In this document: piece by piece, positions 1-64,000 of the stretch | How positions within the stretch are numbered: position 1 is the stretch's first letter | How the letters are laid out: each line of letters begins with the position of its first letter | Source of the DNA: a virus | Strand: one strand, 5' to 3' | Virus record (IMG/VR): IMGVR_UViG_3300029134_000184 | DNA length: 64,000 nt | The notes under the pieces: model-generated | What the model was told of the DNA's origin: nothing | Seen by the model: the letters and a program-made list of their open reading frames with translations, nothing else | Databases searched by the model: none | Program-made: the position numbers and the translations under genes

Positions 1-15
1 AAGGAGATACACGAT

Positions 16-1485
16 ATGGCAAATTCCAACAGAAAGAAAACCCGCAAACTGCATGAAGCCAAACAGGCTAAGAAGGCTGAGGATACGAAAAAAGAGAAAT
101 CAGTCAGGAAGGCAAAGGCTGATATAGAAAAGCCGATAAAATATACAGTTACAGCAGAACAATTGGATGACGGAACCTTTAAGTTCAACGGCGGCAAAAG
201 CGTATTTAATATCACCATGCAGAAGAATAAAGCATTAGAGCCTTACGGAAAATGCATACATAATTACGGTGTCCTTTTAGAACTGATTCCTGGCGATAAG
301 CAGACTGCAATCAACCAGCAGATTGGGAATGCCAGGGTCGTGCATAATGATTACCTTTCCAAACGCATTGATTATTACAAAGAAAGCAAGGAGACCCTGA
401 CTGTCTCCAAATATAAAAAAGATTATCTCCCGGCATTAAAGGAAGAAAAGGAATATCTTAAGGATACGGATAAGTTTGTTTATGAAAACGCCTGCCGGAA
501 TGTAGATGACGCGTACAGCAGATTTTTTAAGGGGTTATCCGGATTTCCGAAGTATGCCTCCAAAACTAAACCGAACGGGAACAGTTTTACAACAAATTTC
601 ACGAACAACAACATTGAACTGAAAATGGTTGATGGAATTCCGCATGTCAAGCTTCCAAAAATCGGGTATGTCAGATTTATCCTTCCAAAAGGAAAGACGT
701 TAGCTGATATCCAGCCGCACGGAGTATCAATCAAAGCGGCAACCGTAAGCAGGGAGCCAAATGGTTCATACCGTATCTCACTCAGAATGGAGAGTGTGAT
801 TGATAAACCTGTATTTCCAACCGTTATCAATGCCCGGGAGATAATCTCTGTTGACCTTGGGTTGAAAGAATTTGGCGTTTTTGGAAACCTGGAAGAGTCA
901 ATCCCCGTACCGAACCCGAGATGGATTCAGGTCCATGCAAAGAGATTGCGGAGATTTCAGCAGAGCCTTTCAAGAAAGCAGTATGACCATAAGACACATG
1001 CCGGTTCAAAGAACTGGGAGAAAGCCAGGACTAAGGTCGCCAAAGAGCAGCGTAAGATTGCCGACCAGAGAAGGGATTTCCATCATAAACTTTCAAGAGC
1101 GATTACAGATAACTGTGTTTCTTTCATATGCGAAGACCTTGCGGTTAAGAACATGATGCAGAACCGCCATCTGTCAAAGTCAATCGCATCTGTTGGCTGG
1201 TCTCAATTTTTAACAATGGTACAGTATAAAATGGAGCGCGATGGTAAACATTTCAGAAAAATCAGCAGATGGTATCCGTCATCACAGACATGCGGCTGCT
1301 GCGGGTATAAAAATACAGATGTTAAGGATTTGGGCGTCCGGAAATGGATATGCCCGAAGTGCGGAACCTGGCATGACCGCGATATCAACGCTCAACAGAA
1401 TATATATAAGATTGGGGCAAAGATACTCCAGGACGAAGGGATACAGATTGTTGGTCTCCCTGTAACAAACAAATCTGCAAACTGA
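16..1485 (+). CDS. tnpB: TnpB (IS200/IS605-family OrfB) RuvC-like RNA-guided nuclease with an ~80-aa Lys/Glu-rich N-terminal extension
   Basis: RuvC-I SVDLGLKEFGVF, RuvC-II ICEDLAVKNM, zinc finger CGCCGY...CPKCG, RuvC-III DRDINAQQNI. The TnpB N-terminal fold starts near residue 82 (YGVLLELIPGDKQ). Residues 1-80 are an extra basic segment homologous to ORF 27617..27874. Confidence 0.85.
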   Translation: MANSNRKKTRKLHEAKQAKKAEDTKKEKSVRKAKADIEKPIKYTVTAEQLDDGTFKFNGGKSVFNITMQKNKALEPYGKCIHNYGVLLELIPGDKQTAINQQIGNARVVHNDYLSKRIDYYKESKETLTVSKYKKDYLPALKEEKEYLKDTDKFVYENACRNVDDAYSRFFKGLSGFPKYASKTKPNGNSFTTNFTNNNIELKMVDGIPHVKLPKIGYVRFILPKGKTLADIQPHGVSIKAATVSREPNGSYRISLRMESVIDKPVFPTVINAREIISVDLGLKEFGVFGNLEESIPVPNPRWIQVHAKRLRRFQQSLSRKQYDHKTHAGSKNWEKARTKVAKEQRKIADQRRDFHHKLSRAITDNCVSFICEDLAVKNMMQNRHLSKSIASVGWSQFLTMVQYKMERDGKHFRKISRWYPSSQTCGCCGYKNTDVKDLGVRKWICPKCGTWHDRDINAQQNIYKIGAKILQDEGIQIVGLPVTNKSAN

Positions 1486-1800
1486 TTCTTCAGAAATAAC
1501 TGTTAACCCAGCAACGGGTAAAACCGGTCACATGTAAACAAGCACTCCGGAAACGGAAATAACCAGATAACGAAGCAACGGTACCTCGGGGAAGCGTGGG
1601 AGCCGTGGTGAGAGTCCACTTAAAAAGCCTGCACTGCAGTAGGACTGTCAGCGTAAGGACACTGATAGAGAGTCTGAGTAAGACACGGCCGAAAGGCAAT
1701 GCATCGGACAGATGAAGCAGGAAAGAAAACAGAATGGAAGGTGTAACCGGGTCGCAAGACTAGAAAAGCCTGACAGACTGTCGGAAGCCCGTGGCTTCAG
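1486..1800 (+). ncRNA. candidate omega-RNA (reRNA) / right-end region of the TnpB element
   Basis: ORF-free, GC-richer stretch immediately 3' of tnpB with many short complementary segments. Placement matches where TnpB guide RNAs are encoded (established knowledge). No experimental or covariation support. Confidence 0.3.
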
Positions 1801-1853
1801 TCATGGGTTCTTCACTATAGACAAAAATGAAAGGGGGAAAAGACTTTCAAAAA

Positions 1854-3032
1854 ATGCAGAAAAAAAATAAATTTCCGCCAGGTTTTGCTGTTGCGGCAGT
1901 TGGTTTATCCGGCATACTGTTTATGACAGGATGCACAGGTGAGTATGACGTACTTGATAAAGTTGCTGACAGTACAACAGTTGGCGAAAGTATTACGGAT
2001 AAAATAAACGATATGGTCAGTGACCAGTCTCAGAACGTTACATATATATGTAAGCGAATGAAGACATTATCTGGAGAGGTTGAAACAGAAGAGGATGCCG
2101 AAAGGCCGGAGTATAATCCTGAAACATATGCTGATACCAGTAAAGCAGATATCAGTAAATTTAAAGCCAAAAAGATTTCTGTCTCTGATGATGAGGTTGA
2201 TGACTATATCAAATCATTGATGCGTGAAGCACGTATATATGGAGATGAGACCGATGCCATTGATGAGGAATGTATTGCCCATGTGGCATACGTAAAAACT
2301 GATACTGACACAAAAGAAGAAATCCAGAATCTGTCAAATATGGAATGGAGTTTTGATTCGAGCTTCTTCCCGGAAGAAGTAAGTAAAAAACTTATCGGAT
2401 GCAAAGTCGGAGACAACGTGAAAGTGAAGTGCTCTGGTTATGAATACGATATTACTGTAAATGACATTAACTCCGTAAACATAACAAATATGGCAGTATT
2501 TACACTGACAAGCGGGCAATACATGAATGCGTCAAATTACAGAACGTTTATCAAAAACTACCTGTACAACCAGAAAGTGTTGAGTGCAAATGAAGATTCC
2601 ATTGATAAGCTTTGCAAATCGGTTTCCGTAACCGGATATCCTGAAGATGTCTTGTCATACGACATTCAGCAGAAATTCATGTATTACTATCAACTGACCG
2701 GAGCCAACAGCCCGGATGATAAAACTTTTAAATCTTACATTAAGGATAATTTTGGATGTAAGACCACAAAAGAATTTACAACAAAGATTCAAAAAGAAGC
2801 AGAACAGAGCCTTGATGATGAAATAAAGATTCTGGCTCTTGCGAAAAAGTACAATTTATGGCTGGATGACGATAAACTGGCAGCAGAAGTTATGCAGAAT
2901 ACTACAGAATATTCCAGCGCAGAGGACTATTATGCGGCATGTTCAAAATCATATGCCAGATATTTTATATCAAAATTAAATCTTGCAAAGGAAATTCAGA
3001 AAAATGAAGAACGAATTGAGGGCGCCGGATAA
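1854..3032 (+). CDS. lipoprotein, unknown function
   Basis: N-terminal signal with lipobox LFMTGC. Start chosen at MQKKNK; the alternative ATG at 1827 has no RBS. Confidence 0.55.
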   Translation: MQKKNKFPPGFAVAAVGLSGILFMTGCTGEYDVLDKVADSTTVGESITDKINDMVSDQSQNVTYICKRMKTLSGEVETEEDAERPEYNPETYADTSKADISKFKAKKISVSDDEVDDYIKSLMREARIYGDETDAIDEECIAHVAYVKTDTDTKEEIQNLSNMEWSFDSSFFPEEVSKKLIGCKVGDNVKVKCSGYEYDITVNDINSVNITNMAVFTLTSGQYMNASNYRTFIKNYLYNQKVLSANEDSIDKLCKSVSVTGYPEDVLSYDIQQKFMYYYQLTGANSPDDKTFKSYIKDNFGCKTTKEFTTKIQKEAEQSLDDEIKILALAKKYNLWLDDDKLAAEVMQNTTEYSSAEDYYAACSKSYARYFISKLNLAKEIQKNEERIEGAG

Positions 3033-3810
3033 GCCATATTATCCTAAAAACACATTAAGGACATTACGAAAAACGGGTGTCCTAATTGATGAGCTTGAAG
3101 CAAGACGTGAGCATGAAGAACAGTTTAAACTCACGCCTTATGAAAAAGCAATGCATGACCAGCTAAGCGAGACCTTCAAAGTATCGCGCCCGGCAGAGGG
3201 AATAAAAAGCGCCCTTGAAGATGAGAGGGAGCTAAAATCAATTAGAAAAGAATATGTTACAGCATCAAAGATACAGCGAGACAGGACGGAGCTGAAAGAG
3301 AACGCAGACAATGACAGCCTTGGAATGGTACTCATTGCGGCGGGAACTCCGATGGTGCTTGTGGGTGTTACACTGCTTGAAACATTTATGGCTGCCGGAA
3401 TTGGTGTTATCGCAGCAGGTGCGGCGATGTATATGCCAATGTTTATAAGAGAAATAACCAAGAAAAGGAAAGCGAGAAAAAAATTAAAAAACATAACAGA
3501 AAATGTTGACGATTTGTCAGAGACTATTGACCGGAAAATGGCTAATATAGATAAAATCTGTTCTATGTATGGAATCCCTGTCAATTGTACTGACCGCGAG
3601 CAGTATCTCAGTTCTTTGTTTGATGCGGCAACCACATATGAGGCCCTGGAGAAAAAAGAGACTGATTATGAATTGCTCTGTCAGCTGAATAACAGTGGTA
3701 AGATAAAAAATCAGATTACTGAAAATCTTAAAGCTATGTCAGGGCTGACGGTTGTAGACGAAAACAACTTTGAAGATGTTTTAGACAAGCTGGCTTCACA
3801 GTTAAAATAA
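3004..3810 (+). CDS. hypothetical membrane protein
   Basis: ORF with two hydrophobic helices (VLIAAGTPMVLVGVTLL / GIGVIAAGAAMYMPMF). RBS AAGGA 10 nt upstream of MKNELRAPD. The 5' end overlaps the previous gene. Confidence 0.45.
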   Translation: MKNELRAPDKPYYPKNTLRTLRKTGVLIDELEARREHEEQFKLTPYEKAMHDQLSETFKVSRPAEGIKSALEDERELKSIRKEYVTASKIQRDRTELKENADNDSLGMVLIAAGTPMVLVGVTLLETFMAAGIGVIAAGAAMYMPMFIREITKKRKARKKLKNITENVDDLSETIDRKMANIDKICSMYGIPVNCTDREQYLSSLFDAATTYEALEKKETDYELLCQLNNSGKIKNQITENLKAMSGLTVVDENNFEDVLDKLASQLK

Positions 3811-3835
3811 AATAGAGAAAAGAGGAGATAAAAAA

Positions 3836-5152
3836 ATGATTAATACAATCAAACAGGCATTGACAACACGCGAAATCAGACGAAAGCTGGAGCTGATGGT
3901 GTTTGTCATCTTTATTACCCGAGTAATCTCAATGATTCCGGTTCCCGGAATAGATGCTTCCGTATTTAAACAGTGGATGGCAGTAAATTCCAATGATGCA
4001 CTAAACTTGTTCTCAGCATTCACCGGAGGCTCATTTGAGAATTTCTCGATGTTTGCTCTTGGTATCACCCCACTTATTACAGCGCAGATTGTAGTTCAGC
4101 TGCTCGGCAGCGTTATCCCGTCACTTGGCAAGCTTCAGAAAAAAGGCGAGCATGGACAGAAAGTGACAAAAAAAATTACAAATATTGTTGGTATCGTCCT
4201 TGCAATCGTTCAGAGCTGCTGCATGGCAATCGGCTTTAACAAAGGAGGCTTAATCAACGGAAACGGCGTTTTATGTGTTATCTTAATCACAACATTTATG
4301 ACAGCCGGAACAGGTATTATGATGTGGCTTGCGCATATCCTTGATGAAAAAGCAATCGGAAACGGTGTGTCAATCCTGCTGATGGCAAATATCTTGTCAA
4401 GAATGCCTGGACAGTTTGCATCACTTTTTAAATCACTTACGAAGGATAAAAGTACTCCAATTGCAGCACTGTCAATTACAGCAGCTATACTAATTTTTGC
4501 AGCTATCATTATTGTAATCATTTATATGACAGAAGGATATCACCCGCTGCATGTACAGTATTCACAGAAGATGAGTCAGTCTGGCGAAGACGCAGAAACC
4601 GGTCTTATCCCGGTAAAAGTTGGTATTTCTGGTGTTATGCCGGTAATCTTTGCTTCCTCTCTTATGGCAATTCCACAGCTGATTGCAGCTATCGCCGGAA
4701 AGGGATATGGAAGCGGGCTCAGTAAAATCGTTTTAAATATGATGTCCCAGAAGAACTGGTTTGATAACGACAACCCGGTCTATGGCTTAGGACTTCTGAT
4801 TTACCTGGCGCTGATTGTGTTCTTTGCATATTTCTACCTCCCGATTACATTCAATGCGGCAGAGGTATCTGATAACATCAGAAGAAGCGGAGGTTTCGTT
4901 CCGGGAATAAGAGCGGGCGAGGATACAGAACAGTACATCCAGTATATCTCAAGAAGACTTACTTCAATCGGTGTTGTGATGCTGATTTGTGTGACCGTAA
5001 TCCCGATTGTTATCTGCGGTGCACTTGGCCTTAATTCAACAATCGGCGGTACTTCACTGATTATCGTTATCGGTGTTATTACAGAAACAGTACAGCAGAT
5101 TCAGCTTGAACTTGCAGGAAGAAATTACTGCGGTATCTTATGCAGAGATTAA
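3836..5152 (+). CDS. secY: SecY preprotein translocase subunit homologue
   Basis: 438 aa with 10 predicted TM segments and SecY signature blocks (RVISMIPVPGID, FSMFALGITPLITAQIVVQLL, GEHGQKVTKKITNIVGIVLAIVQS). Strong RBS AGAGGAGATAAAAAAATG. Confidence 0.85.
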   Translation: MINTIKQALTTREIRRKLELMVFVIFITRVISMIPVPGIDASVFKQWMAVNSNDALNLFSAFTGGSFENFSMFALGITPLITAQIVVQLLGSVIPSLGKLQKKGEHGQKVTKKITNIVGIVLAIVQSCCMAIGFNKGGLINGNGVLCVILITTFMTAGTGIMMWLAHILDEKAIGNGVSILLMANILSRMPGQFASLFKSLTKDKSTPIAALSITAAILIFAAIIIVIIYMTEGYHPLHVQYSQKMSQSGEDAETGLIPVKVGISGVMPVIFASSLMAIPQLIAAIAGKGYGSGLSKIVLNMMSQKNWFDNDNPVYGLGLLIYLALIVFFAYFYLPITFNAAEVSDNIRRSGGFVPGIRAGEDTEQYIQYISRRLTSIGVVMLICVTVIPIVICGALGLNSTIGGTSLIIVIGVITETVQQIQLELAGRNYCGILCRD

Positions 5153-5164
5153 GGAGGGGTAGAA

Positions 5165-5401
5165 ATGGAAATAACAAAAGCTAAGAATTTTGACACGAAT
5201 GGTGTTGCAGAATTTGAAAGTGTTGACGAGGAGACACATGAAGTAACACCTGATATGAAATATATCAAATGGCCAAGCAAGAAAAAAGTCTTTTCTGAAT
5301 TGGTCTCTGTCGCAGTAGCATCCATTATTATTGCAATGGTTATTGCAGCCGGTGACAGTATCGGTATGACGATTGTAAATTTTGTTTTGAAATTCTTCTA
5401 A
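5165..5401 (+). CDS. secE: SecE-like translocase subunit
   Basis: 78 aa. C-terminal KYIKWPSKKKVFSELVSVAVASIIIAMVIAAGDSIGMTIVNFV aligns with the SecE core (B. subtilis KKVSWPKGKELTRYTITVISTVIFFVIFFALLD). Immediately downstream of secY with RBS AAGGAGGGG. Confidence 0.6.
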   Translation: MEITKAKNFDTNGVAEFESVDEETHEVTPDMKYIKWPSKKKVFSELVSVAVASIIIAMVIAAGDSIGMTIVNFVLKFF

Positions 5402-5414
5402 TGAAGAAAGTATT

Positions 5415-5447
5415 GCACCACGCGCGAAAGCGCGTGGTGCTTTTTTT
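5415..5447 (+). terminator. rho-independent terminator
   Basis: GCACCACGCGCGAAAGCGCGTGGTGC hairpin followed by TTTTTTT. Confidence 0.7.
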
Positions 5448-5536
5448 GTTGCCATTTTTTGTTATTACGGCTGCTCCAGCATATTAATTTATGTCAAAGA
5501 AATACTAACTATAACAACAGAAAGGAACTGGTGATA

Positions 5537-6340
5537 ATGGGAGAGAAACAACAGCCAAAATCTTGTATTTATCCAAAGCCTGAGCATTATAACGACCTGG
5601 CAGATAAGCCGATAACGAAAGATGGAATAATGGACAATGCCATTGAAATCATTTATATCTGTGCTTATAAAGCTGAAAGATTCGTCAACAAGCAATATGT
5701 GGGGGTGTCGGTTGAAAGCCGTGAAGACATCATCCAGTATGTAGCTGGCCAGATTAAGGATTTGATTGAAAACTATCTTGACAAAATTGACGAAAAAAGG
5801 GTTGATTTTTGGGCTTATATGAACAAAAGCATTCAGTATACCGCAAGCAGAGCTTATCAGACTGAAGTTAAAGATGGTGCGTCCGAATACATTCGGCACC
5901 GATACGACATGATGTCCAAATATCTCGATGAAGGGTTAACGCTGGAAGAGATTGCAGAGAAGTGTAACTGCAGGGTGTCTACGGTAAGGAAAACCCTTAG
6001 GGATGGAAAGGCAATAAATGTGAGTATCGACGCGGAGGACGATATCGGACATGCCATTCTTGATAAAGTAGGTAAAAATGATGTGTATAAGATTGAAGAA
6101 GAGGAAAAAGTATCAATCGAAGATAACATCTTAATCCGAAAGGTTCTTAAAGGTATGACAAGGGAAGAAAAGTTCATTATAGAAACTTACCTTAATATCA
6201 AAAAGGACTGTGAAAAAGAATGGAAAGACAGAACGTTTGCAGCTTGTAAGGAGTATGGCATTACTCATAAAAAAGTGAATGATGCAATCAGAAGCTTTAA
6301 AAATGAGGCCAGAAAAATGCGTAATGAGCCTTCTGGATAA
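5537..6340 (+). CDS. putative sigma-70-family (region 2/region 4) transcription factor
   Basis: C-terminal HTH LTLEEIAEKCNCRVSTVRKTL resembles sigma region 4. An upstream helical region resembles region 2. Preceded by the element-specific promoter motif at ~5476. Confidence 0.4.
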   Translation: MGEKQQPKSCIYPKPEHYNDLADKPITKDGIMDNAIEIIYICAYKAERFVNKQYVGVSVESREDIIQYVAGQIKDLIENYLDKIDEKRVDFWAYMNKSIQYTASRAYQTEVKDGASEYIRHRYDMMSKYLDEGLTLEEIAEKCNCRVSTVRKTLRDGKAINVSIDAEDDIGHAILDKVGKNDVYKIEEEEKVSIEDNILIRKVLKGMTREEKFIIETYLNIKKDCEKEWKDRTFAACKEYGITHKKVNDAIRSFKNEARKMRNEPSG

Positions 6341-6461
6341 TACAAGGTTTTGGCTTGTACAAAAACCTATAACAACACATGAGCAGCGGGGAAAACCTGC
6401 TGTTTATTTTTTGCCTGATTTTGCATATTGAAAACAAATACAAAAACAGGAGGGAAAAATA

Positions 6462-7514
6462 ATGAAAAATTTAAAAAAATCTGTTTTATGCATGCTAATG
6501 GCAGTTGTCATGGTGATGACTGTAACAGCTGCAAGCGTCATTCCGGTTCAGGATGTGTATGCGGCATCTGTGAAGCTGAATAAGACTTCACTTAACCTGT
6601 ACACGAGGACTATGATTCAGCTTACTGTATTAAATACAGGAGCAAAAGCCAAATGGTCATCAAGCAAACCGAAGGTTGCAAGCGTGACAAGTGAAGGTTA
6701 TGTCACTGCCCGCTCTGCAGGAAAAGCAAAGATTACCGCAGTTGTTGGCAAAAAAAAGCTGTACTGCAATGTCACCGTCAATGTTAAACCTGGCGAAGAA
6801 GTGAAGATGGAGTTTAAAGATTGTAAAGTTCAGGTTGGAAAAACTACACGTCTCCGCCTGATGAACATTGTCGGCCTCGCTTCATGGAAAAGTAGCAATA
6901 CAAAAATTGCTACTGTAGACGCGAATGGAGATGTAACAGGAAGAAAAACCGGTTCTGCGACAATCACTGCTACATATCACTGCAAAAGATATACTGCAAA
7001 AGTGACTGTTATATCCGGTACAACGTCTGGAACGTCAGTTATCAGAAGGAAAGCTCCTTTGGCTGACAGCGGTGTGCTGAATGCGTTTGACAAGCTTGGC
7101 TTTAAATATGCTTATGACCCGAATATTACTGGGTTCACAGGCAAATTTTCAGCAAAAGAGCATCGCATCATTGTAAGACGCGAAGAAGATGACTGTATCT
7201 ATCATGAGCTTGGTCATTTTGTAGCATGGGTAGCTGGCGATGTTGACTACAAGAAAGAATGGAAAGCGATTTATGACAAAGAGAAAAGCAAAGTTACATA
7301 TTTCAATAAAGGTTATGCAACACAAAATCCTAAGGAATATTTCGCAGATGCATATAAGGATTATATCCTGCATCGTTCTTCACTGTCTTCAACAAGACCT
7401 TTGACATACAAGTATGTTAAGGCTGCAGTCTCAAAAGTCAATGCAATGACGAGTACTAACTTTGAAAGAATGCATAAGCTGTATGACTCTATGTGGAATA
7501 AATATGGTGCTTAA
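6462..7514 (+). CDS. secreted protein: signal peptide, two Big_2 Ig-like domains, C-terminal HExxH zinc metalloprotease (anthrax lethal factor / PPEP-like)
   Basis: Signal peptide MKNLKKSVLCMLMAVVMVMTVTAASV. Two repeats of the Big_2 pattern (KPKVASVTSEGYVTARSAGKAKITA..). YHELGHFVAW plus downstream EYFADAY is typical of the ATLF-like family. Confidence 0.7.
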   Translation: MKNLKKSVLCMLMAVVMVMTVTAASVIPVQDVYAASVKLNKTSLNLYTRTMIQLTVLNTGAKAKWSSSKPKVASVTSEGYVTARSAGKAKITAVVGKKKLYCNVTVNVKPGEEVKMEFKDCKVQVGKTTRLRLMNIVGLASWKSSNTKIATVDANGDVTGRKTGSATITATYHCKRYTAKVTVISGTTSGTSVIRRKAPLADSGVLNAFDKLGFKYAYDPNITGFTGKFSAKEHRIIVRREEDDCIYHELGHFVAWVAGDVDYKKEWKAIYDKEKSKVTYFNKGYATQNPKEYFADAYKDYILHRSSLSSTRPLTYKYVKAAVSKVNAMTSTNFERMHKLYDSMWNKYGA

Positions 7515-7608
7515 ATTTCTTCAGCAGGCTTCGGCCTGCTTTTTTCGTTTTTGGAAAATTTAGCATATTAAATACGTAAATGTTAAAACCAAGAAAGGAG
7601 ATTTTCAA

Positions 7609-8580
7609 ATGAAGATTAAAGAAATCAAAACAAACGGAATTGGAACTGTTGAGGGTGTTGTCATTGCTTTAGAAGAAAAGGCAAATAAAAATAACAGCAG
7701 CTTTATCAACATGACTGTCAGTGATGGCGAAACTCAGGTTGTCGCCAAGGTATGGAACGCAGACCTTGAAACGTTTAAATTTAAAACAGGGCAGGCGGTT
7801 CTTGTGGAATTAAAAATGGAGGAGTATAAAGGACAGAAAAGTTATGTCGCCCGTGAAATTACGGCATCTTCTGCTGACCCGGCACTGTTTATCTGCGGCG
7901 CTCCGGTAAAATCAGAAGAGATGTATAACTTCCTCTATAAAACCGCTGGAAGATGCGGCGTGTATGCGTCAACGGTCAAGAAGATTCTTGATGACAATAA
8001 AGACCATCTGATGTTCTGGGGCGCTGGCAAAGCAGTGCATCATAATATCAGAGGCGGTCTTTTATATCATACATACCGTATGACAAAAACGGCGGCATAT
8101 ATCACCTCTGTATATAACAAAGAGCCGTCAATGCTGAAAGGCTGTCGTGACATCAACACAGAACTTCTTGTTGCCGGCTGTATCCTGCATGACATCGGAA
8201 AACTTTGGGAGCTTGATACAAATGAATTTGGTGCTTCAGATTATACCGTGAAGGGAAACCTGATGGGGCATTCATTTATTGGCGCCGAGCTTGCGGGCAA
8301 GACCGCCAGAGAGCTTGGTGTAGATGAGGAAAATGTGATGCTTCTGCAGCATGTAATCCTGTCTCATCATGGAAAATATGAATGGGGTGCTGTCACCCTT
8401 CCGGCAATCCCGGAAGCTATGATTTTGCATCATATTGATATGATTGATGCCGATATGTATCAGTTTGAATCACAGGCAGAAGCCTTAAAACCAGGTGAAG
8501 CGACAAGCAATCTGATTTTTGGCTTAGACCAGAAAGTTTATAGACCGACATGGAGGGTTCCGGTGGAAGAAAAGAAGTAA
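7609..8580 (+). CDS. yhaM: YhaM-like 3'-5' exoribonuclease (N-terminal OB fold + HD phosphohydrolase domain)
   Basis: OB-fold N-terminus, then the HD motif (ILHDIGK ... LSHHGKYEWG ... HHIDMIDA). Confidence 0.7.
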   Translation: MKIKEIKTNGIGTVEGVVIALEEKANKNNSSFINMTVSDGETQVVAKVWNADLETFKFKTGQAVLVELKMEEYKGQKSYVAREITASSADPALFICGAPVKSEEMYNFLYKTAGRCGVYASTVKKILDDNKDHLMFWGAGKAVHHNIRGGLLYHTYRMTKTAAYITSVYNKEPSMLKGCRDINTELLVAGCILHDIGKLWELDTNEFGASDYTVKGNLMGHSFIGAELAGKTARELGVDEENVMLLQHVILSHHGKYEWGAVTLPAIPEAMILHHIDMIDADMYQFESQAEALKPGEATSNLIFGLDQKVYRPTWRVPVEEKK

Positions 8581-8628
8581 GGTGTTTGTTTAACTTTAGA
8601 TTTTTTTTCGGATTTTATTTTTGTATTG

Positions 8629-8654
8629 CCCGCAGCGAATGCTGCGGGTTTTTT
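8629..8654 (+). terminator. rho-independent terminator
   Basis: CCCGCAGCGAATGCTGCGGG + TTTTTT. Confidence 0.6.
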
Positions 8655-8742
8655 ATGATAGCAAGCGTGAATCCTCGGTAATTAAAAAGGTAATGGATGC
8701 CGGCAGGATTGCCGAGAATAAAAAAAGCAAAAAGAGCAGGAA

Positions 8743-8778
8743 AATGATTTCCTGCTCTGTGTTTTTTTGTCTTGCAAT
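8743..8778. terminator. bidirectional terminator between convergent genes
   Basis: AGAGCAGGAAAATGATTTCCTGCTCT hairpin flanked by A-run upstream and T-run downstream. Confidence 0.55.
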
Positions 8779-8793
8779 TTCGATATTCAGTTT

Positions 8794-9635
8794 TTAGTTT
8801 GATTCTTTTTTGGAATCGATTTCGGATTTGATTTCTTTAACGTACGCTTCGTTCAGCTCAGTCTCTTTTGCAATTTCTTCGACTGATAAACCATGATTAA
8901 GTAATATGCCAATATACTTTAAATCTGCTTCACGCCTAGTCTCTTCTAGCATTGAATACATCTTATCCACTCCTTTCGGGTTAAATTTGTAGTATCTTAA
9001 TGCTTCAGCGAAAACTGGATTTTTAATGTCATCAGGGTTTGGGTTAGTCCAATCTCTGATAAACTGTCCAAGTTCTGAATTATCAGTTTCAGCTGCAAGG
9101 TTTACAATAATTTCTTCTTCACCTGATTCAACAGTATTGCCAGACATTAAGTCTACTTTTTTAATATGCTGAATCATTGGGTCTTTGGAATTAAAATCCT
9201 TTTCTGTTAAGACTATCATACACCTTTTTGGTATTTCTGAGAAGTCTTGCCCTACTTTTAAGCTGTCTGTATCAATCATAGAACCATAATAACGGTTTCT
9301 GTAATAAATATTTTTTTGCCAATAACATTGTGGCTCAATGATATATATAGTATTTTCCTCGGGGCAATATGCAATAAAGTCTATAACGATATTGCGTCCA
9401 CCATTCCAATTCTTTACGGAATATTGGACTTTAATAAGCTCCAGGTGAACTTTTGCTTTCTTCTTTTTACCTTTATTGATTGCATTACGAACAATATTAA
9501 TGATTTCTTCTGCAACCTCCTCTTTCTTTAATACCATGCTGGACATGATGTCCGCATTTAATGACAATGCCATTAATTTTTCTTGAAAATCTTGAGGATA
9601 TTTTCCTCCTTTCATGGATATTTTTTCTTTTTCCA
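8794..9635 (-). CDS. Rpn/YhgA-like PD-(D/E)XK nuclease (transposase_31 / TIGR01784 family)
   Basis: N-terminal KGGKYPQDF. Core D..E.Q pattern (NIVIDFIAY ... IYIIEPQCYWQK) typical of the Rpn/YhgA-like family. Start set at MEKEKISMKGG with RBS AAAGAGGAG. One of only three - strand genes. Confidence 0.5.
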
Positions 9636-9839
9636 TTTGCTTTTTCGCTCCTCTTTTTATATATTTTTTTGCAAAAAAAAGGAGATAAACATAATATGAT
9701 ATGCAAGACAAACTATCATTCTGAATCTCCTTTCTTTATCTTTTTTTGCATATTTAATATGATATTTTTGATGATTCTGAAAAACTAAACTATTTTGCAT
9801 ATTGTATTTAATAAATACAAAACGACAGGAGGCAAAAAT

Positions 9840-10154
9840 ATGTACAAAGGAAAAGAAAATTATGAAACCGTTAAACACCTGATGGCAGGCGAAGAATGTA
9901 TTGTAACCGGATATGGCCAGTCCATGACTCCAATTCTGAAATCTGGGCAGTCCGTAAGATGTATTCCAGTGACTGAAAAAACAGCGCTGAAGAAAAACGA
10001 TATAGTGCTGTGCAAGGTTGCAGGACATTTTTACCTGCATAAGATTTCTGCAATAAAGGGTGGAAAGACATTTCAGATTTCTAACAATCACGGACATGTA
10101 AACGGATGGATTGGAAAGAAGTGTATATACGGTTTGGTAGTTGAAAAATTTTGA
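9840..10154 (+). CDS. S24-family (LexA/UmuD-like) peptidase domain protein
   Basis: GQSMTPIL motif (Ser nucleophile). Downstream Lys in HKISAIKGGK. Phage promoter motif TTGCATATTGTATTT at ~9797. RBS GGAGG. Confidence 0.5.
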   Translation: MYKGKENYETVKHLMAGEECIVTGYGQSMTPILKSGQSVRCIPVTEKTALKKNDIVLCKVAGHFYLHKISAIKGGKTFQISNNHGHVNGWIGKKCIYGLVVEKF

Positions 10155-10308
10155 GATTTTGCAGGAGCGAAGGCTCCTTTTTTTGTGGTTTTTTTAATAT
10201 TTTTTTTGTTTTTTGTGGTTTTTATCGAGAAATTGTTTTTGCATATTAAAAGTGTTAATTAAATTAAAATCTTGTATGCCGGCTTACCGGCAAGAAAGGA
10301 TGGATAAC

Positions 10309-10677
10309 ATGAAAAAAATTACAAACAAGAAATACGAAGCAATCATTCAGGCAAAGAACATCATTTCACAGTTATGCGAGGATGGAGCAATGGATTATGT
10401 TGAGAGTGGTGTTGACGTTGTTCGTAATACCTGTCTGATGAAGGCTCCGGCCTTATTGAAGGAAGCTCTGTTAACAGTGCTGACATCCGGAACTATTAGC
10501 GATAATGGTTTTCAGATGCCTGCTACAGCGTGCTGCTGCGAAAATTTCGCAGTAGTCCGGAAGCAGATGAAGAGGCATTCCCTGAGCCTTCTGGTCTGCG
10601 ACCCACTGGATAAAAGAGCAGACGAAGACGGGTATTTCACAATGCCAGTCTTTGGACAGGTCTTTATTGAGAAATGA
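10309..10677 (+). CDS. hypothetical protein
   Basis: ORF with RBS AAAGGA. Cys-rich C-terminal half. No recognisable family. Confidence 0.45.
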   Translation: MKKITNKKYEAIIQAKNIISQLCEDGAMDYVESGVDVVRNTCLMKAPALLKEALLTVLTSGTISDNGFQMPATACCCENFAVVRKQMKRHSLSLLVCDPLDKRADEDGYFTMPVFGQVFIEK

Positions 10678-10896
10678 TTTTTTGGCCTTCAGAGCAATCT
10701 GGAGGCTTTTTTATCGTGATTTATTTTTTGCATACTATAAATAACAAAACTTATATCTGATAAAGAACGGAAAAAACATGGTTGAAATTTTCGTTCTATT
10801 CCCCTTGCAGCGAAAACTGGGGCGCTGATTTTTTGATAGATTAACTTCCTCTTTTCAGTTCTGCCAAGCAGAACGATGACATAATTTCCTCCTATT

Positions 10897-10930
10897 AAAA
10901 AAACAGACATCTTTGATGTCTGTTTTTTTG
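10897..10930. terminator. bidirectional rho-independent terminator
   Basis: AAAAAAACAGACATCTTTGATGTCTGTTTTTTT. Confidence 0.7.
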
Positions 10931-10932
10931 TT

Positions 10933-11865
10933 CTAATTCTTTAAACTATTCTGAACCCTTTTAACATAAGCAGCTATATGCGGGGCTGTCTGCTCAAGAC
11001 CGTCCGGGTCTTCCAAGCTTAACCTGAAAGCCTCTGCAAAATATTCTGCATTATTGCATATATTCTCATCTTCCAAGTCGTATTTCTGTTGTAAGGCTGT
11101 TGCCTCCGATTCGTGTGATTGGGTGACTACGTTAGAGTCAGAACGCCCGGTAGCTGATACCTGGAAATCTACCGCATGTCCGAGCTCGTGGTAGATGGTA
11201 TCTTTAAGGCTTACGGCATCACATCTGAGATACATTTTCCTTTCATCAATTCCTCCTCCAGATTGTATGTATGTCAGGCCATTGACAACCATTCCTTCAT
11301 CCATGTCAGCGGTTGACTCACCTTCCAGATAAGCGGCGGGATTGTTGCACATACAGATTTCATAACTTTGTAAAATCTGAATGTATTGGTCATCAAGCGT
11401 ATTGAAGATATCTGTGGCAAGTCCGATATACAGATTGCATGCATCGGTTTCACCAAAGATGTTGAAATTGTATTTCTGCGTTTTGCACAAATACCCATTG
11501 TATACGTATCCGAGATTCGTGTAAGACCATTCATCTCCATCATTTCCAAGTATGCTTATTGATTCGCCCTTTTTGTATGTTCCGACAATCGGGCTGTTCG
11601 CATCGGCTGACTGATGGATGTTGAGGTCAGTGACCGTGTAACAGATACCCTCCGGCGGGTCTGGCTTTGTGTTGTAAAGCGATAGGTCTTCAACCGGTGC
11701 GGGCGTTTGTTCGGTTGTCTGTTCCGGTGCTGCCGGCTGCTCCTCAACTATCTGCTGCCCGGAGTCTGAAATTCTCAGGTCTGGCAGGTCTGCCGTTGCA
11801 AATGCCGGTATATTAGTTGTTAAAATTGCTGCTGTTAAAGCAGCAAGTGTAAGTATCTTTTTCAT
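10933..11865 (-). CDS. secreted HExxH zinc metalloprotease (anthrax lethal factor / Pro-Pro endopeptidase-like)
   Basis: Signal peptide MKKILTLAALTAAILTTNIPAFA. TIYHELGHAVDF ... NAEYFAEAF. Paralogue of the C-terminal domain of 6462..7514. RBS AAAAGGAGG. Confidence 0.7.
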   Translation of the reverse strand: MKKILTLAALTAAILTTNIPAFATADLPDLRISDSGQQIVEEQPAAPEQTTEQTPAPVEDLSLYNTKPDPPEGICYTVTDLNIHQSADANSPIVGTYKKGESISILGNDGDEWSYTNLGYVYNGYLCKTQKYNFNIFGETDACNLYIGLATDIFNTLDDQYIQILQSYEICMCNNPAAYLEGESTADMDEGMVVNGLTYIQSGGGIDERKMYLRCDAVSLKDTIYHELGHAVDFQVSATGRSDSNVVTQSHESEATALQQKYDLEDENICNNAEYFAEAFRLSLEDPDGLEQTAPHIAAYVKRVQNSLKN

Positions 11866-11966
11866 TTCTTTCCTCCTTTTGCTGCATATACAATATGCAA
11901 AAAATCCGCAAAAATTTGACAATTTTAAAAACGGCTGTTAAATTAAAAGAAAAAGGAGGTAAGAAT

Positions 11967-12419
11967 ATGTGTCGTGCCGTTTCGTATAATGCAGATGCCT
12001 GCTGCAGAAAGCTATATTCATCTTACAGCTCCGCAAATACACCGAGAAGAGCAAAAATAAGCCTTAAAGAAAGCCATATAATGATTCGCGCCCTGCAGGT
12101 AAAAATAGCAAGAAAAGAAGACAAAAAATATTCCCTTGATGAAAAGGTCGTGCCGTTCATCGGGTTTGAGGAAGCAGAGTTTGTGAAATCCATGAAAAGG
12201 TCAAAGATAGATAAAAAAATAGTTTTGGAGGCAAGAAAAAAAAGTACAAAAAATGAAGAGATAAAAAGGTTATGCTCCGCCTTGACAAAACTGCAGAATC
12301 AGCCTGATTGCAGTTATGAATTATGTACGGCATTGTATGATGCCCGGCTGATGATGGGGTCGCTGCAGAGAAGACTGAAAGATGATGAAGATAAAGATGA
12401 AGATATACCGTTTAACTAG
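11967..12419 (+). CDS. hypothetical protein
   Basis: ORF with RBS AAAGGAGG. Basic N-terminus, acidic C-terminus. Confidence 0.45.
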   Translation: MCRAVSYNADACCRKLYSSYSSANTPRRAKISLKESHIMIRALQVKIARKEDKKYSLDEKVVPFIGFEEAEFVKSMKRSKIDKKIVLEARKKSTKNEEIKRLCSALTKLQNQPDCSYELCTALYDARLMMGSLQRRLKDDEDKDEDIPFN

Positions 12420-12496
12420 GCGCCGGATTTTCCGGCGTTATTTTTTTTGCAAAAATCCGGCATATTGGAAGTGTAAAAATTTTTTGAGAAATTTGC

Positions 12497-12660
12497 CGTC
12501 GCATCCTTGTGACTTTGATAACTCATCGGCTACGCCGAATTCGTTACCAGATTTCAATAGTCATGAGTTAGACGGCTCTGCTTTTTAAATACATAAAAAT
12601 ATCGTTTATGCTTGCTCTGGTAACGAGTCGGCAACGGCGAGTTATCACGACGTTTTATTT
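12497..12660. repeat. intergenic long imperfect hairpin element (copy A of a repeat family)
   Basis: Left arm GATAACTCATCGGCTACGCCGAATTCGTTACC pairs with right arm GGTAACGAGTCGGCAACGGCGAGTTATC. The ~95-bp core is repeated at 39357..39446 with 3 mismatches. Related arms at 26765..26830 and 42368..42400. Confidence 0.5.
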
Positions 12661-12740
12661 CTCTACATTTCGGTGTAGAGAAATTTTTTATTTTCACAAA
12701 TTTTTTTTTGCAAAAAACCGTCCCATTCCTAATTTTTTCA

Positions 12741-12755
12741 GCATATTAAATATGC
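12741..12755 (+). promoter_or_regulatory. element-specific promoter motif (perfect palindrome GCATATTAAATATGC)
   Basis: One of >45 copies of GCATATTRWATRT located 25-45 nt upstream of start codons. Confidence 0.5.
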
Positions 12756-12797
12756 AAGAAATTTAAATACAAATTTTTACAAAAGGAGGTGTCTTGT

Positions 12798-14168
12798 ATG
12801 GAAATCACTTCAAGTTATCAAATAGAAATCTTATCAAATACGGATATGAAAAACACAGTGCAGATTTACCGCAAGGCACTTGCTTTTGTTATCGATGTAT
12901 GTGATAAAGAATGGGGAAACATTTCTGTTCTCGGTGGCACAAAAGAAAAAGACCACTATGTGGAGAAATTAATCCATCCAACCAAAAGCAATCCAAACCC
13001 TAAATATCCATTTGATATCAAGGGGTCAGAGTTTTATAAATTTCCATCATATCTCAAAAGAGCGGTTATTGCTGAAGCAATCGGTGCTGTAAGCAGCTAC
13101 CACAGTAATTATAAGAACTGGGAAGATAATGGAAAGAAGGGAAAGGCTCCAGCGTTACAGGTAGACAGGCATGCAATGCCGGTGTTCTACAACCAGAACA
13201 TGTACAAGGAAGACGCACCTAAAAATGCCAAATATCCAAAAGACATGAATCCAGGCGACAGCAATATCAGATGGTTAAAGTTATATCAGAATAACGACTG
13301 GGTGTGGGTTCCTGTCAGATTAAGAAAAACTGATATTAATTATATCAATAAATACTGGGGAGCATGTGAAGATAAAAGCGCCCCGGCCTTAGAAAAAATA
13401 CATAACAAATACTACCTGAGATTTTCTTTTACGGAAACCGTAATTTTAAGCGATACACCTATTGCAGAACAGATTATCTGTGCAGTAGACCTTGGAATCA
13501 ATACGGACGCAGTATGCAGCATAATGAAAGCAGATGGAACTATCCTTGCAAGAAAGTTTATCGATTTTACAAGTGACAAAGACCGGATGATTCATGCTAT
13601 GAACAGAACACGCCGTAAGCAGTCCAAGTATGGGCCAAAAAGTGCCAAAAGCCTTTGGGCTTATGTAAAACGCTTAAACGAAGACCGTGCAAAGAAAATA
13701 TCAGCGGCAATCGTAGAATTTGCATCCCAGCATTCCGTAGATGCTATCGTAATGGAGCATCTGGACTTCAAGGGATGCAAGAAACGGGGCAGTAAGGCGC
13801 AGAGATTGTCTATGTGGAATCACGGAATCATCCGTGAGAAGGTAGAGCAAAAAGCGCACCTCCTCGGTATAAGGATTGCGACAATCTGTGCATGGAAAAC
13901 AAGCGCTCTTGCTTTTGATGGAAGTGGAAGCGTTGCCAGAGATGATAATAACCATGCACTTGCAGCGTTCACGACAGGTAAACAGTATAACTGCGACCTG
14001 AGCGCCAGCTACAATATCGGCGCCAGATATTTTATCCGTGAACTCCTTAAATCTCTTCCGGCGACGGAAGAGTCCCGCGTAAAGGCAAAAGTTCCTGACG
14101 CTGGGCGTAGAACCTCCTGTACATTATCAACACTGCGGGCGCTTGTAAAAGAGCTTTCCGCAGCATAG
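12798..14168 (+). CDS. TnpB-like RuvC nuclease with degenerate (cysteine-less) zinc-finger region
   Basis: RuvC-I ICAVDLGINTDAV, RuvC-II AIVMEHLDFKG, RuvC-III YNCDLSASYNIGARYF. The TSQTCxxCG zinc-finger position reads TSALAFDGSG with no Cys pairs. Confidence 0.7.
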   Translation: MEITSSYQIEILSNTDMKNTVQIYRKALAFVIDVCDKEWGNISVLGGTKEKDHYVEKLIHPTKSNPNPKYPFDIKGSEFYKFPSYLKRAVIAEAIGAVSSYHSNYKNWEDNGKKGKAPALQVDRHAMPVFYNQNMYKEDAPKNAKYPKDMNPGDSNIRWLKLYQNNDWVWVPVRLRKTDINYINKYWGACEDKSAPALEKIHNKYYLRFSFTETVILSDTPIAEQIICAVDLGINTDAVCSIMKADGTILARKFIDFTSDKDRMIHAMNRTRRKQSKYGPKSAKSLWAYVKRLNEDRAKKISAAIVEFASQHSVDAIVMEHLDFKGCKKRGSKAQRLSMWNHGIIREKVEQKAHLLGIRIATICAWKTSALAFDGSGSVARDDNNHALAAFTTGKQYNCDLSASYNIGARYFIRELLKSLPATEESRVKAKVPDAGRRTSCTLSTLRALVKELSAA

Positions 14169-14375
14169 AAATGTATTTGCCCACCTGTCTATGTTCTAGT
14201 TTTCGTGTGGGTCTCTGTTTCGTCAGATTCAGAGATTCAGTATCCTCCTGGGTACTCTAACTAAGCTTAAACCGTATTCAGAGACAGGGCGCTTTACCGA
14301 TTAAAAAGGTAGAGGGGGCATGACACATTACTTGAAGCACGTGACTTAAGTCATGTGAGGTTCACAGAGGAAAAA
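14169..14375 (+). ncRNA. candidate guide/omega-RNA region of the TnpB-like gene
   Basis: ORF-free stretch 3' of the nuclease gene with internal complementarity (GTCTCTG..CAGAGAC; palindrome TGACTTAAGTCA). By analogy only. Confidence 0.2.
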
Positions 14376-14379
14376 GAAA

Positions 14380-15624
14380 ATGCAAAAATTTGATGAAGTT
14401 GCAGTAATTCGCGGGATAAAGAATTGGGAAGAGGCAGAATTTTTGCTGGGATTCTTGAGGTTTTCCGGGATTTCGACTGTGGAATATGTGTACAACGATT
14501 TGTTTGATGGATTCAATAAATATATTAAAAAGAGCAAAAACAAGTTTGACGCTGTTCTATATATAAACGATTCTGGCAGCAGATATCTTCGCTGGTTTGA
14601 AAATCTTGGTGTGGCTAATATACAGCTTGATTTTTCTGGAGCCGGGGAGTTGGCAGGAATGTTAAAAGATATCTTTTCGGAAGTGTATCTCGTGGAGCAG
14701 GCAGAACATGAAGGGGAGCTTCGGCCGATTCAGGTTGATGCCGGAGAAGAAAAGGCTGAAAAAAATAAAGAAAGTAGTATGTTCGCTGACGCGCTTGTCG
14801 TTTTTGGCGTGCTGGCTGATGTGTATTGCAAAAATGGATTGGCGGATGAAATTGGAAACGGCAAAAAATATTCGCCGCGGGAAAAGTTTAACCGCTGGCT
14901 GACCCCTGATGAGGTTGATGAGATTACAAGGAGGATTGAGATATGGAAGCATGCATTGTCTGGCCTGGAAGATGCTGGAGAGCTGAAATGCTTTGGGGCT
15001 GAACATATTTCTTATGCGAAGCTTTTCTGCAAAAAAGAAATTTTCTGTCTGGAACGTATGGTTGGTAAACAATCTTATACCATTTCAGATATAACCGGAA
15101 AAGCCGAAACCCTGGCGGTAAAATCCACGATGCCGGCGGCAAAAGAGATTCAGGCTGAACTATATGAGTGGTCTGATGTGGACTCGCTGTCGGTTGTAAT
15201 ACAACACGAAGCTGTGGAGAAATACAGGGTTGATGCGTGTAAGAGCGAAGCGCTGTTCAGACTTGGAGTCTTATATAAAAAACAGGGAAAAAGCGAGCAG
15301 GCAGAATGTATGTTTGAACGGGCGTTTAAGTGTAATTCTGTAAATTTTAAAGCTATTTTTTCAATCGCCATGCATGCACTGCAGAATGGAAGGTATGATG
15401 AGGCGGAGACGTGGCTGAAAAATATGTTATGCATTCTGCAATTAGACGTTAACAACAATGCGGTATGCGAAGGGAATCTGAAGCTTTTAACGCCGAAAGA
15501 ACTGGCGTATGCCAAAAAATGCTATGCCAATCTGTATAAGATTGCCTGCCGCAAAAATGATGACAATAATTTGTACTACAAAGCAATGAAAGAAAAAGCT
15601 GAAGGCGCGTTTCCGTATTCTTAA
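14380..15624 (+). CDS. hypothetical protein with C-terminal TPR-like repeats
   Basis: C-terminal helical repeats (EALFRLGVLYKKQGKSEQAECMFERAFK ... YDEAETWLKNM). RBS GAGGAAAAAG. Confidence 0.5.
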   Translation: MQKFDEVAVIRGIKNWEEAEFLLGFLRFSGISTVEYVYNDLFDGFNKYIKKSKNKFDAVLYINDSGSRYLRWFENLGVANIQLDFSGAGELAGMLKDIFSEVYLVEQAEHEGELRPIQVDAGEEKAEKNKESSMFADALVVFGVLADVYCKNGLADEIGNGKKYSPREKFNRWLTPDEVDEITRRIEIWKHALSGLEDAGELKCFGAEHISYAKLFCKKEIFCLERMVGKQSYTISDITGKAETLAVKSTMPAAKEIQAELYEWSDVDSLSVVIQHEAVEKYRVDACKSEALFRLGVLYKKQGKSEQAECMFERAFKCNSVNFKAIFSIAMHALQNGRYDEAETWLKNMLCILQLDVNNNAVCEGNLKLLTPKELAYAKKCYANLYKIACRKNDDNNLYYKAMKEKAEGAFPYS

Positions 15625-15825
15625 AAATTCAGCATATTAAATATAGCAAAAGGCACCAGGGCTTTTCGTCGAGGGTGTCTTTTTTTTACCACAAGTACAA
15701 AAAAAATCAAAAAGGAGATGCAAAAATGCGAAATATTATGCAGCCGGATTTCCGGCATATTGAAGATGTAAACAAAGTTTCAAAAGAAACTACAAAAATA
15801 AGAAAGGAAAACAGGAGGTAACAAT

Positions 15826-18800
15826 ATGGATATTAGAACAGAAGAAAGATATGAAGACGATTTTAATCAGGGCAATTTATTCATCATGAAACGTTCAGGA
15901 GAAAGAGTCCCGTTTGATGAAAGTAAAATCGTGAGGGCTATTGAAAAGGCAAATGCCGAGGTAACAATCCCTCTTGAAAAGATGAGTGAGGAAAAGATTG
16001 AAGAAATTGCAGCTCAGATTAAGCGTGATGCAGAAAATGCAGGCAGAGACCTGTCAGTGGAGGAAATCCAGGATAAAGTGGAAGACTCACTGATGATTGC
16101 CGGATACTGCACGCTGGCAAGATTATATATCACTTACAGATATAAACATAACCTTGACAGAAAGAAATCTACACTTGATAAGAAGATTGAAAGCCTTATC
16201 AATGTGAAAGTTAACAAAGACGGCAGCGTAAGCGGCAGCAATGAGGAGGTAAACCAGGAAAACAGCAATAAGGACACAAAAGTACTTTCAGTACAGCGTG
16301 ACTATATGGCTGGTGAGTGGTCAAGGGAGTATACAAGTAGAAACCTGCTTCCGGAAGATGTGGTGAATGCACACCGAAGCGGTCTGATTCATGTACATGA
16401 TACGGATTATATGGCCCAGCCGGAAGGAAACTGCTGTCTCATTAATCTTGAAGACATGCTGCAGAATGAAACCTGTATTTCTGGTACTAAGATTGAAAGG
16501 CCGAAGTCATTCATGACTGCTTCAACCGTTGCAAGCCAAATTATCGCTCAGGTTGCCAGCAGCCAGTATGGCGGTCAGACAATCAGCCTGGCACATCTCG
16601 CTCCGTTCGTTGACATATCAAGACAGAAGATTTTAAAGAGGCTGTCAAAAGAAATGTCCGATATTGGCATTGAAGTAACCGAAGAAAAATTAAAAGAACT
16701 CGCTGAAAAAGAAGTAAGAAAAGAAGTTGAGAATGGCTGTCAGACATTGCAGTATCAACTTATCACTTTACAGACAACAAATGGACAGGCTCCTTTTGTG
16801 ACTGTGTTCATGTATCTGAATGAGGCAAAAAATGAGAGGGAAAAAGAAGACCTGGCGCTTTTGATTGAAGTAATGTTTAAACAGAGAATGCTTGGCGTTA
16901 AGGATAGCAGTGGTTATTATATCACTCCGGCTTTCCCGAAACTGATTTACTGCCTGCAGGAAGATAATATCAGTGAAGATGGTAAATACTGGTATCTGAC
17001 AGAGCTTGCAGCAAAATGTACTGCCAAGAGAATGGTTCCGGATTATATTTCTGAAAAGAAGATGCTGGAGCTTAAAGGGGATGTGTACCCCAGCATGGGA
17101 TGCGTTGATGGAAAAGAAGTTGTAACATATAAATACAACGGAAAAGTCTATGTTGAAGCATTTGAAAGAATGTGGAATAGATTAGGAAAATACTTTGAAA
17201 TCAATCTGCAGGAAAATGGAAAAGACTATGTGATGAAAACCCCTGGCGTTATGATTTATGACCAGTGTAAGGGATTCGTTGATAACTACGGAATTATCAA
17301 AAACCATAATTCCGAATGGCTGCGGATAAGTTTCTCTAACGGAAGGACTATTACTTGTACTAAAGACCATCCATTTGAGACTTGTGACAATCGGGTTGTA
17401 TATGCAAAAGATTTGAAAGAATCAGATTTGATTGCAATTGATAAAACATCCGATTTTGCACCTGAATACACTTATTCCATGAAGACAAATCGTGCATGGC
17501 TTTATGGCTTTACGTTATGTGATTCTACTTATTATGACAGCATCATTGCCTCAATTGCACAGGATGGTGAACAGGAAATCAAAGATATGTTTGTCAATAC
17601 TATCAAAAGCGAATATGGACTTGATGTAACAGATACGGAGAGACACAGAGGAGTTAGAGGTAATTATATTGACTTACTTGTTAATTCTGATGGTACTAAT
17701 ACATACCGTAATCTCAGACTTGATTTGGCATGCTCTTTTGAGGGTAAAGCTAAAAACGACAGGCATATTCCAAATGAAGTTTTTTCCTGGACAAAAGAAG
17801 CAAAGCTTGCATTTTTGGCAGGAATGATTGATGCTGACGGTTATCTTAGTACACATATGAAAAAGGCAAAAATGCTAATTGGCTCAACAAACAAGGAGCT
17901 TGCCATTCAGCAGATGCTTTTAGCACAGTCTTGCGGAATGTTTGCTGTGATTTATCCGAATCGTTATAAAACAAACAGAAGGGATAAAATCAGATATCGT
18001 GTTGAATTCACACCAACTGAAGAGCTGCTGACATTTATCCAGTGTGAGAAGAAAGTAGCTCTGCATGATTCAATCCTTGGAAATACAAATGCAAGCATCG
18101 CGTCTGAGTCAACATGTCATATTACAAAAGTTGAAGAGATAAATGAAGAAGGCTTTAGTTATGATGTTACAACCGCAAGCGAACATTTTACAGTTTCAGG
18201 ACTTTATAGTCATAACTGCAGAAGTTTCCTTACTCCTGACAGATGCAGCGAGAAGGTTGGAAATATCGCTCATGCCCTTAATTATGAAGAGGGTAAGCAT
18301 AAATATTACGGCCGCTTCAATCAGGGTGTTGTAACAATCAATCTTATTGATGTTGCATGCTCATCAGAAGGCGATGAGGACAGGTTCTGGAAAATCCTTG
18401 AAGAGAGACTTAACTTATGCCATAAAGCACTTCGTGCAAAACATGAAAGGCTGCTTGGAACACCGTCAGATGTGGCACCGATTCAGTGGCAGTACGGAGC
18501 ACTTGCAAGGTTAAAACCTGGCGAAGTAATTGACCCGCTGCTGTTCAACGGATATTCAACTATTTCTCTTGGATATGCCGGTTTGGCTGAATGCGTGTAC
18601 TTCATGAAGCATGAATCTCATACTTCTGAAAACGGAAAAGAGTTTGGCTTGAAAGTTATGCAGGCGCTGAATGATGCCTGTGGTAAATGGAAAACAGAAG
18701 AAAATATTGATTATTCTGTATATGGTACCCCGTTGGAATCGACAACGTATAAATTTGCAAAATGTCTGCAGAAACGTTTTGGTAAAATCCCGGGAGTGAC

Positions 18801-19284
18801 AGACAAGAATTATATTACAAATTCCTATCATATCAGAGTAACAGAAAATATCAATGCTTTTGACAAGCTGACAAAAGAAGCAGAGTTCCAGAAACTGTCT
18901 CCTGGCGGGGCAATCTCATATGTTGAGGTGCCTAATATGCAGGGAAACATTCCGGCGGTTCTTGCAATCATCAAACATATCTACAATACAATTCTTTATG
19001 CTGAACTGAATACAAAGTCAGACCAGTGTGAGGCTTGTGGATATAATGGAGAAATCCAGATTGTGAACAAAGACGGCAAGCTGATTTGGCGCTGCCCGCA
19101 GTGCGGATGTACAGACCAGAACAAGATGCACGTTGCCAGAAGGACTTGTGGATATATCGGAACGCAGTATTGGAACCAGGGAAGGACTCAGGAAATCGCA
19201 GAACGTGTATTACACGTATCTGTTGATGAAGATGAATCTGAACAGAAACCAGTAAAAATACTGCCAAAATGTGTTGTTGCTTAA
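15826..19284 (+). CDS. nrdD: anaerobic ribonucleoside-triphosphate reductase NrdD (class III), interrupted by an intein
   Basis: ATP-cone N-terminus. C-terminal zinc ribbon CEACGY...CPQCGC and glycyl-radical motif RTCGYIG. The extein junction PSMG|C...SHN|CRSFL matches the conserved NrdD MGCRSFL block. Confidence 0.9.
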   Translation: MDIRTEERYEDDFNQGNLFIMKRSGERVPFDESKIVRAIEKANAEVTIPLEKMSEEKIEEIAAQIKRDAENAGRDLSVEEIQDKVEDSLMIAGYCTLARLYITYRYKHNLDRKKSTLDKKIESLINVKVNKDGSVSGSNEEVNQENSNKDTKVLSVQRDYMAGEWSREYTSRNLLPEDVVNAHRSGLIHVHDTDYMAQPEGNCCLINLEDMLQNETCISGTKIERPKSFMTASTVASQIIAQVASSQYGGQTISLAHLAPFVDISRQKILKRLSKEMSDIGIEVTEEKLKELAEKEVRKEVENGCQTLQYQLITLQTTNGQAPFVTVFMYLNEAKNEREKEDLALLIEVMFKQRMLGVKDSSGYYITPAFPKLIYCLQEDNISEDGKYWYLTELAAKCTAKRMVPDYISEKKMLELKGDVYPSMGCVDGKEVVTYKYNGKVYVEAFERMWNRLGKYFEINLQENGKDYVMKTPGVMIYDQCKGFVDNYGIIKNHNSEWLRISFSNGRTITCTKDHPFETCDNRVVYAKDLKESDLIAIDKTSDFAPEYTYSMKTNRAWLYGFTLCDSTYYDSIIASIAQDGEQEIKDMFVNTIKSEYGLDVTDTERHRGVRGNYIDLLVNSDGTNTYRNLRLDLACSFEGKAKNDRHIPNEVFSWTKEAKLAFLAGMIDADGYLSTHMKKAKMLIGSTNKELAIQQMLLAQSCGMFAVIYPNRYKTNRRDKIRYRVEFTPTEELLTFIQCEKKVALHDSILGNTNASIASESTCHITKVEEINEEGFSYDVTTASEHFTVSGLYSHNCRSFLTPDRCSEKVGNIAHALNYEEGKHKYYGRFNQGVVTINLIDVACSSEGDEDRFWKILEERLNLCHKALRAKHERLLGTPSDVAPIQWQYGALARLKPGEVIDPLLFNGYSTISLGYAGLAECVYFMKHESHTSENGKEFGLKVMQALNDACGKWKTEENIDYSVYGTPLESTTYKFAKCLQKRFGKIPGVTDKNYITNSYHIRVTENINAFDKLTKEAEFQKLSPGGAISYVEVPNMQGNIPAVLAIIKHIYNTILYAELNTKSDQCEACGYNGEIQIVNKDGKLIWRCPQCGCTDQNKMHVARRTCGYIGTQYWNQGRTQEIAERVLHVSVDEDESEQKPVKILPKCVVA
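17101..18216 (+). mobile_element. intein with LAGLIDADG homing-endonuclease domain inside nrdD
   Basis: Begins with Cys (CVDGKEVV) and ends SHN before extein Cys. Two LAGLIDADG blocks (LYGFTLCDSTYY, LAGMIDADGYLS). Confidence 0.8.
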
Positions 19285-19377
19285 ATCAAGTGGTGCAGGC
19301 TTACGCCTGCATCACTTTTGTATGCAGAAAAATCCTGCATATTAAAGATACAAAAAATCAAGAAAGGAAGAAAAATT

Positions 19378-19917
19378 ATGAATTACGGTAAAATTATATA
19401 TTGTGATACAGCAAACGGAATCGGCTGCAGGACTGTTCTTTTTGTTTCAGGCTGCACGCATCACTGCAAGGGGTGCTTTAATGATATGGCCTGGCCATTC
19501 GATTATGGAAAAGAATACACAAAAGAAACAGAAAACAAGATTCTTGAGTCTTTAAAACCTGATTACATAAGAGGGTTGTCTATTCTTGGCGGTGAACCGA
19601 TGGAACCAGAGAATCAGGCGGAAGTCTGGAACCTTATAAAAAGAGTCAGAAAAGAATTGCCAAAAAAAGATATCTGGGTATATTCCGGATATCTGTGGGA
19701 AGAGCTGACCGGAAAAGAAAAAGCGAGATGCAGGCAGGGAATGGCTGACAGAATCAGGCTGGATAACATCCTGCAGAATATTGATGTTCTGGTTGATGGT
19801 GAATTCCAGGAAGATAAAAAAAATATCATGCTTGAATTTCGCGGAAGCGAAAACCAGAGGGTGATTGACGTTAAGAAGACGCTGGAGACTGGTGAAGTTA
19901 TATTGCTGAAATTGTAA
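19378..19917 (+). CDS. nrdG: anaerobic RNR activating protein NrdG (radical SAM)
   Basis: CTHHCKGC radical-SAM cluster motif. N-terminal ANGIGCRTVLFVSGC. Immediately downstream of nrdD. Phage promoter motif at 19337..19350. Confidence 0.85.
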   Translation: MNYGKIIYCDTANGIGCRTVLFVSGCTHHCKGCFNDMAWPFDYGKEYTKETENKILESLKPDYIRGLSILGGEPMEPENQAEVWNLIKRVRKELPKKDIWVYSGYLWEELTGKEKARCRQGMADRIRLDNILQNIDVLVDGEFQEDKKNIMLEFRGSENQRVIDVKKTLETGEVILLKL

Positions 19918-20113
19918 GATTGGCCGCGCGGAGGAAATCCGGGCGGCACTTTTTGCGATGATATAAATTAAGCATATTGAATCATTGTTGGAATATCTTA
20001 TGTTCTTGGAAGTCTACGAAACATGTGACACAAATGACAGTGCCGGATACTTTCTTGCTAATGCGTTTAAGCATCGAGAAGCAGTAATAAAATAGAGTAT
20101 AATTATCAACATT

Positions 20114-20147
20114 GTCCACTGAAGAAATTCGGTGGACTTTTTTTGTT
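20114..20147 (+). terminator. rho-independent terminator
   Basis: GTCCACTGAAGAAATTCGGTGGAC + TTTTTTT. Confidence 0.65.
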
Positions 20148-20342
20148 CAGAAACAAAATTTTTCTGTACATTGTAAAAAAGCGGTGCTCCTCTACCGAAA
20201 AACGAGGCCTAAAAAAGACAACGGAGAGATGCCTGCAGAAATGCGAAGTAAGGACAGACGGAGAGGCCTGTTCTTCCTAATGGGGGAGCGTAATAGGTAC
20301 CCACAAATTCCAGATTCTTTCATATTCTGGGCGCTGCTCAAA

Positions 20343-20382
20343 ATAAGAAGCCAGTGAAAAAACCTGCGGGCTTCTGTTTTTT
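20343..20382 (+). terminator. rho-independent terminator
   Basis: GAAGCCAGTGAAAAAACCTGCGGGCTTC + TTTTTTTT. Confidence 0.6.
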
Positions 20383-20451
20383 TTCGTATGGAAAATATAG
20401 CATATTAAGATTGTAAACGATAAAATAAGAAACAAGAAAGGAGCAAAAAAT

Positions 20452-21639
20452 ATGCTTGAATTAAAAGGAAAATACAATACCGCAAAGGTTTTTACTGACA
20501 ATGTCGACAACGAGACCATCAGCCAGGTAATAGAACTGCTGAATCAGGACTATATCAAAGACGCGAAAATCAGAATCATGCCTGACTGCCATGCGGGCGC
20601 CGGATGCGTCATTGGGACGACAATGACAATTTCTGATAAAGTATGCCCGAATCTGGTTGGTGTAGATATTGGCTGCGGCATGCTGGCTGTCAGGATTGCA
20701 GAGAAAGACGTTGACCTTCCAAAACTGGATGATGTAATTAATGCATACGTTCCGGCTGGGTTCAACGTTAATGAAGAACCGCTTGGCAATTTCAGCCATT
20801 TGAAGGACTTGGTCGCTCCGGCTGATATATCGCTGGCTTATTGCAGCATTGGAAGACTGGGAGGCGGCAATCATTTTATCGAACTTGATAAAGATGATGA
20901 CGGAAACTTGTGGCTTGTAATCCATACTGGTTCCAGACATCTCGGACTGGAAGTTGCGAAACACTACCAAGAGCTCGCATACAAACAGCTGAAAGATTCA
21001 GATGTTGGCGATAAAATCAAGGCTGTAATTGCAGACCCGAAAGCAAAAGGAAGGAAAAAAGAAATTGAAAAAACAATCCAGGCGTTAAAGATGCACGAGC
21101 CGCATATTCCGAAATCCTTATGCTATGTTTCCGGCCAGGCATTCAAAGACTACATCCACGATATGGAAATTGTCCAGAAGCATGCAGAGTTAAACAGAAA
21201 ATATATTGCCGATACAATCATTGAGAAGATGGGCTGGCATATTTGCGAAGAATTCCAGACAATACACAATTACATTGATACAAAAAATTTGATTCTTCGC
21301 AAAGGTTCCGTGTCTGCACGAGATGGCGAAAAACTGATAATCCCGATAAATATGCGTGACGGGTCTTTGATTTGTATTGGAAAAGGCAATCCTGATTGGA
21401 ATTATTCTGCACCGCATGGTGCCGGAAGGATTTTGTCAAGAAGCGAAGCGAAAGATGCTGTTGGGATTGATGAGTTTCGTGAGTCCATGAAAGGAATATA
21501 TTCTTCTTCTGTAATGGAGTCTACGATAGATGAGTCGCCGATGGTGTATAAGCCGATGGAAGAAATTATGGAAAACATTAAAGACACTGTAGACATTGTG
21601 AAAGTAATTAAACCGGTATACAATTTTAAAGCACATTAG
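20452..21639 (+). CDS. rtcB: RtcB RNA 3'-phosphate ligase
   Basis: RtcB motifs RIMPDCHAGAGCVIG, GVDIGCGM, GGGNHFIEL. Phage promoter motif at 20400..20413. Confidence 0.9.
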   Translation: MLELKGKYNTAKVFTDNVDNETISQVIELLNQDYIKDAKIRIMPDCHAGAGCVIGTTMTISDKVCPNLVGVDIGCGMLAVRIAEKDVDLPKLDDVINAYVPAGFNVNEEPLGNFSHLKDLVAPADISLAYCSIGRLGGGNHFIELDKDDDGNLWLVIHTGSRHLGLEVAKHYQELAYKQLKDSDVGDKIKAVIADPKAKGRKKEIEKTIQALKMHEPHIPKSLCYVSGQAFKDYIHDMEIVQKHAELNRKYIADTIIEKMGWHICEEFQTIHNYIDTKNLILRKGSVSARDGEKLIIPINMRDGSLICIGKGNPDWNYSAPHGAGRILSRSEAKDAVGIDEFRESMKGIYSSSVMESTIDESPMVYKPMEEIMENIKDTVDIVKVIKPVYNFKAH

Positions 21640-21748
21640 AACACACCGCCTGGAGAAATCCAGGCGGTGTTTTATCAAACATGAATTCTCGCATATTAAA
21701 AATGTAATTAAAAGTTTTTAGAAAAAATAAAGATAGGAGAGCAAAACT

Positions 21749-22237
21749 ATGAGAACAGCAGATTTGGATTTTATAAAAGTAACAGAAGTTGGAGGAATAG
21801 TTCGTTACAGCAGTAAGTCACCGGAAGGTCTTTGCTATATACCGGGTGTCCGCATGGAGACAAAACAGGAAGCAATAAATCGTCTTGTAGATATTGCGGT
21901 GAACGGATGCGGAGGTGTAGTAAAATACACGGTTAATGGATGGGAGGAGGTTCCAACCGATAATTCTTTGACAGCCCAAAAGACCAGAATAGAGCAGGCT
22001 TTAGAAGACTTGCGGAGTTTAAAATGCGAAGAATATGTGGTCGTGAAAGCGACAGTAACAAAACTAAAAAAAATATACTCTGACCTAGAAAGAGAAGAAG
22101 CAATCGCAGAAGAAAAGAAAAAAGCAGAGCATATTGCTGATTTAAAAGCAAAACGCAAAGCAATTGAAGAAGAGGCTATTGCTGCCGGCTTTAACTCTTT
22201 GAATGATTACATACTTTACAAAGCTGTCAATGTGTAA
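21749..22237 (+). CDS. hypothetical protein
   Basis: ORF with RBS AGGAGAG. Coiled-coil C-terminus. Confidence 0.45.
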   Translation: MRTADLDFIKVTEVGGIVRYSSKSPEGLCYIPGVRMETKQEAINRLVDIAVNGCGGVVKYTVNGWEEVPTDNSLTAQKTRIEQALEDLRSLKCEEYVVVKATVTKLKKIYSDLEREEAIAEEKKKAEHIADLKAKRKAIEEEAIAAGFNSLNDYILYKAVNV

Positions 22238-22311
22238 TGTTTGCGCTGGTATCGCCAGCGCTCTTTTATTTTTTCGGCATACTGAGAGAAAACGAAAAAG
22301 GAGATTTAAAA

Positions 22312-22494
22312 ATGATAAAACGAGTACGGCTGGATTTTAAACCGGTAGCAAAGAGAACAAGCGAAGAGGCGGCATTTGTGGTGTCAGCTGAGCATGTGGC
22401 AGCGATAAATAAAAGCATAGAAAAGAAATTGGAAAAAAATAAGAGAGAACGAAGAGATAGCGAAAAAGAGGCGGTAAAATATATTGTAAGATGA
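22312..22494 (+). CDS. small hypothetical protein
   Basis: RBS AAAGGAGA. 60 aa. Confidence 0.35.
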   Translation: MIKRVRLDFKPVAKRTSEEAAFVVSAEHVAAINKSIEKKLEKNKRERRDSEKEAVKYIVR

Positions 22495-22582
22495 GTTGGG
22501 GCCTGTGTTTGTAGGTGTTTTTTGCCTCCAAAAATCTCGCATATTAAGTATACAACAAAAATCAAGAAAAGGAGTGAAAACA

Positions 22583-22783
22583 ATGATTAAAAATCCAAAA
22601 ATTGGCCAGAAAGTCTGGTTTGCAGAAGCTTGTAATCAGCGCATCCATAGTGCAAAACTTATTGCGCTTGATGAAGTTGAGGTTTCAACCCGAAAATATC
22701 TATATGCAAAAATCGAAATGGATGATGGTTGCAGGCTGGGATGGCCGCTGAAAAATTTGTATGCTTCGCGAGAAGAACTTTAA
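22583..22783 (+). CDS. small hypothetical protein (tandem paralogue 1)
   Basis: MIKNPKIGQKVWFAEACNQRIHSAKLIALDEVEVS.. is clearly paralogous to the N-terminus of 22821..23216. Confidence 0.5.
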   Translation: MIKNPKIGQKVWFAEACNQRIHSAKLIALDEVEVSTRKYLYAKIEMDDGCRLGWPLKNLYASREEL

Positions 22784-22820
22784 AAAGAATTAGAAAAAAA
22801 GAAGAAAGGAAGTAATAACA

Positions 22821-23216
22821 ATGATTAATAATCCAAAAATCGGTCAGAAAGTTTGGTTCTTGGAACCTTGGGGACAATGTATCCACAGTGCAAAGATTAC
22901 GGCACTTGGCGAAACAGAAGTTTCAGTCCGAAATCCTGAGAAATATCCGTATGCAGACATAGAGTGGGATGATGGTGGAAACAGCGGCTGTCTTCTGAAA
23001 AATTTGTATACTTCGAGAGAAGAACTTCAAAAAGAATTAAAAAAAGAAGAAGAAAAGAAGATTGCCGAAATCAAGGCTAAAATCAAAGATGCAAATGACC
23101 TGGTGGCGTTTATGTATGACCACTGCGTGGCCTGTGCGGAGGAGTATACTGATTGGACGGCGAGAAGAGCAGTTAAGGAAATCGCGAAGGAAATGCTTGG
23201 ACTAGATTTGGACTAG
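22821..23216 (+). CDS. hypothetical protein (tandem paralogue 2 with C-terminal extension)
   Basis: MINNPKIGQKVWFLEPWGQCIHSAKITALGETEVS.. plus a coiled-coil/Cys-containing tail. Confidence 0.5.
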   Translation: MINNPKIGQKVWFLEPWGQCIHSAKITALGETEVSVRNPEKYPYADIEWDDGGNSGCLLKNLYTSREELQKELKKEEEKKIAEIKAKIKDANDLVAFMYDHCVACAEEYTDWTARRAVKEIAKEMLGLDLD

Positions 23217-23604
23217 ATTTGGGATTGCAAGAAAAAGAGATGGAAATCGGCTTTGCCGGTTTCCTTTTTTTGTGTGTAGAGTGAAGTGGAATGGAAGAAA
23301 AAGAGATAAAGAATGAGAGCGGGAATATACTGACCGGTCAAGCCGGAATGAAGGTTACGGGCTGGCGGGAGGTTGTGTGGGCTGGTATGAAAAGATATGC
23401 GGTGAAAGGCTGTTGGCCGGCTGGCGCCGGGAGGGAAGTAGTAATTACCGGAAAGTGTAGCGCTCTGTAAAGAATCAAGCCGGAAAGGTGTTGGCCGGCT
23501 GTGACCGGAAAGGAGTTTACCGGCTGGCGCGGAAGCCTGGCGCGGTGTGTTTGCGGGGCGCGAAGCACCGCATATATTCCCGGTTTCAATGCTGACAAAT
23601 TTCG

Positions 23605-23620
23605 GCATATTGGATATATA
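23605..23620 (+). promoter_or_regulatory. element-specific promoter motif GCATATTGGATATATA
   Basis: Consensus motif upstream of RBS AAAGGAGA. Confidence 0.45.
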
Positions 23621-23645
23621 AAAAAATAAGAAAGGAGACAAAAAT

Positions 23646-24134
23646 ATGTCTTGTACGATTTGTGGATATGGTTTTCCAATTGCTGATGGGGATGCGGTAA
23701 CGCTGGACTTTGAAAAAGCAAAAGAATTTTTAAAAAAGCATGTTGGGTCATTCGGTCAGACGGATGAGGAGATGCAGATTCTGGATGACTTAGAGCATGC
23801 TGAAAGTGAGGATGCCGAAGAGGATGAACTGGAAGATGTCATGTATGACATTGAAGATTCATTTGAAGATGAAGAAACTGGTGATACTGGCTTTGGCGCT
23901 GTCTTGGCCGTAATAATGCGACGCGAGACCGGGATTAACTTTAAGTTCTACGCTGCAGAGAATGACCTCGGGACGCCGCCGGCGATTCTGTGGGTTCCGA
24001 TGTATCCGTGGATGCTGAACGAAAAAGAAAAAGGAATTACGGAAAGCGATTTGTATGATTTCTGCAGGAAGTATATGGACGAACTGGAAATCTACTGTGA
24101 CCCGGAAGAGATGGAGTTGGAATATTATTCTTAA
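23646..24134 (+). CDS. hypothetical acidic protein
   Basis: ORF with RBS. Highly acidic central region. Confidence 0.45.
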   Translation: MSCTICGYGFPIADGDAVTLDFEKAKEFLKKHVGSFGQTDEEMQILDDLEHAESEDAEEDELEDVMYDIEDSFEDEETGDTGFGAVLAVIMRRETGINFKFYAAENDLGTPPAILWVPMYPWMLNEKEKGITESDLYDFCRKYMDELEIYCDPEEMELEYYS

Positions 24135-24142
24135 ACAAGATA

Positions 24143-24171
24143 TTGACATATTTAATCAAATCAAGTATCAT
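24143..24171 (+). promoter_or_regulatory. canonical sigma70-type promoter (TTGACA-17-TATCAT) driving the repeat array
   Basis: Perfect -35 TTGACA, 17-nt spacer, -10 TATCAT. Differs from the element-specific motif. Confidence 0.55.
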
Positions 24172-24194
24172 ATAGTAAAGAGAATTATATTTCT

Positions 24195-24372
24195 TGTATG
24201 TATAGTCTCTGGGAGTGACGGGACTTAAATTTCGAATATCGCTCAATTGTATGTATAATCTCCGGGAATGACGGGATTTAAATTTAGAATATCATTCAAT
24301 TGTATGTGCATAGTCTCCGAGAGTGACGGGACTTAAATTTAGAATATCGCTCAATTGTATGTATACTTGAAG
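24195..24372 (+). ncRNA. tandem direct repeats (3 full + 1 partial copy of a 53-55-nt unit): candidate type III antitoxin RNA (ToxI-like)
   Basis: Unit TGTATGTATAGTCTCTGGGAGTGACGGGACTTAAATTTCGAATATCGCTCAAT repeated head-to-tail at 24195, 24248, 24301 and partial 24356. No spacers. Confidence 0.6.
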
Positions 24373-24412
24373 TAATAACTCCACTATATATTGTGGGGTT
24401 ATTACTTTTTTC
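24372..24412 (+). terminator. rho-independent terminator between repeat array and toxin gene
   Basis: GTAATAACTCC....GGGGTTATTAC + TTTTTT. Confidence 0.7.
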
Positions 24413-24424
24413 AGGAGAATTCAA

Positions 24425-24874
24425 ATGATAAGACTTGTTAAGGTAAAACAGGAATTTTACTCTTTGTGCCAAGAGCATAATGTTGATGAAGAACTATTAT
24501 TTAACGAAGCCGGAAGACCATGCGTTCTGTTAATACGTATGAATTATAAAAATAACGTGCATGATTTTGTAGTGCCACTAAGGTCTAACATTTCTGCCAG
24601 AACTCCGCGCAATCAATATTTTGCATTGCCGCCAAACTCATCAACAAGGCCTCAATGCAGGCATGGAATCCATTATTTCAAACTTTTTCCAATAAAGCGT
24701 GAGTATATAGACTCATACATAGTAAATGACGAATATCATACACGATTGCTTGAGATTATCAACAGAAATAAGCGGCAGATAATTGCTGCATGCCAAGATT
24801 ATTTAAAACAATGTGAATCAGGTAATAAACATTTCATCACTCCAAACATAGACGGTATTTTATCAATATTGTAA
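24425..24874 (+). CDS. ToxN/AbiQ-like type III toxin endoribonuclease (putative)
   Basis: 149 aa. The N-terminus MIRLVKVKQEFYSLCQEHN ... RPCVLLIRMNYKNNVHDFVVPLRSNI parallels ToxN/AbiQ (MKFYxIxxKYIEYLxxFD ... AFIGIVLEIQGHKYLAPLTS). Sits in the repeat-terminator-toxin context diagnostic of type III TA. Confidence 0.55.
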   Translation: MIRLVKVKQEFYSLCQEHNVDEELLFNEAGRPCVLLIRMNYKNNVHDFVVPLRSNISARTPRNQYFALPPNSSTRPQCRHGIHYFKLFPIKREYIDSYIVNDEYHTRLLEIINRNKRQIIAACQDYLKQCESGNKHFITPNIDGILSIL

Positions 24875-24963
24875 AGCTTACATATATATTATGTAAGCTT
24901 TTTTTGTATTTAACTAACGCCCGAGAAATTCTCGGGCGTTTTTTCTTTGCTGGCATAAATTTG

Positions 24964-24979
24964 GCATATTGGATATATA
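24964..24979 (+). promoter_or_regulatory. element-specific promoter motif GCATATTGGATATATA
   Basis: Upstream of RBS AAAGGGAG of 25008. Confidence 0.45.
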
Positions 24980-25007
24980 AAAATCAACAAGAAAGGGAGT
25001 AAAAAAA

Positions 25008-26777
25008 ATGAAAAAAAGAATTGAAGAAGATGATGTGATTTATATCATTGAGAAAAACAGCGGTGACTGTATTGATATTGATGTGAAACCAGGTGTTGAA
25101 GAAGTAAGCTTCAATGCTTCGTTTGGTCGTGAATATCTGCTTGGTGACTGTAAAAAGGTATTTCCTGACGTCAAGAAAATCGTGATTGATTACAGTGTAT
25201 ATGATATTGATATTCCCAATACATTATTTCCAAATGTGAAAGAGGTGGAATGTAGCAGCTGGTACGGAAAATACATAAAAAGCGGAAATTTGCTTCTAAG
25301 AAATGACAACGGCCAGATTTTGACAAACGTTTTTGGTAAAAAGGAAGGCGAGACCATAGACCTGAAATATGTAACCAAGATTGATGATGACGCTTTCTCT
25401 GGATGTATGGCTACAAAAATCATTAATTCAGGAAGTGTTACATCATGTGCAGAATATGCATTTAGAAATTCAGCAATTGGAGATTTAGAACCTGAACCGG
25501 CTGGAGCAGTTATTGTCGGGTCTATTCTTGTTAATATCGATGAAACTTCTGAAAATATTATTCTTCCTGACAAAAGAGTTTCACTGACGGCAATGCGAGA
25601 CGGAATTAATTTTGATAATGTTAAAAGCATTACAGCGAACCGAGCTCAGACTGTGATTAATCTGCGGTATAAGCTGCCAGTTGGCGTAAAGATTATTTTA
25701 AAAGATAAATCTTATATTACAGACGAGCAGCTGTCAGGGTGGAGTCCTTTTCCAATTTTGGAATTAACTGAAGAAAATCCGTATTATTCTACAAAGGATG
25801 GATGCCTTCTATCAAAAGATGGGTTGGTTTTAGTTAAATATCCATCAGCTATTTCTGGAACAATACATATTCCTGATGGAATTGAAACTATTACATCGTA
25901 TGCATTCATCCTCAGCGAGGCTGAGGAGATATATTTTCCTGATTCGCTGAGGGTCTTGATGCCGAAGTGTTTCTGGCTGTGTAATAAATTACAAAAAGTA
26001 GATTTTGGACATGGCATTGAGGAAATAGGCATTGGACATGATTGCAGTTTGTTTATGCAATGCAGCATGCTTCATGAGATTGAAATTCCGCCGCAGGTTA
26101 GAATAATTGGAGAAAGTGCATTTCTTGGAACAGCAATCAGCAAAGTGACTTTTCATGAAGGACTGACGCAAATTATGGATTATGCGTTTAAGCAGAGTTG
26201 TATTAAGGAGGTTACATTGCCAGCATCGTTAAAATATATCGGAAGACAAAGCTTTCCTGGCATGGATAGCGTCACACTGTCATCGGATAACATGCCTTAT
26301 GGTATCACAGAAGCAATAACGTCAAATACGACACCAGATAACAGCCCTATATATATTAAAATCAAAAAGCCAGCTGCAACGGTTTTCATGCCCAGATATA
26401 TTGTTACAGCAGATGCTGTCACATTAGACACACGGCTTGCAATCCCGTCATTCAGAGAAAAATGCGAAGAATTACTGTATGATTATGGAATGCAGCCGGA
26501 AATCAAGTGGAAGACTGCGATAAAAACAATGGAAGAATGCCCGAATGATGCAGTTAAAACATATCTCAGAAGAGTCAGCAAGAACATTATCGCAATGTAC
26601 ATGGAATTAAATGATGAGACTGGACTGATTGATTTTATAAAGCTTGGTATCATGACACCAAAAGCATTAGATGATACTTACAAAAAAGCAAAAGAAAAGG
26701 GCCTCACAACCGTGATGGCGTACATCTGCGAAGCACAGAAAGACATGAAAGGAAGCAACTCATCATTTTCACTTTGA
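25008..26777 (+). CDS. BspA-type leucine-rich-repeat protein
   Basis: Repeats of the pattern IPDGIETITSYAFxxCxxLxxIxFPDSL typical of BspA-like LRRs. Confidence 0.65.
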   Translation: MKKRIEEDDVIYIIEKNSGDCIDIDVKPGVEEVSFNASFGREYLLGDCKKVFPDVKKIVIDYSVYDIDIPNTLFPNVKEVECSSWYGKYIKSGNLLLRNDNGQILTNVFGKKEGETIDLKYVTKIDDDAFSGCMATKIINSGSVTSCAEYAFRNSAIGDLEPEPAGAVIVGSILVNIDETSENIILPDKRVSLTAMRDGINFDNVKSITANRAQTVINLRYKLPVGVKIILKDKSYITDEQLSGWSPFPILELTEENPYYSTKDGCLLSKDGLVLVKYPSAISGTIHIPDGIETITSYAFILSEAEEIYFPDSLRVLMPKCFWLCNKLQKVDFGHGIEEIGIGHDCSLFMQCSMLHEIEIPPQVRIIGESAFLGTAISKVTFHEGLTQIMDYAFKQSCIKEVTLPASLKYIGRQSFPGMDSVTLSSDNMPYGITEAITSNTTPDNSPIYIKIKKPAATVFMPRYIVTADAVTLDTRLAIPSFREKCEELLYDYGMQPEIKWKTAIKTMEECPNDAVKTYLRRVSKNIIAMYMELNDETGLIDFIKLGIMTPKALDDTYKKAKEKGLTTVMAYICEAQKDMKGSNSSFSL

Positions 26778-26997
26778 TAACTCGCGCTTTGCGCTCGTTA
26801 CCAGCACGAAGTGCGGAGTAAGGCCGGAAGGCTGAACGAAGCATGTTTTAATTTTACTAACGACTTTTTGTCGGTTGAAGACTTTCCGCTCTTCGTTAAT
26901 TTTTAAATCAGGCCGGAATTTTTCCGGCCGTTTTTTTTGTCTTGAGATTTCCAGCATACTGAAAATATAGAAAAGAAAAAGAAAGGAGAAGACAAAA

Positions 26998-27486
26998 ATG
27001 AGTCTTAAGAACGAAAAATACAAAAACAAATTGGAAAACGGAAGAAAAAAGAAATTCGGAAAAGAATTTGCTGAGATTCCGAAAGGCAAGCATTATGTGG
27101 AGGAATTGGAGCCGCTGCTTGGTGCGGCGGTGGATTTGGAGTGCGACGACTGGGTGTTTATTCCAGGAGAGCTTGGCGGTATGCCGTGCGAGAAGCTGCT
27201 GTTGAAATCTGTGAAGCTGGTCAAGTGTCCGACAAGCAGAGAAATTGAATACCCGGTGAAAATCTCAAAGAAAATCTGGACGGCTGTGGATGCTGATTTC
27301 AGGGAACGCCTTGGACTGGAAGGAGAGAAGGAAAAATATAAATCCGGTATCCATGGAAGGACTCCGATTCATGCGCGCGGAATTGTGTATGAACACAAGG
27401 TCTTTATTGATGGGATAAATGGCAAATTTGTAAAAAAAAATATTGGGTTTCAATGCTTTTCCATGTGGAAAGTTGGAGACAGGTAG
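26998..27486 (+). CDS. hypothetical protein
   Basis: ORF with RBS AAAGGAGA. Phage promoter variant at ~26955. Confidence 0.45.
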   Translation: MSLKNEKYKNKLENGRKKKFGKEFAEIPKGKHYVEELEPLLGAAVDLECDDWVFIPGELGGMPCEKLLLKSVKLVKCPTSREIEYPVKISKKIWTAVDADFRERLGLEGEKEKYKSGIHGRTPIHARGIVYEHKVFIDGINGKFVKKNIGFQCFSMWKVGDR

Positions 27487-27616
27487 GAGCAGACGCCGGC
27501 GAAGCCGGCGGCTGCCTTTTTTGTAAAAAGAAAAAAAAGGCTCTAAAAAACGACAAAAAAGAAAAATATTCGGCATATTAAAAGTATAAGAAATTTACAG
27601 AAAGGAGATGTACGAT

Positions 27617-27874
27617 ATGGCAAACTCAAACAGGAAGAAAGCCCGTAAATTACAGGCAGCCAAGAAAGCGAACGCCGCCGAAAGAGAGAAGGCTGCTAAG
27701 AAGGTAAAGCCTGCCGAAGAAAAACCGATAAAGTACACTATCACAGCAGAACAACAGGCTGACGGTACTTTTGAGTTTCACGGAGGCAAAGGCGGATTCA
27801 ATATCATTAAGCAGAAGAATAAAGCATTAGAGCCTTACGGAAAACATTATGTGATTTTGGTGTTGGCAGTATGA
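27617..27874 (+). CDS. small Lys-rich protein homologous to the N-terminal extension of TnpB (16..1485); possibly a truncated remnant
   Basis: ~75% nt identity with bases 1-250 of the window, including a 33-nt identical block CAGAAGAATAAAGCATTAGAGCCTTACGGAAAA right where homology ends. Own phage promoter motif at ~27578 and RBS AAAGGAG. Confidence 0.5.
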   Translation: MANSNRKKARKLQAAKKANAAEREKAAKKVKPAEEKPIKYTITAEQQADGTFEFHGGKGGFNIIKQKNKALEPYGKHYVILVLAV

Positions 27875-28020
27875 CTTGGGAAGGTCAGGATTATTTAGAA
27901 TCAGTTAGAGATAATACAAGATGGGGAAAAATAAAAAAGATAGCAAAGGAAAAAGGACTTCCTTTAATGTTTGATACAGTTATCGACATTTCAAAAAATC
28001 TTATTATAGCAGCATTGTAA
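27871..28020 (+). pseudogene. C-terminal fragment of a DUF2513-like gene
   Basis: MTWEGQDYLESV.. matches the LTWDGQNYYESE region of the neighbouring full-length gene 28075..28350. No N-terminal half. Confidence 0.35.
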
Positions 28021-28074
28021 AAGAAGTATAAAACAAAAAGCACTTAAATACTTAAAACAGGAGGCAAAAAAAAT

Positions 28075-28350
28075 ATGAAAAGAAACTGGGAACTGATTGA
28101 TTCCATCGTTAAAACAATTGCGGAAAGCGATAAGGATATTTTTGGAGTAAATGATTTTAAGTCTGCTGAGACCAGCGAAAAAGAAATCAAATATACTCTG
28201 AAACTGATGCTGGACAGAGGATTTGTTTTCGATGAAACAACCCGATACGGTGTTGTACAGGTTGGGCAGCTGACCTGGGATGGACAGAATTATTACGAAA
28301 GCGAAGTATCGCCAGACAGCCAGCGTGTACAGAAAAGACCACATCGTTAA
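28075..28350 (+). CDS. DUF2513-like small phage protein
   Basis: RBS AGGAGG. Conserved LTWDGQNYYE motif. Confidence 0.5.
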   Translation: MKRNWELIDSIVKTIAESDKDIFGVNDFKSAETSEKEIKYTLKLMLDRGFVFDETTRYGVVQVGQLTWDGQNYYESEVSPDSQRVQKRPHR

Positions 28351-28503
28351 GTATATGCCTGTAGCTTTTGCTGCAGGTTTTTTTAGTGTGTCACTTTCCT
28401 CTGCGTTTTGCATATTAGCCTTGAGCGAAAAATCCGCAAAAAAATAAGGGTTTTTGAAATTTGCGGCATATTGCGTGCAGAAGAAATAAGAGGTGTAGTC
28501 AAT

Positions 28504-30285
28504 ATGCAGGAGAGAAAATTTATATCATTGGCAGAAGCAAGACCAGATTTGGCAGCAGAATGGAATCATAAAAAAAACGGAATCTTAAAACCAGAAGATA
28601 TAGCGCATAAAAGTGGTAAGAAAGTATGGTGGATTCAAGATGACAAAAATCCTGTTAATGATAAATTAATAAAATTTGAATGGGAGGATACGGTTATTCA
28701 TAGAAGCGTAGATGGTAGAGGAAATCCTTTCAAATCTGGGCCTAAAATATTAAAAGGGTATAATGATTTACAAACAGTAAATCCAGAACTGGCAAAGCAG
28801 TGGCATCCAACAAAAAATGGAAATTTAAAACCAGCCGATGTAACCGCGTATTCTAGGAAAAAAGTATGGTGGTTATTATCATATGATGATGCAAAAACAG
28901 GAAAACATTTTGATTTTGAATGGAAGGCAGCAATTTATGGTCGTCATGACGGAAATGGTTGTCCGTACTTAAATGGTAGAGCAGTGTGGAAAGGATTTAA
29001 TGACTTACAAACAGTAAATCCTGAGTTTGCAAAATTATGGCATCCTACAAAAAACGGAAATTTAAAGCCAACAGATATAACCATTTGCCCTGGCCAAAAA
29101 ATATGGTTGTTGCTGCCGTACGATGATGAAAAGACAGGAAAGCATTTTGATTTTGAATGGGAAACATCAATTAGTAGCCGTAACATACATAATTATAGAT
29201 GTCCATATTTAAGTGGACAAGCAATATGGCATGGATTTAATGACCTTGAAACAACAAATCCAGAGCTTGCAAAACAATGGCATCCAACTAAAAATGGTGA
29301 TTTAAAGCCAACTGATGTAACTGCCGGTTCTGGCAAAAGAGTATGGTGGTTATTACCATATGACGATATAAAAACAGGAAGACATTTTAATTTTGAATGG
29401 CAGGCCATAATTTGTAATCGTAATAAGAATACAGAAGGGTGCCCATATTTATCTGGCAAAATGATATATCAAGGATTTAATGATTTACAAACAGTAAATC
29501 CAGAGCTGGCAAAGCAATGGCATCCAACAAAAAATGGGAACTTAAAGCCAACAAATGTAATGGCGAATTCAAATAAAATTGTATGGTGGATGTATCAATA
29601 TAACAATTTAGATGGAACTCATTTTAACTTTGAATGGAAAGCTAGTATTAACAGTCGGAATAGAGGTAACGGATGCCCGTATTTAAGTGGTCATGCAGTA
29701 TATAGGGGATTTAACGATTTGCAAACAGTAAATCCAGAGTTAGCGAAGCAATGGCATCCGACTAAAAATGGGAATTTAAAGCCAACAGATGTAACAGCTA
29801 ATTCAGAAAAGAAAGTTTGGTGGTTTTTATCGTACAATGATGAAAAGACTGGAAAGAATTTCAATTTTGAATGGAAGGCTATGATATGTAATCGAAATAA
29901 CGGGAATGGCTGCCCATACTTAATGATATATAAGGGAGAAAAATATGTTCATCAGTATTTAAAGAGTAATAATATAAGTTTTATACAACAACAAAAGTTT
30001 TCTGACCTTATTGGTACTGGGGGTGGTTATTTATCTTACGATTTTTCAATACCGTCAAAAAAATATGGGTTAATATTAATAGAATACAACGGCATCCAGC
30101 ATTACGAATCATCTGAATTTTTCGGCGGAGATGAACAGTTGAAAAAGCAAAAAGAGCATGATAGATTAAAAAAAGAATATGCAAAAAAGCATGGATATAA
30201 ATTAATTATTATTAAATATACATATGATTCTTATGAGAGTATATCTGAATACATGGCAAAAGAATTAAAAAAAATAGAAATATGA
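28504..30285 (+). CDS. repeat protein: eight ~60-aa DUF4379-like (degenerate zinc-ribbon) repeats plus C-terminal Vsr/DUF559-like PD-(D/E)XK endonuclease domain
   Basis: Repeated block LAKQWHPTKNGNLKPxDVTxxSxKKVWWLLxYDDxKTGKHFxFEWxAxIxxRxxGNGCPYL, 8 copies. C-terminus YDFSIPSKKYGLILIEYNGIQHYE..GYKLIIIKY resembles the Vsr-like nuclease core. Confidence 0.55.
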   Translation: MQERKFISLAEARPDLAAEWNHKKNGILKPEDIAHKSGKKVWWIQDDKNPVNDKLIKFEWEDTVIHRSVDGRGNPFKSGPKILKGYNDLQTVNPELAKQWHPTKNGNLKPADVTAYSRKKVWWLLSYDDAKTGKHFDFEWKAAIYGRHDGNGCPYLNGRAVWKGFNDLQTVNPEFAKLWHPTKNGNLKPTDITICPGQKIWLLLPYDDEKTGKHFDFEWETSISSRNIHNYRCPYLSGQAIWHGFNDLETTNPELAKQWHPTKNGDLKPTDVTAGSGKRVWWLLPYDDIKTGRHFNFEWQAIICNRNKNTEGCPYLSGKMIYQGFNDLQTVNPELAKQWHPTKNGNLKPTNVMANSNKIVWWMYQYNNLDGTHFNFEWKASINSRNRGNGCPYLSGHAVYRGFNDLQTVNPELAKQWHPTKNGNLKPTDVTANSEKKVWWFLSYNDEKTGKNFNFEWKAMICNRNNGNGCPYLMIYKGEKYVHQYLKSNNISFIQQQKFSDLIGTGGGYLSYDFSIPSKKYGLILIEYNGIQHYESSEFFGGDEQLKKQKEHDRLKKEYAKKHGYKLIIIKYTYDSYESISEYMAKELKKIEI

Positions 30286-30586
30286 TAAAAAGAAGGAATC
30301 TTAATGGGAATAAGAAAAATATTGGAAAAAGAAATGAGCAAAAGCGGTGGCCGGGCGGAACTGGTGAAGGTTCCGCCGGAAAGAAGGCCGAGCAAGGAAT
30401 CGCTGGACAGGCTGAACCGGGATGTTGAAGGGCTGGTGAGGATGACTGGGAATCAGGTGGGAAAATAAGGGATGTGAGCGAAAAAAGTGAAAAAAGATAT
30501 GGAAGACAAAAACCCGCGCTTGACTAAAGTTCCGAAGTATGCGGCGATTGGTAAACTGTATCACGAGAAAGAAAAGAGGATTGAGG

Positions 30587-30817
30587 ATGATGACATTTAA
30601 TGAATTGTTAGAAGTAACAAAAGACATAGACTTAGAGGCCCTTGGGGTTTCCCTCGGTAAAGCAGCAAATAAATGTGACATGATTAGCTGCTTTGTGGAT
30701 GGAGATGAATGGGTCATGCAAGAAGTAGACGATAGACAGCATGTTTTCGAAAAAAGGGGTAAAGAAGAGGATATTGTTAGAAAGGTATACGGAAATATTA
30801 AACTTAGAATTCGATAG
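30587..30817 (+). CDS. small hypothetical protein in a degraded patch
   Basis: RBS GAGGATTGAGG before ATGATG. No promoter motif. Adjacent fragment 30509..30601 (KLYHEKEKRIEDDD) copies the C-terminus of 32142..32858. Confidence 0.3.
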   Translation: MMTFNELLEVTKDIDLEALGVSLGKAANKCDMISCFVDGDEWVMQEVDDRQHVFEKRGKEEDIVRKVYGNIKLRIR

Positions 30818-31064
30818 CAAAAATAATAATACTATTCCCATATTCTAATATGATTTTATCTAACTTTAGTGCAGAAAACCCCATCCGACGAAGTAACAAT
30901 ACTCCTTGTTACGTAGTCGGGTGTGGATGTTCAAGTTTAGCCGACGTCTAGGTCCAATAGCCGGAGGCTTCTTTTTTTTCTAAAACTTTCTGAATTCCAG
31001 TAGAAAAAATTTCCCGCATATTAAGTGTATCTAACAATACATGTCCAAGAAAGGAAGAAAAAAT

Positions 31065-31241
31065 ATGCAGAACAATACATTTGAATCTCGCCGCCGCCTT
31101 GAGAAAATGCCGTTTGATAAACGCTTTGATGTTGACGGAAACTCTGAACTCTGCCACGCAACCGGATATGAGGTGTTTGATGGTGAGGACTGGTGGGATG
31201 AGTTCGTGGATTCTAACGGAGATTTCCAGTATGGAAGATAA
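31065..31241 (+). CDS. small hypothetical protein
   Basis: Phage promoter motif at ~31020. RBS AAAGGAAG. Start position uncertain by +/-1. Confidence 0.4.
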   Translation: MQNNTFESRRRLEKMPFDKRFDVDGNSELCHATGYEVFDGEDWWDEFVDSNGDFQYGR

Positions 31242-31294
31242 CTCCGGGAAGCAATTTTGCCTGTAGAAATTCTGCAGGCAAAATTTAAGCAGGG

Positions 31295-31323
31295 CTTGAT
31301 TTTTTCGCTCTGCTGATGTATAC
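31295..31323 (+). promoter_or_regulatory. sigma70-type promoter (TTGATT-17-TATACT) for a short + strand RNA
   Basis: Canonical hexamers with 17-nt spacer. No ORF downstream (ATG TAA only). Confidence 0.5.
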
Positions 31324-31329
31324 TATATT

Positions 31330-31421
31330 AAAAGGAAGCCGAGTAAACGGTTTATCCCAATATTACTATAATGTAATTTTATTTTTTCCGTCGTCTATTG
31401 GCCGTAGTCGACGGTTTTTTC
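31330..31421 (+). ncRNA. ~90-nt sRNA, antisense to the 3' end of the - strand peptide gene (candidate type I antitoxin)
   Basis: Transcript predicted from promoter 31295..31323 to terminator CCGTCGTCTATTGGCCGTAGTCGACGG+TTTTTT (31389..31421). Overlaps codons ~37-49 of the opposite-strand ORF. Confidence 0.4.
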
Positions 31422-31528
31422 TTATGCTTACGCTTCTTCTTGCGGTTCTTCTTATTTGTGCGCCAAAGAAATTCTAAACATTGGAGCTCGATAAGGAACA
31501 ATGCAATAATGAATGATGCTTCAGACAT
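31382..31528 (-). CDS. 49-aa hydrophobic/polybasic peptide (type I toxin-like)
   Basis: Hand-translated MSEASFIIALFLIELQCLEFLWRTNKKNRKKKRKHKKKPSTTANRRRKK. Excellent RBS GGGAGGTGATATTATG. Not in the ORF track because <60 aa. Confidence 0.5.
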
Positions 31529-31636
31529 AATATCACCTCCCTTGTATAAAATTCAGGAGAGTGACCTCCCCCGTAAGCAAGGTTAACTGCTACAAGAGAG
31601 ATAAACCGTCTACCGCAATTCGGCTTCCTGATAAAT

Positions 31637-31665
31637 ATTATACCAAATACTGAAAGATAACGCAA
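31637..31665 (-). promoter_or_regulatory. sigma70-type promoter (TTGCGT-17-TGnTATAAT) for the - strand peptide gene
   Basis: On the - strand: TTGCGTTATCTTTCAGTATTTGGTATAAT, i.e. an extended -10. Confidence 0.5.
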
Positions 31666-31782
31666 ACAAAAATCTACACAATACCGCCTGCTTAAATTTT
31701 GCAGGCAATTTTTTTTGCAAAAAAATAATCTGCCAGTCAAAAAATCCGGCATATTAAATATAAAGAAAAAGGAGGCAAAAAA

Positions 31783-32142
31783 ATGCCTGAAAAAATATTA
31801 ACAATCGATAATTCAACATTTTTTGTAACCTGCCGCATCGGCGAAGAGCTGCAGGATGTACAGAGTATTCAGTGGTTCTTGGCTGGAGATAATCAGAGAC
31901 TTCTTGCAGACCAGACCTGCCAGTCTGTAATCCTGGATGCCGCCTGGATTGCCAAACAGGCAGAAGGAAAATGGCTTGGCTGCCGGTATATTCTGGACGG
32001 AATAAAATACGAAAAAATGCTGTGTTTCCTGTCCGGTGACCTGATGACACTGCTGAAACGGAATTCTTTCGACCGTATTGATGTATGTGATACATATGGA
32101 AATACAAAAGATGTATACACAAAAAAAAGGAGTGAAAAATAA
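31783..32142 (+). CDS. hypothetical protein
   Basis: Phage promoter GCATATTAAATATAAAG at ~31747. RBS AAAGGAGG. Confidence 0.5.
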   Translation: MPEKILTIDNSTFFVTCRIGEELQDVQSIQWFLAGDNQRLLADQTCQSVILDAAWIAKQAEGKWLGCRYILDGIKYEKMLCFLSGDLMTLLKRNSFDRIDVCDTYGNTKDVYTKKRSEK

Positions 32143-32858
32143 TGCAGAAAAATAGATATAAGACAAGACATAAAGCGGCGCGCCATTCAGCAAAGCAGCG
32201 CCGTAACAAAAAGATGCTGGAAGACGTCAGCCTGCTGAATGTATGGCGTGGGAATGGCTTTGCGATGTGTGGTTTTGGTGAGAAGTCAAAAACGCTTGCA
32301 AAAATAAAACACGCGATGAGATGCATGAAGTGGTCAAGGCAGCGTGCGACACGAGGCTTTGCAGACTGCGATGTCTGGAATATGTATGGATATCTTGAAG
32401 AACTGATGCCGGCGATGCTGCAGTATTTGAAAGATAACCGGGTGGGAAGCCCGGCAATGCTCGGGGAAAATTATACTGACGAAAACGGGTTCATGCAGAA
32501 TGATACCTGTCATAAAGAATGGGATAAAATCCTTGACCGGATGATTTTTCTCTGGGGAGAATTGGATGAAGAAAAATGTACAAAAAAGAATCCTTACGAC
32601 GAAGCTTATACAAAGGCGATGAAAGAGTTTACGGAAAAGTACGGCTTTTTCGGGGAGAAGCTTGAGACAGAAGAGGAAAAAGAAAAAAGAAAAAAATCCG
32701 GCGGACGCTTGGTGCATTTCATGAGCGAGATTCCGGAGTATGCGACGATTGATAAGCTGTATCACGATGAGGAAAAGAGGATTGATGAATATAGAGAGAA
32801 GTGCAAGGACGAGGTATTTGATTTAATGAAGAAGTATTTCTTCTCGTTGTGGGATTGA
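32142..32858 (+). CDS. hypothetical protein
   Basis: ORF start overlaps the previous stop (ATAATG). Basic N-terminus. Confidence 0.5.
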   Translation: MQKNRYKTRHKAARHSAKQRRNKKMLEDVSLLNVWRGNGFAMCGFGEKSKTLAKIKHAMRCMKWSRQRATRGFADCDVWNMYGYLEELMPAMLQYLKDNRVGSPAMLGENYTDENGFMQNDTCHKEWDKILDRMIFLWGELDEEKCTKKNPYDEAYTKAMKEFTEKYGFFGEKLETEEEKEKRKKSGGRLVHFMSEIPEYATIDKLYHDEEKRIDEYREKCKDEVFDLMKKYFFSLWD

Positions 32859-32973
32859 GGGGGATTTTTGATTTGATTAGAGACATGCGCTGCCGAAAGG
32901 CAGCGCATGCTTTTTGTAAAAATAGAAAGCCTGCATATTACAAATATATGATAAAAAAGAAAGGAGAAAAGAA

Positions 32974-33192
32974 ATGGTAAAATACATTCTAATGCCGGAA
33001 ACAACTATCCAGAAAATAAGAAAAGGAGATAAATTTTTCGTGAATGGAGAGTTTAATCCGAATGCGGCCAGACTTATAACTGCAGCACATGACGCATACT
33101 TTTGGGTTGATGACGGCAATATGCCACATTGGACTGTGGATGCGGAAGAAGGCGGATGTTATGGATATGGAGAAATCTGCCAGCAGGTTTAA
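32974..33192 (+). CDS. small hypothetical protein
   Basis: Phage promoter at ~32933. RBS AAAGGAGA. Confidence 0.45.
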   Translation: MVKYILMPETTIQKIRKGDKFFVNGEFNPNAARLITAAHDAYFWVDDGNMPHWTVDAEEGGCYGYGEICQQV

Positions 33193-33291
33193 GTTTTTCT
33201 ATACAGCCAGAAATTTTGGCTGTATTTTTTTTTGTGCTTATAAACAATTCGGCATATTGCATTTAAATAAAGAAAGAAAGGAAGATGTAAT

Positions 33292-34017
33292 ATGGCATAT
33301 TTGTACCACGTAACAACAGAAGAAAATGCGAAAAGTATACTTAAAAATGGCCTAATTCCGAAAATCGGAGAGAGAAGCCAGCTTGTCGGCGAAACAGAAA
33401 AATACGTGTACCTTTGCGGAAGGAAAGATGTTCCATTCTGGTCTCTGATTCTGGATAAGCCGGTTGTTTTGCGGGTGGAAATGAAAGACGGAGAAGTTAA
33501 TGAGAATAATGTATACCAATACAGCTATTATTCGGAAACTTTGGCAGAAACTGCAATCCCTGCTGAAAGGATACGAAAAAGCCGGGTCTCAAGAAGCCTG
33601 ACTGATGAGCAGATGAAAGACTTGGCACTATCATATGTAGATATGATTTCGCTTATATGTGTTAAGTTTGCGGAATACATCACATATATTGACGATGAGC
33701 CGGAAGAAGGGGCGGCGGAAGACAGACAGGCGATAGAGCTGACGATTGAAGCGTTGAAGTTCACGCTGCCGCATTTAAATTTCTCCGGCGTAAACGCAAA
33801 AATGCTGCGTGACCATCTGCACGAAAGAGGAGATGGCGGGTGCACCTTGTGTGACAGGTATGAACCAAACTGGAAGGAAGGAGAAAAATATATCAGATTG
33901 TATGACCTTTTGAACAGTCATCCTCTGGCGACAGACAATACAAAATGGCTGTATAAATGGCTGAAAAAGACTTTTCCGAGACGCCTTCGTGTTAATACGG
34001 GCGGCTGGACGGGCTGA
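33292..34017 (+). CDS. ADP-ribosyltransferase-fold protein, Tpt1/KptA- or DarT-like N-terminal domain (putative), paralogue A
   Basis: N-terminus LYHVTTEENAKSILKNGLIPKIGERS..YVYLCGRKD parallels the Tpt1 LYHGTxxxxLxxILxxGLxxxxRxxVHLS block. Confidence 0.35.
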   Translation: MAYLYHVTTEENAKSILKNGLIPKIGERSQLVGETEKYVYLCGRKDVPFWSLILDKPVVLRVEMKDGEVNENNVYQYSYYSETLAETAIPAERIRKSRVSRSLTDEQMKDLALSYVDMISLICVKFAEYITYIDDEPEEGAAEDRQAIELTIEALKFTLPHLNFSGVNAKMLRDHLHERGDGGCTLCDRYEPNWKEGEKYIRLYDLLNSHPLATDNTKWLYKWLKKTFPRRLRVNTGGWTG

Positions 34018-34124
34018 AATTGTGCACTGCTGAGAAGCAGTGCTTTTTTTTTGCGTAAGCGGTGAATTCAGCATATTAAATACGACAAAGAAAACAATAG
34101 TTTCACAAAGAAAGGAAGAAAAAC

Positions 34125-34847
34125 ATGAAAACAATATTATATCATGTAACAAAAGCAAATCTTGTTGATTCAATTTTCAAAAATGGCTTAGTTCCATTTG
34201 TCGGGCCAAGAAGTTATGTTTCAGGAGAGCAAGAAGCTCATATTTACTTATGCGATAAAGAAAGCGTTCCAATGTGGAAAGCTCTTCTTAACGCCGATAC
34301 TGTTCTCAGAATTGTAATAGATGACAGTATCTTAAGAAATGACAAGATATGCCATTTCTGTCAATATACGGGCTATTCTGAATATTTCTTAATTAAGCCA
34401 ATTGCTCCAAAGAATATTTGCATCAGCCGCGAAGAATTCGTGTTATCCGAAGAAGAAAAGCATCTGATAATGATATCTAAAATTAACGAAATTACAGAAC
34501 TTTGCAACGCTTATTTACACGTGATAGTTTTGCCGAATTCAAAAAGTACAGAATCAAAGTTACGTTTTTTAAGCAATGTTAATTTAACTGCGGAAATGAT
34601 AAAAGAAACAATTGAGAAATTTGATTATAGTGAATTGCCAATAGATTATATTTTGGACTACATATCTTCTGGCGAACAGACATTGTTTACGATGGTGCAA
34701 GCAACGCCGAAAACTCAATTAATGCTTTATGAATTACTTAAAACATATCCAACCAAAGACCCGAATGTGTTATGGCTGTATCATTGGGTTGATGAAGTCT
34801 TTGCACAAAGGATATATGATTACGCCAAACAAAATGGATTTGCATGA
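34125..34847 (+). CDS. ADP-ribosyltransferase-fold protein (putative), paralogue B
   Basis: ILYHVTKANLVDSIFKNGLVPFVGPRS..HIYLCDKES. Same layout and length as 33292..34017. Confidence 0.35.
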   Translation: MKTILYHVTKANLVDSIFKNGLVPFVGPRSYVSGEQEAHIYLCDKESVPMWKALLNADTVLRIVIDDSILRNDKICHFCQYTGYSEYFLIKPIAPKNICISREEFVLSEEEKHLIMISKINEITELCNAYLHVIVLPNSKSTESKLRFLSNVNLTAEMIKETIEKFDYSELPIDYILDYISSGEQTLFTMVQATPKTQLMLYELLKTYPTKDPNVLWLYHWVDEVFAQRIYDYAKQNGFA

Positions 34848-34996
34848 TACCACTGCCCGGAAATTTTTCCGGGCTTTTTTTCGTCCATCTCCCCACACTT
34901 AATTTTTTTTCGCAAAAATATACCCTTTCTCAAAAAATTTTGCATATTAAATGTAAATACAAAAAAGAATACAGGAATTCAAAAAAGGAGATAAAA

Positions 34997-35434
34997 ATGC
35001 GTAAAAAAATATTATTACTGACACTTACATTATCCGCAGTAGTGATGACATCCGGCTGCGGCTGCGGTAAGCCAAAAACAGTTGAGGAGGATATCGTAGC
35101 TGAAAGCGAGAAAAAAGATACAGTTGATATAACGGCTGACCCAACCGATTCGCCGACACCGACAATTAAGACGGAGGATGACTTTACGGAAGAGGATTTC
35201 AAAAACACGGAATATGTCACCATAGATAACGTAAACGTGAGGGCAAACCCGGATGCAAATTCTGACATCATCAGCAGCATGGAAAAAGGGTCACGGGTTA
35301 AGGTATCCGGACGAAAAGAGGATAAAGAAGGCAATAAATGGTACAAAGTATCTGCTGATGATTCGGGCACGATTGGATACATGTCGACGAAATATGTTAA
35401 CATTGTCCATAAGAAAGGAGATACAGCAAAATGA
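34997..35434 (+). CDS. lipoprotein with SH3b-like domain
   Basis: Signal/lipobox LSAVVMTSGCGCG. C-terminal VNVRANPDANSDIISSMEKGSRVKVSG..WYKV resembles the bacterial SH3. Confidence 0.55.
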   Translation: MRKKILLLTLTLSAVVMTSGCGCGKPKTVEEDIVAESEKKDTVDITADPTDSPTPTIKTEDDFTEEDFKNTEYVTIDNVNVRANPDANSDIISSMEKGSRVKVSGRKEDKEGNKWYKVSADDSGTIGYMSTKYVNIVHKKGDTAK

Positions 35435-37203
35435 GAAAAGGCAAAGACCCAAACAAGAAGCCACCGACAAAAAGACAGAAGATTATCTGGACTTCATTCA
35501 TCGTAATCTGTGTTTTGATGATAGCGGTAATGATATGCGGAGTTTTCGGGCTTAAGAAAGCAAAGCTATTTAAAGATAGTGCCAAGGAAGTTAAATATGA
35601 AAAATTCCTTGAAATGATTGATGACAAAAAAGTCAAAGACATCAAATGGTCAGAGGATGAAGAGACCATCACTTTCAGCGACAAGAAAGATAAGTCTTAT
35701 ACAACAGCCAATCCGAAATATGAAGACTTTAAAAAAGATATGCTTGAGAAAGGCATTGAAGTGAAAGAGACAAATGGCCTTGGAAAATACGAAACACCGA
35801 TTATGATGGGCGTGCAGATGCTGATGTATATCATTCTCTTCGCGATTATGATTAAATGTACCGGCATGGGCTCATTAATCTCCCCGAAAGAGGCAAAAGA
35901 AGCAGAAAGTAATGTCAAGTTTAAAGATGTTGCCGGTCTGGAAGAGGTCAAGGAAGACCTGATGACAGTAGTTGATTTCTTAAAGAATCCTGATAAATAT
36001 AAAGAAGCCGGAGCTGAGATTCCGAAAGGTATTCTCCTTTATGGCCCTCCAGGCACTGGAAAAACACTCCTCGCAAAGGCTGTTGCCGGTGAGGCTGGTG
36101 TAAAATTCAAAGCCGTTTCCGGTTCTGACTTTGATGAAAAATATGTAGGCGTTGGAGCCAGCAAGATGAGAAAGCTTTTTGATGACGCAAAATCAAATGC
36201 GCCATGCATCATTTTCATTGACGAGATTGATTCAATGGGAGGAAAGAGACATTCAAAACAGAGCAATTATGACAGACAGACATTAAATACACTGTTATCT
36301 GAAATGGATGGCTTTGATGGAAGTAATGGCGTAGTTGTTATCGCTGCAACAAACAGACTTGAAGACCTTGATTCAGCACTTACCAGACCGGGAAGATTTG
36401 ACAGCCATTTTGCAGTAAGTCTGCCGGCGACAGCAAAAGAGAGAAAGCTTATCATCAACCTGTATGCAGAAAACAAGAAATTTGCAGAAGACGTTGATAT
36501 GGAAGCGTTTGCAAAAGAAACTATTGGAAACAGCCCGGCATCAATCAAGACTACATTAAACGAAGCGGCAATCATTGCAGCGAGAAGAAATAATGGTATT
36601 ATCAACCGTGAAATCCTTGATGAAGCATGGATGAAACAGCTGATGGAAGGACACTTAAAGAAGAATGCCGATAAAGACAATATTGAACTTGTCGCATGGC
36701 ATGAAGCAGGACACGCCCTGGCTGGTCTCCTGATGGGACAGGATTTAACAAAGGCTTCAATCATTCCGTCAACTTCCGGAGCAGGTGGAGCTACATTTAT
36801 CACCCCGAAGAAGCTTGGCCTGTTTACCGTTGATGATTTGAGAGAGCAGGTGGTTATGCTGTATGCCGGAAGAAATGCTGAACGGCTTTTTGCAGCAGAG
36901 AACAATATGACAGAAAACGGCGTCACAACAGGAGCTTCAAATGACATTGAGAAAGCGACAGGTATCATCAAAAAGATGATTACCGAATACGGAATGAGTA
37001 AAAAATTCGGTCTGCTTAACCTTGAAGAGCTTGATGTAAAACCTGATGTGATTACCGAAGAGGCAGTTAAGCTTGCTGAAGAATTAAATGAAGAATCTTT
37101 CAACCTAATGAAGGACAATGCAGACAAGCTTAAAAAGATTGCTGAAAAACTCGTAGAAAAAGAAACTTTAACAGGAAAGGAGATAAAGGAGATTGCAGGA
37201 TAA
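35431..37203 (+). CDS. ftsH: FtsH-like membrane-anchored AAA+ zinc metalloprotease
   Basis: N-terminal TM. Walker [31 protein letters not shown], zinc site HEAGHAL. Confidence 0.85.
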
Positions 37204-37819
37204 TAGTTTTATTACAAAAATGACCGGCCGCGGCGAGCTGCCAATCGGCAAGATGCCCGGCTTTGAGCCGCCGGATGATGAAACGCATGAAATCATCCTG
37301 GAAAGGTTTAAAAAACAGATGAGAAAAGAAACAGTGTCCACTGTATTCTGGACTATCATGAGCCTGTTTTTTATAATTACTTATATCGTTATGTATTTCA
37401 GAATGGACGCAAAAGCAGACGCAAAAAAGGGTATCCTGGTGGCGCTGGCAGCTTTCGTTGTGATTGCTGTAGTTACTATTTACAAATATGTGTTTATTGA
37501 CAAAAAAGCTGATGCGATTGTTAATGAAAAGAAGTATAAGGTGGCACCGGCAATGATACACCACATAATGCCGGGATTCGGAACAAGGCTTGGGAAGCTG
37601 ACCGTCAAGATATGCGATGCAGGCGACGACAATGTCGGGAATGTTTACAATTATGAATTCGTTATAAATAAGAAAGTTTCAAAAGCATACAGAAAAAATA
37701 AAGATATTATTCTAACAGTTATTGAGATTGATAAGCAGAATGAATTGTACAACCTGACATACATAGACGAGGCTGACAAGGATGATAAAGATACAGCTGA
37801 AGAAGATATGGAGAAATGA
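37193..37819 (+). CDS. hypothetical membrane protein
   Basis: Two TM helices. Overlaps the ftsH stop. Confidence 0.45.
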   Translation: MQDNSFITKMTGRGELPIGKMPGFEPPDDETHEIILERFKKQMRKETVSTVFWTIMSLFFIITYIVMYFRMDAKADAKKGILVALAAFVVIAVVTIYKYVFIDKKADAIVNEKKYKVAPAMIHHIMPGFGTRLGKLTVKICDAGDDNVGNVYNYEFVINKKVSKAYRKNKDIILTVIEIDKQNELYNLTYIDEADKDDKDTAEEDMEK

Positions 37820-37921
37820 GACATGGAAAAGCGCGATAAGAAATATCGCGCTTTTCTTATTTTTTTGCGAAAAAACTTTGTAAAAATAGTTTAAAATCCG
37901 AACAAAAAAAATATTTTTTCT

Positions 37922-37937
37922 GCATATTGTATATGTA
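37922..37937 (+). promoter_or_regulatory. element-specific promoter motif GCATATTGTATATGTA preceded by TTTGCGAAAAAA upstream element
   Basis: Consensus. Upstream TTTTTTTGCGAAAAAACTTTG... Confidence 0.45.
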
Positions 37938-37959
37938 CAATTTGAAAGGAGGTGTTGTT

Positions 37960-38688
37960 GTGACAAAAGAAGTAGCAGAGCTTCAAAAAATAATTGATAA
38001 TCACGACAATATTGTATTCTTTGGAGGCGCCGGAGTATCAACCGAAAGCGGCATCCCTGACTTCAGGAGTAAAGACGGGCTATATAACCAGAAATACAAA
38101 TACCCACCGGAGACAATCCTGAGCAATATGTTTTTCTACAGACGTCCGGAAGAATTTTTCAGGTTCTACCGCGATAAGATGATTTGCGATACAGCAAAGC
38201 CGAATGCAGCTCATTTAAAGCTTGCAGAGTTAGAGCATGCCGGAAAGGTCAAGGCGATTGTCACACAGAACATTGACGGCCTGCACCAGATGGCCGGCAG
38301 TAAGAACGTGCTTGAACTACATGGCAGTATTTACAGAAATCACTGCAAAAAATGCGGCAGGGAATACGGTCTTGATGCTGTAAAGAATTCCGAAGGAGTC
38401 CCGAAATGTGAATGTGGAGGGATAATCAAACCAGATGTGGTGCTGTATGGCGAAAACCTGAACGACGATATTATGAACAGGGCAGCAAAAGCAATCAATG
38501 AAGCCCAGGTACTTATTGTCGGAGGCACATCTTTGTCAGTATGGCCTGCCGCAAGTCTTATCGATTATTTCCGCGGTAATCACCTGATAGTGATTAACAA
38601 AACCCAGGCTGAGAGAGACTCGTTTGCAGACCTGGTAATCCGTGAACCTATCGGTGAGGTTTTTTCGCAAACTGTGGCGAAAAAATAA
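37960..38688 (+). CDS. cobB: Sir2-family NAD-dependent protein deacylase (CobB-like)
   Basis: FFGGAGVSTESGIPDFRS and zinc ribbon CKKCG..CECGG. GTG start 7 nt after GGAGGTG. Confidence 0.75.
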   Translation: MTKEVAELQKIIDNHDNIVFFGGAGVSTESGIPDFRSKDGLYNQKYKYPPETILSNMFFYRRPEEFFRFYRDKMICDTAKPNAAHLKLAELEHAGKVKAIVTQNIDGLHQMAGSKNVLELHGSIYRNHCKKCGREYGLDAVKNSEGVPKCECGGIIKPDVVLYGENLNDDIMNRAAKAINEAQVLIVGGTSLSVWPAASLIDYFRGNHLIVINKTQAERDSFADLVIREPIGEVFSQTVAKK

Positions 38689-38898
38689 TTTTAAAAAAAA
38701 TTCAAAAAAAGTGTTACAAAAAATTTTTTATTTTGCATATTAAATATGTAAGCAAAAATGAGATAGAAATAATTGACCTCGAGCCTTGCCGGAAAGGTAA
38801 TCCTCCTGCCGATTTTTATTTGTATTTTCATTTTGCAAAATATATATAAGCGCACAAAAGAAGCGCAAAAAAAATAAATCTAACAGGAGGAAAAACCA

Positions 38899-39306
38899 AT
38901 GCAGAATAAAGCAAAAAGAAAAATTGATTACAAGAGGGTATTGTGGTGCCTTGCTATGATGGTGCTGGGAACTATGATGTTTATGGTTCCAGCGTTTGCT
39001 AAAGCTCCAAGCGCAACAAAGACTATGACCAACTTGATTAGCTTAATGTGCTCTATGTTTAAGTTTGTTGGAGCCGCAATTTTCGTATGGGCAATCATTC
39101 AGTTTATTCTTGCAACAAAACGTTCTGATGCAGATTCAAAAGCTGATGCTGTTCAGACTGCTGTATGTGGTATTGCTCTTATGGGCATCGCCGCTATCGT
39201 TACAGCTCTTGGTATTGGTTCCGCTATCGATGATGAGAACGCAAAATTTACTGACGACAGACTGTCTGGTAATGGCGGCAGTGGCGGCAGTGGCGGTGGA
39301 AATTGA
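38899..39306 (+). CDS. small secreted two-TM membrane protein (pilin/VirB2-like or holin-like), Gly-rich C-terminus
   Basis: Signal peptide ..MVPAFA|KAP, two hydrophobic helices, GNGGSGGSGGGN tail. Confidence 0.35.
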   Translation: MQNKAKRKIDYKRVLWCLAMMVLGTMMFMVPAFAKAPSATKTMTNLISLMCSMFKFVGAAIFVWAIIQFILATKRSDADSKADAVQTAVCGIALMGIAAIVTALGIGSAIDDENAKFTDDRLSGNGGSGGSGGGN

Positions 39307-39356
39307 TACCATGCTCCACAATAATAAATTGATATGCTAAAAATTTAGCTGTCGCA

Positions 39357-39446
39357 TTAGTCATGAGCTAGACGGCTCTACTTTTTAAGTACATAAAAAT
39401 ATCGTTTATGCTTGCTCTGGTAACGAGTCGGCAACGGCGAGTTATC
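39357..39446. repeat. copy B of the 12497..12660 intergenic repeat (right arm plus core only)
   Basis: ~95 bp, 3 mismatches to 12563..12652. The left arm is deleted. Confidence 0.55.
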
Positions 39447-39596
39447 AAAAATATAATAAATAAAACAAAAAAGCAGGCTCTTAAGCCTGCCTTTTGCTTT
39501 GTCAAAAATCCGCAAAAATTTGAGACAATTCAGAAAATAATGTATAATAATATAAAGAAAAAAATAATCAAAAAATTAAGAAAGAAGGCCCTCCTT

Positions 39597-40382
39597 ATGA
39601 ATGAAAATACAAAAAATACATTAAAAAGTATATCAAAAATCGTATTGACGATAATGGCATATAGAACTTACGACGTTGCAAAAGTTATAAGTGCTGTTTT
39701 GTGTCTGATGGCAGCTCATCAGCAAATTACTTCCGGAAAAGCTACGTTTTTCCTTACTGTTGTATTGTATCTTTTTACATATCCAATGATATCAGTTATA
39801 ATCCACCTCCTTTTGTTGATACCAAAATATATCTCCAAATTCATATTGATGTTTATGAAAGGTGGTAATGAAACTGGATTTGACGGATTTAATGGTTATA
39901 ATGATTATGGATATGGTAACTCTGATGGATATTATGATTATGATGGGTATTATAGACGTGATTACGGTAATCAAAATTATAGCAATCATCAGTATCAGAA
40001 TAATTACAATCAAAACGCTGGAAATAGCCATCAAAATTCCAATAGTTCAGATGATAGTTACAACAGAGCATATGAGGAATTCAAGCGGCAGTATAATCAG
40101 TATTATTATCAGAAAAATAATGCAAATTCCGGAAGCAGCAGCCAGAACAGCAATAGAGGTAATTCATACAACAATAATCGGTCATCAGGAAGCACATCTC
40201 ATGTAAGCGATTATGAAAAAGCTTTAAAATTCTACGGCTTAAAAGTTCCATTTACAGAGAAAGAATTAAAGGAAAAACGCAGAAAAATGATGAAGACCGC
40301 ACACCCGGATGCTGGAGGCAGCACTAATGAGGCGGAAACAATTAACCAATATTATGATATTTTGAAAAAATATGCGAACTAA
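39597..40382 (+). CDS. J-domain (DnaJ-like) protein with TM region and N/Y/G-rich low-complexity segment
   Basis: C-terminal J domain with HPD motif (KRRKMMKTAHPDAGGS). Start uncertain (alternative 39540). Confidence 0.55.
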   Translation: MNENTKNTLKSISKIVLTIMAYRTYDVAKVISAVLCLMAAHQQITSGKATFFLTVVLYLFTYPMISVIIHLLLLIPKYISKFILMFMKGGNETGFDGFNGYNDYGYGNSDGYYDYDGYYRRDYGNQNYSNHQYQNNYNQNAGNSHQNSNSSDDSYNRAYEEFKRQYNQYYYQKNNANSGSSSQNSNRGNSYNNNRSSGSTSHVSDYEKALKFYGLKVPFTEKELKEKRRKMMKTAHPDAGGSTNEAETINQYYDILKKYAN

Positions 40383-40440
40383 CAGGCAAGAATTTTGCAT
40401 ATTGTATATGTAAAATTTTACAGAAAAGGAGAAAAAAATA

Positions 40441-41796
40441 ATGAGTACTTCAAAAAAAATTACTTTAACCCTTATTTGCCTGCTAAGTATTATATTAGGA
40501 ACCGGATATTTTCTTGGCCTGGCATATTTTCAAACACATTTTAAAATCGGAACAGAAATAAATGGTTTTAACTGCTCGTTCAAATCGATAGACGATGCAG
40601 ATGCATTGCTGTCGCGGGAAGTGCAGAGCTATGCAATGGCTGTTAACACCAGAAACGGCGGCGTAGAAAAGATATCTGCGGACGATGTCGGAATGGCGTT
40701 TGCCGGAAAAGATGAACTGATTGATATGGTAAATCATCAAAACTACAATTTATGGTTCCTGCCAGAAAATACAAACGTCACTCTTCCAGTTGGATGTTAT
40801 CAGATTGATGAAACAAAAATGGACGAAGAGTTTAACAGCCTGAAATGTATGAACAATATGGTGAAGCCTGAAAGCGCACATATCGTTGAGACTAATGATT
40901 TTTATCAGGTGGCATCAGCCGTAAAGGGTAACGAGCTTGACGTAAACAAAACCCGTCAGATAATTGAAACAGCAATCAGGCAATGGCAACCGGAAGTAGA
41001 CCTGGAATCATCAGAATGTTACATTGAAGCAGAAGATATTGATGAAGATGTATTGCAGCAGAGATGTGACTTGTTAAATTCAATCCAGGATACAATCATT
41101 ACATATGACTTTGGGGATAGAAAAGAAACAGTAGATTTTGAGAAAATAAAAGATAAATTTATAAATAATGACTATGAACTGAGTTCTAAAAAAATCCAAA
41201 AATATATTGAAAAACTGGCAGAAAAATATGATACTGTCGGAGTTGAGAGAAAATTTGTCACGTTTGATGACAGAACCGCCAGTGTCACAGGTGGTGATTA
41301 CGGATGGAAGATAAGTGTAAATGATACAGCGTTAGAGCTGATGAACCTTATAACAGAAGATACGCTTGATGTCGTAAAACCAGTATACGTCCAGACCGCT
41401 GCAAGCAGGATGAAAAACGACATCGCTCATTCTTATCTTGAAATTGATGCTTCAAATGATATTGCTGTGATGTATGTTGACGGAAAACCAGTAGTCCAGT
41501 CAAAGATTAAAGTTAATGGAGACATCGCGACAGGCTGCTATAAAGTCCAGGGTAAACAGGACATAACTGACGATGGAAGGATAAGAAATATTTCATTTGG
41601 AAACTCGAGCATTTATCAATATACAGGAAATGAGTCTTCCGGTTTTTCCGGCTCTGATGATATTTCAGGATTCTCATCAAATGGAGTGAAAGAAAATTGT
41701 GCAGCTGTGGACGAAACCGGTATGACGACAATTTTTAATACTATGCAGGATACATGGCCTGTAATCGTTTATAATAATGAAAATATTGGAGGTTAA
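40441..41796 (+). CDS. membrane-anchored hypothetical protein (possibly cell-wall associated)
   Basis: N-terminal TM helix, large extracytoplasmic region. No confident family. Confidence 0.4.
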   Translation: MSTSKKITLTLICLLSIILGTGYFLGLAYFQTHFKIGTEINGFNCSFKSIDDADALLSREVQSYAMAVNTRNGGVEKISADDVGMAFAGKDELIDMVNHQNYNLWFLPENTNVTLPVGCYQIDETKMDEEFNSLKCMNNMVKPESAHIVETNDFYQVASAVKGNELDVNKTRQIIETAIRQWQPEVDLESSECYIEAEDIDEDVLQQRCDLLNSIQDTIITYDFGDRKETVDFEKIKDKFINNDYELSSKKIQKYIEKLAEKYDTVGVERKFVTFDDRTASVTGGDYGWKISVNDTALELMNLITEDTLDVVKPVYVQTAASRMKNDIAHSYLEIDASNDIAVMYVDGKPVVQSKIKVNGDIATGCYKVQGKQDITDDGRIRNISFGNSSIYQYTGNESSGFSGSDDISGFSSNGVKENCAAVDETGMTTIFNTMQDTWPVIVYNNENIGG

Positions 41797-41803
41797 GAAT
41801 TTT

Positions 41804-42367
41804 ATGGAAGATAAAAAAGAAAGTGACGAAAAAGTGAACAATAAAAAAATTATTCGTCATACTATAGTTGTATATTTGACAATAGCTGTTGCGACATTCA
41901 CTGCAGTAGTGCTTTTATACTCATGTGTGCTTATAAACGCGTACATCCCGTCCGAATCTATGGAAACGACCTTAATGACAGGCGACAGGGTAATCGGCAA
42001 CCGTCTCGCTTACAAATTTGGCCACGACCCGGAAAGATTCGATGTTGTAATATTCTATGCCCCTGATTCCGGTGAACTCTATATAAAAAGGGTAATCGGA
42101 ATGCCTGGCGAAACAGTGACCATCAATGATGGAAAGGTTTATATTAATGATTCTGATGCTCCACTTGATGATTCTTTCATCAGAGAACCAATGGAGACAG
42201 AAGGTAAAAGCACATATAAAGTACCTGAGGACAGTTATTTCATGATGGGTGATAACAGAAACGAGTCTTATGATTCAAGATTCTGGGACAACCCATATGT
42301 ATCAAAAGATAAAATCGTCGCAAAAGCTTCTTTAAGATACTGGAAGGGTATCAAAATTGTTAAATAA
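41804..42367 (+). CDS. lepB: type I signal peptidase (S26, LepB/SipS-like)
   Basis: SPase boxes PSESMETTL (Ser), YIKRVIGMPGE (Lys), GDNRNESYDSRFWD. Confidence 0.8.
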   Translation: MEDKKESDEKVNNKKIIRHTIVVYLTIAVATFTAVVLLYSCVLINAYIPSESMETTLMTGDRVIGNRLAYKFGHDPERFDVVIFYAPDSGELYIKRVIGMPGETVTINDGKVYINDSDAPLDDSFIREPMETEGKSTYKVPEDSYFMMGDNRNESYDSRFWDNPYVSKDKIVAKASLRYWKGIKIVK

Positions 42368-42436
42368 TGCCGTACTTAATAACCAGTCGGCAACAGAAAC
42401 ATTTTGACAAAAAATAAAACAGGAGGAAAAAGTCAA

Positions 42437-43720
42437 ATGGATAAAAATAAGAAGACCACTGAAGATGACTTAGAAGAGAAAGACGTCATAATCGGGGCAG
42501 AAGAAGCAGACGACGAAATAGAAGACGATGACCTTGAAGAAGATGACAGCTATGAAGAAGAAGCTGAGGAAGAGGAGGAAGAGGAGGAAGAGGAGGAAAA
42601 GGAGCCATCAAAAAACTCAAAGAACTCAAAGCCTCAAAAATCAAAACCATCTAAGCCATCCAAGCCGCAAAAAGAGCCAAAAAAGAAAGTTAAAAAGAAA
42701 CAGGAAGAGTATGAAGATGAAGAGGAATATGAAGACGATGACGAATATGATGATGATTACGACAACGATGAGGGCGGCGGAAAGACAAAAATTATTATCA
42801 TCGCAGTTGTGATTGCAGCTGCAGTCGCTGCGGCAGGTATCTTCATGTATAACAAAATCACAAAGGATAATGAAGCAGAGCAGCAGCGCCAGGAGCAGAT
42901 TGAACAGCAGGCGCAGGCAGATGAAGCTCAGAAGAAAATCCAGGAGGCTAATGAAGCTGAAGCAAAGAAAAATGCGGAAGAAAATCAGGACGTAGATGAT
43001 GAAGAAGAAGAGGAAACTCCAACCCCGACAGAAGAACCTGTCGCTACATCTACTCCAAAACCGCTTCCAACAGCAACTCCAACAGCAACACCTTTCCCGG
43101 AGGATACAACTGATGATACTTATTACACACCTGACGATAACGATGGTGTTGTAAATGTTTCAAATGATGGAACAACAGGTGGAATATCAAATGATACAGA
43201 AGATGTTCAGCCAGAAGCGACACAGGCACCGGCAGGGGTTATCTTTGTAGGAGATTCAAGATTCCGTGCTATGGCTAACATCGCAACAGACAACTCAGAC
43301 CTTTGGGAATGTTCTTCAACCGGAGACTACAACTGGCTGACAGGAACAGCGTTTACAGATGTAGACCCGAGAGTCGGAAAAGGCACAAAAGTATTTATAA
43401 GCATTGGAATTAATGACCTGACACAGTACCAGTCTTACGCATCAGCAATTGTAGCGAAAGCTCAGGAATGGAATGCGAAAGAGGCAACGGTTTACTTTGT
43501 ATCAGTTGGACCTGTAGGTTCTGACAGCTATATCTTAAACCAGGATATCGTAAATTATAATACATACCTGTATCAGAGTTTTGCAAATGCAGGCGTTTAC
43601 TACATCGATGCATATAACTATCTTGTTCAGTCTGGATATGACACAACTGACGGAGAAAACTATACAGATGCCACAAGCATGGCATTATACAACTACATCA
43701 ACAGCCTTATCGGACGGTAA
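42437..43720 (+). CDS. membrane protein with acidic/Lys/Pro-rich linker and C-terminal SGNH/GDSL-like hydrolase domain
   Basis: Central TM IIIIAVVIAAAVAAAGIFMY. C-terminus FVGDSRF ... GINDL resembles SGNH blocks I and III. Confidence 0.45.
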   Translation: MDKNKKTTEDDLEEKDVIIGAEEADDEIEDDDLEEDDSYEEEAEEEEEEEEEEEKEPSKNSKNSKPQKSKPSKPSKPQKEPKKKVKKKQEEYEDEEEYEDDDEYDDDYDNDEGGGKTKIIIIAVVIAAAVAAAGIFMYNKITKDNEAEQQRQEQIEQQAQADEAQKKIQEANEAEAKKNAEENQDVDDEEEEETPTPTEEPVATSTPKPLPTATPTATPFPEDTTDDTYYTPDDNDGVVNVSNDGTTGGISNDTEDVQPEATQAPAGVIFVGDSRFRAMANIATDNSDLWECSSTGDYNWLTGTAFTDVDPRVGKGTKVFISIGINDLTQYQSYASAIVAKAQEWNAKEATVYFVSVGPVGSDSYILNQDIVNYNTYLYQSFANAGVYYIDAYNYLVQSGYDTTDGENYTDATSMALYNYINSLIGR

Positions 43721-43744
43721 GACTGCACAAAATACAGCCAAAAA

Positions 43745-43870
43745 AAAGGCAATGTCATTAAGATAAGCATTCCATAGCAAAACAGACTATACATAAAAAG
43801 TGTATGGCCTGTTTTTTTTGTAACAATTCACTTCTATTAATATGAAGCGCTTATCTTAATGACATTGCTT
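43745..43870. repeat. intergenic repeat copy 1 (inverted-repeat-bounded ~110-bp element)
   Basis: GGCAATGTCATTAAGATAAGC ... GCTTATCTTAATGACATTGC termini. Near-identical copy at 45118..45355. Confidence 0.5.
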
Positions 43871-43944
43871 CCGACGGTGCTTTTTTGCATTTACAAAAAT
43901 CCAACATATTATTTACAAATTATAACGAAAGGAAGAAAAAGATT

Positions 43945-45099
43945 ATGGAATATAAAAAAGAGAATGGAACCTTAATTTTAGGAAGCGTTGAGGAAATGAG
44001 AATGTTTGCTAATGGACATATCACCATAAACCATGATAACGTTAAGCATCTCGTATATAACGGAACTCCACTTCCTCTTGGTTACAGATGTGCATTGGAG
44101 TTTATAATGCTTGATTTAAATAATCTCAAAGATATTACGATTAAAAATGACCAAAATTTTAAATCTGTTAATGGTATTATCTATTCACAAGATGGTGAAA
44201 AGCTTATATTTTGTCCAAATGGGACAACCGGAAAAATTGTAATTCCAGATGGAGTAAAAACAATTTCAAAAAATGCTTTTATGTTGTGTAAAATATCTGA
44301 AGTAGTGATTCCAAATTCTGTTGAAATAATTGGAGACTCCGCTTTTGGACAGTGCGAATACCTGAAACAAGTATTTTTTTCTCCAGACAGTAAGTTGAAA
44401 GAGATAAAATCGGACGCGTTTTTTGGATGCAAAATGTTGTCTGAAATTACTCTCCCGGATAATTTATCCACAATGCGCGATAGCGTATTCAGGGGCTCAG
44501 GACTTAAACATTTTACGTTTCCTAAATATATTGAGTATATTGGAAATAATATTTTCGAAAGTTGTGCTATAAAAAAAATAAATGCACCAAAGGAACTTTA
44601 TGTAAATCATTGTTATTTGGATATTTTAAAATCATGCTGTACGAATCAATGCGATAAAGTTGATACGACTAACGCATTTATCTTTCATATGGAAGAGGTG
44701 AAGCCAATTGTTATTCCAAAGTGCGTAGATAGTCTTAAAGCTCTTTATACAGTAAAAGAAAAGATTGATGCCTTTTTAATGCAGAAAGAGGCAAATGTAC
44801 CAGAATTGTATAAATATGGAGCAAATAATGAAAGCAGAGAAGACGCAGCAGTATTGCAATATCAAACTTACAAATCTGAGCATGCTTACCGTTCAGTTCT
44901 TGTAAAATCATCAAAAATTGCAAAAAGAAAAGCCGAAACGAGTGAATCAGAACTGATGGAATTCATAATGCTGGACATTTGGAAACCAAAAGCTTTAAAA
45001 ACTATGTTGCAAATTGCTGAAGAAAAAGAATATCCTATTGCAACGGCATATATTCTGGATAAACTACCCAAAAAGAGAGGCAACAAACTCAGCTTGTAA
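43945..45099 (+). CDS. BspA-type leucine-rich-repeat protein
   Basis: Repeated IPDGVKTISKNAFxxCKxxxEVVIPNSVEIIGDSAF pattern. Confidence 0.65.
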   Translation: MEYKKENGTLILGSVEEMRMFANGHITINHDNVKHLVYNGTPLPLGYRCALEFIMLDLNNLKDITIKNDQNFKSVNGIIYSQDGEKLIFCPNGTTGKIVIPDGVKTISKNAFMLCKISEVVIPNSVEIIGDSAFGQCEYLKQVFFSPDSKLKEIKSDAFFGCKMLSEITLPDNLSTMRDSVFRGSGLKHFTFPKYIEYIGNNIFESCAIKKINAPKELYVNHCYLDILKSCCTNQCDKVDTTNAFIFHMEEVKPIVIPKCVDSLKALYTVKEKIDAFLMQKEANVPELYKYGANNESREDAAVLQYQTYKSEHAYRSVLVKSSKIAKRKAETSESELMEFIMLDIWKPKALKTMLQIAEEKEYPIATAYILDKLPKKRGNKLSL

Positions 45100-45117
45100 C
45101 ATCAGAGCACCGCCGGA

Positions 45118-45355
45118 GGCGGCAATGTCATTAAGATAAGCATTCCATAACAAAACAGACTATACATGAAAAGTGTATGGCCTGTTTTTTTGTAACAATT
45201 CACTCGGTGAGCTTATGCTCACCTTCACCAGACTTCGAACGTAGTTCTTCGTTGGCAGAAAAAAAAGATGGTCTTTGACCAGAAGCCCCACTTCGGCGCG
45301 AGCAAGTGGCGGGTAGTTCAGTGGCGTAAAACACTTATCTTAATGACATTGCCAA
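45118..45355. repeat. intergenic repeat copy 2 with ~130-bp internal insertion
   Basis: Same termini as 43745..43870. Extra segment 45216..45345 containing hairpin GGTGAGCTTATGCTCACC. Confidence 0.5.
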
Positions 45356-45554
45356 AAAAGGCTGTATTTTTTTTGCAAAAAAATTTGCAAAAACCGAACC
45401 AAAAAGTTTTTTTTCTGCATATTGTAATTGCGAATATTTTGATAGAAAAGGAGGTTGTTTACAATAGGCGGGAACGCGCTTGCCCGTCAGGTAAAAGTAA
45501 GACAGCGCCCGCCTGGTACACGCGAGATAATCGCGGTATCGCAAAAAGAAAAAA

Positions 45555-46409
45555 ATGAAAAAGAACCAAAAAATAGGAGCAAAAGAAAGTAAGCGTAAAA
45601 AGAAAAAGAAAAAAGGAATATCAGCCAGCGATATAGTGCTGATGCTGATATTTATAGTAGCGCTTACAGTAGCTGCTTTTGCCGGATACAGACTGTATTC
45701 TATCATGATGGAGTACAAAGCCGGCGTTGATGAGTATTCCCAGATTGCCGACACGGTAGTCAAGGAAAGGGATGCTGACAAAGAAAAAATCAAGAAACTG
45801 AAAGATGCAGAAACAGGCGAAGAAGTCAAGCACTGGGAATCACCGCTTGATATCGACTTTAAGGAACTTAAATCTATCAACCCGGATGTAGCCGGATGGA
45901 TATATATGGAAGCTCTTCCTGATATCAGTTACCCGATTGTTCAGGGTGATGACAATGAATTTTATTTACACCATACTTATAAGAAGGAATCCATTTTTGC
46001 AGGCTCGATTTTTGTTGACTGTAAGAATTCAAAAGATTTCTCTGACCAGAACACAATTGTGTATGGTCATAACATGAAAAACGGCTCTATGTTTGGAACC
46101 CTTAAAAACTACAAGCTGCAGGAGACAGTAGATAAGAGCCCTTATTTCTGGATTATCACGAAAAAGGATGCATATAAGTACAAAATCTTTTCAATATATA
46201 CCGCCAATGTTGACGGCGATACATATACCTTAATAAAAGGCCCTGGAAAGGAGACCGTTGAGTATGCAAATAATATGAAAGCAAAATCCAATATTGATAT
46301 GGGTGAGTTTGACTTTAAGGAAACTGACAAAATCGTCACGCTGTCAACCTGCACCGGAGACACAGCGACAAGATTTGTTGTCCAGGGAGTGAGAGTTGAA
46401 CCGGAGTAA
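45555..46409 (+). CDS. srtB: class B sortase
   Basis: N-terminal TM. Catalytic His in YGHNM and Cys in LSTCTGD (TLxTC motif). RBS-poor but preceded by phage promoter at ~45417. Confidence 0.75.
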   Translation: MKKNQKIGAKESKRKKKKKKGISASDIVLMLIFIVALTVAAFAGYRLYSIMMEYKAGVDEYSQIADTVVKERDADKEKIKKLKDAETGEEVKHWESPLDIDFKELKSINPDVAGWIYMEALPDISYPIVQGDDNEFYLHHTYKKESIFAGSIFVDCKNSKDFSDQNTIVYGHNMKNGSMFGTLKNYKLQETVDKSPYFWIITKKDAYKYKIFSIYTANVDGDTYTLIKGPGKETVEYANNMKAKSNIDMGEFDFKETDKIVTLSTCTGDTATRFVVQGVRVEPE

Positions 46410-46603
46410 ACGGCAAGAAGGCTGCCGCGGCCGAGTTTATGTAACTTCACAAAATTTTCAAAAAATGTTTCAAAAAATTTTTTATTTGTCATATTAACAG
46501 TAAGCAGCTGAGAAATCAGTTTCTTGCAGCCCGAAAAGCTGCAAAAGAACCAGCAAAAAAATATCGCAAAAGAGCGAAAAAAAACAAACAGGAGATAATA
46601 AAA

Positions 46604-49600
46604 ATGAAAAATAAAATTATTTCAGCCATGCTCGTGGGCATGTCAGCTACAATGGCTGTACCAGTTACAGCAGTAATGGCAGCAGAAGGAGAACCTGCAG
46701 CCACAGAAGCGACCGCAGCTGAGGCCGCAGTAACAGAAGAGGTACCTGCAGAGGAAGCTCCTGCAGAAGAGACTCAGGCAGAAGAAGCCGCCCCGGAGGC
46801 TGAAGCAGAAGAAGCTCAGGAAGAAGCTGTTCCTCAGGTTGACGAGAACGGAGAAGTAACAGAGGCCGCAAAAGATGCGGCTACACCTGCAGATTTCAGA
46901 GAAAAGCTTTCAACGCTTTCTTTCTCTGCTGAGGTATTCGGAAAATATGCTGACAAACTGACAGCATACGCAACAAGCGATGCTGTAGACAAAAGTAACC
47001 TTTATAATTGTGAAATGTCAGTATTAGACCAGGCAGAACGCTATGCTAATGGAGAATCCGGAGAAGCAATTAAAGCAATTAAATATCAGATTGCATTAGA
47101 GTTTGAAAAAGTTTATGGCGAAGATGCATTCCTTCCGGGCCGTGATATCAGAAAAGCTATCCTGGAAGATTTAGGAAAAGCTCAGGATTTTACAGCTTGC
47201 ACAACAATCGCAGAAGCAGACCAGATTTACAAAGACAATGAAGGTATTGTAGCTCTGCCGGTTGACATGATTAAGAAAGATGACGGAGATATCTCTGTAA
47301 AACCGAATCCTGGAGAAGGCGAGAACAAGCCAAGTACTGGAGGCGATGGAACAGGCACCGGAACTGAAGGCGAAACTAAGCCGGAGCTTGATACATATGT
47401 TTCAGGAATCCAGGACTACGAAATCAAAGTCGGAGAAGACATTGATACATCATCCATTTCATATAATGCAGAGCATATTTCATCCGTTGAGCTTGACTCT
47501 TCTAAGGTCGACAATACAACAGTTGGTACATATACAATTTCATATATAATCAAGGGTATTGACGGCAGAGTAAAGACAATTGATAAACAGTGTGTAGTAA
47601 TTGAGAATTCAGAGTTAACAGCTTTAAGAGCAGAAATGTGTGCAAAAGCAGACGTTTTATTTGAAGGAAAATTCACTGAGCAGGCTTATGCAGCAGAATG
47701 GAATGCTGCACTTGATGAGGCAAAAGCTAGAATCAATAAACTTGGAACATCCGATGCTGAGAAAATGCAGGGTATCGTTGATGAACTGACTAAGACTGGA
47801 CAGGATATCCTTGACAGACAGCAGCTTTATATCGCTCAGACAGGATATGTAAAAATCTTAAAAGAGTATTACAGCTCACTTAAATTTGAGACAGATTCAC
47901 AGAAAAAAATGGCAGATGAGACATTAAATGCCGCAATTGACAAGATTTCCAAAGCTACATCTATTGATGCAGCATCAAAAGCCCTTGAAGATGCAAAGGC
48001 AGCATTAAAAGATATTGCAGAACAGAAAGAAACAACTCTTGATGAGCTGAAAGAAGCTGCAAAAGCTGAGATTAATGATAAGGCAAAAGTTATCAACGAC
48101 AGCACATCAATCACAAGTGATGTAAAAAATGCATTCATTCTGAAAATTGATTCCTGTACAGATGCAAAAGCAATTGAGTCAGCAAAGAACTCTGCTGATG
48201 CTGCATTTACAGATGTTGTTGCAGCAGTAGGCGGAGACATGGCTTCATTCGTTAATCTGTTCAAAGACTTAAAGGGTATTTCCCCGGATGGAGATACAAC
48301 AGCAATGATTGACGTTGTTATCAACCTCGGTGCTCCGAAAGATATGAAAGATGGAGCAAACAGAGTTGAAGATGTATGCATCGCATTAGCAAATTCTGCA
48401 GAACAGTTCATCAAATATTTAAATGTTTGCGCAGGCCAGGAAGTTAAAGGCAAAACAAAAGCAGAAGCATATGCATCATATATGGAACTGACAAATGGAA
48501 ATCCAGAAAGAAAGGAGCTTGAAAAAGCTAAAAAAGCAGCAAAGGAAGAACTCGACAAAGCAATTGATGCAATTGACGACTCAACAGAAGAAATCAAGAA
48601 GAAGAAAGCAAGTGTAAAAGAAGATGTCCATAACTTAATTGACAAATCTGAGTCTATGAATGACCTTGACGCAAACCTCAAGTCCGCAAAAGAAGCTGTA
48701 GACGCCCTGATTAAAGAAGTACAGGGAGAAGGAGAGCTGAAAGACCTCAAAGAAGCTGCTAAAATTCAGATTCAGTCCGTTGTAGATGACCAGAAAGATG
48801 AAAAGCTTAAAGCAATCCTCCAAGATATCGCAACTCCGGCTCTTGAAAAAATAGATGCAGCTAAAACTCAGGAGGAAATTACTTCAATCCTTGAGGCATA
48901 TCAGAAAGACATTCAGACAGCAATCGATACATACGCAAAAGATAAAGAACTCGCAGCAGCACAGGCCGCAGCAGTTAAGAAACTGGCTACACTTGAATCA
49001 AAAGCAAAAGCTGATTATGTAACAGAGGATATGAAGAAAATCATCACAACAGCTAGGGAAGAAATCCAGAAAGCTAAGACTGCTGATGATGTAACAAAAC
49101 TGTACAACCAGGCAAAATCTGATTACAATACAGCATACGTAACATCCATGAGAGCAGTTTATGAAAAGAAACTGGATGCTCTGTTAACAGATAATAAGTT
49201 TACAGATGCAACATATCTTGAAAAAGCTAAAGAAGTAGTAACAAAGCAGAAAGCAAATTTAAAGCAGGCTGCAAATGAAGCAACAATGCAGGAAGTATAT
49301 AAAGTAGCAAAAGAAAACGTTGAAAAACTTGTAACAGCACAGTCCACAGCTGCTAACTTAGCGCAGGTTAAAGCAAACGCAATCCAGTCTCTGCAGAATG
49401 GATATCCAAATCCATCTTCCGCTACAACAAAAATCTTAGAGAAATACATTAATAAGATTAACAGTGCGACATCAGAGACAGAAGTAAATGATATCGTTCA
49501 GGAATGCAAAGATGTACTTAAGAAAACCGGAATTGATTATAACAACAATAACGGTGGCGGAAACAATGGCGGTGATTCTGACGTGACACCTACACCTGGA

Positions 49601-49885
49601 GCTGGAATTGATTCCGATGTTACACCTACTCCAAGCAATAGCGCAACACCGAACGGCGGTACAACAACAACATTACCTGGCGGCGGAAGTTCAACTGGAA
49701 CTGGCACAGGTTCAACAGGAACTGGCGATGCATCCCAGAAAGGAACAAGCGATGTATCTGCAGCAGGAAATGTAAAGACCGGCGATGAAAATATGGGAAT
49801 TATCGCAATGGCAGGAGCTGCTATCCTTGCAGCAATCGCAGCAGCCGGAATTTCCCTTCGTAAATTTCTTAAGAAAGACGAATAA
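46604..49885 (+). CDS. large sortase-anchored surface protein (signal peptide, DUF5011-like Ig domain, long alpha-helical repeats, C-terminal sorting signal)
   Basis: Signal peptide MKNKIISAMLVGMSATMAVPVTAVMA. C-terminus NVKTGDEN + hydrophobic stretch + RKFLKKDE. Confidence 0.7.
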   Translation: MKNKIISAMLVGMSATMAVPVTAVMAAEGEPAATEATAAEAAVTEEVPAEEAPAEETQAEEAAPEAEAEEAQEEAVPQVDENGEVTEAAKDAATPADFREKLSTLSFSAEVFGKYADKLTAYATSDAVDKSNLYNCEMSVLDQAERYANGESGEAIKAIKYQIALEFEKVYGEDAFLPGRDIRKAILEDLGKAQDFTACTTIAEADQIYKDNEGIVALPVDMIKKDDGDISVKPNPGEGENKPSTGGDGTGTGTEGETKPELDTYVSGIQDYEIKVGEDIDTSSISYNAEHISSVELDSSKVDNTTVGTYTISYIIKGIDGRVKTIDKQCVVIENSELTALRAEMCAKADVLFEGKFTEQAYAAEWNAALDEAKARINKLGTSDAEKMQGIVDELTKTGQDILDRQQLYIAQTGYVKILKEYYSSLKFETDSQKKMADETLNAAIDKISKATSIDAASKALEDAKAALKDIAEQKETTLDELKEAAKAEINDKAKVINDSTSITSDVKNAFILKIDSCTDAKAIESAKNSADAAFTDVVAAVGGDMASFVNLFKDLKGISPDGDTTAMIDVVINLGAPKDMKDGANRVEDVCIALANSAEQFIKYLNVCAGQEVKGKTKAEAYASYMELTNGNPERKELEKAKKAAKEELDKAIDAIDDSTEEIKKKKASVKEDVHNLIDKSESMNDLDANLKSAKEAVDALIKEVQGEGELKDLKEAAKIQIQSVVDDQKDEKLKAILQDIATPALEKIDAAKTQEEITSILEAYQKDIQTAIDTYAKDKELAAAQAAAVKKLATLESKAKADYVTEDMKKIITTAREEIQKAKTADDVTKLYNQAKSDYNTAYVTSMRAVYEKKLDALLTDNKFTDATYLEKAKEVVTKQKANLKQAANEATMQEVYKVAKENVEKLVTAQSTAANLAQVKANAIQSLQNGYPNPSSATTKILEKYINKINSATSETEVNDIVQECKDVLKKTGIDYNNNNGGGNNGGDSDVTPTPGAGIDSDVTPTPSNSATPNGGTTTTLPGGGSSTGTGTGSTGTGDASQKGTSDVSAAGNVKTGDENMGIIAMAGAAILAAIAAAGISLRKFLKKDE

Positions 49886-49955
49886 TTAGCATATATGCTA
49901 AATGCCAGCGGTTTTTTGCCGCTGGCAAAAAAAATAAAGAAAAGAGGAAAAAGAA

Positions 49956-50810
49956 ATGAAAAAAGGATTGATTGCGATTGTTGTAGCTGCAGTGGTAGCC
50001 GTTGGGGGTGTTGGTGGATACATGATGTATCAAAAAAAAGCAGAAGAAAAAGCCTACAACGAAGAAGTCAAGAAGGCAATTAACAGCCTTCCGTCTATTG
50101 TAGTATACGAAAAAGAGGACTTGCCAACCGTTGAGTCCGAATTTGCAAATGCCGGAAGCTGCATTGATATCAATTCCGTAGAGCCAGACATCAGCAATGT
50201 ATATACAACTGAACCTGGTGAATATGAAGTAAAGTATACATTCAAAGACTCAAAAGGAGAGCAGAGAACAGCTACTGTCCCCTGCATTGTAAAGCCTGAG
50301 TTGTCAATGCATGTAACCGGAATGAAAGATATTGAGATTGACAAAGGTGATGACCTGCCGACTGAATCTGGATGCGAATATGATGACCAGTACGTAAGCT
50401 CTGTAACATTAAACACCGAAAACGTAGACAATGAGGAAGCTGGAACATATGATATTTCATATACTATTCTTGGTGTAGACAATGACATGAAGACAGTTGA
50501 TGGATATACATGTACTGTAAACGAAGTGGCAACACCAACACCGACACCGACTCCAAAACCGACAGCTACACCTACTCCAAAACCGAAGAAGGACAAAAAA
50601 GATAAGAAAGATAAGAAGAAGACCGAAGCAGAAGTTACTCCAACAGTAAAACCGTCTGATGGAACAGAAGTTGGAAATGTTGAAGTACAGAATAATGTAG
50701 TAGAAACAGGTGATGAAAACAATATCTTTGCAATCGGCGCTCTTATTGTAGTATGTCTTGCAGCTGCAGGTGGAGTAATTGTTTATAAAAAAAAGAAAGA
50801 TAACAAGTAA
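49956..50810 (+). CDS. sortase-substrate surface protein with two DUF5011-like Ig domains and Thr/Pro linker
   Basis: N-terminal TM/signal. C-terminus VETGDEN + hydrophobic + YKKKKDNK. TPTPTPKPTATPTPKPKKDKKDKK linker. Confidence 0.65.
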   Translation: MKKGLIAIVVAAVVAVGGVGGYMMYQKKAEEKAYNEEVKKAINSLPSIVVYEKEDLPTVESEFANAGSCIDINSVEPDISNVYTTEPGEYEVKYTFKDSKGEQRTATVPCIVKPELSMHVTGMKDIEIDKGDDLPTESGCEYDDQYVSSVTLNTENVDNEEAGTYDISYTILGVDNDMKTVDGYTCTVNEVATPTPTPTPKPTATPTPKPKKDKKDKKDKKKTEAEVTPTVKPSDGTEVGNVEVQNNVVETGDENNIFAIGALIVVCLAAAGGVIVYKKKKDNK

Positions 50811-50947
50811 TTGTTAGGAGCGGGAATATTCTCGCTCCTTATTTTTTATTTTTTTCAAAAAAAATGTACTCGTTTTATATTTTTTTAGCATATTAAAAGT
50901 GATGACAATATGACAAAAAATAACCACTCGAAAGGAGTAATAAAAAA

Positions 50948-52825
50948 ATGGCAGAAAAATTTTTATTAGAGATGGCCGAGACAATCAAAGCCTCAATTCC
51001 TGGCAATAATATCCAGATTGAAGACCAGGGAAATAAAGCTGTAATTTCCGGAGATATGGAATGCGGCATTAAAGGCATTAATGTAAGCATTGAGTGCTCT
51101 ACAAGTACAATTAAAATTAAAGGAGCACGAGAATATAAGTATCCGATAACTGAAGCGTCAAAAGACATCTTTCAGCAGGAAATGATAAAAAAATATAATG
51201 GGGATTACAACATCTATGCAAGCGGGCAGATGCTGGCGTTCTCAAAATTCTTCTCTTATCAGACCTCAAATGAGGCAATAAATATTACTAAAAATGCAAT
51301 TGCAGCAATGCAGGATATGGTCGAAGAGTTTGAAAATAAATGTGTCAACTTTATGGAAAAAACTGAAGACGATTCATCCGAAAATGAAGAATATAACCCG
51401 GAAGCAAATGTAAATATCGTAAATGTTGATAACAACTATCACGCAGTTTCAATGACAGAGCAGGACAACCAGGCCTATGATGATGAGCATAAAAGTTTCT
51501 CAGAGGAAATCTTTGATAAGCTGGTCACAAGCATCGGAGGAAGAAGGGTAGGAAATGAAGTAACTGTTTCTGATGAAGAATCAGGGAAGATTACCAGATG
51601 CGTTTTATTCCCTCTTGACGCTGAAATCCTTGTATCCGTATCAACAAATGTTTCACATGATATCGGTGCAATGTATGCGTCATTCATTAATGCAAACTAT
51701 CCGGAGCTTAGAAGTGCTTATGACACAGACAATGAACTGTTTACTGTAAGAAGATATTCTTCTCCGGATAAATATGCACCGGAAGAAACTGAGGAATACT
51801 TAAAAATGTGCAGTACCGCAATTGATGCTTGCGTACAGAACTACAAAGCAACATTGACCAAAAAAGACTCATCTGATTTCGCATCAGACGTGCAGCAGAT
51901 TCTGGCAGAACAAACAGAAACCGTTGCCGAAAGAGAAAAGGTTGTGGCATCAAGGGAAGAGGCAATGGCTCAGAAAGAGCAGGAAATGCTTGCTCGTGAG
52001 GCGGAACTCAATAAGAAATTAAAAGAAGTTGAAGCCGAAAAAGCAAAAATGCAGGCAGAGGCTGAAAAGGAGCAGAAGCGTCTTGAAGAACATGAAAAAG
52101 AGATGCAGGACAAAATCAAGGAATACGAAGACAGAAATACAAGAGATATCCTGAATATCCAGCAGCTGGCGAATCAGGTGGCCGCGCTCCAGAATAGACA
52201 GAATGCCTTAGGAAATGTGGACAATGATGCTGAGGAAGAAATCTTCAGAATGAAATCCAAGGTGCAGCAGTTGACATCCCAGAAAATCGCCCTTGAAAGC
52301 AAGCTGACTGAAAAAATCAATCTTAAAGAAAAGCGAATCAGAGAACTGTCTGATACTATTTCTGAAAAGAACGCTGAAATCAGTAAAATCAATTTAAATA
52401 TTGATGATATGGTGCAGAGTAAGGTTACGACAGAACTTGGAAAAACCGAAAAGAAGATGAAATCCATGGAATCTCAGCTTAAGGAAATCGGACACATCCT
52501 TACACCGGAAGACCTGATTGAATATCTCGAGCAGTATGATGATATGGAAATCAAAAAATTCCATGCGCCAAATGCCGAAGTTGTTGCATATAACGACGGA
52601 GCATTGGAAATCAGAATCAGAATTGGTGATATGAACTATGTTGATGTATCAAGGGAGGCTTCTTTAAAAGACCAGGTGCTGAGAGTATTAAATTCAAAGC
52701 ATGGTGATGTTAAGTTTTTCAGTAAAGATAACAAAATCATAGCGCGAGCATATTTCAAGAAAAATGCCTCCACAGCAGATGTAGATGACCTTATTGCAAC
52801 ATTAGCATCTAATTTCAATAAGTAA
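50948..52825 (+). CDS. hypothetical protein with long coiled-coil region
   Basis: Phage promoter at ~50888. Central E/K/Q-rich heptad region. Confidence 0.45.
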   Translation: MAEKFLLEMAETIKASIPGNNIQIEDQGNKAVISGDMECGIKGINVSIECSTSTIKIKGAREYKYPITEASKDIFQQEMIKKYNGDYNIYASGQMLAFSKFFSYQTSNEAINITKNAIAAMQDMVEEFENKCVNFMEKTEDDSSENEEYNPEANVNIVNVDNNYHAVSMTEQDNQAYDDEHKSFSEEIFDKLVTSIGGRRVGNEVTVSDEESGKITRCVLFPLDAEILVSVSTNVSHDIGAMYASFINANYPELRSAYDTDNELFTVRRYSSPDKYAPEETEEYLKMCSTAIDACVQNYKATLTKKDSSDFASDVQQILAEQTETVAEREKVVASREEAMAQKEQEMLAREAELNKKLKEVEAEKAKMQAEAEKEQKRLEEHEKEMQDKIKEYEDRNTRDILNIQQLANQVAALQNRQNALGNVDNDAEEEIFRMKSKVQQLTSQKIALESKLTEKINLKEKRIRELSDTISEKNAEISKINLNIDDMVQSKVTTELGKTEKKMKSMESQLKEIGHILTPEDLIEYLEQYDDMEIKKFHAPNAEVVAYNDGALEIRIRIGDMNYVDVSREASLKDQVLRVLNSKHGDVKFFSKDNKIIARAYFKKNASTADVDDLIATLASNFNK

Positions 52826-52840
52826 GGAGGGATATAGATA

Positions 52841-53554
52841 ATGGATAAAACAGTTATTATTTTGATTGGCGCAGGTGTTTGTTGTGTTGTTATTGGTTTT
52901 GCCCTGTTTGTTAAACTGCTGACCACAAAGTCAAATGACGATGACGAGACAACGGGAAACAGAAAACTGCTGGATGAGGAATATGCAGAGAACTTCAAGG
53001 AATGCTTTGAAAACACCGGAAACATCGAAGAAGCCCTTGAACAGTTAGCACAAATTTATCTTGACAATCAGTTTATGTATAATCTGATTGTAAGTGCATT
53101 GGACTACATCAGGGATGAACAGGGCGATTACGAAACCGCTCTTGAGAAAATTAATGTTGACAGTGATGTAACAATTATGAAGATGCATAACGATGCAATC
53201 AAAAAAGCGTTAAATATTGATACATCTTCAACATCATCCAAGAAAAATAAAGCTAAAAAGAAAAGCAAAAAAATGATTGTTGAAGCAGAAACTTTTGACG
53301 ATGAAGACGAAGAATCTGAAATCGAGCCAGAGAAGCCGGAGCCTGAACCGGAACCAAAGCCTACAAAAAAGGCTGTAAAAAAACAAGTAAAAAAAGTAAA
53401 AAAATATGAGCCAGAAGAAGAGTTTGAAGAGGATGATGAAGAGGAGGAAGAAATCCAGCCAAAGCCAGTAAAAGAGCAACCGGCTAAAAAGCCAGCTCCG
53501 GTAGATATGGATAATTTTGATGATGATGACCTCGACGACTTCAAGATTGGCTAA
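52841..53554 (+). CDS. hypothetical membrane-anchored protein with charged low-complexity tail
   Basis: N-terminal TM. K/E/P-rich C-terminus. Confidence 0.4.
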   Translation: MDKTVIILIGAGVCCVVIGFALFVKLLTTKSNDDDETTGNRKLLDEEYAENFKECFENTGNIEEALEQLAQIYLDNQFMYNLIVSALDYIRDEQGDYETALEKINVDSDVTIMKMHNDAIKKALNIDTSSTSSKKNKAKKKSKKMIVEAETFDDEDEESEIEPEKPEPEPEPKPTKKAVKKQVKKVKKYEPEEEFEEDDEEEEEIQPKPVKEQPAKKPAPVDMDNFDDDDLDDFKIG

Positions 53555-53566
53555 GGAGTGTAAAAT

Positions 53567-54808
53567 ATGGATAACAAAGTTAAAGCCATAATTGGCGTGG
53601 CAATATTAGCAGTCGGGGTTATCGGTTTTAATGCAGTATCAAAAGAACTGAAGAAAGACCCGGTTGTTACTGGGATTGAGGCGGAGTTTGTAGGGGAAGT
53701 TGCCCCAGGGGAGACGTTTACAAAAAGGATGTTTTCCGTCCAAGGCGTAACGGATTCTGGAAGACTGGTAAAATTAAACAATTTCTCTTCTGAAACAGAA
53801 GCCGCTGCTATGAACGGTTCAACATGCGAAGTTGAGATTAATTCGCAAGGATATACAGACACGGTAATAGTTAATATTACAAGAGAACCTGTTATGGAGA
53901 AAAATATTGGATATCCAAACGAAGAGGACGCAAAGGTTACATGCTATTCAAATGGAGACCTTGAGTTTATTGGAAAAGGAGATATCACGAACTTTAATAA
54001 TGGTGTCCCGCCGTGGAATGACTATGAATATTCTCATGTATATATAGATGATACATTAAATGTTGAAAGTATGGACGGTTGGTTTACCGATAACCAGAAG
54101 TTGGTTTACTGTACAAGCATCCCGAAATCAGTAAAAACAATGAAAAAAACATTTGCAGGCTGTATTGCATTAGAAAAAACCCCTGATTACTTCCAATGTT
54201 CAAATTTAAAAATCATGGATTATACATTTTCAGGATGTGAAGCTCTTAAAGAAGCAGATGTAATCCCAGTAAATGTTACTTCTGCAAGGTATCTGTTTGA
54301 AGGATGTACATCATTACAAAAACCAATTTCGCTTGATAAAACAAGTAATTTAACAAATATTAACGGAATGTATAATGGATGCATAAATTTAAGGGAAGCA
54401 ACAAAAATACCAGACACTGTAGTTTCAATGAGTGAATGTTACCAGAATTGCATCAATATTAAAGATGCTGTTAAGTTCCCAATTAATATACAGGACGCGT
54501 CATCCGTATATGCCGGAGATACTGGTCTTGTTACAGCAGCAGCTATTCCAGAATCTGTAACAGATTTTTCAAACTGTTATGCAAACTGCTCTTCATTATC
54601 TGGCTCTTTGGAAATTAATTCAGATACAAGCAATTTTGGAGGTGTCCTCCAGGGAGCTACAACAAACGGAGATAAGCTTACAATTTCAGGAAACAGTGGA
54701 AACCTGCTTGCCATTCAGAAAGATTCCGGAAATAGAAATATCGCACTTGCTGACCCTGAAGCGGCTTCCAAACAGAACGAACGAATGCTTAGAGAACAGG
54801 AGGGGTAA
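53567..54808 (+). CDS. membrane-anchored BspA-like LRR protein
   Basis: N-terminal TM. Repeats CxxLxxxxxIPxxVTSxxxxFxGC. Confidence 0.5.
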   Translation: MDNKVKAIIGVAILAVGVIGFNAVSKELKKDPVVTGIEAEFVGEVAPGETFTKRMFSVQGVTDSGRLVKLNNFSSETEAAAMNGSTCEVEINSQGYTDTVIVNITREPVMEKNIGYPNEEDAKVTCYSNGDLEFIGKGDITNFNNGVPPWNDYEYSHVYIDDTLNVESMDGWFTDNQKLVYCTSIPKSVKTMKKTFAGCIALEKTPDYFQCSNLKIMDYTFSGCEALKEADVIPVNVTSARYLFEGCTSLQKPISLDKTSNLTNINGMYNGCINLREATKIPDTVVSMSECYQNCINIKDAVKFPINIQDASSVYAGDTGLVTAAAIPESVTDFSNCYANCSSLSGSLEINSDTSNFGGVLQGATTNGDKLTISGNSGNLLAIQKDSGNRNIALADPEAASKQNERMLREQEG

Positions 54809-54811
54809 AAA

Positions 54812-55933
54812 TTGAAGAAAGCTATAGTTTTTTTATGTTTTTTTGGTGGAGCGGCCTGTTTCATATCAGCTGGACTATACATCAATAAGAACAACGCAGG
54901 CATGATAAACACAACGCAGGAATCAGTCCAAAAAGTAAAAAGTCCTGAACTGTTATCTGATATAAATATGACTCAATATGTATCACTTCCGGCTTCATTC
55001 TCAGATATTGATATCGTGGAAGACTTAGATAACATTGATGTGACAGAAGATAATGTTAATGACATTATATATGATAAACTGCTAAGCACAGCAACTCATT
55101 TAAGTACTGCATCTGATGATGGAATCCTTCTGATGGTTGATTATACTGTTACAAAAAATGGAGCCGTCGTTGATACTCAGACAAATTTTAAACTTGGCTA
55201 TAATCAGGACTCAGAATTGTATGACGAAAAATTTCACGACGCATTAAAAGATGTAGCAATCGGTACGCCTGTTCATATAGAAGATGTATTTTTTAATGGT
55301 AATGAAAATGCAACAGTAGACCTTACTGTCACAAATATCTATAATATGCCATACCCTGTCACAGATAACTATATCGGTGAAAACACAGAGTATCAAAGTT
55401 TATACGACATGAGGACAGAGCTAATCAACGATTCCAGTGGTGAAGCAAAACAGCTTGCAAGAACGCATACAATTAATACTTTAATTGACACCATGATGAG
55501 TCAGACTACATTTATTCAGCTTCCAGAAAGTCTTATTATGAAAGAGCTGGACGCCTTAAAGAGAGATAATCCAGATGCTACATATGAAGAGGCAAAGCAT
55601 AGCTTATACAAAATCTTCTTTATCGCAACAGTTATTAAAGACTACGATGTTGCTACATTAACAGATATTGAAAAGCGATATGCAAAACTTGATGATTCTG
55701 AAAAAGAAGGATTGTCAGATTATGAAATTGAACGAAAGAAATATCTGCTGTTTGAAGATGATGTTGTAACATGTATTTATAAAAAAGTACAGGTAAGTAG
55801 CGATGCAAGCAAATCAGGAGAGTCCAGTAGTGAGACAATCGTAGAAGAAGATAGCGCAGAAAACGAAGAACAGCCGTTAGATGAATTAACAGATGATACA
55901 ATAACCAGCCTTTCGGCTGATGATATAGCTTAA
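54812..55933 (+). CDS. hypothetical membrane-anchored protein
   Basis: TTG start after GGAGGGG. N-terminal TM. Confidence 0.4.
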   Translation: MKKAIVFLCFFGGAACFISAGLYINKNNAGMINTTQESVQKVKSPELLSDINMTQYVSLPASFSDIDIVEDLDNIDVTEDNVNDIIYDKLLSTATHLSTASDDGILLMVDYTVTKNGAVVDTQTNFKLGYNQDSELYDEKFHDALKDVAIGTPVHIEDVFFNGNENATVDLTVTNIYNMPYPVTDNYIGENTEYQSLYDMRTELINDSSGEAKQLARTHTINTLIDTMMSQTTFIQLPESLIMKELDALKRDNPDATYEEAKHSLYKIFFIATVIKDYDVATLTDIEKRYAKLDDSEKEGLSDYEIERKKYLLFEDDVVTCIYKKVQVSSDASKSGESSSETIVEEDSAENEEQPLDELTDDTITSLSADDIA

Positions 55934-56086
55934 ATATATTGACAGCAGGCAAAAAAAATGCCTGCTGTTTTTTTTGTAAAAAAAATAAAAAAAACGTTCA
56001 AAAAAAATATTATTTTGCATATTAATTCCGGCATATTGTATTGGAACACAAATATTGTCTTCGGCTAAAAAAAGGAGGTAAAAAAA

Positions 56087-56395
56087 ATGAAAAAGACAAT
56101 GTATTCTGCAATGAAAAACCTAGCGGAATATATTGCTGCAAGCCAGTCGTCTGACTTTGATGGAATATGGGATGAATGGAGCAGCAAATATAAACCGGAA
56201 GATTATATGGAATTACCGCTTAGGAAAATGGGAATGCAGTTATGTCAAATAGACAAAGCTGAGATAAAGAGTGTGCCAGAAAGAAGCTATAGAGACACAA
56301 TTAAAAAGACGTTAAAACCTGGAATTAATAAGGAGGAGTTCGAAAATGAGCGAGAAGAATACTTCAAATCAGCAAGATACGACGAAGCAGAATGA
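56087..56395 (+). CDS. hypothetical protein
   Basis: Two promoter motifs upstream (56020, 56032). RBS AAGGAGG. Confidence 0.45.
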   Translation: MKKTMYSAMKNLAEYIAASQSSDFDGIWDEWSSKYKPEDYMELPLRKMGMQLCQIDKAEIKSVPERSYRDTIKKTLKPGINKEEFENEREEYFKSARYDEAE

Positions 56396-57359
56396 AAAAT
56401 ATGATGTTGTATATAATAAAAATTCAGGATACAGCCAGAGCGAAGTTACGAAACTGATAAAAATATATCATATGGCGATGGCAGCCGGAGATAATGTAAC
56501 CGTGCAGGATGCTTATACAAAAATATACTTTTTTATTGCAAAGTATGTATATAAAACACTGTGGGGCAATTACCATACATTAATGCAGAACAAGTACCAC
56601 CGTGAAGATATAGTCCAGGACGTGTGGGTAAAAATTTTTAATGAGCTGAAAAACTTTGACCCGGACAAGGGTGCCCTCACTACTTTTATTACTCCGTGGA
56701 TAAAGCACGTTGTGTCAGATTATGCAAGCAAAAACTTCAGAAAGACTTCAGTTTATTATGCGAATGCTATGACGAAGATAAATGGAGCCCAGAACTATTG
56801 CAAACAGTATGGTTTAAATTCAGATGATATTGAGACAATCATGAGTCTGACAGGATTGTCAGAAGCGACAGTAAAAAATACTCTTGATATTATGTCTAAA
56901 AAAGACAGCGTCTCATATGAAGCCTTAATTGATGCCGGTGCTGATTATGTTACACAGATTAAAGGGCCTGAGGAGTCAGTAATTGAAGCAGAATCAGAAC
57001 GTAACCTTGGGGAGCTTCTCAGGGATGTGTTAACTGATGAAGAACTGCAATTGTTATCACTACTGCTTAATCCGGAAAACGCAAACAAAAAGCATTCAAG
57101 CTACCGTGAAATCGCTGAACAGATTCCGGGAAGTAATATTCCTAAAATCAAGAGAAAGATTTCAAGGATAACTACAAAACTTAAAAACAATGAAAGATTT
57201 GCCCAGATGTATCCATACATTATCGCGCAGGAAAAAGCGCTTGAGGATAATTATATTCCAGTGCTGGATGATACAGATGAGGTTGATGAAATGTATGAAA
57301 ATTTTGACGATATTGATGTAAATGATGGCTGGAGCAAGGCAAAAAAGAAAAAGAAATAA
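56346..57359 (+). CDS. sigma-70-family factor (region 2 and region 4)
   Basis: DIVQDVWVKIFNELKNFDPDKGALTTFITPWIKHVVSDYASKNFRK (region 2-like). Region-4-like HTH SYREIAEQIPGSNIPKIKRKISRITTKLK. Confidence 0.55.
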   Translation: MSEKNTSNQQDTTKQNEKYDVVYNKNSGYSQSEVTKLIKIYHMAMAAGDNVTVQDAYTKIYFFIAKYVYKTLWGNYHTLMQNKYHREDIVQDVWVKIFNELKNFDPDKGALTTFITPWIKHVVSDYASKNFRKTSVYYANAMTKINGAQNYCKQYGLNSDDIETIMSLTGLSEATVKNTLDIMSKKDSVSYEALIDAGADYVTQIKGPEESVIEAESERNLGELLRDVLTDEELQLLSLLLNPENANKKHSSYREIAEQIPGSNIPKIKRKISRITTKLKNNERFAQMYPYIIAQEKALEDNYIPVLDDTDEVDEMYENFDDIDVNDGWSKAKKKKK

Positions 57360-57583
57360 TTTTTGCCGTATGCTGGCATGTAGGAGCGTATGGAACATAT
57401 GATACACGAAAATCTGGAAGAAATATATGCCAAAAAAATACAAAAACAAAACCAGGAAAAACTGAAAAAACAGGAGTTTTCAAAGTCCTGGATTGGAAGA
57501 AGAAAAGCACAGGCAGCTAATGCCAAAGCTAAAAAAATATTCTTAAAACAAAGCGAAATATTGTAATTAAAGGAGGAAAAAAT

Positions 57584-58636
57584 ATGCTATTTTTTATTCT
57601 TATTCTTATTATTGCTGCTGCCGCAGCACTTGCGAGACAGATTCGGATTGTTCCACATCAAATGACATATGTTATTGAACGATTCGGAAAATATTATGAC
57701 ACATGGGAGGATGGCCTGCATGTTAAGATGCCGATTGCGGACAGAATCGTTAAAAAAGTTTCCAAAAAAGAACGCGTTTATGACTTCCCGCCACAGGATG
57801 TCATCACAAAAGATAATGTAACAATCAGTATTGATTCTGTTGTGTATGCAAGCGTCTTCGACCCGCAGAGCTATACATACAGTATTGATAATCCGATTCT
57901 CGGCCTGCAGAACCTGACAGCAACAACACTCAGAAGCATTATCGGTTCTATGGAATTAGACCAGACGCTGTCATCCAGAAGCGAAATTAATCAGCATATG
58001 CGTACTGTCCTTGATGAGGCGACTGATGGCTGGGGTATCAGGGTGTCTCGTGTTGAGGTTAAGAACATCAAACCTCCGGCTGAGATTGAGGAAGTAATGA
58101 CAAAGCAGATGCGTGCAGAACGAGAAAGACGACAGACAGTCCTTGAAGCCCAGGCTCATAAAGAGTCTGTTGTATCCAGAGCAGAAGGAGATAAGCAGGC
58201 AAAGCTTCTTGCAGCAGAAGCTGAAAGAGATGCACAGATTGCCCTTGCAGAAGGACAGGCTAAAGCAATTAAGCTTGTATATGACGCTGAAGCGGAAGGT
58301 ATCAAGCGGCTTGTTAATGCTGGTATTGATGACGGCGTTTTAAGACTGAAATCGATTGAAGCTATGAAGGACGTTGCAAACGGAAGAGCTACAAAAATCT
58401 TCATTCCGAATGATTTGACCGGAAGTATTGGCGCTGCCGGCGTGCTCGGGGAAGCGTTCAGGGAGTATAATGGAGTTCCAGGAGAAAGCGAAAAAGAAAT
58501 AAGAAAAAAATGTGTAACAAAACAGCTTAAAAAAGATGCATGCCTTGACGGTGAAAAGTCAAGAGCAACGTATGGTGCAGCAGTGACAAATGCCAACATT
58601 GAACATGATTTGCATGACTCTGCATTTGAAGCCTAA
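57584..58636 (+). CDS. SPFH/band-7 (stomatin/HflKC-like) membrane protein
   Basis: N-terminal TM. SPFH core IRIVPHQMTYVIERFGKY ... RVSRVEVKNIKPP and a coiled-coil tail. Confidence 0.75.
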   Translation: MLFFILILIIAAAAALARQIRIVPHQMTYVIERFGKYYDTWEDGLHVKMPIADRIVKKVSKKERVYDFPPQDVITKDNVTISIDSVVYASVFDPQSYTYSIDNPILGLQNLTATTLRSIIGSMELDQTLSSRSEINQHMRTVLDEATDGWGIRVSRVEVKNIKPPAEIEEVMTKQMRAERERRQTVLEAQAHKESVVSRAEGDKQAKLLAAEAERDAQIALAEGQAKAIKLVYDAEAEGIKRLVNAGIDDGVLRLKSIEAMKDVANGRATKIFIPNDLTGSIGAAGVLGEAFREYNGVPGESEKEIRKKCVTKQLKKDACLDGEKSRATYGAAVTNANIEHDLHDSAFEA

Positions 58637-58840
58637 CAACAGAAAGAAGCAGTGACAGTTTTCGCGGTCACTGCTTCTTTCTGTTGTTATATTTCTTTTT
58701 CTTAAAAATGTTATTTTTTAAAAATTATTTTGCATATTAGATATGTAACAAAACTGAAGAAATTACATTTTGCCTGTATTTTGAGCCTGTCATTGCTGCT
58801 GCGGCAAGAATCTCACAAAATGATAACAGGAGGAATTTAT

Positions 58841-59689
58841 ATGGCAAGACATAATTATGTAAGCGTCATTGCATTCGTCAGAAAGGAGCCAAAATTTAAA
58901 GATATCATCGATGGCCGTGCAGGAATTGTCGGGCTGACGACAATCATGAGCGGACGAGACTACGAAAAAGCAAAGACCGGTTATCAATTGAATAGTGTAT
59001 CATTCTGTGCAAGGTCACAGGAGAAAGAAATTGTTGAGGAGATGGAGAAGCTACAACTTCTTGATATTGTGGAAATCACAGGATTTCTGGCAACAAGGGA
59101 AGTTGATAAAAAAGAAGAATGCCCATTTTGCAATGCTGTAAACAGAAGGGTTGAAGCATGTGTGGCCAACGGAAAAGTAAAATCCGGAGGTAACGAGATT
59201 TTTGTATATCCAATCACAATCAGGGTAAAGCAGCACTGCAAAAGCGAGCAGGAGGCATTTGAATATCTCCATAAAAACAAGGAAGATGCAAACAGAGTGT
59301 TCATTCTTGGAAACCTGACTGGGCCACCAATTCAGGGTGTGCTTCATGATGGTAAAAAACAGTACACAAGATTTCAGGTTGCCATCAACAGAAAATATTG
59401 TCCGAAAGGCGGCAATGAAATGTATGAGAGGACTGACTACCCCTGGGTATATTCATACGGTGATAAAGCACTTGAAGATTTTCAGAACCTTGAAAAAGGA
59501 GCTCTGGTCTTTGTTGACGGAGCTCTGCAGGCACGAAAATTTAAAGAACAGTACGTATGCGGAGTATGTGGCCAGGAATTTGATGTCAGAGGCAGAACAC
59601 TGGAAGTGCTGTCATATGATACTGAATATTTAAGACTTCCACGACCGGAATTTGAAACAGATGATGCAGACGACGAAGATGACGAATAA
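58841..59689 (+). CDS. hypothetical protein; possible SSB/RPA-like ssDNA-binding protein with zinc ribbon and acidic C-tail
   Basis: Two OB-like halves, CPFCN...C and CGVCG Cys pairs, C-terminal ETDDADDEDDE tail like SSBs. Weak. Confidence 0.3.
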   Translation: MARHNYVSVIAFVRKEPKFKDIIDGRAGIVGLTTIMSGRDYEKAKTGYQLNSVSFCARSQEKEIVEEMEKLQLLDIVEITGFLATREVDKKEECPFCNAVNRRVEACVANGKVKSGGNEIFVYPITIRVKQHCKSEQEAFEYLHKNKEDANRVFILGNLTGPPIQGVLHDGKKQYTRFQVAINRKYCPKGGNEMYERTDYPWVYSYGDKALEDFQNLEKGALVFVDGALQARKFKEQYVCGVCGQEFDVRGRTLEVLSYDTEYLRLPRPEFETDDADDEDDE

Positions 59690-59748
59690 CTTCACGCAGG
59701 GGCTTTGCCCCTGCGTTTTTCTTGTTGTTTTGAAATTAGCATATTAAA

Positions 59749-59763
59749 AGCATAACAAAACAA
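59749..59763 (+). promoter_or_regulatory. element-specific promoter motif GCATATTAAAAGCAT
   Basis: Upstream of RBS AAAGGAG of 59780. Confidence 0.45.
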
Positions 59764-59779
59764 GAAAGGAGCTTTTTAT

Positions 59780-60850
59780 ATGCGAAACTTTAATATGAAC
59801 GCAATCAAAGATTTTTGGGAGGATTATGTAAATTCTTTTGTCGACACAAAAGTAAATCTGCGTAATGCAAAAATATGCCGGATTGACCGGATGATAGGAG
59901 AGAACCTTATAATTCTTGCGACAGATGTAGATACAGGGCTGCAGTATGAACAGAAAATGCATGTTCTGCCTGCGAAACTGACAAAAAGACTGGAACGTAT
60001 CGGATGCTTTTATGAAATTGATAATTATAGATATATTCCGACAGTAGATGTGAAGGGCAGGGTCATTAATGATTACTGTAAGCCGTTAAAGTCTGAGGAT
60101 GATACCAAAAGTACAATCGTGCTTAGCAGGTTTTCTGAAGATGAAGATGTAGCGCGGCTTGCCAGACGTATGAAAAATGCAAGAAACTTGACCTTCGTTT
60201 CAAGACGGCCTTTTGAAGTTATGGACAGCTATGTAACATATAAATATGCAATCCTGGTCGGCATCAAATCTGCAAATAAGCAAACTCAGATTTATGCGAT
60301 TGACATTATGGATGCTCTTTGCAAAAAAGCAGAAAAGACAAAAGCCTTTTCAGGTTATATTGACCAGCAGAAAGCCAATAATGTCAACTTTACATTTACA
60401 TGTAATATTGACAATAGTTCACTGGCTTTAAAGGTATCAGACAGCATCACCGGAAGAAAGTCAATCCAGATTGACATTATTTCAAAAATTAATGGAAGGA
60501 CGTATACCCTTGAAAGCATTGAGATTAACCATCGCAATACAAAATCAGCAGAGTGTATCGCCGATACATTATTCCAAAAAGTGTCACGTTATTTGCAAAA
60601 TCCAGCCAATACCGAAGCGTCACCTGAAGATGTTGAAAAGGTCTGCCTGAAATACATACCCCAGAAAGCGAGAACAAAATTTACAAAAGAAATCAGAAAA
60701 GAAGGTGTAAATGCTGTTGAAGCGGCGTATGATATGATTTCATCAGGGCTTATCTTCAATCTGAAAGGAAAAGTTCACAAAACAAAAGAATATGATGCAG
60801 GAAAAAGAAAAGCAGAGATTGCTTTAGGCCAGATGATGGCTTCCAGATAG
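59780..60850 (+). CDS. hypothetical protein
   Basis: ORF with RBS. No family recognised. Confidence 0.45.
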   Translation: MRNFNMNAIKDFWEDYVNSFVDTKVNLRNAKICRIDRMIGENLIILATDVDTGLQYEQKMHVLPAKLTKRLERIGCFYEIDNYRYIPTVDVKGRVINDYCKPLKSEDDTKSTIVLSRFSEDEDVARLARRMKNARNLTFVSRRPFEVMDSYVTYKYAILVGIKSANKQTQIYAIDIMDALCKKAEKTKAFSGYIDQQKANNVNFTFTCNIDNSSLALKVSDSITGRKSIQIDIISKINGRTYTLESIEINHRNTKSAECIADTLFQKVSRYLQNPANTEASPEDVEKVCLKYIPQKARTKFTKEIRKEGVNAVEAAYDMISSGLIFNLKGKVHKTKEYDAGKRKAEIALGQMMASR

Positions 60851-60936
60851 CATAAAAATTTTATCTCCACGGTTATTACCGTGGAGATATTTTTTCGGCA
60901 TATTGTAAATATACAAAAAGCAGGAGGTTATCAAAG

Positions 60937-61767
60937 ATGGCAAACGAATATTCGAAAGAAAACGTATGGAAGATAATGGAAGACTCAAGAACTGTTAATT
61001 TTATCAGAGCAATCGGACTGCCTGACAGAAAAAATATCCGGATTGATATTGAAACATATACGGCGATTGACGGAGAAGCGAGCCAGGAGCTCGTTGATGA
61101 ACTGCATATCCTGAGACAGGATATGACAAGAAGAACTGCGAAGACCTTAAAGAAGCTTGACGTGACTGCAGAAGAGCTGAAATGCGGGCTTTCTGACGAA
61201 GCGGCAGTAAGACAGGTATCTGAATACCTTCATAAGCATGACGGCGTTGTTGTATCATATGGAACCTGTGCGGTGATATCAGATATTAATAAGATTGCCC
61301 TGGAATTTCAGATTCCGCTTGTAGAAAATAACCAGTTTGATATGAAAAAGATGACAAAGAAATGTGATGAAGACTACCCTGACAAGTCTACGATAGAAAA
61401 CACCAGGGAAGCATTAAAATACTGCTTAAAAAAATACAAAAAGATATACGCAGCAGAGAATAACAAAAAAGCCTGCACGCTGAATTATGCATATTATACT
61501 GAATTTGACACTGTGCGTATGTACAACGAATGGATTTGCTGCAATACATCAATCGGAAATATTTATTACGATACACTTTCGGAGGAATGGGGAATGACCA
61601 AAAAAGAAAGTAAAAAAGTCGGATTCTCTATTGAAAGTGTAGATACTGAGGATGTGAAGAACCAGCTGCTGAAAAAATATTATGTGAAAGACATGGAAGA
61701 ATTAAAAGAAAAGCTGAAAATCAGGTTCGAACTGAAAGAACAGCAAAAATCCGGAATCTCGGCGTAA
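60937..61767 (+). CDS. hypothetical protein
   Basis: Phage promoter at ~60897. RBS AGGAGG. Confidence 0.45.
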   Translation: MANEYSKENVWKIMEDSRTVNFIRAIGLPDRKNIRIDIETYTAIDGEASQELVDELHILRQDMTRRTAKTLKKLDVTAEELKCGLSDEAAVRQVSEYLHKHDGVVVSYGTCAVISDINKIALEFQIPLVENNQFDMKKMTKKCDEDYPDKSTIENTREALKYCLKKYKKIYAAENNKKACTLNYAYYTEFDTVRMYNEWICCNTSIGNIYYDTLSEEWGMTKKESKKVGFSIESVDTEDVKNQLLKKYYVKDMEELKEKLKIRFELKEQQKSGISA

Positions 61768-61861
61768 GTCAACAATAAAATCCTGCGAAAAAATCCGCAG
61801 GATTTTATTTTTTCTGGAAAATTTCAGCATATTGTATGTATCAAACAAAAGGAGAAAAAAT

Positions 61862-62584
61862 ATGGCTAAAAATAATACTTTATATATCGTAATGCCGGCA
61901 TACAACGAAGAAGAAAATATCAGGGATGTTGTGGCGTCATGGTATCCAAAATTAGAGCTTGCTGGAGCAAATTCCAGGCTCGTCGTAGCTGATAGCGGCA
62001 GCAGTGATAAGACACACGAGATTCTTGTTGAGATGAAAAACGAATACCCGCAGCTGGAAATCCTTGAAGAAACAGACAGACAGCATGGGCCAAAAGTTAT
62101 TGCCCTGTATGATTACGCTATCAAAAACGGTGCTGGCTATATCTTCCAGACTGATTCTGATGGACAGACAAAGCCTGAACAGTTTGACCGGTTCTGGGAT
62201 ATCCGTGAGCAATACGATGCCGTGATTGGGCACAGAACAAGAAGAGAGGATGGAAGAAGCCGTGCTTTCGTAGAGAAGGTGGTATGCATGATGCTTAAAA
62301 TGTATTTCGGTGTTAAGGTGCCGGATGCAAATGCACCGTTCAGACTGATGAAAGCCGATGTTGTAAAAAAATATCTTTACAATATGGAGCCGGATTTCAA
62401 TCTGCCTAACATTATGATGACAACATTTTTCGTATATTACGGCGAAAATGTTAAATTTAAGCCAATCGCGTTCAAACCGAGGGAAAAAGGTACTAATTCA
62501 ATAAACATCAAAAAAATTATCAAAATTGGATGGAAAGCACAAAAAGATTTCAGAAAATTTAAGAAAAAAATGGCTGAAGAATAA
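61862..62584 (+). CDS. family-2 glycosyltransferase (DPM1-like)
   Basis: LYIVMPAYNEEENI N-terminal GT2 motif and DSDGQ (DxD-like). Confidence 0.7.
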   Translation: MAKNNTLYIVMPAYNEEENIRDVVASWYPKLELAGANSRLVVADSGSSDKTHEILVEMKNEYPQLEILEETDRQHGPKVIALYDYAIKNGAGYIFQTDSDGQTKPEQFDRFWDIREQYDAVIGHRTRREDGRSRAFVEKVVCMMLKMYFGVKVPDANAPFRLMKADVVKKYLYNMEPDFNLPNIMMTTFFVYYGENVKFKPIAFKPREKGTNSINIKKIIKIGWKAQKDFRKFKKKMAEE

Positions 62585-62627
62585 TTTAAAAAAACGTTAC
62601 ACTTTTTAAATTATTTTGCATATTGAA

Positions 62628-62642
62628 TGCGTAACAAAAAAT
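62628..62642 (+). promoter_or_regulatory. element-specific promoter motif GCATATTGAATGCGT driving the ORF-free 3' region
   Basis: Preceded by the TTTTTAAATTATTTT upstream element, like other copies. Confidence 0.45.
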
Positions 62643-62644
62643 GA

Positions 62645-64000
62645 GATTAACGAAGAACGGGAAACATCCGGCTGACGATAAATTGTCTGATGGTTAAACG
62701 TTCCGGTTTTAGCTTCGTATGCGGGTCTGAATCCCGTTCGGGGCTTCTTGATAGCGACTCCGGCAGAACCGGGGCATAAGACTACAAAGAACAAAAAGCA
62801 GTAAACGCCGTGAGGTGATTGCTGTGTAACTATCAACTCCGTAATCCCTACATAGAGATTACGATGTGGCGTTGATGTGTTGTACAAAGAAGCAGTGTAC
62901 GAAAGGATGCCTGTGGAAATGCATCGCGTCAAACTGAATATAGAGGTGTCACCCCTACCAAGGGGGCGCTCAGAGATACAAAACAGTGAGTTTGTTCGGC
63001 ACTGGATGCAGATAAGGTGAAGCGGGGTATGAACCCTGCGATTAGTTGACATTGAGACGGAACAGAAAACGGAACCGGTATAGGATACGGTAGCCCCAAT
63101 TGTTCCAGACCTGCAATCTGAAGCGTGATGAGAACGAGACATATGCCGCAGTAATGCGGAGCAAGCGCCGGGGCTTAGGTGTGTCGGCTGGCTAAAAAAA
63201 CGTTAAGTGTTGCATTGCGGAAACAGTATTGCAGGGAGCTTAGAAAACCGGCTTTGGTCTTGGGCTGGTGGCTTCCAAAGAGGGTGTGGAGCGTTTCAGG
63301 CCCTCAGCCTAAGGCGTAGTTGTATGCGCTAACGGTACAAGTTGTTGTACTGGTTAAATGTAGGACGCGGGGGAGTACGTGAGTAATCCAAGAGTCCTTA
63401 ATACTTAACTTAACTTTGATTTGAATAATATATAATAATAACGTAATAACTTACATAGCTTAGATTACAGGCACGAATGCACAGTCAGCTTTAGAGCTGA
63501 CGAGAACGGATGCTTGACGAAAACGTCATGATGTGAGGGATGTGCAATAAGGTTCAGCCTTAGACCACGTCAGGTGATGGCAGAGATGCTTAAACCGTGC
63601 ATCTGGTTATATTCAGGTATAACACTATCAAGACCGCAGATGAGCGATGGCCCGACGTAGACGGACTACATCTTATCTGACATAGTTTCTTTCTTCTTCC
63701 GCGTGGACGCCCCGCTATAGGGGTAGTCTGCGCCTGATGCAAAGGAGAAACTATGCCAATTCGCTCCGGCACCTCAGTTCCGGACTGCATCACCGCGAAC
63801 GAAACTTTATTGGTAAGATTGAGATTTACTGGCTCAAGAAGTATATTGGCAGCCAATGCCACGAAAGGTGATGAAGGCAGGAACGAAAGAACGGGATGTA
63901 GTACAACTACCAGTACATAAAATGGTATTGGAAAGCCGGAGCGAAATCGCGAAATGATGTAGTACAGTAAAGGCTTTATAAATCTTAGGTGATACCGTGA
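62645..64000 (+). ncRNA. large structured non-coding RNA candidate (>1.3 kb, continues past window end)
   Basis: No credible ORF on either strand. GC noticeably higher than the flanks. Dense local stem-forming segments (e.g. GCGGGTCTGAATCCCGTTCGGGGC, GACGCCCCGCTATAGGGGTAGTC). Promoter motif directly upstream. Confidence 0.4.

Follow-up and report, generated by a model that had tools for sequence, protein, structure and literature searches.

The prototype RNA-guided nuclease of IS200/IS605 elements is the TnpB of ISDra2 from Deinococcus radiodurans (PDB 8h1j, 8exa), an element whose target motif is TTGAT. Members of the same group that carry only tnpB are of the IS1341 type, in which a single tnpB ORF lies between hairpin-bearing ends and which are found in many contexts and in several copies per genome. 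Very small genome editors are being developed from TnpB nucleases, and what nature has added to the core tells which TnpB surfaces tolerate or profit from extra parts. Fanzor and Cas12 descend from TnpB, and the addition of segments to the TnpB core is a general trend (PMC10691335); N-terminal extensions of Fanzor have been discussed in particular (PMC11832414).

Here we analysed a TnpB gene at the start of a 64,000-nt stretch of DNA from a virus record (hereafter the window) together with a small ORF further downstream whose product resembles the first 80 or so residues of that TnpB. An earlier note on this DNA had offered two readings: either a paralogue of the small gene had received a TnpB element in frame or recombined with one, or the small gene itself is what remains, as a 5' stump, of a second TnpB copy. 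The second reading held. Positions 16..1815 are very probably the body of a non-autonomous, TnpB-only IS200/IS605-type insertion sequence of which the N-terminal extension is an integral and selected part, and 27617..27874 the 5' remnant of a sister copy (Table 1). The combination of TnpB extension and small "gene" is thus largely ordinary, being a feature of a subfamily next to a decayed copy.

Table 1. Features of the tnpB element and of the stump locus in the window
Feature	Position	Strand	Remarks
Intact tnpB	16..1485	+	489 aa; TnpB-only IS200/IS605-type element
Lys/Ala/Glu-rich N-terminal tail, residues 1-37	16..126	+	14 K+R, 5 D+E
Conserved 42-residue module, residues 38-79	127..252	+	DGTFxF motif, invariant QKNKALEPYGK
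Identical 34-nt run	219..252 = 27811-27844	+	Ends exactly at stump breakpoint and extension/core boundary
Putative omega RNA scaffold	1386..1815	+	tnpB 3' end plus 330 nt non-coding
Right flank directly outside element	1816..1835	+	Omega RNA guide position by analogy
Retained promoter-like motif and ribosome-binding site of decayed copy	27569..27616	+	Homology to full-length elements
5' stump of second tnpB copy	27617..27845	+	Codons 1-76 = window TnpB residues 1-79
3' part of DUF2513 paralogue joined to stump	27846..28020	+	Match to 98-aa paralogue in L019

The window protein matches the Pfam families OrfB_IS605, Cas12f1-like TNB and HTH_OrfB_IS605 (PF01385, PF07282, PF12323), and it shares with ISDra2 TnpB the WED/REC/RuvC/zinc-finger order and the catalytic D-E-D triad. 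The RuvC residues D280 (SVDLG), E373 (CEDL) and D454/D456 (HDRDIN) are intact, and the CxxC...CxxC zinc finger occupies residues 426-450. When the protein was compared with ISDra2 TnpB (phmmer), its residues 78-465 aligned to residues 1-372 of the ISDra2 chain (E 1.4e-66), which places the start of the canonical TnpB fold at residue 78-81. Because ISDra2 TnpB aligns only from this point, residues 1-79 are an extension on a canonical TnpB. Translation starts from the ATG at 16, and no conserved start codon is present at the canonical TnpB N-terminus.

The element is common in human-gut Blautia/Ruminococcus-like genomes. Its host, unlike that of ISDra2, is a gut Firmicute, and the element appears to be active and of high copy number in a common human-gut bacterium. 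In phage records, tblastn matches to the window TnpB begin at residues 82-99, and a search of phage proteins returned only TnpBs of <60% identity, aligned from residue 82 on. Megablast of the phage collection with window 1-6000 gave no match, and neither window 1-20000 nor the extension was matched in the plasmid collection. Scanning of viral contigs found one locus; a scan of reference genomes, with patterns that were over-specific, also found one, an irrelevant locus in Chloroflexia. Within the window, no second copy of the remaining tnpB gene or of its 3' region was found elsewhere, and scans for Rfam families and tRNAs gave no match.

The two parts of the extension differ in how they are conserved. 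The Lys-rich tail varies in length between copies (whole proteins range from 474 to 491 aa), is predicted with low confidence to be helical, and is missing in the most divergent lineages (e.g. P0182, P0191, P0221). For the 42-residue module, the prediction (pLDDT 67-80) is a beta-hairpin with strands at 46-49 and 55-58, then a helix at 66-77. Its invariant positions are the same across lineages sharing only 37-60% identity, and in the distant lineages P0168, P0173, P0182 and P0221 the module is kept and is followed by the start of the TnpB WED/REC region. The extension is under purifying selection, with dN/dS at 0.24 in the tail and 0.10 in the module, next to 0.07 in the core.

Searches of Pfam, of the PDB and by fold detected no sequence or structural relative of the module. 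The AlphaFold model of the full-length protein (mean pLDDT 47) was too poor for a fold search, and the model of residues 1-190 (mean pLDDT 67) gave a Foldseek match to the REC region of ISDra2 only. A conserved N-terminal module without known relative stands ahead of the first WED strand in an enzyme that otherwise resembles the one from ISDra2. Most likely the extension would serve as an extra nucleic-acid-binding arm placed before that strand, by which the protein could bind target DNA, or its unusually long RNA scaffold, more stably. In carrying a segment added to the TnpB core the protein is like Fanzor and Cas12; unlike them it is still transposon-borne and bacterial, with intact element ends, and their additions have no detectable similarity to the extension described here.

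Full-length proteins with the extension form at least 120 clusters; among the best 120, lengths range from 466 to 493 aa (486-493 aa for 119), and in most cases the full-length query is covered over 100% of its length. A metagenome scan confirmed these fused proteins: among the 75 loci tabulated most ORFs are 474-491 aa long and start with MANSN, and about 50 full-length metagenomic copies, spread over at least 26 genomic contexts, have the extension. Searches with the 85-residue segment, or with a profile of divergent extensions, had returned only short proteins (48-146 aa with the segment) and suggested that full-length fusions are rare. This was rejected as an artefact of the candidate collection, because hundreds of fused proteins came up once the full-length sequence served as query. 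The extension is unusual, as the earlier note had held, when set against characterised TnpBs, but it is not so within the clade of the window TnpB, where it belongs, as a regular component under selection, to one gut-bacterial subfamily.

The right end of the element is sharp. Every one of the 57 elements examined ends at TTCTTCA(C/T), at position 1815 of the window, where hairpin CCCGTGGCTTCAGTCATGGG is followed by TTCTTCAC. The non-coding 3' region is 329-331 nt long and is conserved more strongly than the coding sequence; between the window and copy L002, positions 1484-1900 are identical and the proteins 88-89% identical. RNAalifold predicted 90 pairs in the 3' RNA region, 14 of them with compensatory changes, and this covariation supports the structure; the region matched no Rfam family. 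As in ISDra2, the structured 3' RNA runs to the right end, and the flank after it is variable, with 39 distinct 16-nt right flanks among the 57 elements. By analogy, we infer that the 3' RNA would act as an omega RNA and the flank after 1815 as its guide. The element differs from ISDra2 in its longer non-coding 3' RNA region, some 330 nt past the stop codon, and in having no tnpA.

The left end lies about 206 nt 5' of the ATG and carries hairpin GCCGTCGCATTCTCGTGACTTCAGTCGTGAGTTAGACGGC, which is similar to the hairpin at the right end. The left-end core reads CTCGTGAC-TTCA-GTCGTGAG and the right-end core CCCGTGGC-TTCA-GTCATGGG, and compensatory variants occur in the stems. Both ends thus carry the subterminal imperfect hairpins of IS200/IS605 elements, which by inspection of the listed sequences have the same orientation and are not inverted repeats. 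Compared with the IS1341 type, whose single tnpB ORF between hairpin-bearing ends is shared, the left end is long and includes a second hairpin and a promoter-like motif. For the window copy, the left end and promoter lie upstream of position 1, where the earlier note had proposed to look for them, and thus outside the window; its variant of the left end is seen in L109, with hairpin CTCAGTAATTCAATTGCTGAG. Since this hairpin is unlike the right-end hairpin of the same copy, the window copy itself may not be mobile.

Insertion appears to take place 3' of a short TTGA(A) target motif, a feature shared with IS200/IS605 elements and of the type known from ISDra2: TTGA(A) closes the left flank in nearly all of the 22 places listed, with GTGA in one. 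By inspection, the listed right flanks do not start with this motif. The flanking sequences form at least 26 context clusters on the upstream side and no fewer than 26 on the downstream side, and two copies of the element can occur on one contig (L063/L077, L028/L093); copy L027 is 98.6% identical to the window copy and has a different right flank. Occurrence in many contexts and in several copies, as in the IS1341 type, points to a mobile element. The Y1 transposase Pfam family is absent from the called genes of the loci examined, and the element is probably non-autonomous and mobilised in trans by a Y1 TnpA. Its left-end type is also found in elements with unrelated TnpB-like proteins of 459 and 551 aa.

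At the second locus, the homology between the N-terminal segment and the small ORF that had been pointed out before is real. Window 1-252 aligns to 27602-27844 with 75.8% nucleotide identity (blastn, E 8.9e-47), and the extension aligns to the small ORF with 67% amino acid identity over 79 residues (tblastn, E 1.7e-24). The nucleotide alignment of both loci, which the earlier note had recommended, breaks off at 252 and 27844, with DUF2513 sequence beyond this point at the stump locus. The identical block reported as 33 nt is present and is 34 nt long. The ORF described as 88 aa at 27617..27874 likewise exists, although the 88 residues belong to the listed start at 27608; the homologous ATG at 27617, with a properly spaced AGGAG, gives 85 aa. 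The promoter ascribed to the small ORF corresponds to the promoter-like motif TTCGGCATATTAAA at 27569-27582, which has 24 sites in the window against 3.7 expected and also precedes numerous other genes on the host replicon. From 27569 on the locus is homologous to full-length elements, and slightly further upstream when compared with the L097 type. This homology boundary was considered as the left end of the element and was rejected, as many loci place that end much further from the ATG; the left-end hairpin is lost at the stump locus.

Three observations identify the small ORF as the remnant of a sister-lineage copy and not as an independent gene family. First, its 76 homologous codons are 100% identical in nucleotide sequence to those of the full-length copy L047 (identity to L002 is 92.4% over 276 nt). 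Second, the orthologous position in L059, following a 162-aa gene, is occupied by an intact TnpB of 481 aa. Third, the sequence past the breakpoint belongs to another gene. In the frame of the stump it encodes the tail HYVILVLAV and a stop; in its own frame it forms a 49-aa ORF (27871..28020) that matches only positions 70-99 of the 100 in the DUF2513 profile (PF10711) and is therefore a 3' fragment, and the neighbouring gene at 28075..28350 matches profile positions 1-80. The match to the paralogue in L019 begins at CATTATGT, with a junction microhomology of only 1 nt. A resemblance of HYVILVL to HNYGVLL, considered as continued homology, was rejected because the tail is DUF2513 read out of frame. 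On this reading, a deletion removed the rest of the second copy and fused the stump, by illegitimate joining, to what is left of a DUF2513 gene at its 3' end. The outcome is the one that the earlier note had named as fatal to an unusual fusion, a segment that is regular in its subfamily and a decayed copy at 27617.

The remnant very probably still recombines with full-length copies, its 5' part being patched from them. Stump variants differ only where full-length copies also vary, and the tail is invariant. Moreover, in L106 the upstream context, the left end and the first 237 coding nucleotides are 99.9% identical to those of the window copy, after which the sequence changes to the stump junction. 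An assembly chimera is conceivable in principle for this locus, yet the two copies in the window have a repeat of no more than 34 nt in common, and assembly was done with k=99. Recombination of this kind between stump and full copy would generate deletion variants, for example one of 27.6 kb between 16 and 27617 in another sample. In this way, remnants of insertion sequences also serve as recombination substrates from which large deletion variants arise in gut bacterial genomes.

It is possible, although we consider it unlikely, that the stump was co-opted as a free-standing gene, its product (the isolated module with a short hydrophobic tail) regulating resident TnpB complexes or competing with them in a dominant-negative manner. 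Equally doubtful is the broader proposal that module and Lys-rich tail are an undescribed nucleic-acid-binding addition to TnpB that alters its hold on the long omega RNA or on target DNA, and that the stump was retained because it interferes with or tunes resident TnpB elements. The breakpoint coincides with residue 1 of canonical TnpB, so that the ORF encodes exactly the extension; a break within one codon of the extension/core boundary has a random chance of roughly 1%. However, other 5' stumps of the clade break elsewhere (P0173, P0191; P0003, P0023, P0025), and the tail is DUF2513 read out of frame. At the stump, promoter-like motif and ribosome-binding site are intact, as is the ORF, and the exact stump protein occurs in 834 blocks of the collection, counted on 802 contigs, which makes a retained function conceivable. 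Its 90% cluster has 223 members, and all 15 of those listed are 85 or 88 aa long with an invariant tail. This high abundance may nevertheless only mirror that of the host genome. Similarly, one junction persists through several genomic arrangements, but the unit is 100% identical in nucleotide sequence across these contexts, and for this reason it provides no signal of selection. Where the stump does vary, it mirrors the variation of full-length copies, which fits gene conversion and not independent evolution.

Still less probable is that codons 75-83 constitute a nucleotide-level element, either a hot spot of recombination or cleavage or an RNA signal, at which the stump junction arises repeatedly. 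Synonymous variation in these codons is 0.064 against about 0.18 typically, the lowest in the coding sequence outside the 3' RNA overlap, but in divergent lineages the same codons do change synonymously, and a nucleotide-level element is not supported there. One junction is attached to four different left-end and extension variants; in all cases, however, the junction and at least the next 50 nt of DUF2513 are identical, which points to a single event followed by recombination and not to recurrence. Recombination of the stump with a full copy explains L106 exactly. The TTGA target motif is absent at the site, and the different breakpoints of the other stumps also speak against a hot spot.

The remaining reading derives residues 1-79 from the host, where a paralogue of an independent small gene would have received a TnpB element in frame or recombined with one. 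In its favour, the extension/core junction is sharp and the identical block ends exactly at it, but the reading is highly improbable: the left end lies far upstream of the ATG and the extension therefore moves with the element to its many contexts, inside essentially every full-length member; the small ORF is the 5' end of a full-length copy followed by DUF2513; and no independent homologue of the extension exists among 1.84 billion representative proteins. The free-standing segment sought there appeared only as fragments of the clade, which account for all 33 matches to the extension profile except two spurious ones to large repeat proteins (P_proprotein, Flg_new_2 repeats). Those short forms that were inspected are truncated copies with upstream sequence of the element still attached, and remnants of insertion sequences can mimic small genes.

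The tnpB gene at the start of the window encodes a protein with RuvC motifs SVDLG (residue 278), CEDL (372) and HDRD (453) and two CxxC pairs at residues 426-450, which is already public as a "transposase" of Blautia wexlerae (WP_227218723.1). In a phmmer comparison with solved structures, residues 78-465 aligned with residues 1-372 of ISDra2 TnpB, the Deinococcus radiodurans prototype (E 1.4e-66); matches in phage genomes started at residues 82-99 (tblastn), and the sole match of a structural model of residues 1-190 was the REC part of ISDra2 TnpB (Foldseek). By these comparisons residues 1-79 constitute an extension preceding the canonical N-terminus, in agreement with the earlier note, which had placed the beginning of the TnpB fold around residue 82. 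No conserved in-frame start was found near residue 80, where the sole start-like codon is M68, a lysine in most copies. The extension comprises a Lys-rich tail (residues 1-37) and a module (residues 38-79).

The extension is homologous to a small ORF elsewhere in the window, as had been claimed: positions 1-252 aligned with 27602-27844 at 75.8% identity (blastn, E 9e-47), and the encoded proteins share 67% identity across 79 residues. The identical block previously noted in both loci is present, although it measures 34 rather than 33 nt (219-252 = 27811-27844, the longest such run). The rest of the TnpB gene and its 3′ region have no second occurrence in the window. Nucleotide alignment placed the breakpoint after GGAAAA at 27845, where homology to tnpB ends and, from CATTATGT on, gives way to 3′ sequence of a DUF2513 paralogue. 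The match to a 98-aa ORF (NNTLCNFGVGNMTWKGQDY...) on metagenome contig L019 starts exactly at this junction, with a microhomology of 1 nt, and the terminal HYVILVLAV of the small ORF is DUF2513 sequence in another reading frame. Positions 27569-27844 share 92.4% identity with the 5′ end of a 486-aa TnpB variant on contig L002, far nearer than to the window's own TnpB, and a full-length copy on L047 is nucleotide-identical to the first 76 codons of the small ORF. On contig L059, a homologue of the 162-aa gene at 26998..27486 is followed by an intact 481-aa TnpB and 3′ RNA, an arrangement that is the undeleted state of the stump locus. Given the L002 and L047 identities, the DUF2513 junction and the intact TnpB in L059, the small ORF is a decayed tnpB copy, the 5′ stump of a second TnpB copy, one of two origins proposed in the earlier note. 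Where the earlier note saw an element-type promoter, the promoter-like motif TTC(A/G)GCATATTAAA lies at 27569, and tnpB elements bear it too; the stump locus lacks the distal left end and its hairpin.

Coordinates of features in the window
Feature	Position (nt)	Strand	Description
tnpB	16..1485	+	489 aa; Pfam OrfB_IS605, Cas12f1-like TNB zinc-finger domain, HTH_OrfB_IS605
Element right end	1815		
SecY homologue	3836-5152		438 aa; neighbours of unknown function, not a ribosomal-protein operon
Second IS200/IS605-like element	12480-14370		Left end shares ~90% identity with the left end of the N-extended TnpB element
Mini-repeat	12516-12548	-	Within left-end sequence 12480-12765
Mini-repeat	12619-12647	+	Within left-end sequence 12480-12765
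TnpB-like ORF, cargo of second element	12789..14168		459 aa, unrelated; matches phrog_506 'transposase'; RuvC-like motifs; no CxxC zinc finger, no Pfam match
Right-end-like hairpin of second element	14340-14357		
NrdD (anaerobic ribonucleotide reductase)	15826-19284		Split by intein with LAGLIDADG endonuclease domain
Mini-repeat	26775-26802	-	
Small ORF (stump)	27608..27874	+	Real start ATG 27617, giving 85 aa; AAGGAG spaced as in the TnpB gene
DUF2513 C-terminus ORF	27871..28020		Pfam profile positions 70-99; in tandem with the paralogue at 28075-28350
DUF2513 gene	28075-28350		91 aa; profile positions 1-80 alone matched; aberrant C-terminus
Partial left-end copy	39340-39447		Hairpin region shortened; one mini-repeat; no nuclease gene after it
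Mini-repeat	39419-39447	+	
Sigma-factor-like protein	56346..57359		

The exact 85-aa stump protein is very common: it was listed in 834 collection blocks and counted on 802 contigs, and includes RHT08597.1 of Ruminococcus sp. AM36-17. A 322-nt unit (27574-27895) is 100% identical across loci with differing flanks, the downstream differences resulting from shuffling of tandem DUF2513 paralogues and insertion of other elements. On three contigs (L106, L107 and L108) the identical junction lies behind complete left ends and extensions that are 20-25% different. Over the upstream context, the left end and the first 237 coding nt, L106 (contig k99_8670) matches the window copy at 99.9% identity; it then continues into the stump junction. 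A contig of this structure is what would be expected if the copy at 16 had recombined homologously with the stump at 27617. Such recombination would delete 27.6 kb carrying SecY, NrdD, RtcB and ~20 other genes. The 15 stump variants differ at positions where full-length copies vary too and agree throughout the tail, a pattern that fits gene conversion. Related loci contain many rearranged combinations of DUF2513 paralogues. A TnpB-like gene of 551 aa, with TNB as its one Pfam domain and with the left-end type of the window copy, occurs at L014 4297-6330 and L019 1940-3595. In L014 it is inserted within the DUF2513 fragment directly behind the stump, and this region seems to be a hot spot for elements of this kind.

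The stump is broken no more than one codon from the boundary between the extension and canonical TnpB, and nowhere in the coding sequence, the 3′ RNA overlap aside, is synonymous variation lower than in codons 75-83. These codons do vary synonymously in divergent lineages and other stumps of the N-extended clade are broken at different points, for which reasons we favour coincidence as the explanation of the match, although the stump may persist because it encodes a complete module. Two 5′ stumps of divergent N-extended lineages (L020 3501-4249 and L023 3501-3950), each with a complete left-end hairpin, occupy ordinary bacterial chromosomal contexts, beside an ABC sugar transporter and a CAP-domain gene.

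A full-length query matched 1,279 proteins at E ≤ 1e-10, and in 119 of the 120 best clusters the length was 486-493 aa (466 aa in the remaining one), with 87-99% identity and mostly 100% query cover. Scanning metagenome contigs with an extension profile gave 80 loci, all from human-gut assemblies; most of the 75 tabulated loci have ORFs of 474-491 aa beginning MANSN..., with the length variation confined to the Lys/Ala/Glu-rich tail. The module (consensus xTaeQ..DGTFxFxG....I..QKNKALEPyGK) is kept in lineages only 37-60% identical (for example P0168, P0173, P0182, P0191 and P0221), where a normal TnpB start (YG.vLeL.P..Q..iNQQIGNAR.V.N.YL) follows it; the Lys-rich tail is wholly absent from the most divergent lineages. 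Averaged over 150 pairs of full-length copies, dN/dS was 0.24 for the tail, 0.10 for the 42-residue module and 0.07 for the TnpB core. These comparisons indicate that an N-extended TnpB subfamily carries the extension as a regular feature. The alternative raised earlier, fusion of an independent small gene to TnpB, is not supported, given this regularity and a profile search of 1.84 billion representative proteins, in which all but two of 33 matches were fragments of the same clade. The two exceptions, large surface proteins matched in P-domain or InlB-type repeats, are regarded as spurious. Pfam and PDB sequence searches returned no relatives of the extension, and the fact that two short-segment queries recovered short proteins alone reflects how candidates were collected rather than biology. 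We found no published description of the module.

The module is predicted to form a beta-hairpin (46-49, 55-58) and a helix (66-77) with pLDDT 67-80, directly followed by the first WED strand; the 37-residue tail (14 K+R, 5 D+E) is predicted as a helix with low confidence. In ISDra2 TnpB the first WED strand adjoins the RNA scaffold and the target-adjacent motif (structures 8h1j, 8exa). We infer that the extension could act as an added nucleic-acid-binding arm, helping to hold the long RNA scaffold or target DNA.

Full-length copies occur in at least 26 upstream and at least 26 downstream contexts, in some cases with two elements on one contig. The sequence ...CCCGTG(A/G)CTTCAGTCATGGGTTCTTCA(C/T) closes every one of the 57 elements examined, and beyond it they diverge completely (39 distinct 16-nt flanks). 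Conservation across the 329-331 nt from stop codon to right end exceeds that of the coding sequence; L002 does not differ from the window over 1484-1900, yet their proteins are 11-12% different. This region is predicted to fold into multiple hairpins (90 pairs, 14 with compensatory changes). The left end, the limit of homology among contexts, lies ~206 nt upstream of the ATG, is preceded by a flank ending TTGA(A) in nearly every one of the 22 listed places, and bears a hairpin, GCCGTCGCATTCTCGTGACTTCAGTCGTGAGTTAGACGGC, whose core resembles the right-end hairpin; divergent lineages L020 and L023 share this architecture. The left end of the window copy, which the earlier note had sought upstream of position 1, is not visible because just 15 nt of the window precede the ATG, but it can be seen with a variant hairpin on L109, which encodes the identical protein behind an HD-domain gene and a 297-aa gene. 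A copy on L027, 98.6% identical to that of the window, has its upstream context in common with L109 and a different right flank. These end and 3′ RNA features are hallmarks by which the element is classified as a TnpB-only IS200/IS605-type element. By analogy, the right flank would serve as guide and mobilisation would depend on TnpA acting in trans; tnpA was seen in none of the loci examined.

The closest known systems are ISDra2 TnpB and IS1341-type TnpB-only elements, all of whose testable defining features the window element shares; what sets it apart is the 79-residue extension, the length of its 3′ RNA and a long left end bearing a promoter-like motif. Extra segments have accreted on TnpB descendants (surveys, PMC10691335), and N-terminal extensions of Fanzor are on record (PMC11832414).

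The mini-repeat (~30-40 nt, GGTAACGA-N-GAGTTATCA) occurs four times in the window against 0 expected; it is also found immediately upstream of certain tnpB copies (L080, L082), and some database ORFs (P0015, P0035) read through it. The promoter-like motif occurs 24 times against 3.7 expected (e.g. 7559, 12737, 15628, 34067, 50884), and nearly all of these sites lie on the + strand ahead of ORFs. The window had no match in phage or plasmid collections, and the replicon could be chromosomal, a plasmid or a large phage. The genes of the window are almost all on the + strand and also encode FtsH, RtcB and BspA-type LRR proteins.

Follow-up and report, generated by a model that had tools for sequence, protein, structure and literature searches.

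Canonical-type secY and secE genes within a four-gene operon of an apparently mobile element

Sec genes on chromosomes and on mobile elements

The core genes of the Sec system are classic examples of essential chromosomal genes, and chromosomal secE adjoins nusG. The closest described counterparts of the locus analyzed here are the Hodor conjugative megaplasmids of the human gut, which carry a surface-associated module with SecY/SecG/SecE, trigger factor and sortase B (Yuan et al., bioRxiv Feb 2026; PMC12934698). The Hodor gene order is hyp-SecY-SecG-SecE, the trigger factor is co-transcribed with sortase B, the GC content is 47.1% in G1 and 44.6% in G2, and SecA is unmentioned in the paper (PMC12934698). 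As megaplasmid-borne SecY/SecG/SecE with trigger factor and sortase B is already described (PMC12934698), the novelty of the present locus is below that assumed in the original prediction, which was made from the DNA letters alone. Other reports of mobile-element SecY were not found in a wider literature search, and Sec genes are unmentioned in the huge-phage papers examined.

The window, i.e. the whole stretch of 64,000 nt analyzed here, contains secY and secE near its left end (Table 1). Like Hodor, the element is of the human gut, reaches contigs of several hundred kb and has frequent TnpB insertions. A hypothetical gene likewise lies directly before secY, SecY shows affinity to Bacillota, and in both cases an element of >200 kb bears SecY, SecE, a trigger-factor-like gene, a class B sortase and sortase-anchored surface proteins. 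In contrast to Hodor, the foldase, the hypothetical protein, SecY and SecE are encoded here in one operon with no SecG detected between SecY and SecE, the foldase gene heads this operon, the sortase gene is 40 kb away, an intein-bearing SecA belongs to the conserved neighborhood, and the GC content of the window is 39.2% (38–40% for the window together with same-lineage loci).

Table 1. Features of the window discussed in the text
Feature	Coordinates	Strand	Description
IS605-type TnpB unit	16..1815	+	TnpB gene 16..1485 and non-coding 3′ tail; OrfB_IS605, Cas12f1-like_TNB (Pfam)
Exported trigger-factor-like foldase	1827..3032	+	FKBP and Trigger_C fold; TIGR00115, AF2 and Foldseek
Orphan membrane protein (hyp)	3004..3810	+	268 aa; central 2-TM hairpin, helical cytoplasmic arms
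secY, canonical type, element-specific clade	3836..5152	+	438 aa; PF00344 and TIGR00967
secE	5165..5401	+	78 aa; acidic N-terminal extension, IKWP motif, one C-terminal TM helix
Intrinsic terminator ending the operon	5415..5450	+	11-bp stem with 9 GC pairs, 4-nt loop, then TTTTTTTGTT
Secreted Big_2 ×2 and ATLF-type metalloprotease-domain protein	6462..7514	+	YHELGH; position adjoining the operon conserved
HD protein, YhaM-like	7609..8580		
Divergent FtsH membrane protease	35431..37203	+	FtsH_ext, AAA, Peptidase_M41 (Pfam)
Membrane-anchored PG_binding_4 protein	40441..41796	+	N-terminal TM segment
Type I signal peptidase	41777..42367	+	TIGR02227, 141 bits (cutoff 47); PF10502
Class B sortase	45555..46409	+	TIGR03064, 177 bits (cutoff 153.75)
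Secreted protein with sorting signal	46604..49885	+	1093 aa; signal peptide; NVKTGDEN, TM helix and RKFLKK at C-terminus
Surface protein with sorting signal	49956..50810	+	284 aa; VVETGDEN, TM helix and KKKK at C-terminus
SPFH/Band_7 protein, HflK-like	57584..58636	+	PF01145; TIGR01933, E = 3.8e-31, below cutoff

The neighbors of the Sec genes in the window include TnpB, an intein-bearing NrdD, RtcB, FtsH, signal peptidase I, the class B sortase together with two substrates of NVKTG type, the HflK-like protein, SSB and sigma factors, in addition to integrases, inteins and homing endonucleases. The Sec module is seen repeatedly on metagenomic contigs that also bear TnpB, inteins and homing endonucleases. 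Lachnospiraceae chromosomal secY is found in the order rplO-secY-adk, whereas the window copy is arranged as foldase, hyp, secY, secE; the ribosomal-protein operon that would mark a chromosomal fragment was looked for around the window secY and is absent. These results support the conclusion that the Sec genes sit on a mobile or extrachromosomal element and are not housekeeping copies. Of the phage or mobile element originally proposed, the mobile element stands, while the phage label is unsupported because no phage structural genes were found: 20 unannotated window proteins gave no PHROGs match to structural or packaging genes, and no PHROG or Pfam match to terminase, portal, major capsid or tail genes was obtained in ~100 kb of the window and related loci. 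Rep_3, ParA/ParB/ParM, VirB4/VirD4/VirB6, a MOBH-like HD relaxase and a >7300-aa protein were all absent from the 64-kb window plus 10-kb flanks, and tRNA and Rfam scans of the window returned no match. Megablast of window positions 1–25000 against GenBank phages and PLSDB yielded one 292-bp match of 74% identity and no plasmid match.

Operon anatomy and the SecY clade

The full-length SecY and the 78-aa SecE-like protein had been predicted in tandem, and both are encoded by exactly those ORFs, in agreement with HMM and structure alignments. SecY matched Pfam PF00344 over profile positions 1–306 of 306 (E = 2.5e-83), scored 316 bits against NCBIfam TIGR00967 (cutoff 253.6) and could be aligned over its whole length with SecY chains of known structure, such as 8y9y_Y (residues 1–429; E = 1.5e-73). 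SecE scored 32.0 bits against PF00584, above the gathering score of 22.7, and 24.5 bits against TIGR00964, slightly below the cutoff of 27.55; its TM helix spans residues 42–60, C-terminal to the IKWP motif. A small SecE-homologous gene is located directly 3′ of secY in every relative examined. In a second element clade, a small gene adjoins secY too, but is unmarked by PF00584.

The two genes are the distal half of a four-gene operon, in which they are preceded by the trigger-factor-like foldase and the orphan 2-TM protein. The genes overlap or nearly abut, with secE beginning 12 nt past secY, and a single strong terminator is located past secE. The strong RBSs noted earlier are present, GAGGAG before secY and AAGGAGGGG before secE. 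A promoter of their own directly before secY, as noted earlier, is not supported, since the sole promoter-like match there (3780..3808) agrees at 9/12 positions and shuffles of the same region contain more such matches.

The TnpB unit precedes the first gene of the operon by 11 nt. A related locus, L025, lacks the TnpB segment but matches window 1816..7477 at 96.8% identity, and harbors a divergent intergenic region upstream of the operon at the place where the window has TnpB. The TnpB segment is therefore an insertion upstream of the Sec operon, and belongs to the context rather than to the machine. Because this IS cuts the operon off from its native promoter region, expression of the window's own copy is uncertain. 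The TnpB of the window is only 89% identical to the TnpB copy beside secA in another locus, L002.

The first gene of the operon, the likely true start of which is ATG 1854, encodes the foldase. Its residues 98–368 matched TIGR00115 (E = 1.2e-8), and its homologues carry PF00254 or PF05698. The AF2 model is confident at residues 91–394 and disordered at residues 1–90, and its best Foldseek PDB matches are the trigger factors 3gu0, 3gty and 1w26 (E 5e-9 to 1e-6); phmmer searches of PDB sequences with the foldase and with the orphan 2-TM protein gave nothing meaningful. The foldase is devoid of the ribosome-binding domain and starts with a predicted signal peptide containing a lipobox-like LFMTGC. 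Most homologues also have a hydrophobic N-terminus, but without the cysteine. PrsA-type foldases are extracytoplasmic lipoproteins with the parvulin/PrsA fold. The trigger-factor-like protein resembles them in its signal peptide, lipobox-like motif and PPIase plus chaperone architecture, but differs in using an FKBP-type PPIase and the trigger-factor C-domain as the chaperone arm. By analogy with PrsA, this architecture would mean that a foldase acts where proteins leave the channel, on its trans side.

The orphan gene hyp is located directly 5′ of secY throughout the clade and is kept in five related loci (L015, L016, L018, L025 and L026). Its product reached no Pfam family above cutoff, and a search of 1.84 billion proteins at E ≤ 1e-3 matched only 24 representative clusters. 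A single-sequence AF2 model was unusable (pLDDT 48). We regard this protein as a candidate accessory Sec subunit.

The window SecY retains the pore ring (I77/I81/V178/L182/I271/I410), the C5-loop arginine (R359 in PGIRAG) and the conserved IPVPGID, and the plug, a point singled out for checking in the original prediction, is kept as FSAFTGGSFEN. The basic pair in the C4 loop of SecY, R255/R256 in E. coli, serves in ribosome docking. This pair is absent from the window SecY, which has Q248-S249-G250-E251-D252 there, and nearly all of the 71 clade members carry QSGE(D/E) in place of GR(R/K). The net charge of the C4 loop is −3 in the window SecY and −3 to +2 across the clade, in contrast to +3 to +7 in chromosomal SecYs and the second element clade. 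This replacement of the basic pair by an acidic segment hints that the channel is driven by SecA rather than coupled to the ribosome, and may bias it to ribosome-independent export.

The SecY clade is large, deep and metagenome-only. The 90%-identity cluster of the window SecY comprises 728 variants, one of which occurs on 364 contigs of up to 392,568 bp; the contig of this size bears a SecY near-identical to that of the window. Identity within the clade falls to 49%, with synteny kept across it, and the closest SecYs to that of the window are those of Lachnospiraceae at 43–47% identity. In a distance/NJ rather than maximum likelihood tree, whose taxa did not include SecY2 references, the clade is monophyletic and joins Lachnospiraceae SecY to the exclusion of C. 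difficile and Bacillus, each with 100% bootstrap; as far as sequences tell, this tree shows that the element clade arose within the Lachnospiraceae SecY radiation. The dN/dS ratio of secY is 0.08–0.11 and low out to synonymous saturation, indicating that the gene is under purifying selection. A search of GTDB representative genomes with SecY retrieved only Mycoplasma SecYs of 24–25% identity, and IMG/VR yielded no relatives with either the single SecY or the clade alignment. Matches from tblastn against GenBank phages and PLSDB were all at ≤39% identity, and those inspected were rejected as mobile relatives, being chromosomal-type copies in mislabeled or contaminated records.

The SecA motor, processing enzymes and candidate cargo

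For a SecY2-type channel, the usual SecA2/Asp partners had been noted as missing; a lack of any SecA partner is not supported here. In the 97%-identical relative L025, the SecY/SecE pair of which has lengths identical to those in the window, an intact canonical SecA of 1149 aa with an intein is encoded 6.3 kb upstream of secY, a position that would fall just beyond the left end of the window. This SecA passes the canonical models (995 vs cutoff 814 and 951 vs 800), and SecA is also found upstream of SecY/SecE in L015 and L026. Thus, the element in its intact form encodes SecA, SecY and SecE. On another contig, which bears an identical SecY, secA is reduced to its last 84 codons, downstream of TnpB, and SecA may therefore be dispensable to the element. 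SecG, which was to be sought along with SecA, was not found among small hydrophobic ORFs and neighboring small genes, and YidC, SecDF and SRP genes were not found in the genes examined. These genes resemble housekeeping SecYEG-SecA in their canonical SecY, SecE and SecA and in the retained pore ring, plug and C5 arginine, but differ in their location outside the spc ribosomal-protein operon, the sharing of one operon by secE and secY, the acidic C4 segment and a SecA that is often intein-bearing and devoid of the C-terminal SEC-C zinc-finger domain (PF02810), with no SecG found.

Among the processing genes named in the original prediction, signal peptidase I and the class B sortase score above model cutoffs, while FtsH and the SPFH protein are recognized by Pfam and stay below their TIGRFAM cutoffs (FtsH, 489 bits against TIGR01241 with a cutoff of 600). 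FtsH is likely a quality-control partner and the HflK-like SPFH protein likely its modulator. The signal peptidase gene overlaps the PG_binding_4 gene, and the same pairing occurs in a relative. One relative packs the Sec genes, signal peptidase I, Band_7, SSB and sortase into 10 kb, a linkage that fits the earlier suggestion of an element-installed secretion route.

In the window, at least 12 proteins carry a signal peptide or an N-terminal anchor; sorting signals of the sortase B type are present in two. The 1093-aa protein is likely a cargo of both Sec and sortase, and the Big_2/ATLF-type protein next to the operon is a likely cargo as well. The signal peptides of the cargo are short and of ordinary Sec type, with no sign of routing to the channel of the element over that of the host.

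Proposed function and its rivals

We favor, with moderate confidence, the interpretation that the window belongs to a very large element outside the chromosome, which is carried by Lachnospiraceae-type Bacillota of the human gut and resembles Hodor megaplasmids, and that a functional auxiliary Sec translocase is encoded on this element. SecY and SecE would form the channel, co-transcribed with the exported foldase and the orphan 2-TM partner, and where the element is intact, the motor would be the canonical-type intein-bearing SecA encoded a few kb upstream. Signal peptidase I, FtsH with the HflK-like protein and the class B sortase would complete a line for export, processing, folding and anchoring, serving the many signal-peptide and NVKTG-anchored surface proteins of the element. 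We infer that most users of the channel are cargo proteins encoded by the element; the module apparently exports the element's own surface proteins.

A conserved and selected Sec module on a highly prevalent gut element suggests that an element can supply the export machinery with which it displays large adhesin-like proteins, which has a bearing on colonization, aggregation or conjugation and on the reshaping of Lachnospiraceae cell surfaces by megaplasmid-class elements. The clade-specific loss of the ribosome-docking arginines, together with the zinc-finger-less SecA, the exported trigger-factor homologue and the orphan membrane partner, would constitute a natural experiment on how SecY is partitioned between SecA and the ribosome. 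The details of the C4 loop, SecA, foldase and orphan partner add to the short account given in the Hodor preprint (PMC12934698).

A more specific form of the auxiliary translocase can be put forward only tentatively. A co-diverged SecA without the zinc-finger tail, a SecY with charge-inverted C4 loop, SecE, an element-only 2-TM subunit and an outward-retargeted trigger factor might together make up a private, partly insulated lane for post-translational export, which would run parallel to the ribosome-coupled SecYEG of the host and re-surface the host cell.

Alternatively, the genes might belong to a kit for host independence or takeover, which duplicates limiting or short-lived essential envelope functions for no specific cargo and keeps export and growth going during host shutdown or inhibition, as in a lytic cycle like that of huge phages or in the presence of toxins that exploit SecY or FtsH. 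The many housekeeping-type duplicates in the window (SecA/Y/E, FtsH, signal peptidase, SSB, NrdDG and sigma factors), the inteins and homing endonucleases, which are characteristic of large phages, and the ordinary signal peptides of the cargo are in line with such a kit, but we consider it unlikely: virion and packaging genes were not found in ~100 kb of the window and related loci, IMG/VR holds no relatives, and the conserved tight linkage of SecYE with foldase, sortase, signal peptidase and surface proteins argues for a secretory purpose.

The auxiliary translocase also resembles the accessory SecA2/SecY2/Asp system, dedicated to one glycosylated adhesin, in that a second SecA/SecY pair exists beside the housekeeping one in a locus with large surface proteins; in relatives, GT2 glycosyltransferases are encoded near the Sec genes. 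However, a SecY2-type channel, raised as an alternative in the original prediction, is very improbable. The window SecY scored 135 bits against TIGR02920 (cutoff 249.6) and 128 against NF009082 (cutoff 353), and the SecA of L025, which passes the canonical models, stayed below all four SecA2 models (866<1085, 760<930, 637<1100 and 552<725). Pfam families of Asp1-3 and of the serine-rich glycoprotein substrate were absent from the called genes of the window and related loci, the signal peptides are not of the long specialized kind, and the clade lies inside the Lachnospiraceae SecY radiation in the tree built without SecY2 references.

Similarly, it is hardly credible that the Sec genes are decaying passengers without function. 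IS insertions do occur beside the operon and in or near secA on some contigs, but the dN/dS of ~0.1, the intact catalytic and structural residues and the synteny conserved down to 49% identity speak against decay. Least probable of all is a chromosomal fragment or mis-binned housekeeping secY, to which the canonical type of SecY and its Lachnospiraceae affinity would conform, since the rplO/adk context present at genuine chromosomal copies is missing, secE adjoins secY instead of nusG, and the region holds TnpB, integrases and inteins as well as FtsH, signal peptidase and SSB in second copies.

The SecY/SecE pair and its operon

Profile and structure comparisons bore out the tandem SecY and SecE ORFs of the original prediction. 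By these criteria the former is unambiguously SecY: it covers the entire PF00344 profile (Pfam, E = 2.5e-83), scores 316 bits for TIGR00967 against the curated NCBIfam cutoff of 253.6, and aligns end to end with the solved SecY chains 8y9y_Y and 5eul_Y. The latter exceeds the Pfam gathering score (32.0 vs 22.7 bits) and falls slightly under the stricter TIGR00964 cutoff (24.5 vs 27.55 bits). We accept it as SecE on its profile match, its IKWP hinge followed by one C-terminal TM helix, and the presence of a homologous small gene directly downstream of secY in all relatives examined.

The pair had been placed behind its own promoter, but no convincing promoter was found directly upstream of secY, and secY and secE come last in an operon of four genes. 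Its two leading genes (gene 1 and gene 2) overlap by 29 nt, and the probable true start of gene 1 is ATG 1854, preceded by GGGGGA. Gene 2 is separated by 25 nt from secY, which is preceded by GAGGAG, and secE begins 12 nt past secY, preceded by AAGGAGGGG. The related metagenomic contig L025 is 96.8% identical to window positions 1816..7477, yet lacks the TnpB insertion and carries a divergent AT-rich intergenic region in its place, which argues that the insertion sequence (IS) displaced the native promoter region in the window copy.

The insertion includes a ~330 nt non-coding tail, and 11 nt separate the end of the insertion from the annotated gene 1 start. Numerous short-read contigs end at the insertion point, suggesting a multicopy IS. 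An 88 aa ORF, which starts MANSNRKKARKLQAAKK and shares its N-terminus with TnpB (16..1485), is probably a truncated second copy. The first sigma-70-like protein, which has a region-4 HTH only and in every close relative lies 3′ of the secE terminator, may regulate surface-protein genes.

Coordinates of features in the window and in two related contigs
Feature	Position	Strand	Remarks
IS605-type TnpB insertion sequence	16..~1815		Immediately upstream of Sec operon
Gene 1 (trigger-factor-like)	1827..3032		
Gene 2 (2-TM protein)	3004..3810		
SecY	3836..5152	+	438 aa; PF00344, TIGR00967, structure alignment
SecE	5165..5401	+	78 aa; PF00584, hinge and TM, adjacency to secY
Strong intrinsic terminator	5415..5450		11-bp stem, 9 GC pairs, then T-run
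Sigma-70-like proteins (two)	5459..6340; 56346..57359		
Secreted ATLF-domain protein with two Big_2	6462..7514	+	YHELGH zinc-binding motif
OB-fold and HD protein	7609..8580		
Secreted ATLF-domain protein with SH3_3	10933..11922	-	YHELGH zinc-binding motif
NrdD with intein	15826..19284		Anaerobic ribonucleotide reductase
Probable truncated TnpB	27608..27874		
FtsH	35431..37203		
Sorting-signal regions	49586..49885; 50511..50810		NVKTGDEN; VVETGDEN; downstream of class-B sortase
HflK-like SPFH protein	57584..58636		
SecA with intein	L015 1736..5191; L025 671..4120		

Nature of the replicon

Genuine secY genes of Lachnospiraceae, C. difficile and Bacillus are flanked by rplO and adk. This setting is absent from the window, where the neighbors are TnpB, intein-bearing NrdD with NrdG, RtcB, LRR and Big_2 proteins, a homing endonuclease, FtsH, SIR2, signal peptidase I, a class-B sortase, an HflK-like SPFH protein, SSB, sigma factors and glycosyltransferases, nearly all encoded on one strand. 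A chromosomal fragment is thereby rejected, and the pair lies on a mobile or extrachromosomal element, in line with the original claim. tRNA and Rfam scans of the window returned none. In the roughly 100 kb of window and related loci covered, Pfam searches, with PHROGs searches of 20 window proteins, detected no capsid, portal, terminase or tail genes, and no relatives were found in IMG/VR; these results lend no support to the designation as a phage. The element is common as well as large: the 90% cluster of its SecY comprises 728 variants, one of which was found on 364 contigs (the largest 392,568 bp), and other window proteins are present in >2000 collection blocks. The named sources of a related element SecA (Frisingicoccus sp.) and of a gene 1 homologue (isolate 'bacterium 210702-DFI.5.13') point to a Lachnospiraceae host.

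A full-text literature search yielded a single relevant report, on the Hodor conjugative megaplasmids of the human gut (PMC12934698; bioRxiv, Feb 2026), which are 211-389 kb in size with a GC content of 44.6-47.1%, reside in Bacillota hosts, frequently carry TnpB insertions and are commonly misclassified as viral. The present element is alike in concept and in several components, but differs in gene order, in its GC content of 39%, in having SecA in the neighborhood and in lacking SecG, for which no candidate was found. The best provisional placement is within the recently described class of megaplasmid-type elements with a Sec module of their own, as a new member and possibly a new lineage. 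The intein-bearing SecA, acidic C4 loop, exported trigger-factor-like foldase and orphan 2-TM partner appear to be undescribed. The original observation was confirmed and its interpretation was partly right, as the mobile element and the conserved gene association found support and the phage, the own promoter and SecY2 found none. Hodors are described as having a MOBH-like HD relaxase; the window's HD protein, which resembles the 3′-5′ exoribonuclease YhaM (E = 4e-50, below cutoff), does not obviously correspond to it.

Origin and functional residues of SecY

A distance/NJ tree (200 bootstraps) recovered the window SecY clade as monophyletic (100%); the clade was sampled by 19 representatives that share 49-81% identity with the window protein. 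Its sister, a weakly supported unit (48%), combined a second element-borne clade with the SecYs of Lachnospiraceae chromosomes, and C. difficile, Bacillus and E. coli fell outside the whole group at 100%. This placement indicates that a Lachnospirales-type housekeeping secY was the source from which the gene was captured before it diversified on elements. An accessory SecY2-type channel is rejected, as both SecY2 models scored below their cutoffs (135 and 128 vs 250 and 353 bits).

The dN/dS of the window SecY versus its relatives is 0.08-0.11, and the pore ring (I77, I81, V178, L182, I271, I410), plug segment (FSAFTGGSFEN), N-terminal IPVPGID motif and C5-loop arginine (R359 within PGIRAG) are all kept. 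The C4 loop has a clade-specific change: it reads QSGE(D/E)AETG, nearly universally among 71 clade members, in place of GR(R/K) (equivalent to E. coli R255/R256), the sequence found both in chromosomal SecYs and in the second element clade; the net charge of the loop is -3 to +2 versus +3 to +7 elsewhere. In E. coli, R255/R256 are required for ribosome binding. From this change, we infer that SecY of the window clade may be biased toward SecA-driven export.

The second element clade (L017, L020), on contigs up to 226 kb, retains the basic C4 loop and has the order Big_2 protein, SecY, SecE, HD protein, with RelA_SpoT, SSB, Dam methylase and a giant Ser/Thr-kinase/WD40 protein as neighbors.

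SecA and linked export genes

SecA of 1149-1153 aa is encoded upstream of the Sec operon in three related contigs (L015, L025, L026), 6.3 kb from secY in L025. Its intein, with Ala first and HN last, is inserted at the P-loop between GEGK and T; intein-free variants of ~797-801 aa also exist. The element SecA scores above canonical SecA cutoffs and below all four SecA2 cutoffs. After splicing, these proteins are ~800 aa without the SEC-C zinc-finger domain, which is present in chromosomal Agathobacter-type SecAs (855-857 aa). The window starts just downstream of the expected secA position, and one contig with an identical SecY retains only the last 84 secA codons, after a TnpB. The NrdD intein bears a LAGLIDADG endonuclease.

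The predicted linkage to signal peptidase, SPFH and sortase genes is conserved, since the relative L018 carries gene 2, SecY, SecE, a PG_binding_4 protein, signal peptidase I, Band_7, SSB and sortase within 10 kb. The window sortase is class B (177 bits vs cutoff 153.75), and the two proteins encoded 3′ of it have their sorting signals followed by a TM helix and a basic tail. These signals recall the NVQTG-type motif of C. difficile SrtB, and their acidic DEN extension is conserved. Signal peptides or N-terminal anchors occur in at least 12 window proteins; the signal peptides are ordinary in appearance, which speaks against their being routed strictly to a private channel. FtsH is divergent (489 bits vs curated cutoff 600) and may pair with the HflK-like protein for membrane quality control specific to the element. 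Both ATLF (anthrax-lethal-factor-type) proteins hold conserved positions beside the Sec operon in relatives.

The gene 1 product is homologous to trigger factor but lacks the ribosome-binding domain: residues 98-368 match TIGR00115 (E = 1.2e-8), homologues bear FKBP_C or Trigger_C domains, and an AF2 model from 31 sequences, confident for residues 91-394 and disordered for 1-90, gave trigger factors 3gu0, 3gty, 1w26 and 2vrh as best PDB fold matches (E 5e-9 to 8e-6). With a signal peptide containing a lipobox-like LFMTGC, and a hydrophobic N-terminus kept throughout its family, it is putatively an extracytoplasmic foldase, PrsA-like in function. The 268 aa gene 2 product, with a central 2-TM hairpin and no Pfam family above cutoff, matches only 24 representative clusters in a set of 1.84 billion proteins; its gene is invariably directly 5′ of secY in the window SecY clade, and it is a candidate accessory subunit.

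Follow-up and report, generated by a model that had tools for sequence, protein, structure and literature searches.

The stretch of DNA analysed here (the window, 64,000 nt) raises the question of what the short motif that recurs in front of its genes does, and which protein reads it. An unseeded de novo k-mer scan returned GCATATT as the top 7-mer, homopolymers aside, and this core was found 70 times on the two strands of the 64-kb window against 16.5 ± 4.2 in shuffled sequences, 48 of the copies being on the + strand. Within the ~10 kb of intergenic sequence, 36-37 copies lay on the + strand, where 0.9 were expected, and 2 on the − strand. The original prediction of a strand-specific motif, enriched over shuffled sequence, upstream of the + strand genes between 5479 and 62624 was thus borne out. 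Its details had to be narrowed: the 13-nt pattern as written (GCATATTRWATRT), said to occur more than 45 times, has 9 matches, and such a copy number holds for the GCATATT part, the downstream RWATRT part being a mere tendency. GCATATT is absent from region 1-5400. The sites are listed below, single positions being those of the first base of the core:

5479..62630, + strand: span of the promoter core, 37 intergenic GCATATT matches
5479, 6423, 7563, 9748, 9797, 10241, 12741, 15632, 15755, 19337, + strand: core G, part 1
19972, 20400, 21691, 22539, 23605, 24964, 27573, 28410, 28466, 31016, + strand: core G, part 2
31749, 32933, 33252, 34071, 34942, 37922, 38735, 40397, 45417, + strand: core G, part 3
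50888, 56017, 56031, 58732, 59739, 60898, 61827, 62618, + strand: core G, part 4
22277 and 26954 (GCATACT), 43904 (ACATATT), 46489 (TCATATT), 49889 (GCATATA), + strand: likely one-mismatch variants
11892..11898, − strand: the only correctly oriented − strand copy, 33 nt upstream of gene 10933-11865 (−)

We found that 33 of the 37 intergenic sites lie 25-130 nt upstream of a start on the same strand, and that the orientation of the motif tracks that of the gene rather than the DNA strand. When transcription units were defined by an upstream gap of at least 50 nt (n = 48), 32 had an exact GCATATT upstream and 37 had either this or a one-mismatch variant, the other 11 carrying neither, which reduces the claim that nearly every + strand gene is preceded by the motif. 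The distance from the G of the core to the ATG, put at 25-45 nt in the original prediction, was 33-71 nt, with a median of ~44.

With the G of GCATATT set to -13 and a putative +1 numbered from it, the position matrices of the window (n = 37) and of its relatives (n = 26) were concordant and gave the full form T(-17)Y Y n G(-13)CATATT(-7)R(-6)..A(-4)..Y(-1)R(+1). T-17 occurs at 35/37 sites in the window and 24/26 in relatives, with Y at -15 in both matrices, R-6 at 36/37 and 26/26, and a purine at the putative +1 preceded by T/Y at 35/37 and 25/26. The motif shows the co-orientation with genes, the fixed short distance to the RBS, the -11A, the -7T and the purine 6-8 nt downstream that mark a promoter -10, and this geometry would fit an extended -10 element lacking a conserved -35. 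At the -35 of motif sites, neither TTGACA nor the SPO1-type CGTTAGA matched better than at control offsets (for CGTTAGA, the mean mismatch was 4.05 in the window, 4.37 in relatives and 4.4-4.5 at the control offsets), and the shortest G-to-ATG gaps (33-35 nt) leave space for a -10 element alone and none for a -35. Canonical TTGACA-N16-18-TATAAT promoters occur in the whole window at chance level (28 vs 27.4 in shuffles), which does not support the proposal that they mark toxin-antitoxin (TA) or defence cassettes; as to the supposed TA-like modules themselves, the small genes scanned yielded no toxin-antitoxin domain.

The sequences upstream of the core were also informative. A terminator-like hairpin lies no more than 90 nt upstream of 26 of 38 motif sites, and 12 of the hairpins end 10-27 nt before the motif G, forming compact cassettes in which there is no room for another promoter between terminator and gene. 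The optional upstream TTTTGCAAAAA-like tracts of the original prediction turned out to be real, with 35 matches against 10 expected, and are present at about one third of the sites. Examples of both arrangements are:

19296..19336, + strand: compact terminator-promoter cassette, hairpin GTGGTGCAG...CTGCATCAC plus T tract, ending 21 nt before G 19337
12696..12716, no strand assigned: optional T-tract/GC/A-tract element (TTTTTTTTTGCAAAAAA)
near 31713, 34908, 45371/45383, 50851, 55972, 27519 and 37863: further T-tract/GC/A-tract elements

T-to-A junctions cluster at indices -30, -41 and -54, that is, at about -43, -54 and -67 from the putative start. At about one third of the sites the T/A tracts are helically phased and stand where UP elements do, a position that suggests an UP-element-like role. 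Some promoters also carry an unexplained GC-containing block at -36 to -27.

The sampled relatives of the window are Hodor-like megaplasmids of ~380-430 kb. Their contigs (380-428 kb) come from human-gut assemblies, and several features of Hodor, namely human gut origin, size >300 kb, a sec module (SecY/G/E), sortases and a T4SS, were found: SecY (3836-5152), SecE (5165-5401) and a sortase (45555-46409) are encoded in the window and VirD4/TraG in relatives. The window, 64 kb of a ~380 kb element, contains neither the Rep_3/ParA/ParB markers nor the Hodor surface proteins of >7300 aa and ~2600 aa, and the likeness rests on the sec, sortase and T4SS features. The core has been retained upstream of genes in all relatives sampled, whose GC is 31-47%. 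Intergenic + strand copies numbered 7 against 0.36 expected in L004 (GC 31%), 6 against 0.18 in L005 (GC 44%), 6 against 0.25 in L014 and 7 against 0.33 in L016; L075 (GC 47%, with a sigma 47% identical) has 4 well-placed copies, and in L072, found through the motif alone, 7 of 8 copies are canonical. At orthologous promoters the flanks diverge and the core is retained. Two unrelated control loci, L007 and L020, contained zero copies. Most copies in the L077/L078 lineage have T at -13, and no corresponding change was evident in their sigma.

Which protein could read such a promoter? Two sigma-70-family genes had been proposed in the window, and the corresponding features are:

56346..57359, + strand: three-domain (sigma2, sigma3, sigma4) member of the sigma-70 family, 337 aa, proposed reader of the motif
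56017..56044, + strand: tandem motif pair (G at 56017 and 56031) before the small-ORF/sigma operon
56087..56395, + strand: ORF of 102 aa, overlapping the sigma start by 50 nt
5537..6340, + strand: second sigma-like protein, 267 aa, with a motif copy upstream at 5479

The 337-aa protein, for which the assignment held, scored above the family cut-offs (Pfam Sigma70_r2, E 2.9e-11, 43.4 bits, cut-off 24; TIGR02937, 48.8 bits, cut-off 42.9, residues 64-281), and its sole sigma match in a PDB sequence search was RpoH, with an alignment running through region 3.0. Foldseek with its AF2 model (pLDDT 66) gave 47 matches at E<=1e-3, and all of the best 50 were sigma factors, among them SigB, SigD, SigA, sigma32 and sigmaS, with 265-305 columns aligned; TM-scores were low (0.2-0.3) because the inter-domain arrangement differs. 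By its domain order it is a genuine sigma with three domains that resembles group 3, not the two-domain ECF type. Its gene is syntenic in all relatives, and searches of PLSDB (tblastn), INPHARED and 185,579 species genomes yielded no homologue; it is a new sigma family, conserved together with the motif. Since motif and sigma co-occur only in one vertically related element family, however, this co-occurrence is not independent evidence. An invariant histidine, His121, aligns with Q437 in region 2.4 of sigma70, where the change Q437H suppresses a T-to-C substitution at -12 (PMC2613000); the residue would thus fit the invariant C at -12 of the motif. The -35-reading residues R584/E585 of sigma70 align with I/P, which would likewise fit the absence of a TTGACA -35. 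That no -35 element was detected sits uneasily, on the other hand, with the good conservation of the sigma4 domain.

The tandem pair in front of the sigma operon recurs in L014 (9684/9698) and L015 (5344/5358), again at the orthologous position, and suggests positive autoregulation; the region before the sigma gene showed no promoter of the sigmaA type. The 102-aa ORF, which had no match in Pfam or NCBIfam, may encode a partner or regulator of the sigma: an ORF of 81-107 aa occupies the same position in most relatives, with no counterpart in L077/L078.

Taken together, we consider it probable that GCATATT is the extended -10 core of the principal promoter used across this megaplasmid family, and that host core RNA polymerase bound to the 337-aa sigma reads it. 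CATATT would occupy -12 to -7, preceded by G at -13 and by T-Y-Y at -17 to -15 and followed by a purine at -6, and transcription would start at a purine 6-7 nt downstream. Like other sigma70-family members, sigma2 would flip -11A and -7T, the invariant His at the Q437 position would read the C:G pair at -12, and sigma3 would read the -17 to -13 segment. No specific -35 hexamer would be used. In compact cassettes the T tract of the preceding terminator occupies -34 to -31, and in other promoters the phased tracts of T and A near -43, -54 and -67 would offer the alpha C-terminal domains UP-like sites. Almost all genes or short operons would form terminator-promoter-gene cassettes, so that the level of sigma would set the expression of most of the element, and the two tandem promoters before the sigma operon would provide positive feedback. 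On this reading the plasmid appears to impose a transcription programme of its own on the RNA polymerase of its host. The dedicated programme of the original prediction, with an element-specific promoter and a sigma of its own, finds support in the position, orientation and spacing of the motif, in its placement directly after terminators, in its conservation in all sampled relatives carrying the sigma, and in a region-2.4 His that appears to suit the invariant C at -12.

It could be argued that the motif is read by a host sigma, either the housekeeping factor of an unusual lineage or a sporulation-type one, and that the plasmid sigmas control something else. The core keeps the -11A and -7T needed by any sigma70-family member, CATA-type -10 elements occur in Bacillota (those of the Bacillus sigmaE/sigmaK consensus begin with CATA), and a host reader would remove the bootstrapping problem, that is, how sigma expression starts after transfer into a new cell. 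We nevertheless regard this as unlikely. Plasmid genes for replication and secretion, along with housekeeping-like ones, would all have to rely on a sporulation sigma, which would be surprising, and for a sigmaA-type region 2.4 the invariant C at -12 is unfavourable (PMC2613000). TG is absent at -15/-14, as is TTGACA at -35. Moreover, a conserved plasmid sigma with a matching His lies behind a tandem pair of these very promoters, and L081, a similar Bacillota-type element with a distant sigma relative, lacks the motif and has TATAAT-like -10s instead.

The 267-aa protein might read the motif, alone or with the 337-aa sigma as an early/late pair, but this we find improbable. By sequence it has a 27-residue region-4 HTH match alone, below the cut-offs (Pfam 23.2 vs 25.7; TIGR02937 28.8 vs 42.9 bits), and a PDB profile search returned no sigma match; its assignment to the sigma-70 family was therefore not upheld at this level. 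It is divergent, being without equivalents of W433/W434 and with Tyr, not His, at the Q437 position, and its homologues number 15, nearly all >90% identical and one at 39%, in a word-seeded search that may miss distant copies, while the motif is kept in far more distant elements. In its favour, a motif copy lies 58 nt upstream of its gene, hhalign gave a collinear alignment with the 337-aa family (E 0.004, 8.7% probability), and the best 50 Foldseek PDB matches of its AF2 model (pLDDT 71) were all sigma factors (best E 1.6e-3, TM ~0.26). The 267-aa protein thus looks sigma-like by predicted fold, and is apparently confined to close relatives. The two candidates are not equivalent, family-wide conservation being seen for the 337-aa sigma only.

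We also give little credence to the motif being mainly the operator of a plasmid DNA-binding regulator, dimeric or iteron-type, that overlaps promoters of another type. The right half (AATATG) does match the reverse complement of the core best at the palindromic offset (mean 3.8/7, against 1.6-2.8 at others), and an unrelated IMG/VR contig carries a near-identical TTTTGCATATTAA in ~40 tandem 19-20-bp units resembling protein-binding iterons. The several perfect palindromes that had been reported, however, came down to one of 37 sites (15 bp, at 12741), with 3 more matching 6/7. Conservation is strongly asymmetric, the left arm having seven invariant bases and the right arm a weak preference for A and T that L005 has lost. 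A promoter element would account for the strict co-orientation with genes and the fixed RBS distance, and no other conserved promoter element lies between terminator and gene. A dimeric activator on the palindrome, also considered, is disfavoured by the same conservation of the left half alone.

Conservation over ~17 nt at the start site, as seen here, is also typical of single-subunit polymerase promoters, and the window covers 64 kb of ~380 kb, but an RNA-level signal (5' leader, processing or stability) or a promoter for a separate plasmid RNA polymerase encoded outside the window is very improbable indeed, given that the motif stands 10-27 nt after terminators, where it would rarely be transcribed from upstream, and that the -11A/-7T pattern and a matching sigma are present. 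The term RNA polymerase has 0 occurrences in the Hodor description (PMC12934698).

Among known elements, the conjugative Hodor megaplasmids of the human gut (PMC12934698) and Inocle (PMC12340149, oral streptococci) resemble this one in being human-associated, >300 kb and probably hosted by Bacillota, although the window, at 39% GC, falls outside both Hodor G1 and G2 (47.1% and 44.6%; PMC12934698). Neither paper mentions a promoter, nor does the Hodor paper mention a sigma; an 'RpoS'-annotated sigma is reported for Inocles (PMC12340149), and the Hodor paper cites the paired metatranscriptomes PRJNA492158, PRJNA354235 and PRJNA818303 (PMC12934698). All share a SecY/SecE module, sortases, a signal peptidase, a T4SS coupling protein and TnpB, and pieces of all have been filed as viral contigs.

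The late promoters read by T4 gp55 (TATAAATA) consist of a -10 only and, like those described here, are without a -35. Late promoters of SPO1, read by gp34/gp33, have the form CGTTAGA-N17-19-GATATT (PMC3601020), and their -10 is one base from CATATT. In both phages a mobile element uses a sigma of its own to redirect host core RNA polymerase to an element-wide consensus, as proposed here. The 337-aa sigma differs in having three domains, against the minimal T4 gp55, and in showing no detectable similarity to any INPHARED phage, and it is encoded by a conjugative plasmid, for which no temporal lytic programme is known. In sigma70 itself, with its extended -10/UP architecture, residue 437 of region 2.4 reads -12 (PMC2613000). 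There, as proposed here, a lengthened -10 is read by sigma2/sigma3 and A/T tracts at -40 to -60 replace a good -35; the extension is TYYnG(-13) here and T(-15)G(-14)n in sigma70, and -12 is C here and T in sigma70.

A close parallel in kind is SigN (ZpdN), encoded by pBS32 of Bacillus subtilis, which directs host core RNA polymerase to a consensus confined essentially to the plasmid, has a regulon restricted to it and activates its own promoter (PMC6751061). Both are large Bacillota plasmids with their own sigma70-family factor, a plasmid-restricted regulon and autoactivation being proposed from sequence in the present case. In SigN promoters, however, a clear -35 (TTTACGT) is combined with a -10 of the AGATAWAA type, whereas the present promoters lack a -35 and have GCATATT as their -10; SigN is induced via a LexA-repressed sigmaA promoter, of which none was seen before the sigma gene here; and no sequence similarity between the two sigmas was detected (tblastn, PLSDB). 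SigN serves a subset of genes, while about three quarters of the transcription units carry the motif in the present element. The kind of system is thus already known from pBS32 SigN and phage sigmas; what is new is the family to which the sigma belongs, the motif itself and a scale that spans the element.

The heptamer GCATATT is a genuine promoter signal, far from random in its occurrence and conserved in evolution. It occurred 70 times on the two strands of the window, against 16.5 in shuffled sequences, in keeping with the predicted enrichment. The + strand carried 48 copies, and the original prediction of more than 45 copies thus holds for this core, not for the degenerate pattern GCATATTRWATRT as it had been written, which gave 9 matches where 0.03 were expected. 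Within about 10 kb of intergenic DNA there were 36-37 + strand copies, where chance would give 0.9, and 2 copies on the - strand. Motif discovery by an unseeded k-mer scan of this intergenic DNA likewise ranked GCATATT first among the non-homopolymer 7-mers, with GCATATTA and GCATATTG heading the non-homopolymer 8-mers.

Thirty-three of the sites sit 25-130 nt 5' of a co-oriented start codon. The distance from the G of the motif to the ATG was 33-71 nt at most sites (median about 44), a range that overlaps the 25-45 nt first proposed and extends beyond it. Among transcription units with a gap of 50 nt or longer before them (n = 48), the exact core preceded 32 of them and a correctly placed one-base variant another 5 (GCATACT twice, ACATATT, TCATATT and GCATATA); the remaining 11 had no motif, which narrows the claim that nearly every + strand gene carries it. 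No copy was found in the first 5.4 kb (TnpB, two unassigned genes and SecY-SecE), and this block, up to 5401, is the only long motif-free stretch in the window. The features of the window discussed here, where the GC content is 39% and 62 of the 65 called genes lie on the + strand, are:

16-1860: TnpB (IS605 OrfB/Cas12f-like), without tnpA, and the non-coding DNA after it
3836-5152: SecY
5165-5401: SecE, following SecY
5537-6340: 267-aa protein, second sigma candidate
10933-11865, - strand: gene with the motif in its own orientation
15826-19284: NrdD, anaerobic ribonucleotide reductase, 1152 aa, intein-bearing
19378-19917: NrdG, after NrdD
56346-57359: 337-aa protein, first sigma candidate

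At some motif copies the leader before the next gene is long, 164 nt at 38735-38898 and 109 nt at 58732-58840. The arrangement of motif and long leader ahead of the SSB-like gene is kept in relatives (L014 11111, L016 11148, L004 11214), and an opposite-strand canonical-like promoter, with its -10 ending at 58820, is directed into the 58732-58840 leader region. Antisense or leader-based control may operate there.

Position matrices for the window (37 sites) and for five relatives (26 sites) were concordant. Numbering the G of the motif as -13, GCATATT is invariant from -13 to -7, preceded by a T at -17 (35/37 in the window, 24/26 in the relatives), pyrimidines at -16 and -15 and any base at -14. 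It is followed by a purine at -6 (36/37 and 26/26), an A at -4, a T or other pyrimidine at -1 and a purine at the predicted +1 (35/37 and 25/26), which gives the full form TYYnGCATATTR. Sigma70-family factors flip out the -11 A and the -7 T; the chosen register places an A and a T at these two positions and a pyrimidine-purine step at the predicted start. No other register fits the shortest cases: at site 31749 the 13-nt motif ends just 8 nt before the Shine-Dalgarno sequence. On these sequence features, GCATATT is very probably a -10 element.

A dimeric operator was disfavoured as the main explanation by the asymmetry of this conservation. The several perfect palindromes that had been reported shrank to one 15-bp case, at 12741, with 6/7 matches at three further sites. 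The right half (index 8-14) did match the reverse complement of the core better at the palindromic offset (mean 3.8/7) than at other offsets, but the right arm is weak and is lost in the relative L005 (44% GC), where the score is about 1/7. What is conserved is thus a single asymmetric half, the pattern expected of a -10 element whose discriminator is AT-rich and whose start is Y-R. Canonical sigmaA-type promoters were present at chance level in the whole window (28 vs 27.4), and the idea that they mark toxin-antitoxin-like modules was not supported, as no toxin-antitoxin Pfam domain was found among the small genes scanned. The best canonical site, TTGACA-N17-TATCAT at 24144-24171, lies before a 53-bp tandem repeat and not before any recognisable toxin-antitoxin pair. 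This repeat (24194-24365; 3.2 copies, 85% matches), ahead of a 149-aa gene at 24425, could be a small-RNA or regulatory array outside the GCATATT system. A literature search with the motif string returned nothing informative.

Candidate -35 elements of the sigmaA type (TTGACA) or the SPO1 late type (CGTTAGA) were also rejected, their mismatch counts at the proper spacing being no better than at control offsets. The T-T-Y-Y preference seen at -34 to -31 is modest and largely mirrors terminators. Intrinsic-terminator-like hairpins lie within 90 nt upstream of 26 of 38 motif sites, and 12 of them end 10-27 nt ahead of the G, so that the terminator T tract falls on the -35 position and another promoter cannot fit between terminator and gene. 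Promoters other than these compact terminator cassettes tend to show T-tract/GC/A-tract blocks. The T/A-tract element announced upstream of the motif was recovered, TTTTGCAAAAA having 35 matches with at most one mismatch where 10 were expected. Their junctions from T to A concentrate near -43, -54 and -67, spaced by one helical turn, and fall in the zone of A/T-rich UP elements, which at -40 to -60 contact the alpha C-terminal domains (PMC2613000). A three-part layout, consisting of a T/A tract, a GC-containing block of about 10 bp at -36 to -27 and a T-rich spacer, was seen in terminator-less promoters (window 12741-12755, 34942, 45417 and 50888; L014 11111, L016 11148 and L017 915). The GC block, exemplified by CCGTCCCATT, GCGTACCGTT and TGTACTCGTT, is statistically not established and might be bound weakly by sigma4 or an activator.

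The core was kept ahead of genes in every sampled sigma-carrying lineage, despite large compositional drift, and at orthologous promoters the flanks diverge and the core stays.

Intergenic + strand copies of GCATATT in four relatives of the window
L004: GC 31%; 7 copies; 0.36 expected
L005: GC 44%; 6 copies; 0.18 expected
L014: GC 39%; 6 copies; 0.25 expected
L016: GC 36%; 7 copies; 0.33 expected

A further relative, L075 (47% GC; sigma identity only 47%), has four copies at proper positions, and unrelated control loci (L007 and L020) have none. The tandem motif pair before the sigma operon is also orthologous (window 56017/56031, L014 9684/9698, and L015). Scanning IMG/VR with a 17-mer returned mostly single chance matches, one unrelated iteron-like array (L052/L033) and one real relative, L072, part of a 137.7-kb contig, which was thus recovered through the motif alone; of the 8 copies in L072, 7 sit in a canonical terminator-motif-RBS cassette. 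In L077/L078 (sigma 61% identical), most promoters read TCATATTAA or TCATATTGT, with T for G at -13, indicating that this position can shift while CATATT stays; no specific, lineage-linked residue matching the change was seen in region 2.4/3.0 of the sigma. The motif is absent from L081, whose sigma is only distantly related and which has TATAAT-like -10s, and the loci of three other distant sigma relatives (L079, L080 and L082) were set aside as too short.

The iteron-like array (L052 9024-9915, L033 6800-7135; IMG/VR 3300030231_001001, GVMAG-S-ERX555975-30) consists of about 40 tandem 19-20-bp units containing TTTTGCATATTAA, nearly identical to the promoter consensus. Protein similarity between its contig and the window was not detectable, and the motif is missing upstream of the contig's genes. 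The array looks like iterons or a centromere and its likeness to the promoter may be coincidence, although such a sequence is able to serve as a repeated protein-binding site.

Of the two proteins predicted to be sigma-70 factors, the one of 337 aa was recognised by sequence models (Pfam Sigma70_r2, E 2.9e-11; TIGR02937 above cut-off, residues 64-281). The sole sigma among its PDB sequence relatives was RpoH, aligned across regions 2 and 3.0, and its AF2 model (pLDDT 66) aligns with the three-domain sigmas SigB, SigD, SigA, sigma32 and sigmaS. No relative was detected in PLSDB, INPHARED or 185,579 species genomes. In an exhaustive HMM search, cluster representatives numbered 19 at E<=1e-30 and 331 when the limit was relaxed to E<=1e-10, revealing a sizeable yet unannotated family. 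In alignments to RpoH and E. coli sigma70, TTFITPWIKHVVSDY of the 337-aa protein matches FSTYATWWIRQAITR; Y430 of sigma70 is replaced by F, W434 is retained, and the Q437 position is occupied by a His that is invariant in 15/15 members of the family. In sigma70, Q437 contacts the -12 base pair, and Q437H is one of two known suppressors of a T:A-to-C:G change at -12 (PMC2613000), which is precisely how CATATT departs from TATAAT. The -35-reading positions R584/E585 are Ile/Pro, in line with the missing TTGACA. The conserved plasmid 337-aa sigma is the probable, if far from certain, reader of the motif. Just 5' of the sigma gene, and often overlapping it, most relatives have a small ORF of 81-107 aa with no known domain (window 56087-56395; L004 9733-9999; L005 9736-10035; L075 8435-8758; L082 1133-1378), which was not found in L077/L078. 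It may encode a sigma partner or anti-sigma.

The 267-aa protein fell under every sequence-model cut-off. It is collinear with the 337-aa family (hhalign E 0.004), and the best 50 PDB matches of its AF2 model (pLDDT 71) were all sigma factors. It is a plausible second sigma. It has no equivalents of W433/W434 and belongs to a narrow family of 15 proteins, nearly all >90% identical; since the motif is kept far outside this distribution, the 267-aa protein is not the best candidate reader.

Homologues of the 337-aa sigma, the nearest 99% identical, came from human-gut metagenomes, on contigs as long as 379,969, 382,248 and 427,652 bp, where genes for a VirD4/TraG coupling protein and for topoisomerase III come next; one copy is filed in IMG/VR as a viral contig. 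About 320 kb of the element falls outside the window, whose other products include RtcB, FtsH, Sir2, signal peptidase, sortase, an SPFH protein, an SSB-like protein and surface proteins with BspA-type LRR and DUF285. Phage and plasmid collections gave no near match to 20 kb of the window. TnpB gave a single partial Chloroflexia match, judged irrelevant, and at best about 40% identity, to Clostridia, in PLSDB. The roughly 370 nt of GC-rich non-coding DNA after its gene could be its guide (omega) RNA, and the NrdD intein has a LAGLIDADG homing-endonuclease domain (residues ~494-797). At 62618, a GCATATT promoter is followed by more than 1.1 kb of raised GC without a convincing ORF (62618-63750), and at least six related short-read contigs (L006, L008, L009, L011, L013 and L019) stop at equivalents of 62,620-63,210, which suggests a repeated element or large non-coding RNA. 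Rfam searches gave nothing meaningful, either over the whole window at the gathering threshold or over 62550-64000 at an E-value threshold. The intergenic segments 45100-45400 and 43721-43900 share a repeat (…aatgtcattaagataagcattccata(g/a)caaaacagactatacat(a/g)aaaagtgtatggcctgttttttt…), with a partial inverted copy, cttatcttaatgacattgc, which suggests that the LRR gene 43945-45099 is flanked by a small non-coding element, duplicated or mobile. The window and its relatives are candidate Hodors by their profile, which matches that of these human-gut conjugative megaplasmids of >300 kb with SecY/G/E, sortases, a T4SS and Bacillota hosts, initially taken for huge phages (PMC12934698), and resemble the oral Inocles (PMC12340149). 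Both were first described in 2025-2026, and the expression of their hundreds of genes was not addressed; promoters are mentioned in neither description, and a sigma factor nowhere in the Hodor one (PMC12934698, PMC12340149).

In the mechanism we propose, host core RNAP carrying the 337-aa sigma would recognise the extended -10 TYYnGCATATTR, with non-specific or UP-like upstream contacts, and would begin transcription at the conserved purine. Genes would be laid out as terminator-promoter-gene cassettes, and the sigma operon, with its tandem pair of own-type promoters, would be subject to feedback. If the pairing holds, the element would have one conserved promoter and the matching sigma as its master switch, sigma level jointly setting the expression of secretion, surface, nucleotide-metabolism and transfer genes; start sites could be checked in existing metatranscriptomes, and a compact -35-less orthogonal pair would be available for Bacillota engineering. 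Co-oriented intergenic TYYnGCATATTR would then offer a simple signature by which pieces of these elements could be recognised and binned. Host range would be touched as well, since a promoter code of the plasmid's own would lessen reliance on host sigma specificity. More tentatively, and with the balance somewhat against it, a whole family of gut conjugative megaplasmids (Hodor-like, possibly Inocle-like) might be autonomous in transcription, with almost every gene an insulated terminator-promoter cassette that only the plasmid sigma, of a new family, reads through a -35-independent GCATATT. Such a naturally orthogonal sigma/promoter pair would make plasmid expression independent of the host promoter code, and could account for plasmids and carried prophages working across distant Bacillota.

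Plasmid or phage sigmas with their own promoters are already known. The phage sigmas T4 gp55, whose late promoter is a -10 only, and SPO1 gp34 are functional analogues of the 337-aa sigma. The SPO1 gp34 promoter is CGTTAGA-N17-19-GATATT (PMC3601020), but its -35 is absent from the window promoters and the sigmas have no sequence similarity. By analogy, the nearest precedent in kind is SigN of the B. subtilis plasmid pBS32, which likewise is plasmid-encoded and has an autoactivated regulon confined to the plasmid; SigN promoters, however, have a clear -35/-10 consensus where no -35 is seen here, and SigN has an entry promoter under sigmaA/LexA control and governs a partial regulon, whereas use of the present motif is near-global (PMC6751061). 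What is new is the sigma family, the promoter sequence, the -35-less architecture and the near-global use on a conjugative megaplasmid.

Follow-up and report, generated by a model that had tools for sequence, protein, structure and literature searches.

Results

Limits, ends, and insertion sites of the element

The window, by which we mean the whole 64,000-nucleotide stretch of viral DNA analyzed here, carries on its + strand a tnpB-only (IS1341-like) element of the IS200/IS605 family that spans 1877 bp (12489..14365), with limits set by homology to copies found elsewhere. In comparisons with copies from other genomic contexts, homology began at approximately 12489 and ended exactly at 14365; the locus is a bounded, non-autonomous member of the family, approximately 1.9 kb in length, with both ends intact. 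The flanking DNA reads ...TTTTTTGAG on the left and AGAGGAAAAAG... on the right. The left end is directly preceded by the motif TTGAG (12484..12488, +), located where homology begins, and TTGA followed by G, C, T, or A occupied this point in every copy compared (the window, L041, L042, L043, L052, and the Lachnospiraceae loci). By analogy with the TTGAT of ISDra2, TTGAN may represent the TAM of this lineage.

The right terminus, ...GAGGTTCAC, ends at 14365 and is preceded by a hairpin (14338-14357, +) located within the candidate omega-RNA scaffold region described below. The terminal TTCAC is retained across a range that takes in gut Clostridia, cyanobacteria, and Pseudomonas and was also present in 45 of 80 viral loci, in which the hairpin stem bears compensatory changes. 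The left-end hairpin of the window element (12506..12567, +) matches the right-end hairpin, and its arms, CTTGTGACTT (12506-12515) and AGTCATGAG (12559-12567), are separated here by a 43-nt insert; in L042 and L043 the arms are contiguous (CTTGTGACTTCAGTCGTGAG) and similar to the right-end hairpin. Inserted in the hairpin loop is a small hairpin module (GGTAACGA...GAGTTATC; 12514..12552, − strand) that is absent from the corresponding position in L042, L043, and L052. It pairs with a second module (12615..12649, +), an exact copy of which is found at 39417-39446. The long hairpin that an earlier note on this DNA had described upstream of the gene is real, the DNA of 12489-12700 folding at − 36.2 kcal/mol (z − 5.3), but it does not flank the element; it consists of two inverted copies of the module and is internal to the left end. 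The insert that splits the left-end hairpin might impair excision, yet L041 carries the same split variant at a different site. Downstream of the modules, a 12-bp stem-loop followed by a T-run (12657..12684, +) resembles a terminator and is conserved in other copies.

Copies encoding identical or near-identical proteins had at least seven different right flanks, with divergence complete after 14365, and the protein identical to that of the window was found with three of them. The coding sequences (CDSs) of L042 and L043, two contigs from one sample, were 100% identical at the nucleotide level. The IS lineage to which the window copy belongs was found in related viral-like contigs only and has established itself in a set of large viral-like elements from the gut. 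No empty site was found in viral contigs or metagenome contigs when these were scanned for the left and right flanks of the window copy in joined form, nor in metagenome contigs by a pattern scan for the empty site of an L052-type copy, and the two neighboring genes, used as queries, matched only the same IMG/VR contig, which itself bears the IS.

Consistent with the earlier note, tnpA was absent from the 64-kb window, no CRISPR array was detected within 6000-22000, and no cas genes were found nearby. A Y1_Tnp gene (E 3e-40) was adjacent to tnpB in many loci of relatives, L001 and L014 among them; the TnpA of L001, a Lachnospiraceae relative, lies at 2483-2998. In some loci the gene was degraded, showing the decay from autonomous to tnpB-only elements.

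Promoter-like motif

A promoter-like motif, TTTTTCAGCATATTAAATATGCAAG (12734..12758, +), lies approximately 45 nt 5′ of the tnpB start codon. As the earlier note had recognized, its palindrome at 12741 is a copy of a motif of the surrounding element, one that is enriched in the window (16 matches observed versus 0.4 expected). On its + strand, the window holds 12 instances of the core, GCATATTAAATAT, most of them 20-50 nt ahead of a ribosome-binding site and an ATG. The motif was found in the phage-borne IS copies, and the bacterial copies (L001-L040) lack it there; the phage-borne lineage bears the promoter-like motif of its host element.

The tnpB gene and its product

The open reading frame was first called from a GTG at 12789 to 14168 on the + strand. 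Since the homologues all start with MEITSSYQ and a ribosome-binding site (AAGGAGGT) sits just 5′ of the ATG at 12798, we place the real start at this ATG, giving a tnpB gene (12798..14168, +) of 456 codons whose identity as a zinc-finger-less member of the Pfam PF27142 'Aq_aa04' family is drawn from homology and fold. The assignment to PF27142 was made via close homologues that were already annotated with this entry; the motifs TSxLAFDGSG and GKxYNxDLNASYNIGARYF run through this family, and we know of no difference between it and the window protein. A megablast of 11000-20000 against GenBank phages returned a single irrelevant match, and tblastn returned one full-length phage match that was 43% identical.

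The protein matched the NCBIfam guided_TnpB model over residues 54-413 (E 2.7e-22) with a score of 79.6 bits, under the curated cut-off of 100, and scores for Pfam OrfB_IS605 (12.7 versus 30.5) and Cas12f1-like_TNB (15.6 versus 26.3) were likewise below the cut-off; the cut-off of TIGR01766 was passed (36.5 versus 32). The family profile matched the solved TnpB structure 9nzp (E 1e-10), and an AF2 model built from a 72-sequence alignment (pLDDT 93.5, pTM 0.83) matched Cas12f and TnpB structures with a Foldseek probability of 1.0. The three RuvC motifs had been correctly assigned as intact: in alignments, D231 (13488-13490), E320 (13755-13757), and D400 (13995-13997) fall on the catalytic residues of 9nzp and of a canonical TnpB present in the same window, and each was at least 90% conserved in the 72-sequence alignment. 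The C-terminus is not truncated, and dN/dS values of 0.08-0.16 indicate purifying selection. From alignment and modeling, the product is predicted to be a full WED-REC-RuvC RNA-guided nuclease.

None of the four zinc-finger positions holds a cysteine (C1 is replaced by A372, C2 is deleted beside D374, C3 is replaced by A390, and C4 by T393), as had been read from the window alone. In place of the C4 zinc finger, alignment and AF2 place a cysteine-free segment (TSALAFDGSG...FTTGKQY; 13899..13988, +, codons 368-397). Each of the approximately 95 diverse family representatives obtained by clustering at 50% carries the motifs TSxLAFDGSG and FxxGKxYNxDLNASYNIG, likewise free of cysteine. Structure prediction, which the earlier note had proposed, left residues 368-403 below a pLDDT of 50 when a 13-sequence alignment was used; the 72-sequence alignment resolved the region as short beta strands (mean pLDDT of 91-96 in blocks of ten residues) in a segment of similar length to the one replaced. 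Throughout the family, the C4 knuckle between RuvC-II and RuvC-III gave way long ago to a mini-domain that is free of cysteine and predicted to be rich in beta strands. The loss is clean, as the earlier note had supposed, and pseudogenization was ruled out by the lack of stops and frameshifts and a dN/dS of approximately 0.1.

The 3′ tail

Between the stop codon and the right end, 197 nt (14169-14365) hold no open reading frame on the + strand, and the suggestion that this tail could encode a guide RNA gained support from conservation, folding, and covariation, which mark it as a candidate omega-RNA scaffold (14169..14365, +) whose 5′ end may lie inside the tnpB reading frame. The tail folds at − 65.7 kcal/mol (z − 3.9), and between copies whose CDSs are 86-92% identical it is 94-95% identical and so more conserved than the CDS. 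Compensatory changes were found at 16 of 31 consensus pairs, and 95.6% of alignment cells were paired, compared with 27-43% in slid controls. Two clades (4 versus 12 sequences) contribute most of the covariation, and the right-end hairpin doubles as a DNA signal for TnpA. The helices include invariant G-U pairs, which are workable only as + strand RNA. Neither the tail nor the left end matched a known Rfam family, whether at gathering thresholds or in permissive mode.

Judged from its sequence, then, the tail behaves like an omega-RNA scaffold whose structure stops precisely at the right end, with a candidate guide from 14366. The predicted guide segment, AGAGGAAAAAGAAAATGCAA (14366..14385, +), is flanking DNA that overlaps the following gene at its ribosome-binding site and start codon, and its proposed role follows the known OMEGA architecture, in which, according to PMC10691335, the guide lies directly outside the transposon end. 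The putative guide differs from copy to copy, being the right flank of each.

Discussion

Comparison with known systems

Zinc-finger-less lineages had been thought rare, an expectation that did not hold: clustering at 90% identity gives more than 5,313 matching clusters, the branch has its own Pfam entry (PF27142), and it is already published that large TnpB branches have lost the zinc finger (PMC10691335). The window protein is a new member of a large, catalogued branch. A literature search for 'aq_aa04' returned spurious matches only, and among TnpBs without a zinc finger we found none for which cleavage has been demonstrated. The protein of a Cas12 'hacker' preprint has a zinc finger and is not relevant here.

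The TnpBs of ISDra2 and IS605-type OMEGA systems (solved structures 8H1J, 8EXA, 8IAZ, 9NZP) share with the window protein the WED-REC-RuvC arrangement (Foldseek probability 1.0, target-normalized TM-score 0.50-0.57), the D-E-D triad, hairpin-bearing left and right ends, and, in relatives of the window element, a Y1 TnpA partner; a candidate structured 3′ RNA region reaching up to the right end and a left-end TTGAN close to the ISDra2 TAM (TTGAT) extend the likeness to the OMEGA system. The window protein differs in lacking the C4 zinc finger, in being only approximately 14% identical, and in scoring below the cut-offs of curated HMMs, and the element differs in lacking TnpA and in having a scaffold tail (197 nt) almost wholly past the stop codon. 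The best structural matches were to Cas12f (type V-F), which is of similar size (AsCas12f target-normalized TM-score 0.55-0.62), but the window gene has no nearby CRISPR array or cas genes and sits between transposon ends.

The RIIIr-4 group of Altae-Tran et al. 2023 (PMC10691335), reported as virus-enriched, likewise lacks the C4 zinc finger. There, however, the RuvC-III Asp is described as changed to His, whereas the window protein and its family keep the Asp (NCDLSASYNIG), which rules out membership in RIIIr-4. TldRs, exapted nuclease-dead TnpB repressors, are also TnpB derivatives missing one canonical feature; they have lost RuvC residues and mobility, whereas the window protein retains its triad and copies occur at at least seven sites.

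Interpretation

We consider it probable that the window holds a member of a mobile, tnpB-only IS605 lineage that resides in viral-like elements and encodes an RNA-guided, zinc-finger-less TnpB acting in selfish retention or homing. Under this explanation, tnpB would be transcribed from the host-element-type promoter inside the IS, and the 3′ part of the transcript (approximately 14169-14365 and a further 16-20 nt or so of flank) would be kept as omega-RNA. The TnpB-omega-RNA complex would then recognize TTGAN together with the right-flank sequence and so cut the donor site in its empty or excised state, and recombination with an occupied copy would restore or spread the IS, resulting in selfish retention or in homing, for example between co-infecting genomes. 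For transposition, a Y1 TnpA would have to act in trans; it would likely come from autonomous relatives in the host (probably a member of the Lachnospiraceae), whose right-end hairpin is almost identical.

The earlier note had raised the possibility of a domesticated RNA-guided nuclease, that is, a TnpB exapted by the phage or element and given a fixed guide that serves it, for instance in countering competitors or in regulation. The absence of tnpA from the window, the position of tnpB behind the host element's own promoter-like motif, and the restriction of the lineage to related viral-like contigs would all suit such a role. We nonetheless regard domestication as very unlikely: identical or near-identical copies with both IS ends intact occupy at least seven sites, the putative guide is different in every copy and is merely flank, the triad and the right-end terminus are as in mobile relatives, and published exapted TnpBs (TldR) are immobilized and nuclease-dead (PMC10705468). 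The intact ends, varied flanks, TnpA-bearing relatives, and flank-derived guide together indicate a mobile OMEGA element rather than an immobilized exapted one, and we conclude that the tnpB-bearing element is a selfish transposon of the ordinary kind rather than a gene domesticated by the phage.

It is improbable, too, that the copy is a recently immobilized relic, with an intact reading frame but transposition lost, that persists by TnpB-mediated retention or by chance. Although the 43-nt module interrupts its left-end hairpin, the window lacks TnpA, and 89% of TnpB clusters appear immobile in the PNAS survey (PMC10691335), the occurrence of the same left-end variant in L041 and of the window-identical protein beside three right flanks speaks against such a relic. 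Least probable of all, and in our view highly unlikely, is that, owing to loss of the zinc finger, the protein now acts as an RNA-guided DNA binder or repressor or has a changed substrate, its function as a dsDNA nuclease being gone. The zinc-finger/TNB domain does adjoin the RuvC site, and lineage-specific roles for the zinc finger are suggested in the PNAS paper (PMC10691335), but such a change sits poorly with the at least 90% conservation of D231, E320, and D400 across the family, with the untruncated C-terminus, and with a family that is multi-copy and TnpA-associated, as active TnpBs are.

These findings leave the current picture of OMEGA systems unchanged, and the window offers a well-delimited and directly testable example, with its ends, TAM-like motif, candidate omega-RNA, and predicted guide. 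The C4 zinc finger is dispensable for one large, mobile, and strongly selected TnpB branch, and PMC10691335 treats it as such in some large branches; a zinc-independent TnpB may be of interest to those who design small genome-editing tools. From the phage-adapted promoter it would seem that IS605 elements are able to specialize on viral hosts. More tentatively, and at somewhat less than even odds in our estimation, the PF27142 branch may be a fully active RNA-guided dsDNA nuclease whose folding and function require no structural zinc, owing to a TNB mini-domain free of cysteine, and whose phage-resident sublineage, expressed from a phage-type promoter, functions as an RNA-guided homing drive between co-infecting large gut phages. 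If true, the branch would provide both a compact TnpB scaffold independent of metal and, in viruses, a natural case of OMEGA-driven, super-Mendelian spread.

TnpB gene and protein family

The open reading frame spans 12789-14168 on the + strand of the window. Because homologues share the N-terminus MEITSSYQ and a ribosome-binding site (AAGGAGGT) lies just before the ATG at 12798, we placed tnpB at 12798-14168 (456 aa). Pfam scores were weak (Cas12f1-like_TNB, E 0.018; OrfB_IS605, E 0.16), and NCBIfam guided_TnpB matched residues 54-413 (E 2.7e-22) at 79.6 bits, under its cut-off of 100. A profile from 13 homologues matched the solved TnpB structure 9nzp (E 1e-10), aligning VDLG with RuvC-I, the E of VMEHLD with RuvC-II, and the D of NCDLSASYNIG with RuvC-III. 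The catalytic triad D231, E320, and D400 was at least 90% conserved at each position in a 72-sequence alignment, and the RuvC motifs had been correctly assigned in the earlier note.

Where canonical TnpBs have TSQxCxxCG ... CxxCG...D, the window protein has TSALAFDGSG ... AAFTTGKQYNCD in these alignments, with C1, C3, and C4 substituted (A372, A390, and T393) and C2 deleted, confirming the cysteine-free region described previously. The family alignment comprised 96 sequences of at least 380 aa from the best 150 matches in a search of 1.84 billion 50%-identity cluster representatives. Apart from a few sequences that break off or are chimeric at this segment, all carry TSxLAFDGSG ... FxxGKxYNxDLNASYNIGARYF, and none of these contains CxxC...CxxC. 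Given these family-wide motifs and a dN/dS of 0.08-0.16 between element copies, decay of the zinc finger, the pseudogenisation against which clean loss was to be checked, was ruled out.

AlphaFold2 with the 72-sequence alignment (pLDDT 93.5, pTM 0.83) modelled the replacement segment (approximately residues 365-400) as confidently ordered, with short beta strands; with a shallow alignment the segment was disordered. Structural comparison places the model on full-length Cas12f and on the ISFba1 and ISDra2 TnpBs (Foldseek probability 1.0; target-normalised TM-scores of 0.50-0.62), and the WED, REC, and RuvC lobes are therefore retained. One 616-aa homologue (P0026) has an internally duplicated RuvC-I to RuvC-II region, reflecting either a genuine tandem duplication or misassembly.

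The zinc-finger-less family is large: the window TnpB matched more than 5,313 clusters at 90% identity (8,000 candidates scored) and 476 representatives with E <1e-30 at 50% clustering, at odds with the rarity previously ascribed to such lineages. Hosts include Lachnospiraceae, Clostridium, cyanobacteria, and Pseudomonas/Halopseudomonas; members are often multi-copy, often lie at contig ends, carry the precomputed Pfam label PF27142 'Aq_aa04', and match 111 stretches of IMG/VR viral contigs. Altae-Tran et al. (PMC10691335) state that large TnpB branches have lost the zinc finger and describe one zinc-finger-less clade, RIIIr-4, with a D-to-H change in RuvC-III. The window family likewise lacks the zinc finger but keeps the RuvC-III aspartate, so membership of RIIIr-4 was rejected in favour of a different zinc-finger-less branch; its RuvC-III form, NxDxN, resembles in sequence the 'derived' NADXN class of that study (PMC10691335).

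Element boundaries and copies

Homology among copies starts directly after TTGA[G/C/T] in every context, and since TTGAG occupies 12484-12488 in the window, the left end was placed at 12489. At the right end, homology to all copies stops exactly at 14365 (...CACGTGACTTAAGTCATGTGAGGTTCAC), beyond which the copies have seven unrelated flanks. The left-end hairpin, CTTGTGACTT.AGTCGTGAG, is similar to the right-end hairpin, and such matching hairpins are a hallmark of IS200/IS605 elements. The right terminus (G)AGG..TTCAC is retained, a few bases past the stop codon, even in cyanobacterial and Pseudomonas members. It also occurs at 45 of the 80 viral loci, and the hairpin stems there vary in a compensatory way. 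Close relatives in other contexts (L041, L042, L043, and L052-L061) have 87-92% nucleotide identity, the CDSs of two contigs from one sample (L042 and L043) are 100% identical, and the TnpB protein of L046-L051 is identical to the window's. The tnpB gene of the window thus lies in a bounded mobile element.

L046 and L047 combine the window's left flank and identical TnpB with another right flank directly after GAGGTTCAC, which suggests rearrangement or deletion at the element, or recombination between two copies. Elsewhere in the window, a 90-nt stretch at 39358-39447, preceded by the left-end-like AAATTTAGCTGTCGCAT and with no tnpB attached, is 96.7% identical to the left-end interior (12558-12647) and might represent either a solo remnant of a left end or a miniature derivative.

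Candidate omega-RNA

The tail at 14169-14365 contains no + strand ORF and has a folding energy of -65.7 kcal/mol (z -3.9), bearing out the ORF-free tail with internal complementarity reported earlier. Its identity between copies is 94-95%, compared with only 86-92% for the CDS (dS 0.37-0.52). RNAalifold on 16 tails, including those of Lachnospiraceae, gave five helices with compensatory double changes in 16 of 31 pairs (2-3 in slid controls) and 95.6% of cells paired (27-43% with slid partners); the covariation mostly separates two clades, and the terminal hairpin doubles as a DNA signal for TnpA. Several invariant G-U pairs would be functional only as + strand RNA. The covarying tail and the sharp scaffold/flank boundary fit a candidate omega-RNA scaffold with a putative guide from 14366 (AGAGGAAAAAGAAAATGC...), which overlaps the ribosome-binding site and ATG of a downstream TPR gene.

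Left-end hairpins and promoter-like motif

The long hairpin of the earlier note is real (z -5.3 as DNA), although it lies inside the left end and does not flank the element upstream. A module of approximately 30 nt, GGTAACGA-[variable inner stem]-GAGTTATC, present twice in inverted orientation, makes up this hairpin. The module's 7-bp outer stem is conserved, its internal loop is a symmetric GA/GA, and its inner stem varies in sequence while keeping its pairing. Four copies occur in the window (12517-12548 and 26776-26802 on the - strand; 12619-12646 and 39419-39446 on the + strand) versus none expected. One occupies the loop of the left-end hairpin, where L042, L043, and L052 have no module; others lie in the upstream regions of L041, L043, and L052 and in their host genomes. 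The module may be a small mobile hairpin, an RNA processing site, or a protein-binding site. A 12-bp stem-loop with a T-run (12657-12684) lies in the stretch that separates the left end from the promoter-like motif; it is conserved in other copies and may shield tnpB from read-through transcription.

The palindrome at 12741, noted earlier as promoter-like, proved to belong to a motif, GCATATTAAATAT, preceded by an A/T-rich stretch and matched 16 times in the window versus 0.4 expected. The 12 + strand copies (7563, 9748, 12741, 15632, 19337, 21691, 22539, 31749, 34071, 34942, 38735, and 58732) mostly lie 20-50 nt upstream of the ribosome-binding site and ATG of many genes, and the motif probably represents a promoter class native to the host element. 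Two sigma-like proteins are encoded in the window (5459-6340 and 56346-57359). Every phage-borne copy has the motif upstream of its tnpB; it was not found there in the bacterial copies L001-L040, in which the sole match was on the minus strand of L007, far from tnpB.

Transposase partner

A Y1 HUH transposase (Pfam Y1_Tnp, E 3e-40) adjoins tnpB in many relatives, intact in L001, L004, L007, L008, L010, L014, and L032 and divergently oriented in L013, L017, L018, L024, L025, L031, and L038. Fragmentary tnpA remnants between the left end and tnpB in L005, L006, and L009 record decay from autonomous IS605-type to tnpB-only elements within the family. The earlier note saw no tnpA nearby, and no Y1 TnpA is encoded anywhere in the window; this makes the copy a tnpB-only, IS1341-like derivative, whose mobilisation would depend on a transposase supplied in trans. 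The right-end hairpin of autonomous Lachnospiraceae elements differs from the window's by one loop base; these elements are plausible TnpA donors, and there is a hint that Lachnospiraceae host the window element.

Genomic surroundings

The window matches IMG/VR contig IMGVR_UViG_3300029091_000057, in which the insertion sequence is also present, and the contigs that carry relatives are 250-283 kb long. The window encodes SecY, an intein-bearing NrdD, RtcB, sigma-like factors, an HNH endonuclease, a clamp-loader-like ATPase, and BspA-type LRR proteins, among others, with nearly all genes on the + strand, which fits a large gut viral-like element. The SecY homologue (3836-5152; Pfam E 2.5e-83) and RtcB RNA ligase (20452-21639) are unusual cargo for a phage in this IMG/VR-listed viral contig. 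The intein/LAGLIDADG insertion (17104-18215) in the anaerobic ribonucleotide reductase gene nrdD (15826-19284) is missing from L044, an IMG/VR contig otherwise 93-98% identical, and is thus polymorphic in the lineage. The window's other TnpB (16-1485, 489 aa) is canonical, with CxxC...CxxC, a DRD RuvC-III motif, and HTH_OrfB_IS605, OrfB_IS605, and TNB domains, and is only remotely related to the zinc-finger-less protein (hhalign probability 76%).

Discussion

The earlier interpretation holds for the protein and its RNA and fails on rarity and on domestication as a nuclease used by the host element. Against domestication stand the bounded ends, the seven right flanks, and the TnpA-bearing relatives. 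The promoter-like motif, present in phage-borne copies and missing at that position in bacterial ones, indicates that this sublineage has acquired a promoter-like signal of its host element, which is adaptation to a viral host and not domestication. We consider it likely that the element is an intact, trans-mobilisable member of the IS605 family, in which the zinc-finger-less TnpB would pair with a putative 3' omega-RNA and cleave empty sites flanked by TTGAN, the presumed TAM, and this cleavage would keep and spread the element.
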